DNA from: Styela clava
Taxonomy: Eukaryota
DNA: 64,000 nt
NCBI RefSeq assembly: GCF_964204865.1
Contig: NC_135260.1
Location: 19,778,001 to 19,842,000, forward strand
Direction: 5' to 3'
Below are positions 1 to 64,000 of this stretch, piece by piece (positions within the stretch are counted from its first letter, which is position 1; the number at the start of each line of letters is the position of its first letter). Both the position numbers and the translations under genes were made by a program. The notes beneath the pieces are model-generated. The model was given only the letters and a program-made list of their open reading frames with translations, was not told where the DNA came from and did not search any database.

Positions 1-1499
1 AACGTTTTAAACTGGTTTGCGGGTTCAAAACTATCATTTTTATTGAAATAATCAACCACGTATCGCTTTCAGGCTAATTTTGACCTGATCTATCGCAGAT
101 TTTTCGGGACTACCATTTGATTATCGCAACTAAATTAAAGCTCTTTAGAGGACATATTGACAGTTAGATTATCTGTTTTACTACTTTTAGAAACACGACT
201 GAAAAATGACAAATAACACGCAAAAACACAACAAAAAGCTGGTGTTTACAACCATGCTTGCATATCATCTGTCTGAGCGAAATAAGTGTATGAACGACAG
301 CATGACTTGCCATTGTTATGTCCCCGTTGACTTTTTTCTCATTGTTACGGAAATCCTCAAGGTGTCGGTCCCGCAAATATTTACCTCAAAACCCCAAGAC
401 ATAATAACCATGATACTTCGTGACCATAAGCAGAAAGCACCTAAGAGCGCTATAATAGAAAAGTACACCCAGGCGTACAACATCTGTATTAATTTAAATG
501 TTCGATGAATTGTATTGGTATTCAAGATGTAACAGTCATATAGCCTACAGGTTCACTTACTTCTGCGTGGACCTATACACAGTATTATGAGTTGTTTATT
601 AAACTTGTAAGTTTGTATATCTGCGATGAACTATAGGTATTTTTGCATAATTAGTAGACTGGGTAATGGGAAGGTTTTATGATATGCAACTTCTTCAGAG
701 CTCCTTTTTCGAACCCCTGGAACAGCTCCATCGGACCCAGGATGGGTACCACTGTATTGTAGTTTGTAGGGACCGATTCCTTCCGGTTTGGTCATCGAAA
801 CTAAGCATCATTCTCTTCACAATGCAAGTAGTAAAATACAATAGATGTTATTGAGCTATAACGAGAATATCCGTATAATTTTCTTAACATTAAATCCATA
901 TTTTGTCGCTGGAATTTTTGTTCCATGGAGAAAAATTCAGACATACATAGGCGATGGAAATATCGATATATATTAAAAAAAACGTCACTTGGTATCAATG
1001 AATTGACGACACGGATGCGTCATATGTCAGACCTTTATTGTAACTCGCTCCCTTAATTGCGGCGGTAGACGTAGAAAAGACTCATCAAGAATGAGCAATA
1101 ATATTTACCAAAGGTAAACACATCTTCAGACAGAAAAGGACAGTTAGTTCTTTTAATAGTTAACCCAGTTGGAAGCAATTTTATTGAACATAGGCAGTTT
1201 TCAGATGTCGGGAACATATTCACCATTCATATCGAGTTTTGCTTATGTAACTAAAAATTACAGTTTATTCTGAGTATTGTTATTGATATATACAAAACCC
1301 ACTTGCTGACGTTTTACGGGATAGCCTATTTCGTTACGTCGATTCCGTGTTTACTCGATTTGATGACGGGTCGAGTTAAACATTACCCTGATGCTTTCCC
1401 CAGTAATCGATTTTATGAGTCTACATCGTCGAACATGGTGGTAGCGACTGAGTAAAACGAGTCGAACCTAAGTTGGTACAAAAGCTGTTACTATGAGAA

Positions 1500-1721
1500 A
1501 TGGTATCTATAAGATATTGTAGACTTATGCTGAAAATTGTAATACTTCTTACACATTGGAGTATCATTGAAGCAAACGTCTTCACGAACTACAAAAGTTC
1601 GAAGAATTACACACTTCCAACTCAAGTTGGCGAAGCTGGAAAAACTATCTCTCTCACCTGCCAAGATGACTTTTACGTGAGCATTCCACAAAACAATATC
1701 GTTGTTGCTTGGAAGAAAAAG
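1500..1721 (+). CDS. Receptor exon 1: signal peptide and first half of Ig domain
   Basis: MLKIVILLTHWSIIEA...GEAGKTISLTC...VVAWKKK, then AAG|gtaac donor (phase 0). Confidence 0.8.
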
Positions 1722-4700
1722 GTAACATGCATTTGCAGAATAATAAGGCAAAACTTGAATAATAGGAGGATTATTGATAAGAAAACATAAATTATATTTT
1801 TTGGAACAAGTATCAGTCGAAACTTATGTATATATTAGGTTTTCAATTAAAATGTATGCGTGCTATTAAACACCGTGCAGTGGTATGATTAGTGTATAGA
1901 CCTATATATATAATTATCCTTATTATCCACTCTATGACCTATGACTGACTGGCCATATCTCAATTTCGTAAGAACCGCATGAAAATTACCATTTATTGGT
2001 ACTTATAACGCACTATATGGCCATCGACATGCTCAAAAATTGTTCCGGAATGCTGGAAAGAGCAAAGTTCATTGCTACAAAAGAGAATATCTGAGCATAG
2101 GTTAACACATTATTGTTTGCACAATGGAAATATTGCGTGATGGAGTCGCGTGATTCCAATCACAGTTGACGTCTAACGAAGTGTATCTCATTATTTTAGT
2201 CTCAAGGCGTTGTTCATTTCTTACTTTTTGCCCACTAAAACCGTAGCAAATAGAAGCACACAAGTACGAATTGAAGTATATATATATTGCTTTTGTACTG
2301 ACTGTGAAGCGTTTTGCAAAAGCAAATAGAGATATTATTGAGTGATAACAAGAATATCCGTGATGGCTTAAGAACACACACACATATAAGCTTGGTGTTT
2401 CCTTAGTGTGGGGGGGATTTCGGCCCCTTTGATATAGGTCGGCGAATCAAATGTGAAATGTTTTTTACATCCAAGTCTGACGCTCATAAAAAGTAATCCA
2501 ACTTGAGGTTGTGGAGCCTTGCTCTGTATTTGCTGTTATTCGCTGGTATTGAAATCGTAGCAGGTGTCGTTTCATCAAATATATATTATATATATATATA
2601 TATATCTAATACGGTAGTTAAGTAGACATACCGCGCTAAAAAAGCGACAGTTATGTAGACGGAAAAATTGGGTAGACATTTTCCTGTCCGCTTAATTATT
2701 CCACGTTCCGTAATTAAAACGTTTTGCGATATTTTGCTGAAATCTCTTTTTCTCTCATAAAACAGTATTAAAAATAATATGTTCCTTTAATATTTTTCAA
2801 ATATCTGCACATTTTCGCCAACTTTAAGGGGACAATGGTTCTGCTGGTTTATAATCAACGGGTTTAATTTTCGTACATTAAGTGGACATTTTGTTTATGC
2901 AAAAATCTTTTAATTTTTCGGTATATGTTTTTACGATTTTTGGAGAATAGGTTTGATAATTTTGATACAATAACCAGGCAGAACATGAAGATCGTCCGTT
3001 CTGTTTTTTGCAATATAATCTCAATAAACTGAAAAGGACCTCAATTCACAACTCCGTACTAAAGAGGCTTTGTGACGCAAATGTAAAACTGTCGGGTTCG
3101 CCGAGAACTTTACCACGTTTGCCGTTTTGTTCGCATGTAATCTGGACGCCGTGAGGGGATTGGGATCTTCATGAGTGCGTGATTGCAGAAATTTAGATAA
3201 AATAGAACAGTTGTGTTTGGAGAAGAGATCCAAGTCTTTTGTGTCAGGTGTTATTAGTTACCCAGTGAGTTGGAGTCGAGTCATAATAACTTGAAACAAG
3301 GTTTTCATGGTCACGAGGAATGCTGCTGGAAATCATCACTCATCGGATAAGGTGATTAGTCATAACGATTTTTAATATTAGGGTTACTATATTTTTGGTG
3401 TTGAGATTTTTCACGTAATCCAGATTATCAAAATATAGACTACTGATACTGTTATGCTTTTACTGGTCGTAGTCCTGATCTGACCATCAAAATAATGCCA
3501 CGACTGGGTTTGCGTTTGTAAGAGTGTGTAATTCAGAAGGATTTCTAAATCCAGATGAAAATACAAACGAAGATTGTGAAAATTCAATGAATTCAATTTT
3601 TTCTCGAAACAGAAGGATATACGAGAAGCGAGTGGTTGACGCCACTCAGTATATGTTTGTATAGTTTGGTGTAAATAAAAATATCTAATACACCGCTTCA
3701 TATTAGATTAGAATATTTTATCTTCGGAAAACAGTTTTGAAGAATTGCATTGCTAGCAATTTTATTTGGGATTTGGCACATATCCCTGTGTTATTTTACC
3801 ATCTTCATCTAGTTATTTACTGGGCTGTATTTTTTGTTCACATGTTGGTGACTCTCCAACGGGATGGCCCACGTTTCAGAACTTGGCAGACGGAAATGCG
3901 GGTAGTGATTCAGAGAAAGCTGTGCCAGGAGGTGACTAAATGAGTTTGCTATGCTTGTTTTTTATTAAATACGGTATCTTAAATTGATACCAATGAATGG
4001 TAATAAATCAAATCATAATATCACTTGTAGCCCATCACAAATAGCGCAGCTATCTACGAATAATTGTAGTGCACCGTTTAGAAACTCTGGTTTATTTGAG
4101 TAATAATGCAATTCCCAGTTTCAAACATTTCGTTTGTTCGATCAATCAAGAGTAGCGTAATTATGAATTGGACTAAAACACTGTGATGATGTTTTGTGAC
4201 TTATGCATGTATTTTTGACCAAAGTTTCAGATAAGTCAACAGACTATACCGCACCATCTTCAGAATCACTTTCAATAAGCAATGTAAGTGATTTCAAAGA
4301 AAACCATATATATGGAAAAGAAAAAGGCTGTAAATCAATTCAAAAAAAAAGCTTCTAAACAAACGCGAACCAGAAAAGAAACGACGAAAAGAAAAATAAT
4401 TGCACGGCTTTGTATATCTTGCGAGAAGTTTATTGTAAAGCTTTAAGACATCTCTGTATAATTCATAAAGATGAACCGGCAGTGAGCATAATTATGTCTC
4501 TACTCAACAACTTAATCCAGTGGGCATATCCACATTCGTATACATACTTAGCATACATTTTTACTATTTAATTATAAATTCAAAATAACAATCTTGTTTT
4601 TGTATTCCGAGTTGGTGCAAAAATTTTAAATAAATTGTGCAAAGATTCTAAATTGATATAGAGGTTCAATAATTTCATTTTGATCGCTTGTATAGTTGAC

Positions 4701-7700
4701 TGTATAATCACTGCTATACTTAGGCGTCCTGATAAGTAGACATTTGAGTTATAATTGGTGTAATGTTTCTCATTTTAGTTGACATGGCAAAATTTCGTTT
4801 TGCATTATATATATAGGCCCCACTGAAAACGTCACTTTATTGAACATTTGAGATATGTTGTGTGTAATGTTTCTCGATATTTTTTTCAGAATTTCGTGTT
4901 TTAATTACATACCTTCTGAAATGGTCGGATGGTTGAAATTTTTTTTGAATGCTTCTCAATATTATTGCCATTCCAAAATATCATTTTGCATTTACATGAC
5001 ACACTTACGTAGCTGAGTAGATGACGATTCGCGATTTATTTTCTGTTTTGTTTTTCAATATGGTTTCAAAATTTTGTTTTATAATATTTGTCACTCTCAA
5101 GTTATCGGATAGGTGAACATTAGAGATAAATTTTAGCAATTTTCCACAACATTAAAATATGATTAGTATTCGAAATTCCGTATTTCAGTTAAATTTCACA
5201 CACTTAATAAGTGTGTGAGATATATTTTGTGTAAGATTTCTCAATACGATTCCAGAATTTTGTTTCAATAGTTGTATGCCACACTTAGGTGGTCGGATAT
5301 GCGGACATTTGAGATATATATTTTGTATTATTTCAGAATTTTCATTTCAATTTTTGTATGCCCCACTTAGGTGGTCGGATAGGTGGACATTTGAGATAAA
5401 CTTTGTGTAATATTTCTCAATATAATTTCAGAATTTTCATTTCAAATCTTGTATGCCACACTTAGATGGTCGGATAGGTGGACATTTGAGATAAACTTTG
5501 TGTATTATTTCTCAATATAATTTCAGAATTTTCATTTCAAATCTTATATGCCACACTTAGATGGTCGGATAGGTGGACATTTGAGATATACTTTGTGTAA
5601 TGTTTCTCAATATGATTTCAGAGCTTTCATTGTAATTGTTTTATGCCACACTTAGGTAGTCGGATAGGTGGACATTTGAGATATACTTTGTGTAATATTT
5701 CTCAATATAATTTCAGAATTTTCATTTCAAATCTTGTATGCCAGCCACACTTAGATGGTCAAATAGGTGGACATTTGAGATATACTTTGTGTAATGTTTC
5801 TCAATATGATTCCAGAATTTTCATTTTAATTCTTGTATGCCACACTTAGGTGGCCGGATAGGTGGACATTTGAGATATACTTTGTGTAATTTCAGAATTT
5901 TCATTTTAATTCTTGTATGCCACACTTAGGTGGCCGGATAGTTGGACATTTGAGATATACTTTGTGTAATATTTCTCAATATGATTTCAGAATTTTCATT
6001 TCAATTCTTGTATGCCACACTTAGGTGGCCGGATAGGTGGACATTTGAGATATACTTTGTGTAATATTTCTCAATATAATTTCAGAATTTTCATTTCAAA
6101 TCTTGTATGCCACACTTAGGTGGCCGGATAGGTGGACATTTGAGATAAACTTTGTGTAATATTTCTCAATATAATTTCAGAATTTTCATTTCAAATCTTG
6201 TATGCCACACTTAGGTGGCCGGATAGGTGGACATTTGAGATATATTTCTTGTAATGTTTCTCAATATGATTTCAGAATTTTCATCTCAATTCTTGTATGC
6301 CACACTTAGGTGGCCGGATAGGTGGACATTTGAGATATACTTCGTGTAATGTTTCTCAATGTGATTTCAGAATTTTCATTTTAATGTTTAATGCCACACT
6401 TAGGTGGCCGGATAGGTGGACGTTTGAGATATACTTTGTGTATTGTATCTCGATATGATTTCAGAGTTTTTATTTTAGTTGTTGTATGCCACACTTAAAT
6501 GTCCGAATAGGTGGACATTTGAGATATATTTTGTGTGATGTTTCTCAATATGATTTCAGAATTTTTATCTCAATTCCTGTATGCCACACTTAGGTGGCCG
6601 GTTAGGTGGACATTTGAGATATACTTCGTGTAATGTTTCTCAATATGATTTCAGAATTTTCATTTTAATGTTCAATACCACACTTAGGTGGACGTTTGAG
6701 ATATACTTTGTGTAATGTATCTCGATATGATTTCAGAGTTTTTATTTTAATTGTTGTATGCCACACTTAAATGGCCGAATAGGTGGACATTTGAGATATA
6801 TTTTGTGTGATGTTTCTCAATATGATTTAAGACTTTTTTTTCAATTGTTCTATGCCACCCTTAGGTGGTCGGATAAGTTGACATTTGAGATATATTTTGT
6901 GTAATGTTTCTCAATAGGGCTGGTGTCCATTTTTCAATTACGTGCCACATTTGAGTGACCGGATAGATGAACATTTGAAATCCAATTTGTGTGATGTTTG
7001 TCTTCATTAATGACATACCAGAATTTCCATTTACAATTATTTGTATAACTTAAAAGGCCGGATGGGGGGACATTTGAGATAAAGTTTGTGTGATATTTTT
7101 TCAATATTATTGGCATTTCCGAATTTCATTCTGCGATTACCTTCTGCGTATATATAATTTTCTTTTATTGTTTCTCAAAATAATTAGCACTTTCATATTT
7201 TATTTTACTATTATATACCACACTTCCTTTTTAAAATAATATTTCACACTTTAGCAATCAGATTGGTGATACGTTTGAAAAATATTTTGTGTATTGTTTC
7301 TCCCTATGTATGGCATTTCAAAATTTTGTTTTTCAAATATATGTCACGCTTATAGCCATATAGATATGCGGGTTTTTGAGGTATATTTTTCGCAATGTTT
7401 ATCAATATTATTGGAATGCCATAATTTTGACTTGGTATTGATATCTTGACACTTACAACATAGCATCTGTTTAATCTATATGTTGCACCATAGGGTTGGA
7501 ATAGGCGAACATTTGTGATATGCTCTGTGTATTTCTCAGTTTCAAATATATAACACGTTTGGATCAATTTGTTTCGATTTGTCTACCATCACGTTGCATT
7601 CCGAGTATTTTTTGATATGGAAGATTATTTCCAACACCAAACACAGTGCATCTCCCTTGCACGAAAGACTGGACATTGAAAAAAGAAATGCTATTTTTTG

Positions 7701-8062
7701 TGATAAGTATTGCTAGATGGTTCGAATCCATCGGAAATTAAAGCGAGGTCATACGCTTTAAAATGCGTATTAAAATAAAAGCAACATCATTTATGTAGAC
7801 ATCCAGGGCGACATATAAGAGGGGTCCGGCTTAGTGCCGAAATAGGCTAAAACATTTGGTGGTCTGAATTAAGTGGACAAATTAAGCGGACAAAAATTTT
7901 ATATCTGTTATCGAGAGGATTGTGTTGACTCTTTTTCTGCGTAGTTGTCAACGGCTCTCGCGCTCTCCAAGCACGTATTTAAAAACAATGATACGGGCAC
8001 AGGAACGACGTCCGCTTAAGTACTGCAATTATGGCAGGTCCGTTTAACTACCGTAATAGAGT

Positions 8063-8094
<32 letters not shown>

Positions 8095-11000
8095 AGAACC
8101 AGAGCCGAAAGTTCCAAATTCCATGAGTCTGGAGTGGGACAAATCCTTCTCTGACTGCACAGCCCGAAATTATGCGCAATTTTATGACAAAATGATAACA
8201 TAATCGTCACGCTAATAACCGAATTGCGTAAGTCATTTGGGCGATTTTGAGTTTTTTATAAATTAGGTATTTATGTAATGCTGCGCACCTGACTGTTAAC
8301 TGACTGTTGTTTTATTTTAAGAATTCCGAAACCCATAAAAATTGAGATTTAGTATGACGTGCACATTTGTCCAATTGTTTCGTCATAATGAATTATCATT
8401 TTACCGCAGGACTATTGTGACGTCACAAAGGCAAAATAACCTCAGCGAGGTATTTTCGAGTTTTTGAATCTCGGATTCTAGCTTAGCGCGTATTAGTTTG
8501 AATTTATACTACAGTATAGAAAAGCATGTACTTGTGATATTCACTGTCCGAGTCCAATTCACCTTGGTTGGCTTTTATATTGGGTGCATTGCTGTTTTAT
8601 TCTTTATATTTAATCTTAGTCTTATTTCGGTGGGTGTGCAGAACGTGTTATATTATTGAAATATATATTTTTGAACGTAAAAAATAATGTAATTGAAACT
8701 GATTAGCTATTTTGGGGATTCGACATTGTAGATACTGAAAATTACATTCGTTTTTGAAAAGGTGAAGTTTTCAGGACTGGTGCATATAATAAAGTTTCAA
8801 AATTGCGTATGTCCCCAAGTCATAGACACATATCTGCCTAAGTCACAGTGCGCCATTATGACGTGACTTAACTGCGTCATACAAATTATCTTAAATCCGG
8901 CTATGATCCAAAAATTGAACCATGGAAAATTATTGACTCTCAATGGCATAACAATATCATTAGGAAGTTTTTTACGTTTTTCTCAAAACTGCTAAAAATG
9001 ACTTACGCAATTCGGTTATTAGCGTGACGATATATATATATATAAATGAAATAATCAATTTGATATTCATATTGCAGCCAAAGTCGGAAAAATCATGGAT
9101 TCCTTTGCATCAGAATGCTCATATTTTAATCACAAACTGCTCTGAATCACAAAAAAGGCCAAAGGAATGCTTGGGCAAAAATGTTTTTTCTGCACTTACA
9201 ATTGAAAAGCTATCTTCAACTGATGCAGGAATATATGCGTGTTATGTGAAGACAAAATGGAAAGAAACTGTTATTGGAAAAACAAGATTGATAGTTGGAT
9301 GTGAGTCCTGCAAAATTCAATTTTTATTTATAGATATATTTCAATAAAAAGACAAGAGGAAATATTTTAGAAATCAAATTTGTTTTTCCATTTATACTAT
9401 ACAGTAGAGTTTGTAACACAATCATCTAAAAATTATTGCTGGTATTCAATGTGCCTGGTTTTTGAAGCTTTTGGTTTTGAGCTACTCAAAAATGACGAAT
9501 TCGAATCAAGGTTGATTTTTGGGTTGACAGTAGGTTGCAAAATATGATGGTACTGTGTTACTACCTCCTTATCGTCCGATACTTTCTAGGCACAAGGTGG
9601 ACTTACTTATATATTTTCAAGTATCTTTTTTTTTAATTCCATTTGATTCCTGCGCCCATTGTTCACATTCACCACTTCGATTTTCCGACAACGGATTCAA
9701 GCAAGCACTCGCTTCACATCGATTTGCTGGTACTGTACCTGCCTGTCCATATACTTGTACGTTACTCTCATTTTTAAACCATTCAACTTAGTCCCATAAT
9801 AACGTAAAATACAAAAAGAGCGAAGCAAGTGTATGATTCATATGGAAGATATTTGTTCGAATTTGACGTTTGAATAAGATATATATAAAATCATTTAGAT
9901 CCTCCTGAAGAACCACAATTGGCAGAAAACCATTGCATTTTCAAATGGGATGATGATTTGATGACGTGTTGTTGGAATCCAGGAAAGCAAACATTTATTG
10001 AAACTAACTTTCAAATGAAATATCAGATGTAAGATCGAAAGTTTCATTACATATACAGATCCGTACTTCATGAGCAAGCGGTTTACACTGCTTTTATTGT
10101 TGTTATTTGTATTACCCAACGATTAGTTTCAGGTTTTCTTTATTCATATTTTTACATCCATACGCACAAGATTAGATATGTATATATAAGTACAAAAATT
10201 TAAAATGTCGTTTTCTTTTTTTTACTGCGCTATTTGAAAAAAACTGACTAGAAATCATATAACTATCAGTAGAGGTTACTCCCAATCCTTCCTCAATGCC
10301 TTTGCGCTAGTGGATCCGTATGCGTATATTGCAAGGATGCTGTGCAGGAATAAAAATACCATAATATGCAATTCATGAGTCCTGCTGCACACTAACACTA
10401 ATGTTTTTCTTTAACGTTTCGTCTGACCAAGGTCAGACTTCCTCAGACAATATAGAAATCATAGATTGAAAAGTTTACAATAATCTCAGAAATGCATCAT
10501 TTTATCATTATTTTATCTCTTTGTGGGGTTGTTTGGTTATCATTTCTTAAAATGTTATTGGTCATGATGTGAAACTTTGGTAAATACAAATTTTTCAGGC
10601 ATGGAGACTTATTGAAAGTCGTAAATTGCTTGAAAACTGACAATTCTGATGTATGTTGCAAAGTCGATGTTGAAAATCGGTTTGAAAAACACAATATTTC
10701 ATTAGAAGCTTCAAACAACTTTGGAAAATCAGCGTCATTGAGCCATTCTGTCATTCCATCGCTACATGGTAATATATATATATTTTAAAGTTACTGATCA
10801 TACAATAATACATATTGCGTTTAATGTAAAAAACTGTGAGAGTAAAATTTAAAGTACTGTTCAAGCTCCTTCTGGAATTAGACAAGCTATTTTCAACACC
10901 ATTTTTATGAGTAAATACCAAAAATAAATAAAATGTGCAGTAAGTAGCGGTGAATAAATAAATTTTATCTTTGTGTCTATTGAAAAAATCTATTTTTAGA

Positions 11001-14000
11001 CCGAAAAGTTAAAATACAACCATCATTAAATATTTGTACACTCTGTGTATTTATTTTGTCCGTGACACAACGAAGAGAAGAATATTTTTTTAAATTTATT
11101 TTATCTCGTAGATATTCGATTATTTTGAAACGAGCAAAACAGAAACGATAAAATATTAGTTTGATTTTCCATATAAATTGACTTAAATGTTTGAATAGAT
11201 ATTTAACAAGAATAAAACAAGGAAAAATTTGAGTATTTTTCTGATAATATGTTATTTTTATATTGCAGTAATTCACAGTAAATAAACTATTACAACAATA
11301 AGCTAACAATACGAAGAACTGTGATAATTCTATTCTAAGCGGAATGCTTTTCGAGTGTTTCAAATTCGTTATTTCGATTAGAGTTAAATTTAGTTCAATT
11401 CAAGAATTGAATTATATATAACAGTGGTTCTCAAACGATGTGGCGCGTCCCGCAAGGGTGACATAGAAATTTTTTTGAGGGGGCGTGAAGCTAATTTAAA
11501 ATAAAAATATTTCATAGATTTGTCTTGCCCGCCTTATTTTGGATATTTATGTTCTATCCACGTATTTTCAACGTGTTTTTCAAATGAAACATTTTTTTGC
11601 CCTATTATCTGTTATTTGTAGCCTATTTTCAGCTAGTTATTTTTGAGGTGGGGCGCGAGACTTGACAAATTCTAAAAAAGGGGATTGAAAAGTGTGAGAA
11701 CCAGTTATATATAATGTATACTGAACACTTTTCTAAGTTTTTGAATGATCACTTTTGTAAAAACAAGTGTAACAAATGATATATATACAAATTTGGAAAC
11801 GGCACTTAATATCAATTCTATTTTCCTATATCAGTAAAACCAAAAGTTCCGACAAACCTGTCACTGAAATCAAAAATTGTCAACAATCAGATGAATGATA
11901 TTATAGTGAAGTGGAAGGAACCGAATAATGGATATATCAGTGCCTACGTTTACAGAGTTCGGTATTCTTTATCGCAACCAAGTCCTAATTGGAAGGCAAG
12001 TTATATTAATATTGTAATTAACTTTACAATCAACAACGTAGAGCGTCAAGAGGTTTCATCAACCACGACTCAATTTTGGTTCAATAAAAATCTATTACCG
12101 ACTCCGAGACAATAAAATTTCGACTTCCAAAGCTCTAGCATTGTAGTTGTTCAGGTTGAAAGTACGACTCAAACCACATTACCAACGAGAACGCAAATCG
12201 TACAAGTAGCCGCACTCCGACAATCAATATTATTCGATCTCATATGTTTAAATAGCTGTTTGAACCTTGGGCGTCGCTGCTTTGGTTCCCCACGGTTTCC
12301 CTTCTCTAGTGAAATGTGTATTGAATTTTATTCTTTATCCATTATTTCGCATTTGCTGGATATTGCATGATCTTATTGTTGAAACAAAACTTAGCTATTA
12401 TCCGTTCGAAACTACCATAGATATTTTTATATTATTATGTTTATTACCACTGTGTATTTATGCGTCACCAAAACGCCATTTAGTGCGTATAGAATGAGCA
12501 GAATTCGTGACATACTTGTCTGTACCTGATTGAACGTGAGGTTCAGTTCAACTAAGTGAAGAATAACATGCCTTATGTAGGGGTCAATGACATTGGCAAT
12601 GAATGAAAGGTGCCGTACCTTTACTTTATTACATGATTTCGCAATAAAATGTGGCAAGTTTGTGTTGACTGAAATGAAAGTTAAATATCTCGTTTGTCAT
12701 ATCATAACGATCAACCAAATTTATTTCTGCCCATATTCGATAGATTATCAAACCTATTTACACACTGTTGAAATTTTTGTTTTTACATGAATGTCGAAAT
12801 ACATTTCAATTAGGATTTCGATAGTGTATCGCATAAAATGGTGGTGCAGTATAAATCAAATAAACCGATACAAATAAATAGAATCTTTTGCTTTAACTCA
12901 CAGAAAACTATTGCGTTATTTGTTATGTTTTTGCACCGTTTTGCGTAGCTTGTGTGCGAAATATAAATGATATTTAAATTTTTTTGACACGCAGATCGAA
13001 TATGGAAATTCTGAGACAATATATGTTTTGGAAAATTTAAAGTCGTCGACTGAGTATGTGATTCAAGTATCAGCCAAACCTGACAATATTCATTCTATTA
13101 TTGATGGAGTTTGGAGTAGCTGGAGTAAAAGTGCTTCCATAAAGACGGATCTTACAGGTAGTTTTAACAAGGAAGTCCGGAACTAATGTTTTTTTTTAAC
13201 ATTTTTAAAACGTCTGCACAGACACTACAATAAATTAAATTTTATACAGTATCATACGAGCATCGTTCTGTACTTTAAAATAATTATTAAAAACTCTGCA
13301 TTGTAGTACTTTACAGACACTAAAAGCAAAATTCGCAATGTAATTTTATTTTGGTCCGAATTTGATATATTTTTAATTTTTCTTTTTTTCTAAAAAAACT
13401 CTAATTTTACCGTTATCGCAGCTTAGAATTGTTACCGCTCTACATTGGTAGTCTCACATATTTTAATTTTTGGTAATCCTAAATTTGTCTCAATTTACCT
13501 CCTAAAAAGTTTAGCGTTCGATGTATGCATTTTGATGTTGTAAAAGTAATCCCGTAGTATATGTACCAGGTTAGGGTTATTTAGTTCTATTACGAGTTCG
13601 TGGACTGTCTGTGTTCGCCAAGTGAATATAGGCCTATAGGTTCCAGTCACTTTATACAACTTGATGTAAAGTAGGCAAACAAAATTAGTTACCTCCATAT
13701 TGGTACATACACTCCTGGAGCGCCGTTGTAAATACAGGTTGAATGTTACATTATCGGGCTCATTCGCGCGGTCTAAAACACTTATTAGTTAGGCAAACGA
13801 ACCACGCCCCTTCAGTACGAGACCAATCGTTGATTGTGTTCCATTTTTTTAAAACCTGTTCATATATTTATAGTTCCTTCTAAGAAATTCACGTTCAAAC
13901 GACCGAAAACAACAATTTCATTTACCGGGAAAAATTATTCAACGGAAATAACTTGGCTTCCCTACGACAATCAACATGAAAGTGGATTCGTTGATAAAAT

Positions 14001-17000
14001 ATCATGTGGAAAGTGCGAAAGCAATGACGAGGTACTTATTTGTTCATGTCAGCCTATTTCGTGCGCTTATATATTTATCATTCTCCTTTGTTTCCTTTCT
14101 CATAATGTACATACTGGTTAGGAAATTTCGATCCTATTTAAATTCTGTACATGAATATTCAAAAAATACTAAAAGAAAAATGAATCTTGTTGAATTCTCC
14201 TACGATACGTGTTTTCATACTTGGCTCTGTTGAAAATATATTTCATTTCTCTTACCCAGTTTTGTCGTTCTTTTAACTCTGACATGGGCTACGGCCCACG
14301 GGACATATCCGACCCGTTGAATAATTCAATCTGACCCGCCTGATGCTGATGCACAGCTAAACTAAACCAAATTTTGTATGTTTGAGCTAAAAATAGTTCA
14401 AGGAATTTGTTGAGATTGCGATTAATTTATAATTTTGGCACGAAATCTATTGTTTTCCACTACATTGTAAGCATTGTTCGTAAAATGTGACTTTTTACGT
14501 CCACATACATGGCCCGCCAGTCCCAGTTGGGCAAAATTTTGGCCCCCCTTCTCCAAAAACCTTGCCCATCACTAAAACTGAAAAAAAAACTTATATACTT
14601 TATTTTGTTCCTTCAAATTCTGACATTTTATTTCGTTCACTGAAAGGTTCTATCAGAGCTTCATAACGCAACACAGTTTGTGTTCCGAACGTATTTTGGT
14701 GAAATTTGTTGCAGCGGCAGACATTGTAATAATGTTGGTTGTTCTGAAGAAGATTCAATGCACATCAGAATAGAAAAAGGTAATGATGCATTTGGTGATC
14801 AGTTTTCTTTGTGCTGCAATTCGAAATTAGCTATCAAAAATATTGTTTTCATAAAATTTGAATGACAAATATATTGAGGAAAGTCCTTATCAACGCACCG
14901 ACAACGCGTTGTTATTTTTCGTTGAATATTTGGCGCTCCAAAATTGAATGCATGGAGGTAACTAATTTTGTTCGCCTATTTTACATCAAGTTGTGTAAAG
15001 GGACTGGAAACCCATGGGCAGGGGGTATATTCACTTGGCTAACCCAGACAGTCCCCGAACTCGTAATAGAACTAAAATAAGGAAACCGGGATAAAACTAT
15101 AGCCTAACCTGGTACACTACGGGAGTACCGAATATTTTATACGACGTATTTACTCCCCTTCGCGCGGAACAAGCATTCATCACTAGCTAGGAAGATACTA
15201 TATTCATTAAAGACAGAAATCTTTCGATTTTCCCTCATCTATCAATTTTATTTTACTCCGCGGGTTAGATGGTTTCCATGGAGTTTGAACCTGAGATGTT
15301 ACCTACCATGTACACCACCAGAGATAAGTCTAACGCTTTAACCATTAAGCCACCGTGCTCATGTAATATAAGAGAAGTCTGGGGTACATCATGTCCCGAA
15401 ATATATTAAAATTCATATAAAATTATTCCAAGTACACTACAATAAGCTCAAACCAGAATTAAAATACAAGCTCGATACTATCATTTGAAACTTGAGGTCT
15501 AAGATCTAGATTCATCCAGTCGATCAAATTGCATAAATCAATCGTTGATGTTTTGCAATATTCAGGGAAAATTGCATTGATGTTACGTGTGGGAATAACT
15601 ATCGTAAGATTATGTTGTAAAAAGTGTTTGTTTGTATTGCTGACTCAGCCCGCTGCTATAAATTAAGGCAAGGTCGTAATTTCGAATAGGTTGGAAATAT
15701 AAAAACCCGATGTCGCTTAAACGCTGAGAAAGAAGATCCGATTATTTAATTTCTTTTCAGATCGATCAGTTATACGTTGTGTTTTGGACCCTGCTTAGGG
15801 TGCCGTTACGTTCTTTTTACAATGACAAACTGACTGCAAAACATTGCTAATGCGTGTTTACTCATCCAGCGTGTATGAATTTTTATAGATCAAATTTGCT
15901 TAGCGGGAGATGGTTGTCGGGTAGGTCAACATAACGCTGGTCATGCGAAATAGCGATTTATGAGAATGTCCATATGTTGTGGAACTGTAGAATTAATTCC
16001 TCTATTTACGGGCGGAAATGAACAAAATGAACGATAAAAATTTCCGTACTTTTTTCTTTCTCAATCATAAGTAGAAAACACTGACTGAAACGAAAAACCT
16101 TTTGCACGCCGTGAAGCTTTTGTATAATTAAAAGAAAAACTTTTTCAGCTCCCCCGACAATCAAAAACGTTACCATCAATAAGATGAATGAAACGTATCT
16201 ATTGGCCACATGGAATCCTCCGTCAAGATCTGAATCTTGTGTAATTAGAGTTTGCATACGAATGAGGTAATCAGTTTTTGCTTGCTCTAAAAAGAAAAAC
16301 GTGTTGTTATGTTAAATACTGAGTCTGAATTGAACATTAGAATTCAATATTTTCAAACACTTGATATTACCTCTGAATTGATATTATCCAATAAACATAC
16401 GTGAAAACTAATTCCATTAATTTACGTATCCTCAACGTATAACATGACTTTATATAAGGAGAAGATTTATGTTGTACAAATTATAATTATAGTGTGTATA
16501 GTTCTTCCTCGATTTTAACGCAAAAACATCAAAATCGTCTATAAATTCGTTCATACAACGAACAATTTTCCCATCAAAGTTTGCAATATTAGCAAATGCT
16601 AAAAATTTAAGTTTATAAAAAAGTGTGTATACGGTTATATATTTATTATTTTTATCAAATTTTTATCTAGATCTTCTGATTTGAATCAGACCGAAATTTT
16701 AAATCCAATCAATAATTGCGGATGGAATGGTTTTGAGATGCTAAAAACTATAGACGTTGATTGTGCATTAGGTGCCTTTTCAATTATTGATGATTGGAGT
16801 CCGTGTTTTCTGTACAGCATCACATTGGAAAATCATCACGATGAGATTATATCTCAATCCTATCCCAGCAACATTATATCCAGTAAGATATTGTTATTGT
16901 GCGCTACATGAGGACTGTTTGAAGTATAGAATAAACCTTGCTACATTTCTGTATCGCGTTTTGGGGTACTCCTGTAGTATGCGAATCAAGATGGCGAACA

Positions 17001-20000
17001 CCGGAACGTAGTATGTCCACCAGGTTGGGGTTAGGCCATGATTTTATTCCAATTTTCCTTATTGTAGTTCTATTACGAGTTCGGGGACTAGCCAAGTGAC
17101 TCCCGTAGTATTTGTACCTGTAATTATGGCCTAACCCTAACCTGGTACACATACTACGTTCCGGTGTCCGCCATCTTGGTTCGCTTACTACAGAAGTACT
17201 CGTTTTGGTAGTTTAGCAAATACAGTTTTATTGTCAACGGAACTTCATTGTTTTGAATTTTCCCCGGGAATATCGACTTTGTGGCTCGGACTAGAAGAAA
17301 TGCAAAACCGTCGGTATTTATTGTTTCTTTTTGCAAAAATATTCTTGCATGTAGGTATTGTAGCAAGTCAGTGCTCTAATAGTGTAGTATCCACCTGCAG
17401 AATAGGATCAATGCTAAAAAATTCCAAATTAATACTCATTTTTATCTTTCATATCAGTACAATGGCCTTTTGTTTTATTATTGACTGAATGCGAGTGAAT
17501 TTACATTCGCATTTCTTCGGAGAGTTGTATATATAATATTCAAAATATATTTCCGATAAAATTTTGAATGTTTTATTCCAGATAATTGGATACTTGATAG
17601 GATTGATCATTTTCATTCTACCGATTTATCAACAATCTCTAACTTTCAATTCGGCGTAATGTGGTCGACTATACCTTCGAAGATTTGTGAACATATGCAA
17701 CCGTACCTGATATATCAGCCGACATCTGGTTCCGAGTGCGGCGATGTGACCAAATGTAACACGGAGTTTATAAAAAAGGTTTTTTGATTAATAACTTAAA
17801 TTTACGATATTGTGGATACACAATGCCGAAACTCAGCCGTTGTTTGGGTATTGAGTCAAGCTGACGCTTCAAACCGAAATTTGGCATTGCTTCGCATTGT
17901 AAGCCATAGCTTCTGATGTAAACCAATTGAATGAGGTTATAATTCGAGCGATGAACTCAGGTACTAACATTTTCAATTTGAACCTTATATGGAGTCACTA
18001 GGATAGCATTTCGAGTATGTTGCTAACATCATACTCGATATACTGCAAATATTTGCGAAACTACACTCCCGCAAAGATACATAGGTGAAAGATTTGTCCT
18101 AATCGGAATATCTTGTATTCTTTTTAAGTTTATCGGTATGAGTAACACCACACATCGGCATAAAAAAATGTAAAACCCAATCAAATTTTTGTTATATCAT
18201 TCAGAACGGAGACTCTCGAATCCAGTGCAACAATATTTATCAACAACTTATCAACAGTTGACAGTTACACAGCTGTTTATGCCCATGACTTGACATTATG
18301 AGGTAATCTCGACATTCTATTCTTGCTAAAATTTCCGTGTTTTTACCAGGTGTCTTGCTCAGAAACAGCAACTGTAATATCGAACCATATTCATGGCAAC
18401 ACTGAGTATATGGCAGAAATGTATATGGTATGCAACGACCAAGATTTGTCTGACATTAATTGCCCAAGTTCTTTCCGCGTACCAGTTCCGGGGGCAAGGA
18501 TTAAAGTCACAACTGCTGTTGGAAGTGAGAACTTTTTTCCTATTTTTAGTTTTGTAGAAAATTCGTTATTGCATCAGATTTGTTGGGATATAGATACGAT
18601 TTATAGTCTAAAAAGATATTTGAATTAGCCGTTCCTGTACATAAAAGTATCTACGTTTTTAATAAAAATTGAAATGAAACTACCTACTATTTCCTGAGCC
18701 TCTGTTCTTAGGATTTTTATATTCCAAAAGCAATATAGGCAAAAATCGTCTCCGTGAAAGTGATCTTTACTCGACATGATGCTTTCCAAAAGCACAAAAA
18801 ACGCTTACAAGATTTGCCTAATTAACTTACTAATGGAAAGAGAAGATAATGGGATGGAAATATAATATATATAAACATTTCACCAAGTTTTCGAAATGAA
18901 TCATTCGACCTATATCGACTCACAGGCAGGTCTTTAGAAATTGTTTTATTTATTTTATAGAACCAGAAGTTCCTAATGATGTGAGCATGTCCTCTTCAGC
19001 ATCAGCCGAAAGTGTACTCACCTGGAACAAACCACTTCACTCAAATGGTGACGTTTATTACGAAATAATACAAGAAGCAATGCCGCCCACACAGGCATAT
19101 AACTTCCATACGTTCACAACAAAACAGACGAATTTAAAAGTAGATATAGGATGTCCGTCGTCACAAAGGAATGCAACTACGCTGCAATTTACTCTGGCCG
19201 CATTCAACAAACTTGATAATGGGACGAAACTCAGGAGTGAGAATACAACACTTGAAGATATCGAATGTGTCGTATTGGCAGGTAGGCTATGTGGAATTAG
19301 TTTAAACTGCGTTATTCGTGAAAGTAAAAACTTGTATTTGCATACCCAATGCCCCCCTATCTTATTAATATGATGCTATACATAAGTTTATAATGAACAA
19401 ACGTGTATAAGCGTATGTAACTCAATTTTATTTAGCTTATTTTAGCTATGTTTTTTTAGATGTCCAGAGTTTACTCTCGCATATGCATTTCATACAGCGT
19501 GCATGTCTTTCTGTACGACATGAATGAAAGAAATAGTTTTATGACTGTTCACCATATATATATATATATATTATCTTCCACGTAAGGTTCGCCGATACGG
19601 CGTCGAAAATTTAAATAAGGCCCTTAAAAATTTCTACGTTGTCGAAAAAAATGTAATTTGACTAGTGATACAAAATTTTGAAAATGAGTTTATATTTCGC
19701 CCCACTGCTGATAATTTACAAATAACTGGCTAATCTAATCCCATGACCGACATGGGCTTATAACCGGATGAAAGGCCGTTGTACTTCATATAATTAAGCC
19801 GTCTTATCAACTTTCCTCTCCTCCGGGATAAATATGTAAATCCCAATCCTGTCCTATTTCTCGAACTCCAAGAAAATTGAGTTTAAATACACAGCGCTCC
19901 ATTATCGTGCAACAGACGATGTGGTCTGCGATCCGACAATCGTGTCACTCATAAATGCGTATACATTGGAGCTATCAGCGTATTGGCAGTGAATATTGTA

Positions 20001-23000
20001 CCGCCTGTTGAAACCGCCGGCAGTAAATTTTCTGCGTTGGCCTACATTTGAAAAAATAGTCAACAGTTATAGGTAAAGCACATCTTCGAAATATCGTCGC
20101 CAAAATCAAAATCCAGCTTTGTTTGCTCTGCTCGAAACATATAGTTCACCGTTCTCGAATGTAATATTTGAACAAAAAAAAAAGTACGTTTCGTAAAAGT
20201 CTGTCATTGTTTTGGGCTGTCAAGCGTCTCGCGTTGATTAAATATAATGGCGGCAGAACGAAAGGTGCGAGAATAACTTTCTAGTGTCTCAGTTGTGTTT
20301 TTAGAAATTTAAATAAATTAGGAACTAAGCTGCTTAAGAATAAATTTTCGAGTCGCGACCGATCAATAAGTAATTGCAGACATTTGTCTTATAATTTCGA
20401 TTGTTGGACCACAATTGATTTATTTTTATTTGCCATTTCTGCGTAATTAATGAAAGATTCGATGTCTGATATATATATAAACGAAATATAATAATACCTG
20501 CGTATGTATCTGTTATAGAACCGATGAAATTCACAACGAACATCACAACAGTCATCGTAGTCTGCATCGCGATTTTAATTTTTATTATGGCATCAATCTT
20601 TGTGTATTATCATCGGGGAAAGTTGACAAAAAAGATTCAAGAAAGCTTTTGGCCAACTATACCTGAACCACGCATCAACCCTAACGTTACTTTGACGAAC
20701 TCGCTGACCTCAGACTATCATCGGGAGGATAACCATAGATCTGAAGATCCAGAGGAAACGGTTTCCGCCATTGAAAATGGGAATGTTACCAACAACGACC
20801 AAAATCCGCATATGATAACTTTTACACGTGTCAATACTAGGTAAGGTTGATATACATATTTGAACATTTTTACAATATTTTCGAATCTGCGCATTTTTGT
20901 GAATGAGAATCCTACTGGCCTTACAAATATGGGTCCACCACAACGGATACTGAAATTAATTTTGACAAAATGCTTGTAATACAGAATGCCGAAAAACACT
21001 GACTCAACACTACTTATTCGAGAAGAGGGCATTGAACATCAGATGTTTCAAAAACGATTATCATCAACACGTGAGTAAATATTTTTATTTTTTGGGGGTT
21101 GAAATTTTTGAAAACATAATGAGTGTATATACAGTCGCTCTATAAGAATACTTTAGAGCAGTCTCCGGAAAAGTTTTTTAAAGTGAGGCCCAAATAGTAA
21201 AATGGAAAAGGGTTCAAGGTCCAACAACTTTGTTGTAAATTTTAAATTTAACCACGTAATAAACTTGTTAATGGACATTTTATTTGTTTAGCTGAAATGA
21301 ATGTAATTTATGATCGTTTCATATATAAACAAAAACTGTTTGGAATTTTTATATATGTAATGTTAGATTTATAGAACGTTTTTGTGTAACTGAATTTTAT
21401 TGGAGGCCCACTAGAAAATGCTCGGTCGCCCTCGATTGGACCGCGGCCCACAGTTTGCCGGCCGTTGCTTTGGAGCAGTGGTTCTCAACCATTTTCAGTT
21501 CGCGGATCGGTAACATTTCAAAACGAATTTTGCGGACCGGCGGGCGGACCTTCAACATTAACCAAAAATGTCAGGAACACAAAACATAATCAAAAGAATG
21601 CAATTACGACAAAAGTAGGCGGTGCAAAAGAAGACAATTCAATTCAATAAAAAATTTGCTGCTGTCTTTTTTGATCTTATACGTGTTAAACGCAGTTCTA
21701 ATGAAGTTTCTGGAAGGCGAAGTAGGGCGTTGACTTCCGCACGTTTTTCTTAGATTTGCGGGTTTCATTGCGTCGTTTGAATTTTGGCGCAGACTAGGCA
21801 CATGAAAAATGGAAACCTAGCTCCAAATACTTCTTATCATACTGCCTAATACAGTCTCCCTTTCGTTTTTTGCTTGTTTTTGCGTGGTCCATATCAACAT
21901 TGCTGCAAGGTCGTTTCTGGGCATGTTGTAAATTGAAGTAGCAGTCTCTGTCCTGTCAACACCACTTGGCTTTCACCGCTGGGTTTCTTTTGAAAGGACT
22001 GGATAATACTTTGCAGTTTATTTGCCTCCATTTTACTATCAAACCTCGCTAAATAATAGGCCTACCTTCAAATTACGGAACGTGTGAACTGCGAAGTCCT
22101 CAATCAGGTACCGTACCATGTGCTATCAAACTCCTCCGTTATGACGTTAGTCGCCGTTATGAGGTCATAGACTTATCGAATATTTAGTCGGCCAGGGCTT
22201 GAAATGGGCAGAGGACCCCTCACCGGGTTGAATTGTTAGACGAATACCGGTACTACAAATCAATAAGAGTTAAAAAAAAAAAATCACAAAGTTAATAGAC
22301 ATGTCGTCAATACTTTGTATTTTGCAATCTGCTAATGATATATTGATATTGGAATATTTGGCGGACCGGCAGCAAGGTTGCCACGGATCGGCGGTTGAGA
22401 ACCACTGCTTTACAGCAAACGCTAGCTCCACTATTATATATCGAACAGTCGATGAAAAAATTAATATTTTGAGTAATATTGAGCACGTTATATTAGGTTT
22501 CATTTTGAAAGAGATAGGAACAAATGGCATTTTTTAAGCGGTAGTTAACAGTGAGTATGCCTCTGCATATTGCCTTTCAATTCACATTCAAAGCATATTT
22601 ATTCAAGCTGGAGCACGGGTGTGTATAGACTGAACATCAATAGTATTTTACTGAGTTAAAAAAGATCCATAGCTCACACACTTCCGTCGAATCGTTTACC
22701 TAGTACATTTCTAATATATTTTACTATTTCATTATTAGATGGACATACGAATTCAATAGCCACTAATGGTGACCAGAATAACGTACCACAACCAATCCCC
22801 GCACATTCTCACATCGACATTCAATATGTTGCCGAAGCTGGGGAGGCGCTAAAATCGGACAGAGACCCGGAATATCGATCGTTAAGTTTGAGCTCATCTG
22901 AGTGTAGCACAAATAACAGATCGGAAAGTACTTCATCTGGATGTTTGAAGCGATATGTTAAAGTGTTGAATAGTTCGAATGAAAAAGTGACATTGCCACC

Positions 23001-24269
23001 ACATGGGCATGAATGCGTAACATACAATGTATCAAACGTGCAAGCAACTGAAACAAATAATGAACACAGTTTACGACAAGCCATCAGCGAAGATTATCTT
23101 GCTGATGTCGCTGGCTTTACCGGTAACACACATTCAAATGATACCTCACAATTACATAATATGATGAAAGCCGAGCGGAAATTCAATTGGTCAGATGAAG
23201 ACATAAGACTACCAAATATAGAAAATCATATGGTAAATATCATTTTACATTTGGTCGGGAAATTCGAAATCCATTTACATTTATTGATAATTTTGGCCAC
23301 GAAGTGGACCTATGGGTCGTTTTGATATTATGTTGTTGTTAGTATTCTTGTTCTTGTGAAAAACCGCCTTTTTCTGCTACTATTGGACCAATTGCTTGGA
23401 GATTTTCAGTAGTTAAAGATTGTTGTTGTCACCATAAAGAGATTCCTTTTTTCATTTGTAAAATTTCTGTGATCTCGATAGGATTCATTTTTTACTTTGA
23501 AGTTTTGTGTGATGACATCATCAGAATTGCGCACCGTGTGGCGATTTTGCGATCGCATTTTAGCGATCTGGCGGTCAAGTTTTTCGAGTGTAAGAGATTT
23601 CATACTACTGCGTTTTGGTCCCCGTGTCCATATATTTGAGCATTGCTCTCTCGTTTTTGTAAGTAGATTTTTCTGAGCAATTCGTCTGGTTGCTATTTTG
23701 ATTTTACATAAACAATATCTATACCATACAATAAAATCTTCCGGCGACTTGAATTCCTTTTCACGAATTAGTATTAACAATTATTCTGATTATTGCAGGA
23801 ATATTTGACAGAAGAACATCCTTATAAGCCACTGTGGCAAGATGATGTTATTCGGAGCATTGACATAGATATGGAAGATGGCGGCTTTAGACTGTCTGAC
23901 TTAAACGTTGCGTCAGATAAAACGGATAATTTTTTAAACACTATAGAATTGAATAAAGATCCTGATCTGGATTCATATTTACTCGAAAATTCTCGTCAAA
24001 AAGAATCTTCTTGTGATTCTCTTCTTATGAAAAGGTTATCATCTTCTAGCGGAATCCAAGAAGACCTAAATGATTCGGAAGACTTAAATTATGAAATGGA
24101 AAAATTTTTAGGAAACTGTTTTCCTACTGAAACATCTAAACACGATTTCGAAGAAAATATTTCCCAAAACACAAAGTTATTGGACGATAAAAGGTTTGTA
24201 ATAGATCCAGTGTGCGAAGAAGAATCTTATATCGATCTTGAAACAAATCCTTTAGTAATAGAATGTTAG
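1500..24269 (+). CDS. Class I cytokine receptor, gp130/IL6ST/LIFR/Domeless-like, ~1251 aa, 17 coding exons
   Basis: Exons 1500-1721, 9078-9300, 9899-10028, 10599-10768, 11835-11995, 12995-13157, 13874-14031, 14647-14779, 16149-16266, 16671-16882, 17582-17778, 18350-18524, 18961-19281, 20519-20840, 20985-21070, 22739-23232, 23799-24269. All phases are compatible and total 3756 nt with no internal stop. Motifs: signal peptide, Ig (TISLTC...W...DAGIYAC), YPPEEP..CI..MTCCWNPG, EASNNFG..VKP, WSSWS, FN3 repeats, TM, Box1 FWPTIPEP. The start could instead be the ATG at 1527. Confidence 0.9.
2605..8060. mobile_element. Large non-autonomous TIR element flanked by (TA)n, containing a satellite array
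   Basis: tctaatacggtagttaa (2605) is the near-exact inverse of ttaactaccgtaataga (8044-8060). A second inverted pair lies at 2681-2704 and 7873-7896. (TA)n on both sides. Confidence 0.7.
5270..6920 (+). repeat. 95-bp tandem satellite, about 17-18 conserved units, with degenerate units extending to about 4500 and 7530
   Basis: Unit gccacacttaggtggccggataggtggacatttgagatatactttgtgtaat...; unit starts at 6014, 6109, 6204, 6299 (period 95). Confidence 0.97.
8203..9031. mobile_element. MITE/non-autonomous DNA transposon with 36-bp perfect TIR
   Basis: atcgtcacgctaataaccgaattgcgtaagtcattt (8203-8238) and its exact reverse complement (8996-9031); (TA)n on the right. Confidence 0.88.
9078..9300 (+). 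CDS. Receptor exon 2: second half of Ig domain
   Basis: ttgcag acceptor; SALTIEKLSSTDAGIYAC...TRLIVG; gtgag donor. Confidence 0.9.
9899..10028 (+). CDS. Receptor exon 3: cytokine-binding homology region, N-terminal part
   Basis: YPPEEPQLAENHCIFKWDDDLMTCCWNPGKQTFIETNFQMKY matches the gp130-family PPxxP-C-(x)n-CxWxPG-T-F pattern; absent from the ORF track. Confidence 0.88.
10599..10768 (+). CDS. Receptor exon 4: cytokine-binding homology region
   Basis: ...VVNCLKTDNSDVCC...ISLEASNNFGKSASLSHSVIPSLH; canonical AG/GT boundaries. Confidence 0.85.
11422..11705. mobile_element. hAT (Charlie-like) MITE
   Basis: cagtggttctca...tgagaaccagt termini. Confidence 0.65.
11835..11995 (+). CDS. Receptor exon 5 (ends at a GC donor)
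   Basis: VKPKVPTNLSL...IIVKWKEP...YRVRYS...WK, followed by AAG|GCAAGT. Confidence 0.82.
12995..13157 (+). CDS. Receptor exon 6 with WSxWS motif
   Basis: YVLENLKSSTEYVIQVSAKP...GVWSSWSKSASIKT; WSSWS at 13112-13126. Confidence 0.92.
13545..13724 (-). mobile_element. GG-terminal MITE family, copy 1
   Basis: Perfect 8-bp TSD gttgtaaa; shares internal sequence with the other copies. Confidence 0.85.
14932..15129 (+). mobile_element. GG-terminal MITE family, copy 2
   Basis: ggcgctcc...ggagtacc termini; perfect TSD gaatattt. Confidence 0.88.
16965..17200. mobile_element. GG-terminal MITE family, copy 3 (palindromic variant)
   Basis: Long inverted arms; perfect TSD cgttttgg. Confidence 0.88.
19735..19856 (+). 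mobile_element. SINE 3' fragment (same family as 53514-53925)
   Basis: ...cttatcaactttcctctctccgggataaatatgtaaatccc matches the SINE tail. Confidence 0.7.
20519..20840 (+). CDS. Receptor exon 14: transmembrane helix and JAK-binding Box1
   Basis: VIVVCIAILIFIMASIFVYY, a basic stretch, then FWPTIPEP (20647-20670; compare gp130 IWPNVPDP). Confidence 0.92.
21159..21467. mobile_element. hAT-like MITE
   Basis: cag...ttg ends with ggccc subterminal motifs; flanked by ctttagag / ctttggag. Confidence 0.6.
21476..22407. mobile_element. hAT (Charlie-like) non-autonomous element
   Basis: Perfect TIR cagtggttctcaacc / ggttgagaaccactg; imperfect TSD ctttggag / ctttacag. Confidence 0.85.
23799..24269 (+). 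CDS. Receptor terminal exon (acidic cytoplasmic tail)
   Basis: ttgcag acceptor, phase 0, open to TAG at 24269; YKPL and YIDL motifs. Confidence 0.8.
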   Translation, partial: EYLTEEHPYKPLWQDDVIRSIDIDMEDGGFRLSDLNVASDKTDNFLNTIELNKDPDLDSYLLENSRQKESSCDSLLMKRLSSSSGIQEDLNDSEDLNYEMEKFLGNCFPTETSKHDFEENISQNTKLLDDKRFVIDPVCEEESYIDLETNPLVIEC

Positions 24270-24412
24270 CTTCACACACGCAAATGTATTATATGAAAGA
24301 TTGTCTCATATATCAATATAATATTATTATTCGTCACGTAGTGAACCTATGGATCGTTTTGTTATTAGGTTGTTGTGCTTGTTGTCATAGTCATTACCTA
24401 CTGAATTACCCG

Positions 24413-24585
24413 TTACCTACTGAGAATTTTAAAGCAATTGGTCCAGGATTCAAAGAGAAAAGCGACTTTTTCATAACGATAAAATTCTATGTCTTGTCAT
24501 AAACAACAAGACATTTTGTCGTTATGAATAAGTCGCTTTTTCCTTTGATTGCTGGACCAATTGCTTTGAAATTCCCAGTAGGTAA
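24413..24585 (+). repeat. 173-nt imperfect inverted repeat (foldback) in the presumptive receptor 3' UTR
   Basis: ttacctactgagaattttaaagcaattggtccag...ctggaccaattgctttgaaattcccagtaggtaa; arms about 70-80 nt. Confidence 0.9.
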
Positions 24586-26399
24586 ATTTTGACTTTTTCG
24601 CTAAAAGCCTATCACTTTTATTTATTTCAAACATTTCTGGGAGCTCTATGGGATTCGTTTTTTTGTGCTATGACGTCAACAAAATTTGCCACCTTAATAT
24701 TTTTATCAATATAAAATGAAAGCAACAGTGACTTGAAAACAGTTTCGGTACATCGAGATACATTTCAAATACAATTTTGCTTGAATTTACTGCATCAAGT
24801 TGCCAATGGCTGTTTTAATTTCAATCAATTTAAAAGTAAAAACCGATGGAAAAATTCACAATTAAATTCATAGGACCGTTACATATTGTTTTGTTCGTTG
24901 TATTTCACATTTTTTGTTTGCGTGACAAGACAACGGTTTTCAAAAACCTGAGAAATTTCTATCTTAATGAAAATTCTAATATATGCATTTTTTGTTTTAT
25001 TTTATATTTTCCCCGTTCATTTTCTTGTTAGAAATTATGAAGTTAGAAAAGGAAATCAAATTTTTTACTATATAATTTGTTTTGGGATTCACTACAGAGT
25101 GAATGAACTATTCAGAAACCTACCTCAAGCTAAATGTTTACGAGCATTTTTCGGTAAGGTTCGAATTGTTTCCTCATATTCTCTACTTTTTCTTTATATA
25201 TATATATATTCCAAAAACTTCATCAATAGTTCAACCTTCAACGTCGTGAATTTCTTTCATCTCATTCATGGAGGGGTGAAACAATACCAGGATTTCCGAA
25301 CTGTTGATTACTCGAATAATTAACGAATCAGCATCAATGAGATAATAGGCTACTTTTTCAGATTTGGACTTGTAAAGAATCTTGTAATCACGTATACAAT
25401 CGTTCAAAACAAGCATCTTCAATATCACCTGTTTTGTCTTCACATAGTATCCGATCTTATGTTTTGGAATGGATTTTCATCATCATCCAAGTCAGCAATG
25501 AAAGATTTTATGATGTCATCAGTTTTTTGCCAGCTGTTCGACCCTATTTTGCTTATTCCACTTCTATTTGGTGCGACAACCTGTTTATTCCTGATTCATT
25601 CTTTTTCCCCCAACACGCAACGCATGTAAACTCATTCATCACAAATGCGTGATAGTTTTGATATATATTTGATATTGCTCGATGTATTTCCAGTATGCTA
25701 TTGTTTTAATTGTTGGTCCGCAAGTTGCAACAGTCACACTTTGAAAACACCTGCGATCCACACTTGTTCAAGATCTGCGAAGCGCATTATTATATTCTCA
25801 ACATTATATTAAGGTGGTTTCCCATAAAGCAAATCAGTGGACCCAGCAACTTAACGAATCAACTTTAATCGATTTAGAGTAAAACTCGTACTTTCATGTA
25901 CTGTCGATCTATGAGCAATCAAGAGATATGGAATGTGTTCATCCCGGTCTGTACGACTGTCATCAACAAACGCTTTACGCATCTGATGAATTGTTTTATT
26001 CATTTTCCCCATATAAACCATCTGAGCTAGGCTATGTGGGTTATATCAATTTCGAACAATGAACGCACATGTTCAAATAACTGAGATTAAAAAATAACAT
26101 CTTGGTCACAATGAATAATTCTAGGAACGTCAAATCTACTAAAAAATATGTCGCTATATTTATCGGACAAGGGGTACGCTTCAACCCACTTAGTAAAAAA
26201 CCCGGTAACAACCAAAAGATATTCATTACCATATTCAGTTGTATAGGTATGGACCCTACAAAATCAAACTAAGCCTCAAAAGAGGCTCAGTGCAAATCAT
26301 TTTACACATTTATGCACGATATTTACCATGCTGGGTTTTGATGGCAGTGCAAGCTTTCAAAAACGACACCAAATGATATATATTATACATTCTAGGACT

Positions 26400-27200
26400 C
26401 TAGGTTGATAAAATCAATTCTTTATATAAGCGTTCTTTCCTCAAATGTCCACCAGTATGCAACTCATGGATATCTTCGAGCGCTGATATCCAACGAGTTA
26501 CAATGCTTTTGGGATCATTGAAACTCAATAACCAACCTAGATATGAATGATCAGGGGATAGAATTGGGCATTTTCGAACACTGGTGTTCGGAAATCGAAA
26601 CGAAATTTTGTCTTCGAAACGAAACACACGGTTTTCACAAACACTGAAACCTGGCACCATTATTACGTCTCGCAGTTATTGTAAAATAGCAAATATTTTA
26701 CAGGATTGAATCCACAAAAAGGAAGCAAATTCGAGAGCATAAAATGATAGTTGCAAATCACCTCATGCAAGTCATTCTTTTCCACAAAGGTTTGGGCTTG
26801 ATGGCAAATCACTGACCGAATAACACGAAAACAGAGTGTACAAGTGAAATTTCAATATCGTCAATTCGTGGAAGACGTTTTCATCGTTGATCAGCCTGTG
26901 GTGTATCTTACAAAGAATAAAGTTGATTTTGTTTGGACGAAGCAATGTCATAGTGCATTTGATCGCCGGAAAAAACTTCTAATGCACGCTCCGGTTTGTC
27001 GTTTACACAGGAAGATGGTGAACAGATTTAGCGCAGTTTTAAGTCAAGCGCATGAGTGTGGGGAGAAAGTTATTTTATTTGCCAGTGTAATCCTGAACAA
27101 AGGACATATCACGCCACCTATAGAGAACTATTAGCTGCAACTATATTTGCATATTATACTCTACCTCGAGGCGAAACAACTTACATTCTCCCGACTCGAA
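26400..27200. mobile_element. Degenerate Gypsy LTR-retrotransposon pol fragments
   Basis: + strand DFVWTKQCHSAFD..KKLLMHAPV...AVLSQ...EKVILFAS (RT-RNase H linker); - strand DHSYLGWLLSFNDPKSIVTRWISALED (RNase H end). Confidence 0.75.
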
Positions 27201-27605
27201 CTGGCAGCTAGAATCTTGGTGAAAACTTCCCGCAAGCAGCTCATAGCTGAATTGAATCATCTAAAACTGCAAGATATTGCTTACGCAAAATTCTAGACAA
27301 CAATTTGTCGACCAATAAGAGTTTAGTTAATTAAGACAGTCTGAATGCGGGTCCAGTCAATCTGTCTTTTCACGATCGGATACGGAAATCGACAATATAC
27401 GGAAATCGACACAAAACGAATAAAACCATCCTTTTTCGGAAGAGAACAATAGGGTATTGTATGGGTTTCCAACGTGGAACTTTAATTGATTCAGGTGTCA
27501 ATGTTTTAAACCTATGCTTGACCACAGAAGTTCGTACCAGTTAACCACCAGATCCAAAAAATATGCTTTAAATTCGACGTTGTTCAATTGTCACATTCTT
27601 TGGAT

Positions 27606-28018
27606 CATTGGTTCTCAAAGTGAGGTCCGCGAGGCAATTTTACGGGGACCGCCAAGCGACATTTGACTGTGACACCTAAGCACTGCTGCGTAAATTTTTG
27701 ATGTCATGCTTGTGTACAGTGTTGCTCAAAAACACAACACCATTTTGAAGATTTTGTAAATTGTCAAGAGTTGACAGTGCTGTGTGAATTGTACATATTT
27801 AGGCTAAGTTGGAACCATTTTGTTGCACTCCCACGCGAGATTTCAAAAGAAAAAGTGATGAAAAAAGTTTCAGTATAAAAATGTGCACTGTACTGATGAC
27901 ATGCAAAAAATGAATTATTTATATAACGTATTGCTATTCTAAATTCTTAGTAGACCGCGAGTCAACAGAAAAATTGGAACGGGACCGTTACGCAAAATTT
28001 AAAAAGCTTGTGAACCAA
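27606..28018. mobile_element. Degenerate hAT MITE
   Basis: cattggttctcaa...ttgtgaaccaag termini with ccgcg subterminal motifs. Confidence 0.5.
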
Positions 28019-29318
28019 GTCTGAATTGTCAACACGTTTAGGTAAATGTTCTAGCAAGTCCTTGTTGTTCATCACTTCAACAGCTCCAGCTTGTTTCAGA
28101 GATGAAACAGTAAGAATTCTCGGTGGACGTAGCAACCCAATGAGCAAATCTGCAGGTATATCAAACACCTCATTGCTAATACTAATAACCATCAGAGGAA
28201 AATGAGAGCATGAGAAATTCACCTTACTAGGTAACAAAAATAAACCACGGTCCGGATATTTCTCTCGAACACACAAGCAAAAGTTATTAATTATCCAGTT
28301 AGGATTCGGGTTAGGAATGATTTGAATTTTCAGCGCAATCAGTATTCTCTAGCCCGAACTAGATATTTACTATTTTTATATTGAGCGGGGGCGGGGGTGT
28401 TTTTCTACAAAAGATCCCCCTTTTCTTTGTCTATCTCGAATTTTCTGAAGAAAGTTATACCTGATTCTCAAGAATCATTTGCTTTAAGTTGCCTCTCACA
28501 TCTTTTTCCAGATGAGTAAACAAGTAACTTCCGGCACTATTTGGAACCAAATATGGAAAGCTTATCCATGTTTCAAGTACTCAAGTAAATATATAATATA
28601 GAAATCAATTTCACAGCTTGTCTCAAGGCAGAAGTATGATATCGATTCTTTGAGATACTGTAGGCCTACTTGTTAACTGATATTATGTATGAAGTGTGTA
28701 TGAGTATTCCACTGTTTTTTAAATATAATAGGGCTTAAACATAACGTTGAAAAAATGGCTGATTGGTGGAAATCCGATTCCATTTTATAATGGTCTTCGA
28801 CGAGAAGTAATTTTTTACCGTGTCTCGTGGAATTTTTTAATACACGTTTATGAGAAATCCATTTCGAAATAAATGTATGTAATTCTGCGTCTCTGGATTA
28901 GGTTTAAAAGACTCCCCAGTCGTTACAATCAAAACTTCCTCTTTTACCTCTCAGCGACTTATCATTCGGATTAGTAGTATAAAATTTGATTCAAATTTTC
29001 AAAATCAGTTTTGGCTTGTTTATGCTTTTATTTTTCTTCGCAAATACGATTAAAGCGATAAAAAATTAAAATGCTTCATTACAAAATCGCGTTAGCGCTT
29101 CTTCTACCTGTCGCGCTAAATTAGTTTATATGTAAGTGTGTGCACGCGCACTGAACGCATTCTTTGGCGCTTCGCGAAGCTCAGGTAGTAGTTGTTATTC
29201 AGCTTCGCTGTACATAAGTACCTGTTTGAAATCTTGGACCTGCGCGTTAGCAAATTTATATTTTTTCAAATACCAGGTTTAGGAAATACTTAACGACAAC
29301 GAAGTAGCTGTGGGTATT

Positions 29319-32300
29319 ATGGATGTTACATACGGCGTCATTCTATTTCTGCTAAGCTGTTTGGCTCTTCTGGACGAAACCCAGGTATGATATTAAACCT
29401 TATATGGTTTAATTTGCTATACTAGTTATCCATACTCAGTCATTTTTAACAAAGGCACACATAACAGCCCCACTGTAATTAACAGTTATTGTATCGAGTG
29501 ATATTAATTTTAATAGTAGCGTCGCTAAGCTACTGGTTGTTTTAATGATGTCTTTTGTATATTTCAGGCTACTTGTGCTTCATACAATTGTGGTGAGTAC
29601 AGTTTGCTTTTCGGTGAAAGATAAATTGTAGTTTGCTGTTAAAAATTAAGTGAAACACGCATATATCGAAATAGTTTTCAGGGGGGTTGAGATTCTTCAG
29701 GTGATCCCTATATTCTATTACATAATGTATACGATCGGGAGCGCGTGTTTAATTTTGGCTTTGCTTACTTTGTACATACGTAATTCTTAAAATTGAACAA
29801 TAGAATTGATTCAATTCCAATTTTGCTTACAACGGTAACAAAGGTAAAGTTTTATTAGAGTTCTGCATGACTCAGGTTCATTAATTTGTTGTATAATAAA
29901 AACGTCATTTGTTATATGCTGTTCATGAAATGACTCAATCATATGTCCAATATAAAACACGGAAGTTATTGATCAACGATTCATATACGCCTGCAGTTCC
30001 AGTATTTTGTCCTCCAATGATACTGGAAATTACCGTTTATAGACAATACCGAAGTTTTCTGGCACTACTTGTCGGTCAACGTTGTCTGTACCAGGAACCA
30101 TAAAAATATGTTTCCGCATTTAGCTATTTCGTTCAATAAAATAATTGCAGGTCATTTTAGCGCTTCTGTGTATATCCTTTGTCGAGCATATTATCGAGAC
30201 TCTAGTTTCGCATAAAGCATGAGTTCGTATTCAAATTAGACGGCTGGCGATAATTTTCAATAATGTGCGTTGGAAGCCGTGTGGTCTAGTTTTCTTATTT
30301 CTCAAGTTAGAAATTTCTTTTTTTAATAAACTTCAACAAGGAAGTTGTGAGCGATTCGCTCAATGTATCTTCTCTAATAACCGCGAAAGGAAGCTAGAGT
30401 GTGTTAAATGTACTGTTGAGAGCCAGTGCGGTATATTATCAATTGATCACTCATATTATCAAGTAGTCGTATCATATATATTATATACCTTCGTGTGAGT
30501 GGTGGAAATTCTACAGAAGTTGGGCATTTGTGTTTTCAAAGATAAAAAGAAAAGCAGGTTGATTGATATTTTGTAATATCTGCTGCGCAAAGCAAATATT
30601 TGTTTCGATTGTACAGTGGTTCAGCCACGTTTGAACCTTCATTTTGGTCACTTATTTTGTACTGTATTGTCAAAATATTGTACATGGTGGTCGCAATATG
30701 TCTAGATGTGTGCCATGAACACTGGCCGACAACTCACTGGGTAACTCTATACTTAACTAATAGTTGTACCCGTGTAACTTGAATACGATATTTACTTTTG
30801 CAGATGGATACTGTTGCGGATACAACACCTGCTGTTATTCTGTTTACCTGACTTGGTGTAAGTCAAGTTTGTATGTAATTGTATCAATAATGCGGCCAAT
30901 TAGGTACTCCCGTAGTGTGTGTACCAGGTTAGGGTAGGCCATAATTTTATTCCAATTTTCTATTACTAATTCGGAGACTGTCTGTGTTAGCCAAGTGAAT
31001 ATACCCAGTGGTGGGATTCAGCCGGTTCTATAGAACAGCCTCACGGAATTTTATGAGATCAGCGAACCGGTCAGAATTACTGGGTATTGTCAATGTTCTG
31101 TTTGTAACAGAACCGTCTTAAAAATATGACTTTTGTGAAGGAACCGGCTGACAAAAAATTTGAATCCCACCACTGAATATACCCACTGTCTGTAGGTTTC
31201 AGTCCCTTTACATAACTTGATGTAAAGTAGCCGAACAATATTATTGGTAAACACACTCCTGGAGCGCCGCCAATTTCTTGTTATGTACGATAATAATTAA
31301 TGTAACCATTTCGCGACAGACTCGGATTTCACCATGGGTTAATTATCTTAAGCGTACATCATTAAGGAACTTGTAACTGGTGGTAACATTACTTTATTTC
31401 AATTTGATGGTATTCCCCACTTCTTTGCCTGTTACATATTATTACCCAAATAATTCTGCCAGTGAGGAAACAATTGTGCCAAATGTGCCGCGATGCACGG
31501 CGTCATCGCTATGTTTTGGTTTTGATATATATTATGCTTTGACAAAAGGCTACAGTATTTATATGAAGTGAGATATTTTCACATTTTTTCATATCACATG
31601 ATATGAGTCTCAATCTGTTGATCATTGACAGATAATAAGGCTTTGTACACGAAATTCCCCCTGTCCTTAGCGCACAATTCTACTTAGTCTGGCGCACATA
31701 CACGCACGGTGGGCGAGCTTTTCTTATCACTACGTTATTGTCGGTCTTCAGCAGCAACCGGGGTTACCGTAGCCTGAAGTGCGACAAGCAACAGTGATTT
31801 TACATCCCATTGAATTGTTGAATTGTGTTCTGCTCAAAAGAACTGTTCGTGGACGAATCGAGTTACTGAAATGACACTGAGTACATAAGACATATTTTCT
31901 ATAGCATTGTTTAGTAATATTTTTGTTCGCATAATAGAACAATATTAAAGAAGAATACACACTATATATAGCTATCGCTTGCTTTGGTTCCGTTTTATGA
32001 ATTCGGTCTTTAAAAAGCGTATATATATATATATATATCAGGATTAAATATACATTATAATCATAGGTTTACGTTAAAATATTTGCCTCGTACCTGTTAA
32101 AAAATGGATCGTTTAGCAGAAAAACCAGAATATGATTCAGAACTGTGTCTCAACCGTGCGTGGGTTTATCTATCTAAACAAACATAGGCAAGCTGTCAGA
32201 TTCAACGAATTCCAATTTACACGCGTTATGCTTCTGGCGTGCTTAGAAAGACCGTATATAGCAGGTTTATAGGTTTACGTTAGAATTTTTGCCTCCTATC

Positions 32301-33621
32301 AATCAGAAAAGGATCGTTTACCCAAAGATCTAGAATATGATTCTGAACCATGTTGGTATGTATACACTGTACAGAATATTGGGCGAGTTGTCTACTTACG
32401 TTTTTATTACGTTACGACTTACAACAGTTACGAGTCTCCGCAGTTGAGCTGGTATATTTTATAGCAGGGTGCCTTTTATGGGTGTTGCCCGTATGGTCAT
32501 ATTTGAATCGGACGAAAAAATAATATGAAGTCCTCCTCACTAGTCCCATACTTCCGATTTTGTTTGTTGCGAATTTGTTCCTAATATAATATATTGAATC
32601 TCTCCAACTAATTTTTCTAAATAACTTACAACTTTTGTATCACTTATTCTGAAATGTTTGGAGAGTACATCAAGTTAGTACACAAAATATAAACATATAT
32701 GGCACATTTTGCCTTGTTCGATCAAAAATATAGGAGGCCTAGGCATTATCTATTCTATCAATGAATAGTTTTTGTTGAAGACAAATTTTGAAAAGTGAGA
32801 ATGTGCTGTGCACAATTCACGAGGAATATCTTTTTTTTTTATCAGGGTTTTGGTTGATCATCCTCGGACTTTTCCTTATTAAAGTTTGTTGCATCACGTG
32901 TTACGTTCGCCGGAGACGTCAAAGAGCGAACATGTATTATGTGCCTACTGTGGCACAACCATCCACAACTGTACATGTGAATGCCAGGGTTTCCATGCCA
33001 CCGCGAACTGCTCCTCATGCACCAGGAACATGTCCGCCACACTATACTGGTCAACAACAGCAGGTATGTAAAAATAAAAATTTATATGACATTGGTGTTT
33101 TGATACGTCGTGCGACTTTCTAGGTTTCCATTTGTACAATCGACAAAATTGTAATTCTCAGTAAAATGAAAATGACCGCTGTTGCGCAAACAATCCGAGA
33201 TAATTAGGGTAGCAGAAGAACGACAGTTTTTACCAATGTTCAGAATATCAGATATAATTTTTCTAATATGTATCCCAGACCCAATACCGTGTGTTCTCGA
33301 ATCACATCCGTGAACGGCGGAAATCAAACTAGGTTGTATGTCCCAAAACAGTTTGAAAAGCGCTTGAAGGTACGATATTGAGAACTCGGTGATTTTATAA
33401 TTGACAGGCGGCTCGCTCACATTTGATTTTCGACCCTAGTTGTTTTCAAGTATTATTACGTTTCTTCATCAAGTATTTGTTTTGCTTTCAAGATGCCTCC
33501 GCCCTATCCCGGACCCCAAGCTTCCGCTCCTCCGGCTACAGGACCTGGCTATGCAGGACCTATGTACAATGGGAGTCAAGACAGCCAGGTCAACAAAGAT
33601 ACTCAAATGTTGATTGGATAA
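29319..33621 (+). CDS. WBP1/VOPP1 (Shisa-like) family single-pass membrane protein, 163 aa, 5 coding exons
   Basis: Exons 29319-29384, 29568-29592, 30804-30857, 32846-33063, 33493-33621 (492 nt, phases 0/1/1/0). Signal peptide; CASYNCDGYCCGYNTCC; WWFW-led TM; CC..C then RRRR; PPHY and PPPY motifs. Confidence 0.88.
30903..31268 (-). mobile_element. GG-terminal MITE family, copy 4 (hosts a nested hAT MITE)
   Basis: ggtactcc...ggagcgcc; TSD gccaatta / gccaattt. Confidence 0.85.
31006..31175. mobile_element. hAT MITE nested in copy 4
   Basis: TIR cagtggtgggattca / tgaatcccaccactg; perfect TSD aatatacc. Confidence 0.92.
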
Positions 33622-33935
33622 ATTACGATTTTAAGGGTAATGGTATGCAAGACATTAGTCATGTCTCTCCAGCATTTTTGGACGTGAACTGTTCTTTTTT
33701 ACAAATTTTTGTTTAGCAAAAACCTTGTTTCGTTTTGTAATTACTAATTCTATGTAGTAATTGTACATATTTTTGCCTAACCCTCAAACGACCTGGTAGT
33801 ATATTACTTATGTTCAGCTTTATGTTCAGTTTTTTGTTATCTAGCTCATGCATTTGAGAAAGTAGGATATTTTTACGTAAGATTAAGAGTATTCATACGA
33901 GCAGTAGAGCATTTTGTATATCTACACTTATATAG

Positions 33936-34447
33936 CATGGATGGCGAACCACTGACTTTTGTGACCCACCGCGTTTTTTGGTGACCTGCCAAGGCAAGAA
34001 TTAAATGAAAATTGACAAAACCGGCTCTAATTGAAGTCAAAAAATAAGTAAACTATGATAATGTACTATCAGCCAGGGCAGCGATCGTTCATATTCAAAT
34101 TTTAATTTTCGGGTCGCTATACGAGAACTATAGATGCTAATTTGCATTTATTAGTTTCTCGTCTACAATTCCGTTAGACTTAAAATGAAGACCTAAAAAT
34201 CTGAAATAAAAATGGGGCGGTGAAAAGGGCCCTAATGTGGATGAAAGCTGAAAAATCGAAAAATTTAACTCAGACAGACCTCTAAACTCTTCGAAACCGT
34301 AAAATAATTTGCTATATCATCTCAAACGTTTTTCGGTAATTCGTATGCGTGTTTTCTTGCACGAATTTTATAAAAATAGAGTGCCATAAGGAGTCTAGTA
34401 GTCTCTGATATAATTGCTGCATAAATAAAGCCCGTTCGCCATCCCTG
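33936..34447. mobile_element. hAT MITE 3' of the WBP1/VOPP1-like stop codon
   Basis: catggatggcgaac / gttcgccatccctg termini. Confidence 0.75.
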
Positions 34448-35970
34448 CTATATTGAATGGTCATTATGCTAGGTCTTCTTAAACACGTTCTGAAAGTTTC
34501 AATCCTTGTGTCGGTTTTTGTTTGCATTTTCTGTATAATTATGTAATATGCAATAAAAATGCTTTTTGTGCGTAAATCAGTCGTTTTTTATTGACTTGAG
34601 CTCAGCCGGTTACTGCTATCAAGAATTAGCCATTGTCATGCAGATTGCTGTGTGGTTAGGCGTCATTTGCTTGAACCTGGTGAACCCGAGTGGTGGGCGG
34701 TATCACTACGTGAGACAAGCCAAAATGAAATGTATCGTACAGGTGCATGATTTCGAACGATAAAAAATGATTTCAAAAGTGGCCTTTGCATGTAGCTCGA
34801 ATATATTAAAGGTGGGTTATCACACAAACATTTTCTGGCAAATTTGATTCTATGTATTTTTTCGAGATCTTTGGCGTTTCACGCTTGCAGAAAGTGGGCT
34901 TCGTTTGCGAGACTCGAATTTTCAAAAGTCAACCCTGCCGAGGTCGAACGCAAATTAGTATGTCCCGTTGATGACGTAGTACTGAGAACACGTCGGCGTA
35001 ATTTTGCATTAGGTCGAAGGTAACTAATTAGTTATTATAGCGTTCTGTGTACTTATTTTAAACCTTATATGCTAGTTCTATTGGGCGGTGCATTTGGCAA
35101 ACGCTGCAGTGGTTTAAATACAATCCAATCTCTTCAAATAATATCGTTGCATTATTAGAAATTACAGTAAACTTAACAAGTCGACGTTAAGATATACTGA
35201 ATCTCTGTGTCGGACCTTTTGCGGTGAAATTATGTTGAACGCAGTTTATCAAATCAATTTTCTATTTATTTTAAACATTTCATGTCTATGACATTTCAGC
35301 AAGCGATCACGTTTTCATCATAATATGTAATTCATTAATGTCAATAAATGTTTCCTAACGAATCTCCATTAATTGATGTATCGTGTTATAAATATTGCAT
35401 TGACCTTAAAAAGTGTGCTTTGTCATTCCAGGTATTCCCTATAATCTTCTGTATAAATATATCTATTGACTTGCAAGGGCCAACTTTGTTTCTGCGTGGA
35501 CCTGGAAGTTACACAAGATGGAACTGGAAATCTCATATTCTCTCTAGTTATACTCCAACATCGTCCAACGACCTATCAACTCAAAATGTACCTTTGATGA
35601 CATCTGGGCTGCGTTGATAGCAGTGTGAACTGGAACTAGTGCAGTTTCGTACCTTCAGTACTCCTAGTGGTCGTTGCATATGTCAAACCTGCCCTCCACC
35701 CGATTGCGTCATAATTACAGTTTTTGCTTTTTGTAGTGTATATATGTGGGATATATGGGTATATATGTGGGTCTATAGCGGTGTTTCCAATGCACGATTT
35801 CGCAAGCTGATCCGCGCTTTCATTTCCCAATATACCCACATGACCTGGAATCCAAATGTACTTAACATTAATACCTTATATTCGTTAATTAGTAAGTATA
35901 TAAATTATTCGCGCAACATGATGGTGAAATGAACTAATGAAACATTCGATACTTTTGAGTGCACCTAGAC

Positions 35971-38632
35971 CAGGGTGGTCCAAGGTTGTGGGCTCCGCGG
36001 GCCACAAAATTATTTTGGCATTGGTCGCGGGCCACATTAGTACCAGAAATATAGGTAAACAGTGCAGTAGGCTACAAAACAAGCACTTCTATTGTGTAAA
36101 CACATAGTCATCAGGCATTGCCAGCCTAGGCTAATGGAATCCGCATTCAATTTTTAGTTATCTATTATGCCTATTAGGCTTGCACGTAATTGACAAAAAT
36201 CAATTCCGTAATTACGGCAAAATCAATTACGTAATGACCCCGTAATTGCGATATTTTTCCACGCATTTAAACCTATCATAACAACCAATTGAATCCACTT
36301 CTTTTCCGAATGGGACATTGAAGTTGGGTTTTCATATTCTTGGCAGTACTACACGCCGGCGGCAGATGTTGAATACAAATATCAAGGAGTGAATTCAAAT
36401 TAATTTTATTCTGATTTTTATCTTTTGTGTTAGCTTTGGTTTTCCTTTATCACCTTCGCAAATTAACCGTCCCATTTTTATGCGATCAATTTTTATTTTA
36501 TCATTACCGACACTGGTATACAGATATTTATGAAAACGATAGTTTTTTAAAACCACCTTAGTACTGAATAAAAATTACGGGTTTCTAATTTATTAACCAA
36601 CGACGAGCGTATTCTCTCGTTTGATTATACTTGCGATTTCCTCGCGACGAAGACTTGTTTTTGCAGCGTCTTCTGCATTATCCGACATTACTGCCTTGTT
36701 AGCATTTCATATTAATAATTATTGATGTCGACTTATTGACGATATTCCGATTACCATGCTTCATTTTACATTTAATCATTTCGTGGACTGAATGTTTATA
36801 ACATTATTTGCGATAAATTTGGATCAAATATTATTTATTTGCGTATAATTGAAATACCGAACTTATATGATATGCCTTCTCCGAAAATACAAAGTTATAT
36901 CGCAAAACAGTGCATTGTGTGACATTTATTTTACACTCACGACATTTATTTGCTAACTCAAGTCGGCGATCCTATCGGCCAAGATTGACACAAATTTGGT
37001 CGAGTGCCGGTGGTATTCAAGTCGACGATAAATCAAAATAAGTTGCCGCATTTGGTAAGACAGTTAATCATATATGGCCGAAATATTGAGAGGAATTGTG
37101 AAAAACATCATGAGCAAGGCCAAGTCCGGACTGATATATAACGATAAAACCGTTAACAGAACATCAAGATTTTGTAATAGAAAATGGATCTCGCACAGAA
37201 TAAACACACTGGCTCATATTTGATAGCAGTTAAATTTTTTAGCGGTCCGCGAGGAATCCATCGTTTTGTTGTTTCTCTGCCGTCTCAACAACCGCTTTAC
37301 CGATGCCGAGAAGACGAAGTTGCGTTGGTTCATTACGCAATCTCTCTTTTGTCGTCATATTGCTATTTGATAAGCGCGACATTAATTATCACGCGAGGTA
37401 TTGGCGCGAGTGATCAATCGCTCTTTTCGCTTAATTGGTTCCAATTCGTCGCGAAAGCTCTTCGTTAAATTTCACAAGATCGTCGTGTTGAAAGGTTATG
37501 GATATTTTCCTGCTTATACCCCAAGTCTGAAATAAAACAGCCAAAAACAGTATGATATTCCATGTTCATATATCAAGTGTTGATATTAACAATAAAGAAT
37601 GGTTAAGCATTGCTAATCCACACTTGGTGGGGAATTCCCACTATTTAAACGCGTGACTATAAAATAGAAACGGAACATATATACCATAAGTAACGGAAAA
37701 CTGGAACAAGTAAATAATAAATAAAAGTAAAATGGATACAAATGTTTGATAGACCATGTTTGATAGATTGATCTCCTGCGTTCATTAGTCATTTCACCCG
37801 AAGAAGTTGAAACCGGGCGTGTTAGCGTCCATCGGTCGTAACACAATTCTTCCCCCCATCTACGGTTATTATGTACATTGGCCATGGCCAATTTTAGATA
37901 AGATGCGAGAGAAGTTGAAACCAGGTGTGTTGGCGTCAATCGGTCTAAACGCAATTCTATCCCTTATCTGAGGTTAAGTTGCGGGAGAAGTTAAAACCAG
38001 GTGTGTTGGCGTCAAACGGCCCTACTCAGTTCTTCCCCCTTAACTACGTTAATAATTTACATTGGCCATGCCAGATAAGTTGATAATAGGTTAGTAAATA
38101 GCAACGCGTCATGCCTTCCTTCACCTACGTAACAAGAGAGAGAAGAGGGAGAAAACGGATGCGAATACCGGAACTCTAACTTCTTCTATTTGTTGAGCTT
38201 TCATTTTTCGCAATCGACGAAATTGACTGCTTTGAAGAAAGCTCGTTTCAATGCAATAATTACGACTTTACGTAATTCGTAACTTCCCTTCCGTAACTCC
38301 AAATAATTACGTAATTCCGTAAATCCGTAAATTACGTGCAAGCCTAATGCCTATATATATTGTTAGCATATATCCCCAACCAAAACGATAGAAATCCAGG
38401 TAACAATTTACACTGCCCATCACATCATTCAACTTCGCTAGTTGCTTCAGCTAGCCATCATACTAGTCAATTCAGTCACAGTGGTGATATACCAACAATA
38501 TGTCAAACGATTTATTTTATGAGAAGCAATTTAAAATACGATATTTTGATTACTCTTCTAATGCGGCGCGGGCCACAGATAATGAAGCGGCGGGCCACAT
38601 GTGGCCCGCGGGCCTGGGTTTGGACCACCCTG
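35971..38632. mobile_element. hAT non-autonomous element inserted in the LINE RNase H
   Basis: TIR cagggtggtccaa / ttggaccaccctg; perfect TSD acctagac. Confidence 0.93.
36175..38346. mobile_element. hAT (TAGG-terminal) element nested in 35971-38632
   Basis: TIR taggcttgcacgtaatt / aattacgtgcaagccta; perfect TSD atgcctat; attacg subterminal repeats; three internal repeats at about 37800-38070. Confidence 0.93.
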
Positions 38633-38790
38633 ACCTAGACAATCTGAAAGTATCAGTGCCGAGGAAGGGCGATTTATGTTTATCCATTTCATTACCATAC
38701 TTATCGCATGAAGTTCTGCAGTGTATGACGTTTGGTTTCGTGGCAATGAGAAGTATATTAGTGGTTTCACTTTGTAACACATAAATAAGA

Positions 38791-38978
38791 CGGTGACCGT
38801 ACATTTGAACCCACGTACATTTGAACCCATGTGTATACAGTGGGTTCAATCTATATGCGGGTGCTAAAACCCATGGGTTAGGGTTAGTATGGGTTCAAAT
38901 ATCCGCAAAACACAAAAAATTTACATGCGTACAATAGTATGCAGGTGCAATGGTCGTGGGTTCAAATGTACGGGAACG
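38791..38978. mobile_element. Small MITE in the LINE
   Basis: ccgtacatttgaacccacg / cgtgggttcaaatgtacgg inverted ends; internal gggttagggttag. Confidence 0.8.
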
Positions 38979-41900
38979 AAAAAGAACAGCCAACTACTTC
39001 ATCTGTTTTGGATCCGTCTGTGAAAACATATTAGGCTATGTCAATACTCACAATTTTGATATTGCTCGTTGCAACCGATTTAAGTATATTTACAAGTTCG
39101 TAATCAACAGCTGGTTTCCTATCGTCCATGGAGCATCGTAATACACTGGATATCTTGATACTTCCAAATTCTTAAAAATATCAGAACTTGTAAACATGTT
39201 AAATGTTTTGAAAATAGGTGAATCGGGAGAGTATACCTGCCAAGATTCCTCAATTACATATTTCAGAGGATGATCATTTATAGAGATGAGGTTTAATTTA
39301 TAATTAGGACACAGCTGAAGATGTCGAATGACAAATATGTAGCCTAAAGGTAATTCCTTTGTAGCTGCAAATAAAATCGAGGTACTTTTCAAAGCGCCGC
39401 AACATATCCTTAGACGCTGGCTTTGTGTTAAATATATCTTTTTTCAGGTAGGAGCTAGGAGCAAAAAAGAAGGGCTTCCATTCTGTATTCATAAATAGGT
39501 TTTATTATTGATCGAAATAAAGCAATCAGTGCTTCCTCGAAAGATCCCCATGTTGTGCCCGTAAGAAGCCTTAAAATATTTATTCTTTTGAGAGATTTCT
39601 CATATATGTAATCAATATGATGCTTATAAGAAGTCGCTTATCAAAAGTCTTTATTTAAGTCGCTTATCAAGTCGCTCATCAAAAGTATTTAAACCCTGAT
39701 TTTACTGGGAGCACTTTATAATCCATTTTTAATCTAAGAATAGGTAATCGTTGCACTTTAGTAAAAACCGTGAAAAAAAATCGTGAAACTCCACTGTTCG
39801 CACCACGTTCTTATCACGTCTAAAAGATGTTTATTTGGATTGAAGCTACTATTTTCCTAATTTGTGAGCCCGATTCCCAGATTGCTCCGTCGTCTGCAAA
39901 TAATTGACATATATACTGATGACGTTATGTTAGTGGGAAAGTCGTTAGTCATTAAAGAACTATTGTACTATTCCGTTTTCTTTTTCAAATATTCTGGATA
40001 GAGTGGATCCGATAAGAACTTGAAAAGGTCTTTTTCGGAGGAATGCTTTTATTCACACGAGCATACGTCCTCGAATACGTGTAATTTCAAGATGAGTCTA
40101 GCACCCTATACCATATCGTATTTGTAAGCGCTTTGAATATCTAAGAAAACGGCTATGACACCAAAAGACAATACTCTTTATCGGTGACAATGTCAACTTC
40201 AACTTTTCCATCGAAAAATTTGTATTAAATTCACTAGAAAAGTTGCTTTTGATAATACTAGATTTGGAGGTAATTCATTTCGAAGTCTAACTCGCGCGTA
40301 ATAAATATATTATTATGGTGGGGAGTGCCGGCCAAGCTTCGAACCACATTCCAAACTTTTGAGAGACTACTCGTCTTGTTCAACGAATTACAATATTCTA
40401 TCCAACTATTTCTCTTGGTTTTTAGAATGATCTGTCTGCCTTTCACTCTGTGCTTTTCAAATTCGATTATATCATTGCAATTGCATGTTCTTCTCATTTT
40501 AAGTATGATGCTTTGTTTAATCTAACAGCTTTATCACACTCCTCTGACCACCAAGGAACCGGCGATTTTTAATATTTTTGGTGTAAGGATTCCATCCCTT
40601 GAGCTGCTTCAGTCAAGAGGTATGATATATCACTACTGAAACTATCCACGTCGTCTGATATATAACAGCGATTCATTGATTCTGGTATGCACTTTAATTG
40701 AAATTTATTTCAATTGGCTTTTTCCAGCGATCAGGATGAAAATTGGATTGGATAAGAGATAGGTAAAAATAAGATAGGTAAAAATTATCCAGTGGTCGCT
40801 CCCGATGAACTGTCAGTGACGACTGCATTTTGAATCAATATCAAGCGTAGCAATAGATAGGTCTAATAAAGACCATATGTTTATAGCTCTCATGGATATA
40901 TTCATTCTTATTGTTTGGGAAGTGTTGAGTAAGTCTAAAATATTTTCTTCTATGGCATCCATGAGCATAATACCTCGAGAATTTGTCATGGAGCTCATCC
41001 ACATCCGACGATGTGGATTAAAATCTCCAAAAAAACATTGATATGCACGGAAAAGTTTCCAGCTGACATGAATATTATAGAATTTATGTGAACACTTCCT
41101 CCTTTCGAACTAGCAACGATAGTATTATGTATAACCTTTGTTAAAAATGCAAAGAATCGAATGAGATCTACAGTTACTTGAGGTCTTTGTTTTGGAATAT
41201 TTTTGGTTCTATCCAGGAGCTCTGACTTTGTTTGGTCAGATTTATATGAAAATGGAAAAAATTTTCATGCCGTTGTTGACCGGATGTACCCAAATACTGA
41301 GCACTTGCACCTAAAGAAATGTCAGCAAAGTTGCAGTTTCTGGAGTTCTGGTATAGCTTGGTGCTTTCTCTGCCAGACTAAAGAATGGTGTAGTGTAGTA
41401 GATTGTAGAAGCCCTAACGTCCTGTATCCTGTTTTTTTAAGAGGAAAAGTTATCATGGGACAAAACAAGTTTTTTTATTTGCTTGATCATATGCTTTGTT
41501 ATAAAAGATATATATGGTTGCGAACGTCGGAGTAATTCAAGTTTTTGTTTGTACGAAGAATCTGAATCTGCGCTTCTTTTTTATATATCTTACACCCTGC
41601 ATATGCAGCACTATGAAGAAGACCGCAACTTGTAAAATGTGGTGTAGCATTGCATGATGCTTGTTCGTGTTCCCACCACAACAGGTACAGCGCGTATTAC
41701 CGCGGCAATATTTACCAATATGCCCATATCTGTTACAATTGGAACACCGTATCGGAGGCGGGTTATATTCATGAGTCTTAAACCTCAGGTATCCTATTTC
41801 AACCGTAGAAGGCACATTATTTGTGCTGAAATTCAAATTTGTGCTGAGCTTGTTTTTTCGTTTAGTCGCTTTGCTTGTACAACGCAAAATTTAACAAGAA

Positions 41901-42196
41901 TGAAACGTGTTTGATAACGCACCGAGCAGAAAAATTCCGACTCGGTTACTGACAGGAATCGAAGTTGAAGCGTTTCCTAAATTATTACATGCAATCAAGA
42001 TGTTAACTTGCTTTGTTGTGACTCATTTTACAAGCAAGTCACCAGAAGGTAGTGCATGGATGTTTTTGCACTCACCTATTATTTCCTATTATATTCCAGA
42101 AAACCAGATCCAACGAGCGGATTATATAATCGCGACTGACGGCCTGTTTGAGTAACTTTAATTAGCACAGATTTGTGAAATCCACCTGTTGTTGAC

Positions 42197-42994
42197 TAAG
42201 GATGCTAAGTATGACTACTTACAAGTATTCGATTCTTATCCGATTTCTGAATTTTCGATTCCGATTCTCGACATAGCTAACCGAGAAACATACCCACCTA
42301 AACAATATCATATGAAATCGAACAAGAGAGCAATGTTCAACTATATGGACGCGAAGACCAAAACTAAGTAGTATGGGTATCTGTCACAGTTGACGAAATC
42401 GCACACAAAAACGTATCCTTTAGACCCCAAAGAAATGTTTGAAATACATAAAATAAACGTAATAGCAAACAAATCATTGGTTTGGGTCACTGATGTGCCA
42501 CGATTCAAATGTTATTCAAATATTTTGATATCTCAGCTGAAGCCTCCACCTCCCTGGTCAGTTCAACAAAGTCGCCGCCCCTTGCTTCAAAGCTGTCCAT
42601 GCCATTATTGATCAGAATTTCAATATATATGCTTCAATCTTTCTATTGAAGAGATATTTTGCTATTCCGATCTGTCTGATTTTATGCATCTTTCTTCAAG
42701 TAAATAGGAGTTATAAACGGAATAGGTAAGAGTAAAAATATAGGAATGGAATGTGACACTTGTCCGTGACCCGCGCAAACGAGCGAGTCAGAGGAGAGTG
42801 TAGAAATATAGTGAAGTTGGCGGGGCCATATCAACTCCACATAGCGGTACATGCATATATGTGAACGACTTGTCACAAAACGTTATACCTTATTTGCAAT
42901 CCAAGTTAACTCTAAGAATCGATTCCAAGACATCGGAATCGATTCTAGTCGAATCCACGAAGAATCGATTCAAGAGTCGATTCCGCCATCCCTA
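42197..42994. mobile_element. hAT (Ac-like termini) element in LINE ORF1
   Basis: taaggatg / catcccta ends; gaatcgattc subterminal repeats; TSD ttgttgac / ttgttgag. Confidence 0.75.
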
Positions 42995-43032
42995 TTGTTG
43001 AGACATCGTTTGTTCAATAGCAGGCTCTAAGT

Positions 43033-44271
43033 CAAGGGTTCTCAATCTTTTTCCTGTTAGGTACCCCCCCCCCCCCCCCCCCCGAGTCATGGAATAATCA
43101 ACACAAACCCCCAGGAATCAGACACCAAACAAAGTTGTAATATATCAACTAACAATTTTTGAACCGTGTTTCAAAGCAGTGGTTTTCAACCCCTAGTCCG
43201 CCGACCGGCACTGGAAGCTTTTTTGTAGGTCTGCAAATTATTTTTTTTTTCATTAGTCTCGGTCGCTTTACCAAACCCAAAATAACGACATTGTGTTATT
43301 CACTAAAAATTTCTCTTTCTCCGACATATTTCTGTTTGCGGTATCAATGGCCCGACGACGACGTGGCGCCGAGCAATCACACTTTTTTGGTTCCGATTCA
43401 TCGCGAATCGCCCGTCAAATCTGGCAAGATTAAAAAAGCCAAAGATCGGCACATGTATTTTTTCTGTTCTGCATGCTTTTCCTGCATAATATGAACTTCC
43501 AATTAAAAGGTTATGAATATTTATTTGTTCGAACCAGAAAACAGTCATGGACAGTATAATATTTCAGGGCTTCGCTATGAAATCCAGTAGAATATGAGCT
43601 TGTTGCGAGCCTGCAGGTTTGTTTGATGCGTTGGTTAACTGCAGAAGGATTAATATGAGATCAATTAACCAACCAAGTATTTTGATATTTTCTAATAAGA
43701 ACGAGGAGAATAAGTTTCTTCTGGAGGAAGTTTGATCTACTTATTTCAATTTTTGGCCGGCGCATTATTTGTTTTTATTCTGGTGAAATGTTTTCAAGTG
43801 CCCGCCATCGCATTACATTTCGCAAATATGTGTTATTATTTTCTATTCCACTCATTTCAATTTTTTGCCGGTCCGCGAGTACATTTTATTTAATTTTACC
43901 GGTCTGCCAGAAAGGTTGGGAACCACTGTTTCAGGTGATATTAAACAAAAGTATTCATTTTATTAATACAGAACATTAGTGTAAAGGCTGTCCCTGTTTA
44001 TTGCAAATAAGTTTCTCAATTTGAAGAGCAAACAACACATTATCGTCAGAGATTTCCCAGTTTGGCTGCGAAGCTGTGGATTTCACATTGTTGAGTCACA
44101 ACGACGCAAGATCGAGGAAAATCCATGAGTTTCAATCGGCACGCATTTTCCTCTGATAGTAAAGGACATTAAAATATAACAACACATAGAAACTCAACTG
44201 TCATTCTAGTACCCCTGGAAATCTTCTCATGAACCCCTGGTTGTTCGTAAACCCTAGGTTGAGAAACCCTG
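43033..44271. mobile_element. hAT non-autonomous element in LINE ORF1
   Basis: caagggttctcaa / ttgagaaaccctg; perfect TSD ctctaagt. Confidence 0.88.
43177..43928. mobile_element. hAT MITE nested in 43033-44271
   Basis: cagtggttttcaacc / ggttgggaaccactg; partial TSD tttca... Confidence 0.8.
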
Positions 44272-45198
44272 CTCTAAGTGGTTCGGTTTGGTGATATCAT
44301 GTTGCCTATTGATTTTAACTTTGCTCACCTTGCTCGAATCATCATTATCATCAGCCAGTCTTCGCTTATATGTTGTCGACTGGCATTTCATGTCGACATT
44401 TGCAGATGACATAGTGAGCCACTCTCCCTCAGCTTCAAAACCAACAACTCAGTACTTATTTTTGATGGTACTGTGTGAAATGCTGATTTGATAACGGATC
44501 CAATTATAAATAATAACTCACAAATGCACTAGTCTTCACCAATGTGTTTCACGAATGTCCCTACTCGCGAATGCGCGATGTAGTCGACTTATTTATTGTA
44601 AATGGTAAGCGTCAAAAATTCTGAAAAAATATATAGAATCAATCTCAGTAAAAAAACATTTTTCCTTGAAAAACAACAACACAATACTCAGTCCGAACTC
44701 CGAATCAAGGCGAACACGAAAAGAAAAGCTCGTCTCTCACTCATTTTTTTATTTGAATCCCTGAAGTGAATATGGACGCCAAAATTACCTAAATATGTAT
44801 GAACTATTTTAAACATTGCGAGAATACCTCTTTTAGAATATGGTGGATTAGGAAAATATTTTGAGGAAAATGTTTGTTCGTTGACTCCGGATTGAAATTC
44901 ATGATGAAGGCGAACCGAAAACTTTGCACAACTTTGTTTGCAAAACGTTTAATTTGATCCCCAGATATTTTGATAACAACAAGAAGTCCACCAGTAAAGA
45001 AAATGAGAGTGTAAAAGCAAACCCAATGGAGAAAATAAACCGAACATTCAACGCCAAAGAGAAGAGGCAAAGGAAAGTATAAATTATTTTATATTGTAAA
45101 AAGACTCCTCATTTATTTAATATAGCTTACACGTATTCTCCAATAATGTCCACCAATAAAAACAAAACAAAAATTATGTTATGATTTATACTGATGCT

Positions 45199-46188
45199 TC
45201 ACGTATCATCTGGAGAAACTTGTTCAGCTTCCTCGTTATCAATTTTGCAAAACACAATACAAGGAAAAAATTTTGTTTTCCAGTCGGCAAAACAAAATAA
45301 AACACAACACATATTGATGAAGGTATTCCCAGACAAAAAATACATTTGGAAACCGATCGCAAATCCTATTGTTGATATATCTGTAATAGCAGCAACAATA
45401 GCCGCTGCGATAGATCGCTTCATTAGTCTTACAAGATGATCAGGAGGTTTTTGATTCTGATGCAAATACTTCAATCTACGCTGGTGCTTAATTAGTGGAA
45501 TCAGAAAAAGAATCAGCAATCCAATCTGTATTTCAAGTTGGATCCCCAATAACAACTTTTGAATGAATAATATAGATCTCAGATTGAAGATTGGAATTAT
45601 TCCTAAGCCGATACCTGATGATATTATGAACAATCCATGAAAATACGAGAATTTTATTACGTATCTGGGCGACAGTTTCTTCAAAGTTTTCTCCGTGCTG
45701 AACATCGTTTGACGAAACCACAATACCATGTAGATAGATGTTGTAGAGCAAATGTATAAAGCGAACGAGCTCTTGTATAAGTTAGAATATGTCTTTGGTC
45801 GGAGGCATTTCTCACCTTTTTCTGTTTCCTTCGTTTCGTTAAAAAATTCCATCCCACTATTGCTTTTGATTTTAGATAATTTGATCAGGCAGTCCGACAT
45901 ACGTAAGTCAAAGATATTCAGTCCGATAGCACACATGATCATTGCTACACCAAACAATCCTGCGAGAATGAGAGTGACATTCATAATCACTGGTAGGTTC
46001 GAAATTTCTAAAGCGTCTCTCAAGTTTCGGATCTTTTTTTTGTATAAGCCTTTCTTTATAAATATGAAAATTTGGTTGATTGTGATATAGACAGTCAGTG
46101 TAGCCAATATCGAGTTGGTGCAAATAAAGGAAATCTGAGTTTTAATGGTATCAGTCATAATGATATTATGGAGCTCTAGTCTTGTCAT
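45199..46188 (-). CDS. Orphan seven-transmembrane (GPCR-like) protein, ~329 aa, intronless CDS
   Basis: Longest ORF in the window. Seven hydrophobic segments, IYMVLWFRQ at the end of TM3, FLIPLIKH after TM5, CFADWKTKFFP after TM7. The ATG at 46188 follows a ttttatag acceptor, so the longer ORF-track N-terminus is probably intronic. Confidence 0.8.
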   Translation of the reverse strand: MTRLELHNIIMTDTIKTQISFICTNSILATLTVYITINQIFIFIKKGLYKKKIRNLRDALEISNLPVIMNVTLILAGLFGVAMIMCAIGLNIFDLRMSDCLIKLSKIKSNSGMEFFNETKETEKGEKCLRPKTYSNLYKSSFALYICSTTSIYMVLWFRQTMFSTEKTLKKLSPRYVIKFSYFHGLFIISSGIGLGIIPIFNLRSILFIQKLLLGIQLEIQIGLLILFLIPLIKHQRRLKYLHQNQKPPDHLVRLMKRSIAAAIVAAITDISTIGFAIGFQMYFLSGNTFINMCCVLFCFADWKTKFFPCIVFCKIDNEEAEQVSPDDT

Positions 46189-47144
46189 ATCTATAAAATA
46201 TAATATAATTTTATAGATTAAAACTATTTTTATAGATGGGCATAGAGAAATATTAGAATATTTGTGAATTTTATCATTAGTGTGAGAGACGACCAAGTTG
46301 AAGGAGAAATCACGCACTGTCTTATTAGTTCCATGTTATCGTTCAACGAGCTTTCGTTACTTGAAACGCAAACGCCGCGAGTGTTTGAGAAACAAACAAC
46401 AGTATAGGCCTTCAACTGAAAAAGTTACCAATAAAATAATTCCGAACGACCACTCCTAAGCCTAAGGAAATGACGCTAGTCGATGGGCTAATAAACTATA
46501 TTCTGTGACCAACGTACGCCTATCGACGTTCCGGCTCGCGAACAGTTTTGATATAGATCATGAAAACCTCTCGGACTTCATAAATGTTAGGATTCAATTC
46601 CGGGAAAACATGTTCACTACAAAGAACAGAACTAAAGGTCAAATTATATGACAGTCACGGTAAGCGTGACGCGTTTGCAGTACGTGGGAATACTCATATT
46701 CAGAAACTTACTGTATGTATGTTTATTTGGCTCAAAAAATGTAACAGTATCTGAATAATAACTACACAGTATTGTAGCAAGTACACAAGGATAGCTACTG
46801 CATGTTTCAATATTTGTACCATGTATTGTTAATAGCGCATGTTATTTGCCTGAAACAAGGTCGTTGCTCCTATTTATTTCCCTTATGATGTTTTTCCCTC
46901 GCTCAGTATTGTTCGTTTTTATCGTTCTCTGTTAGTTAGAAATTCAGTTTCATCACCATAACTGCGTTAAGGGTTCAAGTGTAATTCAATATATCTGTAT
47001 TTGGATTGTGAAACTTTACAATAATATATATATACGAACATTTGGTATTCAATATATTGTGTGCTCATTGACTTCTGGGGAGTTCAGATCGGAGTTACAC
47101 TCGATTAAACGTGTGTCAATCTAATAACACGTGAGTGAATGCAC

Positions 47145-48039
47145 AGATGGGGCCAAACAGTCCGCTATACGCATGCGTGGCCAACCTACCTGCGAACGCG
47201 ATCGACTAAAATTCTCAAAATAGCTCGAGATCGACTGATCAGTAATAAAGTCATACACAAAAACAAATTAGTTTAAATATGCAGATAACTGCACACGCGC
47301 TCAAAAGAAATTTCGCCGATCCCAAGTGCCAATAAGCTCGGTTCTTTGGGCGCAATCCTAATAAAATCGCCATAAAAAGTCGTGTTTTTTACGTCACGGT
47401 TAATTTGATTATGTAATTTTATGCGGATTAAATGTTTCATCATTCATTCAAATCATACAATCCAGTATTAAGACCTGCCTAATTTTCTGTCGCAAGTGTT
47501 GAAAATTCCTCAGAAAACCTTGCAAAGTATCCACGTATTATCTAAACAGCAAAAAATAAACATTCCCAAACCATAAATGTTAGATGACTGCCCAAACTTC
47601 CTAATGTACAATTTCCTCCAATTCCGATTCTGTGCTCGCTTGGAATTAAAAAGTAGTAGGCCTTTTGATGCTACTGCGAGTGAGACAAATACTTTAGAGC
47701 ATACTGCAGAAGTTATTTTACGATCGTTCGTCAGTCAAGGCACACGATATTTGGCAAGTTCATTTCTTAAAATTGGCAGCGGCGAAACTTGCCTTTGTTA
47801 CGTAATAATATGCCCTATTGGCCTTGCCCAGGCATAAATACTATATGTGTATACTGTATCGTATTCTGCCTGTGAGCGGTACTGTATTATTCATGTTTTG
47901 AAAACACATAACATGCGCTGCAAACTTGTTAAAGACAATATTTTGAGATATTTTACCGAATTCTCAGGCGTGGTGACGCGTTCGACTGTATAGTCAAGAC
48001 CCGACCGGTCGATCGTGATCAACGTGTTGGCCACTCTTG
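47145..48039. mobile_element. Degenerate hAT-like non-autonomous element
   Basis: cagatggggccaa / ttggccactcttg ends with gatcgac subterminal motifs. Confidence 0.5.
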
Positions 48040-48576
48040 ACTTTGGTTACTTTTATTTTGGTACATCGCCAGCAACCCTGCCTATACACAAATAAATACA
48101 AATGATATATAACATGAATAAAAAAAAATTAATTAAACATGTAGTGAAAATACCACATGTCAAAATAAAAGGAAATAATGCGGCTTATCTAACTGGACCA
48201 GCCCCTCAAAGAAAATAGGAAATAAATGTCGGATGCTCGTCGAGTGGCTCGCGATCTGGGGATATATATATATGATTGAAGTGTAAACATTTGAATCAAC
48301 GCCAGTCGCGGCCAACTCGCCGAGCAAAAAAGAAACAACAAAAAAATACGCGAAATTTTTATTTGATGAAAACGACTGTATAATTATAATAGGTACCACT
48401 CGCCTTTTACTATCGACCAAATTGAAGTGAGGAAAAGTGTGAAGTGGTCGCATAAAAAGAAAAAAAAGACAATTGATCAAAATTATAAGTTGGTGACATG
48501 ATAAATCTACAAATTAAAATAATAATGGTGGCGAGCGGTATAAAACTAATATATATACAAATACATGGCATATAGG

Positions 48577-49200
48577 CAGTGGCGTAGCATCCACCCCCGC
48601 AACCCCCGCGGTCGCGGGGGGAGGGGGGGGGGGCACAGCGAAAAGGGGCCCCAAGCGGTTAAAATTTAGATATTTAAGAAAACCAAAAGCTGCATTGCAA
48701 AAGGAGTAATGCACATCCTATAATGTTGATGTTGGTTCTGCTCAAATCGTTTCGTTATGTAACAATGCCGGAGTCGTCGATTTTCGGTGTCGTGTGGTTT
48801 GATCGCACCGGCCGCCGGCACGCACAATTACGAAGGCTGTCAGATTGATGTCGAAAGCAAAACTTCTTAGTGGCGCACAAAAACGAAGAATAAAGGGCAG
48901 AAGAGGAAGAACGTATGAAAAAAATTAAAGTAACCAATATAAACGAAATATTTAAACCAAAATTGAAACAATTAGACTTAGGAATACCGAACGTGACTGA
49001 GGAGGAATTAAGCCTAGCACCTGTTCGGTAGAAAACCAGATGCGTGTTCAATCTCCAAAAGTGATGGCGCTGGCGCAAATGAATTTACTTCCAAAACTTA
49101 CGCGACAATTATCACAGGTAAGCTACTGATTTTTGAAGCAAATTAAAAAAATTGATATGACAGGTCGGGATGAATTACAAACAAACAAATTTGAAGCCAC
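48577..49200 (+). mobile_element. 5' end of a hAT (Tip100/ZMYM1-like) transposon remnant
   Basis: cagtggcgtag terminus, GC-rich palindrome, and a broken frame MSKAKLLSGAQKRRIK/EEEERMKKIKVTNINEIFKPK resembling the N-terminus of such transposases. Confidence 0.55.
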
Positions 49201-49394
49201 TGGATCAGTGGAGGTATTTCAGTGAGAAAAAGGCTCAAACTACATCGGGAAATTGCTAGTGGGAATCAACCGGGTGATTATGATCAATCAAATTATAAAA
49301 CAATCACTCATAAAATAACACCTCATACACAAACTAAGAAAGGAGAATAAATTCAATAAAGAGTAGAATGCAGTGTCGGAAAAGAGGGTGAAGT

Positions 49395-50075
49395 CAGATT
49401 AGCCAACACTGCCAGGAAGTTCGCACCAAACCCTCCGGACTTGGTGGGAACCCCGGATGGATTTCCTGACGCAGTTACGGGAGACCGCCGTAGCGACCGT
49501 TTCAATCACACCCAAAGCAAGAAGAGCAGTCTGGTTTCCAACGGCATAACTGCTGAGAGAACCAACCACAAATGCGTAAACTCCACTACTTTGCCAAAGG
49601 CAACAGCAATGGAGCGACATAACTCTTCATACCGAAAGTGCTTCCGACGGGCCGCGTCATCTATAGCGGCTCGCCGTTGTCGAATGGTCACACCACATTG
49701 ACCACTACGATCCGATTCGTCCAGATTTTCTTGAGAATCAAATCGGACCGCAGCATCTCAGCTGTTCTAGCGGTGTGCTCACGACAAACTACGTCGACAT
49801 CGCACCTAGAAAACCTGGCTGGAGGTAGGTGAGCCAAGATCTCTTCCTGCTGCACCGAATCGTGCCGCTCTTTAATGATATTCATGACTGGGTGACAGTG
49901 ATTCAGCATATGAGGAAGAGTCTCGTTTGCATACCCACACTTGCTACAAGTCACCCGTGGTTCCGCATATGCCGTAAACCGTCTACGAACGGATCGCAGC
50001 GGCAGAAGATTTAATCGAGCTTTCAAAAACCACGAACACTGATACTGGGCGAGAGAGACAGACGTGAAGAGCAAC
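49395..50075 (-). mobile_element. 5'-truncated RLE-type non-LTR retrotransposon (NeSL/Utopia/R2-like) remnant
   Basis: KARLNLLP..CSKCGYANETLPHMLNHC (CCHC), RHD, LRSDLIL, K..RY, FVVGSL; frameshifted. Confidence 0.88.
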
Positions 50076-50315
50076 TTAATTTATGTGACTAAATACAAAA
50101 ACAGCAGTTATCATTCCATTTGGACTACAATACAACCCTAACCTGTATCCCTACGTTATATTACAACCCTAGTATAAACCTCTTACTTTTAAACCCAATT
50201 AATAACTTCGATCCGAATCGTTTATCCTAACCGCAGATAGTAAACCCAATATTAAACACGATAAACAACTCCTAGCGCAATAGATTACACTGAATACAAG
50301 ACAGAAGGTGCCAAC

Positions 50316-51000
50316 CAGGGCTGCCACTTTTGCCTGACTAAAAACATCTAGATTGACCTCGAAAAACATCTAGTAACATCCCGATTGAAAAATAAAACAT
50401 CTAGAAAATACATCTAGATATCAAATCCTTGAGTTTAATGCAAAGTAACCATAATACAGTAATATTAGATGTCGAAGAAGCTAACATCCTAACCTAGAAC
50501 TCAATTCCCACCTGCAGAACTTACAAAATACCTTATTCTTATCATCTGAAGGGGCAAACCATTCCTTAATTAAGCCAATCTTTTTTAAATTTTTGCTGGT
50601 AGTGTATACACTTTGGCATTTTGAAAGGTTGATGTTTAAAGAGAGACACATTCAATAGCCCTAGTTAGCAATAGTTTCTATTTAACGTTAATTAAAACGT
50701 CACATGTTTTGAACATGTTAAATTCGTTATTCAAATATTTTGAGTACATATGGCTGTATGGTACCAGTGGACGAATACAATATGAGTGAGTTTTATCAAT
50801 CTTAGTCAATACTTATAAATAATGAAACAATATTCATTCACCTATTACAGTATTATTTACATCTCTTTATTTATTTCCCACTGAAGAATATTTATAACCT
50901 TGAAAAAAATATCTAGAAATTATAGCTAACATATAGGCTCCAAATTTCACATCTAGATTTCGAAAAAAAAAAAAAGTTGATCTAGATGTAAAACATCTAG
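50316..51000 (+). mobile_element. hAT-like element remnant with acatctag subterminal repeats
   Basis: cagggctgcca left end and clustered acatctag(a) motifs at both ends; right TIR not found. Confidence 0.5.
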
Positions 51001-53079
51001 GGTTTTATTTCAAATGGACACTAGACATAATAAATGAGTTGATACATACTGATATGGATGGGCAATGAAGATTTACTCCAACACAGAGGAGCACTCTGCA
51101 CGTGGTTTAAAGAAAAGTGTAGCTTACGTTCGGATGTACATCTTTCATATTTGGTGTATCTTGAAAGCATGGATGAAGTGCTTCAGTCGCAATAAAAATC
51201 AGGAGCTAAATATAATTCAGATATCAGAGTACTGTTGTAAAGCAAAATCTTTTTTCAAGCCTCATGTTTTGATAGACTCAGTAGCTGCAAATTCATAAAC
51301 AACATAATTGAAAGTGTTATGACAAAAAAAAGAGATGCCTGAAATAATTGCCAGTAAAATGATTAGATCCGAAAATGACATTTTGGAATATTTTAGGGGT
51401 GCTGTGTTAAAAATGTTGGAAAAAATTTAAATATTGCGGTCATCCAGAAGATGTCTGCTACCACTTTTAGAGGATGGAATTTAGTTTGCTCATGTGTCCA
51501 TCTACAGAATACCTGTATTCATTAAGCATACCTCAATTGAATTTTAAAAGAATGAATATCCCAATAAAATTCAGTTTTTGAGGTGCGAGTAAAAATCCCA
51601 ATAAAGTTTAGTGCAATACAGCGGTGAGTAGTGACAGATGTTCTTCCTAGTCAATATTTCAAAAACTTCACATTGAAAATCGGTCTTGTGAAGAATTGTC
51701 AGATGATATCGAATAAGTGATATCATATAGATTTTCGTGTATTATGGATTCAAAATAACTTTTATTAAAGTGTAAGTACGATACGGTTCTCAACCTTTTT
51801 TAGTGTCAGAGCTTGTAATTGGCCTTGAATTTTAACTCTGACGTCTGGGAAAACCGCACTCGTGATGGATGTAGCAATAAATATTACAATAGCTAGATTG
51901 ATATTTATATCATGACATCTATTTCAGTCCGAAACATTTTTCTTTCCAATCACATTGAAACGCCCGATTATATTTATAAAGCGTTGCGAGCCTTTTTAAA
52001 GGTTTGCTTGACAAAATAAGAATTAAATATTTTGTTCGAAAATACCTAATATTAGCACAGTGTGCGCAATAACCTTCTTGTGATTAATGGAAACAATCTG
52101 AAACGTAGACTGGACATTGGGGGGTATTATGACATCATAATGAGTCGTTCCTTATATTTTCGAGCAACGTCTGGGCAAAGTATGAATCAATGTGTAATCC
52201 TTTGTCATTGAATGATTTCCAATATTTACGGTACCTTATATACAACCTTCCAAACAATTTTATATTCTAATTTTCACACCCAGAGATAACATAGGAGTAA
52301 CTTTGAACGTATATCACCCAAGACATTTCGGGGAGTCAACAACCGTATTTGATAAAGGAGATTTTCAAACTAACTAAACGAACAAAGCCACATTTGTCGT
52401 GGTTTGAAACACACCTATCGAAACCTGCAAAAATGATCGGATTACCTAAAAAGTCCTCCTCACTATCGGCCCTACATAATTTCCAGATAAACGTGCTATT
52501 ACAGTTTTCCAGGTTAGGATCGTGTCGGCCGTTGATTGGTCGTGGGACGTGATGGCGAGTGGCGACGTTTTGAATTTGGAGTTAGGTTTTCCAAATTTAG
52601 GGACACTCGATTCGGGCTACACACATCTTTCAATTGTCTCAAATTTTAAGTTGTTTTACTGTTTTATTATCAATTCTTATATCAATTTTACCGTTGTTTT
52701 AATTGAAGAATAATACCACACAATAGCAGTACTAAACAATCAAAGATTCACTCGTTTTACATTGTAGACAATAAAGCGGCCGTCAAAGAAGCCTCGTCTC
52801 GCAAAGAACCGTAGGTGAAATACCTGCGTACTGTACAACTTTTCTGTGATTTAGTTTCTGCGTCCACATTACAAATAATGTGTGTTCTTTCAGCTTAGAT
52901 TCAATTAATTTCAGCTGCAATATTCCCTAATTCCCCAAATCCCGCATTTGCTGAGTAAAAATCCGGAAACGTTGGTTCCAGAAATTTCAAATAGACAATC
53001 CCGAAGTGTGGAGTGGACTTTTGAACTTAGCTTTCTGTGCAGTGAAACTGACGTTACTTTGTGGTATGCAAGACAAGGT

Positions 53080-53330
53080 AGGGTCGGATTTACATATTTA
53101 TGCTCGGGGAGAGGAAAGCCGATAATGCGTATCAACCATACGGCGAACCACGGCCTCTCGTCCGGTTACCAGTCCATGTTGGGTATGGGATTAGTTAGCT
53201 AGATATTTGTTTTCAGATACATGGACTTGATGACGGAGGAAGCCGTGTACCACCATACGGCGTAGAGGATTCCAGCAATCCTATCACACATAATTTACTC
53301 CTCCTGATATTCGAACCTACGAACCAAGGT
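53080..53330 (-). mobile_element. Decayed copy of the same SINE
   Basis: ggatttacatatttat..ggggagaggaaagccgataa shared with the copy at 53514. Confidence 0.8.
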
Positions 53331-53513
53331 AATCAAAAAATATTCATTTGTCGATACATTCACTTGTCCGTTCTCAATCCCTTCTTGATCATTGCGTTTT
53401 TTCTTTGAATGCTGGAACTAAAAGTTACTATTGCATGTGCTTTCATACATTTGCCATAGTGCCAAAATCATAAATCCGGTATACAAAAGTACTTAGTTAA
53501 ATTTAACGAAGAG

Positions 53514-53925
53514 AGGATAGGATTTACATATTTATCCCGGGGGAGAGGAAAGCCGATAAGATGGCTTATCAATATGGCGAACCACGGACTCTCGTCCGGT
53601 TACCATTCCAAGTCGGGTATGGGATTAGGTATATTGTTTGTTTTCGGAAGCATGGACTTGGACTCTCGTCCGGTTACCATTCCAAGTCGGGTATGGGATT
53701 AGGTATATTGTTTGTTTTCGGAAGCATGGACTTGGTGGTGGAGGAAGCCGTAACCGACCAGCGGTTACGTGAACCACCCAACGGCGGCGAGGAGTCCAGC
53801 AATCCTCTCGCACATAAACATCTCTGCATGGGATTCGAACCTGCGAACCCACGCAGAGTAATTAGAGGTGCGGAGGCGAGCGTATTCCTAATGATTAGCC
53901 CGTTGAGCCACACCGCCGCGCCGGC
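53514..53925 (-). mobile_element. tRNA-derived SINE with an internal ~72-bp duplication
   Basis: Minus strand: A box tggctcaacgg, B box ggttcgaatcc, tail ...gtaaatcctatcct; a second decayed copy lies at about 53080-53330. Confidence 0.85.
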
Positions 53926-54647
53926 GACTTGGATGTTATTTGAATTAGTAATCTTACCATTGGATTCATCCCATATAAACTTGTTATTTAGCATTGATCG
54001 CATTATGCAATTTTTTTAAATCCTATCTCGCGACCGCATAAAAAGCTTTCGCAAGCAGTGTGCGCCCGCCAGCCCTACGTTATGTAGCCTATAATAGCCT
54101 GCGCCTACCGTATCCTGATTTCATAATCGGTTTTTATTTATTTGTTCCAAACAATCACTTTATTGCCTTATTTTGCTGATTAGGAGGTTGAAATAAACTT
54201 ATACTTCACTGCATTTAAAAACTTCATATTTTATATACTTTTCTATTAGTTTATAATTTGGCTCGTCATTTAGTGGTGCATCGAGTCATATGCGAATTTT
54301 TCTATAACTAAAATATTTTGATTCCATTTAGTACGATATCCACACTACTATTAAAATAGCATAAAAGTTGATAAAAGAATATTTATATATAATTTAATTC
54401 TTAATTTCTCAAAGATCTTGATTATAACAACCCTTTTGTAATTACACATCTCGAATCCGGTACCGGTATACGCTCCTGCACATTATGCCTTTGTTCTGAT
54501 TTGCGATTTCCCAAATCCCAATGGCTTATGTGGTTCTGCCATCTTTCTAAAATCCTAGTCCATTTTTACAAATTTCAAGTTTTTTGTTGCTTTTGTGGTT
54601 TGTCTTCAGGGCGTTCCAGCGTTAGATAATCAGCTTTTGTAAGTGTC

Positions 54648-57600
54648 ATGGCGGATAATATGGATGAAGATGATTTGGTTGTACCGTACAAAAAACTAAG
54701 AAAAGAGAAGGCCGGAATTGAGGGTGAAGATTTTGGAATTCAACCCAATTTAAGTGAGTTTATTTTAAAAGTTTTTATGGTACCGGTATATTGTGTACCG
54801 TACAGCCATATAGTCTACAGAACTCGAATGAACTGGATGAGGATATTCTGACAAGTCCAGAAGTCCTGTTGTTTCTAGCCATCACCCTCTAAATTCTAAA
54901 ACAAAAGTCGCAATCGCTTGTTTCTCTATTAATTTGTTACACAACTGATTATGTTAGTCTGTGACTGCTAGGCTAAAACCTCCTCGAATATTTATCAAAA
55001 TTCCAAGCACATTAATACCGTCAGACCGTATTTACTTTGACTTCATGTTAACATCATGGTTAAGATGACATTGCTGGGCTAATTTTCACTGTAGATTATT
55101 TACTTGTCATGTATATTCCTGTATTCTGTACCGTAATTTACAAAAATACAATGCATTATTTCAAAGTGTCTAGTGATGTCATTTCTGTATTATAATACTG
55201 ATAATATGTCCAAGTCCAGAGGTCGTAATGAAAAAAATCATAATATGAGTCTAATTTTCAATGCATATCTGCGTATGACATCATTTATGTAGTCTTGATG
55301 CGGCAGATTCAAAGATTGATAGTCGTAGCCCTGAAATACCAAGTCACAGATCAACTACAAACACGTCGATTCAGTTGGTTGGCTTTGGGTGAGCTTATAA
55401 TGTTAACCCTCGGACATAGAAAAGGTATTAGAAATGCATCAAGTGGGGAAAATTTCACTCTATCAATGCTTTATGTTTATATCAATTTGTTTTTTTCTCG
55501 TATTTACAGGTTCTCATTTCTCCAATGGGCTTGGTGATTCAAAGTATAAAAGTGGAGAATCAGCACCAGGACGTCATCTACGTTTTCATTCCGTTGAACA
55601 AGATGATGTCCAGAGTAGTTCAGGCAATAGTAGTAATATAGAAAATGAAAATCCCAATGATGAAGATAGCGGCAACATAAGTGATTCATCATCTCATGCA
55701 AGCTCTGGGGATTGGCAAAGAAGACCAGCTGGTTTGTAGCGGAGTTTTATTCAAAATTACGCTTTTTCAGGGTTCATTTTATTAATTTCAAATACCTTTC
55801 CCTCTTATTCTTAAGTAGTGAATAATTTGGTAATGATGCTTTTTTTTATTACAAAGCTGTATCCAATTCGAGTTAAAAGAATTTCGATTCAGATTCCAAG
55901 TTTTCAACATTATTTTATTCAAATGCCTGAGCCTTATTTCGATTAAAAAACTTGACTCGACTACAGACTGACTAGTCTCAAGACTCCAATGGCTTGTGAT
56001 CCACGGTTTAGGGACTACCCGACAATTATTATTAAACACATTCATGCGATCCACTCTGCAGCGCCGTAATATTGTATCATAAAAAGTTTAAAAAAAGTGA
56101 TATTATTCGTTCCTTTGACAAGGTATCTTTCTTCACAGGTATGATTGGATGGGTTCATGCACAGATGTTGTCAGGCGTCGATCCTAGAGAAATTCTTCAC
56201 CATCTTGTACCAAGTTTATCCAGTAGTTTACCTGTAGACATCAATCCATTTACGTTATGGAAACTTGTGAGTTTTTTTTTACCTTTTAACCCTAACAAAG
56301 CTGTCTTACAACCCATACGCTGGTGAAAAATCTTATTGCTCAAACATAGTTATATTTATGAAATTGATGCTGGCATTTTAAAACAAAATTTGTTTTGAAA
56401 AGTCTCTTTGCCATTGGAAACATGCAACTGCATCTTTTTTAATACAACATTGTTGAAGGGCCGCCACACTCTAATTCTAAAATGAAAGAATTGGTATTTG
56501 ACTCGACTTGGCACCGACCTAACGTGTATTGCCATAGCCTCGGGACTCTGTTGTCGTTATCTCCTAAATGAAGATGAACCATCCAACCAACCAAAGCGTC
56601 GTACGGCTGTACCATAAAAATAAGCAACCACTATAATTCGAGGTGGCACCTGGCCAACTTTGCATGCTTGGTGATGATCGTGATGCAGACACTATTCGAG
56701 GATTGATATGAGATCGCAATTTAAATTCAGAAGGTCCACGTTAAATCACAATCATATTCAGGCTATCAAAATCTTTGCTCTTTTGGTTGTCTTTTTCAAA
56801 CTTATACTTTTTTTGCTATTTCAGGTTTTAAACATTCTGAGTGAGCCACAGAGACGACCAAAGTTATCCCACATCAATTCATTGTCTGATGTTGTCAATC
56901 TGATAAAAAATGCAAAAAATATATTAGTACTAACTGGAGCAGGGGTGAGTGATGTTCTATCATCAGAAAATGTAAATCTTCAATAAGGCAAAGTGAGAAC
57001 TGAAGGGACATGATATATATACGTAAATGACTTCATCGAAAAAAATTGTCACCATCAAGGTTTATCAGAAAGCCGCCCGTCTTTAGTCTGGCCATCGATT
57101 ATATGGTGGCCATTCGGTGCCCTCATTATAAGTTTATATCTGCCCTAAAGTACAGAAATGAGAGGGAAGACAAGCCGTGAAGCGAAACATCTCTTTGTTT
57201 GACATGAATATTTATCTCGGAGCAGCTAGACGCCATATTTACAGATATTATAGCTTAGTTCTGGTTAGTTCATAGCTCATTTATAACTGAGTTTAATTGA
57301 ACTCAGAAAATTCTTCCCTCTGTCTGTTGTCACTAATTTAAATCTATGTTTGCAAGGTTTCAGTATCATGTGGAATTCCAGATTTTCGTTCCCGCGATGG
57401 AATATACGCTAGACTTGCAGTTGATTTTCCTGACCTACCAGACCCACAGGTTTGACTTATACTGTGTAAAAGTTTTCATGAGCAAATTGCATGACATCAT
57501 AAATAATATTTTCTTTGTTTCTAGGCGATGTTTGATATATCATATTTCACACAAGATCCTCGACCATTTTTTAAATTTGCAAAGGAAATATATCCAGGAC

Positions 57601-60600
57601 AATTCAAACCTAGCAGAAGTCACAGGTAGTTTTCAAACTTTTAAATTTTAAGAATGATAGATCATAGATGATAGTACTTTTTAGTGTTGGGGCAGTGCAC
57701 TCAAGTCATGATTTGTACTTGTAACCACCAGTACTCGACTTAACTTCGAACACTCGGACGAACTGTGACTCAAAAACCCTTAAAAAAAATGTTTTCATAT
57801 TTTGCGTAACTAATTCAATTTTCATATAGGTATATGTTTAATGACTCTTGTATCACATATTTTTTCACAATCACTTGCTAAAAGTCGCTACAAATGAGGG
57901 TGCTGCAGAAGTGTGTGTACCAACTACCAATATGGAGATAACTAATTTTGTCTTCCTACTTTACATCAAGTTGTGTGAAGCGACTGAAACCTATGGGCAG
58001 GGGGTATATTCACTGGGCTAAGGCAGACAGTCTCTGAACTTGTAATAGAACTAAAATGCGGAAAATGTGAATATAATTATGGCCTAACCCTAACCTGGTA
58101 CCAGGGCTGGGGAGCTGGTTCGAAATCATGATGGCTCCGGCTCCAGCTCCGGAGTCGCAGTGTATTCAATCTTTAGTTCCAGCTCCGGCTCCATAGCCAT
58201 TATCAGTAGTGCAGCCCAATAACGCATTTTGCTAATTGTTTTCTAAGTGTGGCATGTTATTTAGGCTGTAAACACCCTTCAAGTTGGTGTCATGATAATT
58301 CCTTTTTGTTCCTGCATGTAACTTTTGAATCCACTGAGAGTTATTTTATGCTGTATTTCCGGGCGAATCGATCTACCCAGCATATAAGGGTTTTACATAT
58401 AACCCACCCCACAATAAGACGGGAAGGAATATCGGCTTCTGGAATGGTCGCAGCGTTTGCGCATTCGGTAAAATAGCTCATAATGACTTTTTCTACCACA
58501 TAATATTTAACCCATAATAACTGTCTTTTTATTTTAATTTAATTGTGTTCAACATAACTGGCAATCATGCCGGCCAAATAAAATCTGTCGTGGGCCATTC
58601 TAAAGCAAAAATTATGGTGTTTTCTGTTTTATTTTCAGTATTTTATAATGTCGCTTTTTAATCAGGAAAATTTGGTTTGCGTATTGACTTCTTTATTTAT
58701 CTTAGAATTTCATCACCGGTGATTATGTAATAACTCGTTTTCTCACAAATATGGTGCGCGACACAAAACATATGTCTTGAGAAATTGTGATTAAGGGAAA
58801 AATAAACACTGAAATAAAAGATGTTATGGCCTAATGTTTATGGCGACTAAAACAATTGACGCTTTTCACGAAATGCAACGCACATGTGATAGTAACGGCA
58901 ATAGCCCTTCAACTCATGATAATTTAAACTGGCCTGACGGAGGGCAGGATTTTATGGTCCAAATTGAATAAGCAGACCCAAAATAATGGAAATTACCATC
59001 GTCACCCAATTAGATGCCGTCCCCCTCTCCCAAATCAGGCCAAAAGTTGGTTCTAGAATCGAGGCGTTTTCATAATTATCAGCGATGAGATGTTAAAGAT
59101 AAATAGAGAAGTCAATTCGCAAGCCGAGTTTCCACATTGGAGAGTTATTATAAGATACTAAAATGAAAAGGAAAACACTATAAACTTTGTTCTGGGAGAC
59201 TCCCAACAGCTAAAAAAAATGCCTTGTTAATCAGGTTAATCTCATTATATTTTTTGCCTACGACATATTATTTACCGGTTGACTTTGAAAATTATACAGT
59301 CACTAAAATAAATACTCGCGATATACTTTTTATATATTCAAAAAATAACAACGGAAATTGATGAGACTTTTCTCCAGAACATGCTATTTTATAGATCAAA
59401 ACAAGATATAATGGGGCACTTTGCCATACATTTTTATGCCAGGTGACTGCTGCGGAGCATTTTGGAGTAGTTAAACCTTTCTTTTGTCGTAAAACGACTC
59501 AATCTCGAGATATGTTGAACAGAATTGAAGACATTTGAAATGGATTGGATATTCAACGCCACGAAAAAATCATAATATGTTACATGGAAATTCCAAAATC
59601 ACTTCTTCGAAAATCCCTGGCCGTTAGGGTTTTTGAGCTTGACCGCAATCATGAAAAATTGCAGCTTAGTGGAAATGAGAATCAAAATTTTGATAAAAGT
59701 GAACCGCTTCAAATTTTGATACTAAACTTTCAAACATACAGAATAACTGAAAACTTTTTAAAAAATAGTAGGAACTAAAATTTTTAAAATGAATTATAAG
59801 CTGAAAAGAAAAGATTTTATCATTTGTAACGCTATCAGAAAAAAATTATAAATTTGAAAAACAAAAAATGAGATATTTAGGAGCTGGAGCCTGGAGCCAC
59901 TAAATTTTTGGTAGCTCCAGCTCCATCTGTTATGAAAAGCTTGGCTCCAATTCCGACTTCGGCTCCATCAAAATGTAACGGCTCCAGGCTCCGACTTCAG
60001 CTCCGGCTCCCCAGCCCTGCCTGGTACACACACTACGAGAGTACCCAAATAAGCACTGCTTTTATATTTTTCCTCCTATATGAGAAACCTGTTAAATACT
60101 CGCTTTGTCCCATATGGCAGAAATTGAGGTAGATTACCGGTTAATTGTTTCAAATCCGAATACATGTGGACTGTTATGTATTCAAATATTTGACATTTTT
60201 GATTTAAGATTTAAATTTTGATGAACTAAAATCTTAGTAGGATCCGATGTTCTTTACTTAATTTCCATCTTCCCCATTTCCAGGTTTATATCATTGCTAC
60301 AAAAGACTGAAAGATTGCTCAGGAATTACACTCAAAACATTGATACTTTAGAACAAGTTTCGGGTATATCAAAAGTTATTCAATGCCATGGTAAGTTAAT
60401 ATAGAAGATGTTAAAGAAAATTTAGTATTAAACTCGAAGTAAAATCTTGAAATGTCTGGAACTTTCCACAAATTATTTATTTTATATTCACTTTTTTCGA
60501 ATATATTTGGATATCATCTATCATCAAAATATAAACTGAAAACTAATGATTTGCACTGCAGATAACTATTTCATTTTACCTGTAAAAGTCAGTATTTAAT

Positions 60601-63600
60601 GAAATGAGGCCTTTTCAATATTAATATAATGCATAGAACATGCTATTGTAAAAAGAATGCACATCTTTTGTAATGAAAATACGGCGCTCCCGAAGTATAT
60701 GAACCAAGATGGCGCACAACCTGAACCCCAACCTGGTACACATAATATGTTAAGGTTGTGCGCCATCTTGTTGCACATACTTTGGGAGCTCCGAAAATAC
60801 AATACCAAAATTGACCAAATCCTATTCATATACTCAGTACATATACTCAGTTTCGAGCGTTTATTATTGTATTTGCTAATTCACGAGGAAGAGCAGCCAT
60901 ATTTTTTGTGCGAATTAAATAGTTCTGGGAGTGCTTGGAGTTGCAAACCTAAGTAAACCCAGAATTTTTCATAGTTTTTCTACGTTAGGAATCATTCATG
61001 TTAACTGAGTAAGCCAATGTACATCTGATTTTTCTAAAAACTTATATATTTTTTAGGCTCATTTGCTACTGCATCTTGTCTAAAGTGTCATTACAAGGTG
61101 GATTGTGAAGTGGTCAGAGAAGATATATTCAACATGGTTTGTTAATTTTCAATGTGAAAGCATAGATATAATTCTTATTGTCACAGCTACAGACGTTTAT
61201 ATTTTAACCCTTTCCGGTGGGCACGTATACGTACCAACGACAAAAGTCGCTAGATTGTGGCGGGTACGTTGATGTACTCCACTGTTTTATTTAGCAATCG
61301 GTCGCAAACTGTTGGTCTAGTTTTTTCGGGTTTTAGTTTATTGATAAGAAGTCTTCTTCGAGATTAACATAAGCGACGGTAAATCTCGCTTTCGTTTACG
61401 ACGGGAATTTTATTTGCGGGAGAACGATTGAGTGTTTTTGAAATTTATGCAAATTTCGGTGTTTTTTGGGTGGTAATAAAAGACATATTATCCCTTCCAA
61501 GTACCAAAGTATTTTTAGATACATCACGAAATTGCTACAGCAATATTATGCTATTGTTTGCCAACCACGAAGCGGTAACAGTCAAGGATTTAGCGAATAT
61601 TTCTTTTTTTTTATCACGGTTTGAAGTTTCAACTCTCAAGAAAAAAAAGCCTTTTTTCTATCCGGTTTGTGACTCAGACCACCACTTAGAATAAAACTTT
61701 TTTTTTTAATCGCCAATTGCAAGCTCTTTAAATAAGCTTTCCAACGAGCCGTCAGTGGGCAGCAGAGGATCATTAGTTTTTCGTTAGTCGATCGATTAGT
61801 TGTGGGGGTACAAATGCATAAAATCGGCGTAGCAAATAACGATTATTTAATAAAAAATAAAAATCGCACGGAAAGGGTTAATGATCTTGATTTTGAAATC
61901 TGATTTGATCAAATGTTAGGTGGCATCATTTCATAGATATCATATTATTTTAATAAAAAAAATATTTTAATTTCTGAATTTTTAATATTCTTATCTACTC
62001 TTGAATTATTTTGGAAATACTTTGCTTTTCTCTCTCTATTTCTTCAGAACGAATCTCAAAAACTTGGTGACTGGGTGGCCACTGTGCCCTACAACAAACT
62101 CAGGCTTTTTACCCCTCAGTCCTATGTTATATTAAAATGGTCCAGCTTCTCTGAATTTATATGAATTTATCTGAATGAAAGTATAGCTTTGTATTACCGG
62201 AATATTTATCCTTTTAGAAAGTACCTCGATGTCCGAAATGCCCTCCTGATGAAGAACTATCAATAATGAAACCTGACATTGTGTTTTTCGGAGAAAGTCT
62301 ACCTGAACATTTCCACAGGCAAATGTCAAAAGATAAACACGATACAGACTTACTCATTGTCATCGGATCATCTTTAAAAGTTAGACCAGTGGCCTTGATA
62401 CCAAGTAAGCATTATCTTTTATCCGAGTTGTTCGTAATTGGTAATAAATTGGCACTTCTGTATTTACTACTACTAGTAAGAAAAATATTGGTTTGCCTGT
62501 CAAAAAGTGATACCTAAGGCACTATATGTGTTTAGTTTGAATACTATTGTTGACGTAGTAGACTTAAAACACAATGTGAAGGAATGGGTTTATCTTAAAA
62601 ATTTCTAAGGGACGGTCTCATAGGCATTGGACCTAATTGTTGTTCTTCAAATGCTGAAGATATTGAGATTTGACAAATTGGCGTCGCAGGTTCGTCTTTG
62701 CCCACTTTCTCACCCAGGTTGCAATAAATTGGGTAAGCAAGGCAGAACAGGAAAGTTTTGGATCTTTGAAAATCAATAGCTGAAAACACCCCATAATAGA
62801 ATTGACTCTAATTTCTTTATTTTTGCAACTTTAGATTTTCTTTTTCATACTAAATACTATGGTCTTTATAATAAGGTAACATTCAAACTTTCATTTTTCT
62901 CCCAATTCACTCTCTAATTTTTAGATGTAGAGCATGCGGTAAAAGCTGACCACTATTTTGCAATTCTTGGATTTTTCCTCATTAAATCTTTTTTTATTTG
63001 CCCAGGTTCTCTCCCTGACCATGTGCCTCAAATACTCATTAATCGAGAACCTCTACCCCACGTACAATTTGACGTTGAGTTATTAGGTGACGGTGATACA
63101 ATTGTAGCTGAGATCTGCAGGAGATTGGGATCTGAATTTCTAGATATCGCAGAAGAACGTGATCCGTAAGTCATAGGCCTACTTGCTTTTATAAATACTT
63201 TTTTTTGTCAGGGAAAGTGGCTTTCAGTACAGTTTATTTTTAAAAAGACTAAATACTGTCAATAAGCCAATTCACCAGTTTTCTAATTTTTCTTTGCTAC
63301 CACCCACTCTATAGTCATATAATCTACCTAGAAGTAAAACAGATTTGAATGATAAAATAGTCTTATATGGATAATGGATATGTTAAACAAAGAAAGGTTT
63401 TTATGAAGGTTATATATTTTCCAAAAAAGGGGAATCACTAGTAAGTACAGAAAGTTGGCAAATTGTATCGGGTATTCCAGCCCAGAATAAGTTCTGTGAA
63501 TGAATTAAATATACATTTTTACTTCAACTATGAAATCTCCCCAAACTGTTTTACTTTAAAAAATTAATTTGTATATGCAACCACCAACATAAAAACCAAT

Positions 63601-64000
63601 TCTACAATCTTTTCAGACTTGTCGAAATTGACGTCTTACCTGATGAAAGTTCTCCATCGTCAAGTCAACAAACCTCAACAAAGACTTCAAATTCTGAAGA
63701 AAATGACCTGAGTCAAGAAGATACCAAACAAAATACAGATTCTATAACTTCTACATCAGAAAGTCAAGCGATCCTCACGGGTGACAAAAACAATATTTCA
63801 TCATCAGATTCTGAAAAAGTCTCTAGTGCCACAGATGTCACACCTTGCCAAACAAATACTGATAATGAAGATTCACAATCTTCATCTAATGTTCAAAATA
63901 AACCTTCAAGTTCAGCAAATGTCAATGTAACAGATGGCAAGAACATTTCCTCTTTACAACAATCAAATGATTCCAAACTTGTAGAAAGTGGTGATAAATT
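54648..64000 (+). CDS. SIRT1: NAD-dependent protein deacetylase sirtuin-1 (3' end outside window)
   Basis: Exons 54648-54753, 55510-55731, 56139-56266, 56825-56944, 57357-57449, 57525-57625, 60284-60390, 61057-61136, 62218-62404, 63006-63165, 63617->64000, with a possible extra exon at about 55293-55388. Motifs [42 protein letters not shown], CxxC...Cxx[29 protein letters not shown]. Confidence 0.97.
57899..60045 (+). mobile_element. GG-terminal MITE family, copy 5 (hosts a 1.9-kb hAT insertion)
   Basis: Family internal sequence on both sides of the insertion; TSD caaatgag / caaataag. Confidence 0.8.
58102..60019. mobile_element. hAT non-autonomous element with GGCTCC subterminal repeats
   Basis: TIR cagggctggggagc / gctccccagccctg; perfect TSD cctggtac. 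Confidence 0.93.
60683..60792. mobile_element. GG-terminal MITE family, copy 6 (110-bp minimal form)
   Basis: ggcgctccc...gggagctcc; inner inverted caagatggcgcacaacct; perfect TSD gaaaatac. Confidence 0.88.
61208..61877. mobile_element. piggyBac-like MITE
   Basis: TTAA|ccctttcc...ggaaaggg|TTAA. Confidence 0.85.

What the first reader, a model, noticed from the sequence alone, without database searches (positions are those of the whole stretch)
1500..24269. Complete invertebrate gp130-type JAK/STAT cytokine receptor, mostly invisible in the ORF track
Seen: 17 phase-compatible exons give SP-Ig-CHR(WSSWS)-FN3s-TM-Box1-tail. Established: this layout defines tall class I cytokine receptors (gp130, GCSFR, LIFR, Domeless). 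Inference: the sequence is too divergent to assign to one vertebrate paralogue and looks like a pre-vertebrate member whose helical cytokine ligand is unknown. It is the best candidate here for an uncharacterised signalling system.
Basis: partly seen in the sequence, partly recalled or inferred. Interest (0 to 1): 0.8.

Follow-up and report, generated by a model that had tools for sequence, protein, structure and literature searches.

The report
Sea-squirt gp130-type cytokine receptor gene

Summary
On the + strand, from ATG 1500 to TAG 24267-24269, I find 16 coding exons (3705 nt, 1234 codons) with all intron phases compatible. They encode signal peptide, Ig domain, cytokine-receptor homology region (C-x10-C-C-W, WSSWS), four further FN3-size modules, a TM helix, Box1 (WPTIPEP) and a 400-residue tail.

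A 4969-nt contig from an RNA-like run joins exons 6-12 exactly. Contigs from a second study confirm two of these junctions. The other junctions rest on splice sites and phase alone.

Single exons, searched apart, hit almost only class I cytokine receptors among solved structures, with gp130 best (E 3e-8 using a two-paralogue profile). JAK and STAT genes are present in the genome.

The family assignment is right, but this is not a new signalling system. Ciona has a "gp130-like" receptor with the same Ig-CHD-FBN-TM-Box1 layout (Liongue & Ward 2007). Orthology to it is likely but could not be tested here.

New here is a second gp130-type gene about 12 Mb away on the same chromosome. It has an identical intron-phase series, SSEWS in place of WSxWS, and its own Box1.

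The ligand remains unknown.

The parts
1500..1721 (+). Exon 1: start codon, signal peptide (1500-1574, MVSIRYCRLMLKIVILLTHWSIIEA), first half of the Ig domain; donor AAG|GTAACA, phase 0
   Evidence: An in-frame TGA lies two codons upstream. Paralogue B has the same layout and phase. The junction was not checked by RNA.
9078..9300 (+). Exon 2: second half of the Ig domain (LTIEKLSSTDAGIYACYV); ends in phase 1
   Evidence: Pfam V-set E 0.001, I-set E 0.011. PDB hits are generic Ig domains, VEGFR1 E 9.5e-5. Splice sites.
9899..10028 (+). Exon 3: first half of the CHR N-domain, with C-x10-C-C-W at 9934-9975; phase 1 in, 2 out
   Evidence: PDB phmmer: gp130 E 0.0015, aligned to gp130 D2 residues ~103-139; the hit list is class I cytokine receptors only. 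The profile with paralogue B gives gp130 E 3.2e-8.
10599..10768 (+). Exon 4: second half of the CHR N-domain, with the second Cys pair (C-x8-C-C, 10627-10659); phase 2 in, 1 out
   Evidence: Splice sites and phase; Cys spacing. No Pfam or PDB hit on its own. Assigned by position between exons 3 and 5.
11835..11995 (+). Exon 5: first half of the CHR C-domain (FN3 A-C strands); GC donor AAG|GCAAGT, phase 0
   Evidence: Pfam fn3 E 0.03; generic FN3 hits in PDB. RNA contigs of X1 and X10 carry 'AG' immediately before exon 6, which fits this donor and not the GT at 12014. Paralogue B has its intron at the same position.
12995..13157 (+). Exon 6: second half of the CHR C-domain, with WSSWS at 13112-13126; ends in phase 1
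   Evidence: PDB phmmer: gp130 E 0.0047, aligned on its WSxWS region (257-295); the rest of the list is TPOR, IL-12Rb2, CRLF1, PRLR, CNTFRa, EPOR. Joined to exon 7 in RNA contigs of two studies.
13874..14031 (+). Exon 7: first half of membrane-proximal module 1
   Evidence: Joined to exons 6 and 8 in X1 record 1 and X10 records 4 and 5. Colinear match in paralogue B.
14647..14779 (+). Exon 8: second half of module 1, Cys-rich (ICCSGRHCNNVGCSE)
   Evidence: RNA junctions. 52% identity over 21 residues to paralogue B (NCNNVGCSE). No Pfam hit.
16149..16266 (+). Exon 9: first half of module 2 (APPTIKNV...LLATWNPP)
   Evidence: RNA junctions. Pfam fn3 E 0.11 at profile start.
16671..16882 (+). Exon 10: second half of module 2
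   Evidence: RNA junctions. No Pfam hit.
17582..17778 (+). Exon 11: first half of module 3
   Evidence: RNA junctions. Weak colinear match in B.
18350..18524 (+). Exon 12: second half of module 3
   Evidence: RNA junction to exon 11. Donor GGAA|GTGAGA.
18961..19281 (+). Exon 13: module 4, a whole FN3 domain in one phase 1-1 exon
   Evidence: A profile with B and two Logan fragments hits FN3 domains in PDB: titin A77-A78 E 2.8e-5, RPTP sigma E 7.9e-5. The B counterpart passes the Pfam fn3 cut-off. The AF2 model is a 7-8-stranded beta sandwich, pLDDT 71.
20519..20840 (+). Exon 14: TM helix (20542-20610), positive stop-transfer HRGKLTKK, Box1 WPTIPEP (20650-20670), acidic stretch; donor TAG|GTAAGG, phase 2
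   Evidence: Aligns with B's TM and Box1 (VYYH...IWPSVPRP).
22704..23232 (+). Exon 15: cytoplasmic tail (tyrosines in YVAE, YRSL, YVKV, YNVS, YLAD)
   Evidence: The acceptor is the only one compatible with the phase-2 donor at 20840, and it is not verified by RNA. No Pfam family.
23799..24269 (+). Exon 16: C-terminal tail (YLTE, YKPL, YLLE, YEME, YIDL) and stop TAG 24267-24269; the 3' UTR follows
   Evidence: X1 holds about a third of the sampled words of 18300-24300, matching the exon share.

Best explanation
The locus is an intact, transcribed gene for a type I membrane protein of the class I (haematopoietin) cytokine-receptor superfamily, of the tall gp130-like group.

The protein runs: signal peptide, one Ig domain, a two-domain cytokine-binding homology region, four membrane-proximal FN3-size modules, one TM helix, Box1, and a tail of about 400 residues with 12 tyrosines.

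Most likely mechanism (inferred from the family, not shown here): an as yet unidentified secreted four-helix-bundle cytokine binds the elbow of the homology region, and possibly the Ig domain. This dimerises the receptor, either with itself or with the paralogue found on the same chromosome. The rigid FN3 stalk brings the two Box1-bound JAK molecules together. JAK then phosphorylates tail tyrosines, which recruit STAT and probably SHP/SOCS through their SH2 domains.

Because no YxxQ is present, docking would use other motifs. Candidates are YRSL, YKPL and YIDL (YxxL) and YVKV (YxxV).

In evolutionary terms it is most probably the Styela counterpart of the Ciona 'gp130-like' receptor.
For: Shown:
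- Gene structure: 16 phase-compatible exons and one open frame of 1234 codons.
- Expression and splicing: a 4969-nt contig of run X1 joins exons 6-12 exactly. X10 contigs from another study join 6-7 and 7-8. X1 has zero depth in unique intron bins, while DNA run X2 covers them. X1 holds 0.33 of the words of 18300-24300, which matches the exon fraction.
- Family: the exon 3 and exon 6 peptides alone hit almost only class I cytokine receptors in PDB. gp130 is best, at the homologous positions D2 103-139 and D3 257-295. The two-paralogue profile of exon 3 gives gp130 3e-8, IL-13Ra1 3e-7, IL-12Rb2 9e-6, IL-23R 1e-5, then CRLF1, GCSFR, LIFR. The exon 6 profile gives IL-12Rb2 2e-4 and gp130 9e-3.
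- The paralogue's exon 3 counterpart hits Pfam LIFR_D4, IL6Ra-bind and EpoR_lig-bind.
- Motifs C-x10-C-C-W, C-x8-C-C, WSSWS, TM and WPTIPEP are present.
- Downstream parts exist in the genome: JAK with FERM_F1, FERM_F2, Jak1_Phl, SH2 and kinase domains, and STAT_bind.

Literature: the Ciona gp130-like receptor has the same topology and a gp130-like splice pattern (PMC1963337). Ciona has one JAK, two STATs, one SHP and three SOCS (PMC3296744).
Against: - No binding, JAK association or STAT activation was tested; the whole signalling mechanism is inferred.
- There is no YxxQ STAT3-type motif in the tail.
- Modules 1-3 of the stalk give no significant FN3 hit exon by exon. Their fold is inferred from size, exon pairing and W/Y patterns.
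- Exon 4 has no detectable similarity on its own.
- Nine of the 15 junctions lack RNA support, including the Box1-exon to tail junction.
- No IL-6, LIF/OSM or CNTF family member was detected in the genome, though that search is insensitive.
- Orthology to Ciona gp130-like could not be tested, because no Ciona sequence was reachable.
- The species name rests on earlier scan notes only.
Confidence: 0.85

Rival explanations
1. The receptor does not work as a homodimer. It is one chain of a heteromeric complex with the second gp130-type gene (paralogue B, G000:C14 ~7.848-7.857 Mb), in the way gp130 pairs with LIFR, OSMR or IL-27Ra in vertebrates.
For: - B exists, looks intact, and has the same 14 intron phases, good splice sites, its own Box1 (IWPSVPRP) and a long Tyr-rich tail.
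- The two are old duplicates at 25-52% identity per exon.
- Exon-13 fragments from other organisms group with A and not B: 55 and 50 bits against 28. This suggests both lineages have been kept for a long time.
- Profile searches find exactly these two genes in the genome.
Against:
- Nothing shows co-expression or interaction.
- Two paralogues can equally be two independent homodimeric receptors.
- Liongue & Ward inferred homodimeric signalling for Ciona on the basis of a single chain (PMC1963337).
Confidence: 0.2
2. It is a direct 1:1 orthologue of one particular vertebrate receptor (IL6ST/gp130 itself) rather than a pro-orthologue of the whole gp130/LIFR/LepR/IL-12Rb group.
For: gp130 is the best-scoring solved structure for both CHR exons.
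Against: - The margins over IL-13Ra1, IL-12Rb2 and IL-23R are small.
- For the WSxWS exon profile, IL-12Rb2 scores better than gp130.
- There are four, not three, stalk modules, and no YxxQ.
- The vertebrate group diversified after the tunicate split according to PMC1963337 and PMC12284397.
Confidence: 0.08
3. It is an Ig/FN3 adhesion or guidance-type receptor, or a decoy, that only superficially resembles cytokine receptors and does not use JAK/STAT.
For: - The Ig half-domain and exons 5 and 13 resemble generic Ig and FN3 domains of adhesion molecules and RPTPs.
- There is no YxxQ.
- Stalk modules 1-3 are atypical and Cys-rich.
Against: - The CHR N-domain exon is specific for cytokine receptors at E 3e-8.
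- WSSWS is aligned with gp130's WSxWS.
- The membrane-proximal WPxIPxP Box1 is conserved between the two paralogues.
Confidence: 0.04
4. The exon chain is a chance or decayed (pseudogene) arrangement.
For: None beyond the lack of RNA evidence for nine junctions.
Against: A spliced 4969-nt RNA contig, a second study's contigs, an uninterrupted 1234-codon frame and canonical splice sites.
Confidence: 0.01

Closest known systems
Ciona intestinalis 'gp130-like' class I cytokine receptor (cigp130-like, BN000969; Liongue & Ward 2007, PMC1963337)
   Same: It is a tunicate receptor with Ig-CHD-FBN-TM-Box1 topology. Its CHD is split into several exons in a gp130-like splice pattern. It is expressed (ESTs), its ligand is unknown, and it has never been characterised functionally.
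   Different: The sequences could not be compared here, so orthology is inferred and not tested. Ciona was reported to have only one such chain, whereas this genome has two. My model has 1234 residues; the EST coverage listed in the paper's Table 1 runs to residue 1124.
Vertebrate gp130 / IL6ST (solved structures such as 1BQU, 3L5H, 8D82)
   Same: It is the best sequence match of the CHR exons, at the homologous positions. It shares the N-terminal Ig domain, the C-x(9-10)-C-x-W and WSxWS hallmarks, the FN3 stalk, a single TM helix, a WPxVPxP-type Box1, and the absence of a kinase domain.
   Different: - Identity is low; the match is detected only at E 1e-3 to 1e-8 per exon.
- There are four stalk modules instead of three, and three of them are Cys-rich.
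- The Ig domain has a canonical DxGxYxC motif.
- There are no YxxQ STAT3 sites.
- No IL-6-family ligand or alpha-receptor is known in tunicates.
Drosophila Domeless
   Same: It is an invertebrate JAK/STAT receptor of the same superfamily, with a cytokine-binding module followed by FN3 domains. It is thought to act without a gp130-style alpha chain.
   Different: Dome's CHD is encoded by a single exon (PMC1963337), whereas here it is split into four exons as in vertebrates. Its ligands, the Unpaired proteins, are known. No sequence comparison was made here.
Paralogue B in the same genome (G000:C14 ~7,847,780-7,857,120, + strand)
   Same: It has the same exon number up to the TM exon, an identical intron-phase series, C-x10-C-C-W, the VQVSAKP strand, the NCNNVGCSE motif in stalk module 1, and TM plus Box1.
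   Different: - Identity is 25-52% per exon.
- SSEWS replaces WSxWS.
- The gene is compact (about 9.5 kb against 22.8 kb).
- The tail is unrelated.
- Expression was not tested.

Membership tests
Class I (haematopoietin) cytokine receptor superfamily | N-terminal CHR domain with two conserved Cys pairs, C-x(9-10)-C-x-W ... C-x(10-15)-C | tested here: met
   C-x10-C-C-W at 9934-9975. The second pair is C-x8-C-C at 10627-10659, slightly shorter than the consensus spacing. The exon aligns to gp130 D2.
Class I (haematopoietin) cytokine receptor superfamily | WSxWS motif near the end of the C-terminal CHR domain | tested here: met
   WSSWS at 13112-13126, aligned with gp130's WSDWS.
Class I (haematopoietin) cytokine receptor superfamily | Significant sequence similarity of the CHR to known members | tested here: met
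   Exon by exon only. E 1.5e-3 and 4.7e-3 for single sequences; 3.2e-8 and 2e-4 for two-sequence profiles. The hit lists are almost purely class I receptors.
Class I (haematopoietin) cytokine receptor superfamily | Single-pass type I membrane protein without a kinase domain, and with a membrane-proximal proline-rich Box1 | tested here: met
   Signal peptide, one 23-residue TM helix, and WPTIPEP 13 residues after the TM. No Pfam domain in the tail exons.
Class I (haematopoietin) cytokine receptor superfamily | Binds a four-helix-bundle cytokine and signals through associated JAK | not testable with these tools
   JAK and STAT genes exist in the genome. No ligand candidate was found.
Tall gp130-like group (group 2: gp130, LIFR, OSMR, GCSFR, IL-12Rb2, LepR, Dome) | Ig-like domain N-terminal to the CHR | tested here: met
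   Exons 1 and 2. Pfam V-set, I-set and ig at E 1e-3 to 2e-2, all below the gathering cut-offs because only half a domain is scored. PDB Ig hits down to 9.5e-5.
Tall gp130-like group (group 2: gp130, LIFR, OSMR, GCSFR, IL-12Rb2, LepR, Dome) | Several FN3 domains between the CHR and the membrane | tested here: inconclusive
   Module 4 (exon 13) is FN3 by profile. Module 2 has a weak fn3 start. Modules 1 and 3 give no hit exon by exon. Four modules are inferred from RNA-supported exon pairs and sizes. A whole-domain test needs the joined protein, which was left out.
Tall gp130-like group (group 2: gp130, LIFR, OSMR, GCSFR, IL-12Rb2, LepR, Dome) | Closest CHR similarity to group 2 members | tested here: met
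   gp130, IL-12Rb2, IL-23R, GCSFR, LIFR and IL-31RA dominate the list. IL-13Ra1 and CRLF1 also appear.
Vertebrate IL6ST (gp130) orthologue | YxxQ STAT3-docking motifs in the tail | tested here: not met
   0 of 12 tail tyrosines are in a YxxQ motif.
Vertebrate IL6ST (gp130) orthologue | Phylogenetic placement inside the IL6ST clade, or conserved synteny | not tested
   No full-length comparison sequences were reachable. The literature reports no conserved synteny for the Ciona receptor (PMC1963337).
Orthologue of Ciona gp130-like | Reciprocal best similarity or a shared clade with BN000969 | not tested
   The Ciona sequence is not held by any tool here, and the paper's supplements contain only vertebrate alignments. 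Topology and splice pattern agree with the description.

The most novel reading that the evidence does not exclude
Tunicates have a two-chain gp130-type receptor system. The canonical chain (this gene, WSSWS) and the divergent paralogue B (SSEWS) would form a heteromeric receptor for an undiscovered tunicate helical cytokine. Heteromeric 'shared-chain' cytokine signalling would then predate vertebrates instead of arising with their receptor expansion.
Probability: 0.15. Interest if true: 0.6.

Novelty: new member of a known kind. Interest (0 to 1): 0.3.

Why it matters
The ligand of the pre-vertebrate gp130-type receptor is a long-standing gap. IL-6-family cytokines and leptin have not been found in tunicates, amphioxus or, until recently, lampreys (PMC12284397).

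This report gives an RNA-supported exon model of the Styela receptor. It also shows that the genome carries two divergent chains with the same gene structure. Together these give concrete ectodomains for ligand fishing and multimer-prediction screens.

The second chain also qualifies the 2007 inference, drawn from Ciona, that tunicates have a single chain that must signal as a homodimer.

The gene itself is an expected member of a family already described in sea squirts, so finding it is not surprising.

Tried and rejected
1. Full-library HMMER search with exon 13. It returned no self protein and no full-length relative. The hits were long multi-FN3 proteins and two unnamed Logan exon fragments, P0003 and P0006. 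I therefore could not see how public annotation names this gene.

3. Pfam on single exons. Only sub-threshold Ig and fn3 hits came back for this gene, because each exon is half a domain. This says nothing against the folds.

4. Exon 4 alone against PDB gave nothing.

5. Pfam IL6, LIF_OSM and CNTF models against the genome gave no hit. The tool itself warns that this does not show absence.

6. AF2 model of exon 13 (pLDDT 71), searched with Foldseek and VIA-align. The best Z was 5.1 and the matches were generic beta sandwiches, so this was not discriminating.

7. I tried to check the 20840->22704 junction from the contig length and poly(A) signals. The result was inconclusive: the only ATTAAA is at 24861, while the arithmetic puts the contig end near 25104.

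8. I looked for an extra exon or alternative donors between exons 14 and 15 and found none.

9. The supplements of Liongue & Ward contain no Ciona sequence.

This means no whole-protein Pfam or InterPro scan, no whole-protein fold, no length-matched homologue search and no CHR phylogeny.

Full report
**What is there**

The window is AT-rich (about 35% G+C) and comes from a 377-Mb assembly (G000, contig C14:19,778,001-19,842,000). Earlier follow-up notes of this scan attribute the assembly to the sea squirt Styela clava. I did not verify the species independently.

On the + strand, stop-free stretches with canonical splice sites give 16 coding exons, from ATG 1500 to TAG 24267-24269. A TGA lies two codons upstream of the ATG. 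The exons sum to 3705 nt, which is 1234 codons plus the stop. The intron phases run 0,1,2,1,0,1,0,1,2,1,0,1,1,2,0, so every junction keeps the frame.

Intron 5 uses a GC donor (AAG|GCAAGT at 11996).

**Transcription and splicing**

One RNA-like public run (X1) holds a third of the sampled words of 18300-24300. That is about the exon fraction of the stretch.

I laid contigs on 12990-18989. X1 record 1 is a 4969-nt contig. It lies on the genome as seven abutting pieces that correspond exactly to exons 6-12, allowing for the usual two-letter AG ambiguity. It has 1333 nt more on the upstream side and 2478 nt more downstream. That is enough to hold the remaining ten exons plus UTRs.

- Contigs of a run from another study (X10) join exons 6-7 and 7-8.
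- X1 has zero depth in the unique intron bins.
- The DNA run X2 covers introns and exon-intron borders continuously.
- Both X1 and X10 carry 'AG' directly before exon 6. This fits the GC donor after ...AAG and not the alternative GT donor at 12014.

Only one reads call was available, so junctions among exons 1-5 and 12-16 rest on splice sites and phase. The weakest is 20840->22704, chosen because it is the only phase-compatible donor/acceptor pair. Arithmetic on contig length and poly(A) signals did not settle it.

**What it encodes (exon by exon)**

Whole-protein domain scans, folding, length-matched homologue searches and a phylogeny were therefore left out.

- **Exon 1** carries a signal peptide and the first half of an Ig domain.
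- **Exon 2** carries the second half, with DAGIYAC. Pfam gives V-set at E 1e-3, and PDB hits are generic Ig domains down to 9.5e-5.
- **Exon 3** (42 residues, C-x10-C-C-W) hits only class I cytokine receptors among 177,635 PDB sequences. gp130 is best at E 1.5e-3, aligned to its D2 strand region 103-139.
- **Exon 4** has the second Cys pair but no detectable similarity alone.
- **Exon 5** is a generic FN3 N-terminal half.
- **Exon 6** carries WSSWS. It hits gp130 at E 4.7e-3, aligned on its WSDWS. The rest of the list is TPOR, IL-12Rb2, CRLF1, PRLR, CNTFRa and EPOR.
- **Exons 7-12** form three pairs of FN3 size. They are Cys-rich and have no significant Pfam hit.
- **Exon 13** is a whole phase 1-1 domain. 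In a four-sequence profile it hits FN3 domains such as titin A77-A78 (2.8e-5) and RPTP sigma (7.9e-5). Its AF2 model is a beta sandwich (pLDDT 71), but fold searches were not discriminating.
- **Exon 14** has a 23-residue TM helix, HRGKLTKK, and Box1 WPTIPEP.
- **Exons 15-16** are a tail without known domains. Counting the membrane-distal part of exon 14, the tail has 12 tyrosines and none in YxxQ. YRSL, YKPL, YIDL and YVKV are present.

**A second gene of the same kind**

Searching the whole genome with exon 3 and exon 14 found weak matches 12 Mb upstream on the same contig. I fetched the region. It holds a compact + strand gene at about C14:7,847,780-7,857,120.

- Its exons are colinear with exons 3, 5, 6, 7, 8, 11, 13 and 14 of the window gene (tblastn).
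- Its best splice sites give the identical phase series 0,1,2,1,0,1,0,1,2,1,0,1,1,2.
- It has C-x10-C-C-W, the strand VQVSAKP, SSEWS where WSxWS is expected, the shared NCNNVGCSE motif, and TM plus Box1 (VYYH...IWPSVPRP).
- Its CHR N-domain exon hits Pfam LIFR_D4 (2e-4), IL6Ra-bind (6e-4) and EpoR_lig-bind.

Two-sequence profiles sharpen the family assignment.

| Profile | Best PDB hits |
|---|---|
| Exon 3 | gp130 3.2e-8, IL-13Ra1 2.6e-7, IL-12Rb2 8.5e-6, IL-23R 1.4e-5, then CRLF1, GCSFR, LIFR |
| Exon 6 | IL-12Rb2 2e-4, gp130 9e-3 |

The same profiles find only these two loci in the genome. Two unnamed exon-13-like fragments from Logan assemblies match the window gene much better than the paralogue (55 and 50 bits against 28). 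The duplication therefore probably predates the split from those unknown organisms. Expression of the paralogue could not be tested.

**Pathway context**

The genome encodes a JAK. An open frame of at least 851 codons carries FERM_F1, FERM_F2, Jak1_Phl, SH2 and kinase domains. It also encodes at least one STAT (STAT_bind over cut-off). Pfam models for IL6/GCSF, LIF/OSM and CNTF found nothing, but the tool warns that this does not show absence.

**Comparison with what is known**

- Liongue & Ward (2007, PMC1963337) reported exactly two class I receptors in Ciona intestinalis. One is 'cigp130-like', with Ig-CHD-FBN-TM-Box1 topology, a gp130-like multi-exon CHD and EST support. They inferred homodimeric signalling because no partner chain was seen.
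- Liongue et al. (2012, PMC3296744) list one JAK, two STATs, one SHP and three SOCS in Ciona.
- A 2026 survey (PMC13203501) includes a Ciona receptor among invertebrate 'IL6R'-named proteins. These have a signal peptide, an Ig domain, an IL6R domain, 3-4 FN3 domains and a TM region.
- A 2025 paper (PMC12284397) states that leptin and IL-6-family cytokines have not been identified in tunicates.

The window gene is therefore a new member of a known kind, very probably the Styela counterpart of cigp130-like. I could not test that orthology.

**Mechanism**

What is shown is the gene structure, its transcription and splicing for exons 6-12, CHR family membership, the motifs, and the presence of JAK and STAT in the genome.

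What is inferred from the family is the signalling route. An unknown four-helix cytokine binds the CHR elbow, perhaps with the Ig domain, and dimerises the receptor. Box1-bound JAKs trans-activate and phosphorylate tail tyrosines. STAT and SHP/SOCS then dock by their SH2 domains, here necessarily on non-YxxQ motifs. Whether the active complex is a homodimer or an A/B heteromer is open.

**Verdict**

The claim of an uncharacterised signalling system is overstated. Interest is modest. The useful additions are the RNA-supported exon model, the four-module stalk and the second paralogue.

Noticed in passing
G000:C14 ~7,847,780-7,857,120 (+); L009:9780-9971 and L011:111-9120: A second, compact gp130-type class I cytokine receptor gene. 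It has the same intron-phase series as the window gene, SSEWS instead of WSxWS, Box1 IWPSVPRP and an unrelated Tyr-rich tail. The words I searched in the earlier scan notes did not turn it up.
   Followed up: partly
window 5326-6916 (intron 1): A 95-bp satellite of about 17 copies at 86% matches, inside the 7.3-kb first intron. It lies within the element that another finding (s1-823138) describes.
   Followed up: partly
window 13580-13700, 14950-15100, 16966-17199: Copies of a very high-copy short repeat sit in introns 6, 8 and 10. Read depth there is thousands of times that of the unique sequence in every run. The copy at 16966-17199 is a complete hairpin (78-nt arms, 90% complementary, 78-nt spacer), which looks MITE-like. 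The copies at 13580-13698 and 14952-15076 are inverted relative to each other and flank exons 7 and 8.
   Followed up: partly
window 11996-12994 (intron 5): A GC-AG intron with a consensus GC donor (AAG|GCAAGT). The corresponding intron of the paralogue uses a normal GT donor (CAT|GTGAGT).
   Followed up: partly
L006 (G000:C13:10,390,165-10,393,365, - strand): The genome's JAK homologue (FERM_F1, FERM_F2, Jak1_Phl, SH2, kinase) lies in an uninterrupted open frame of at least 851 codons; the genome search reports 1119. It therefore appears to be largely intronless.
   Followed up: partly
window 45199-46317 (- strand): A 372-codon ORF with several hydrophobic segments. It is the orphan 7TM candidate of finding s1-823139, and the only long ORF in the rest of the window apart from a 152-codon one at 53561-54019.
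   Followed up: no
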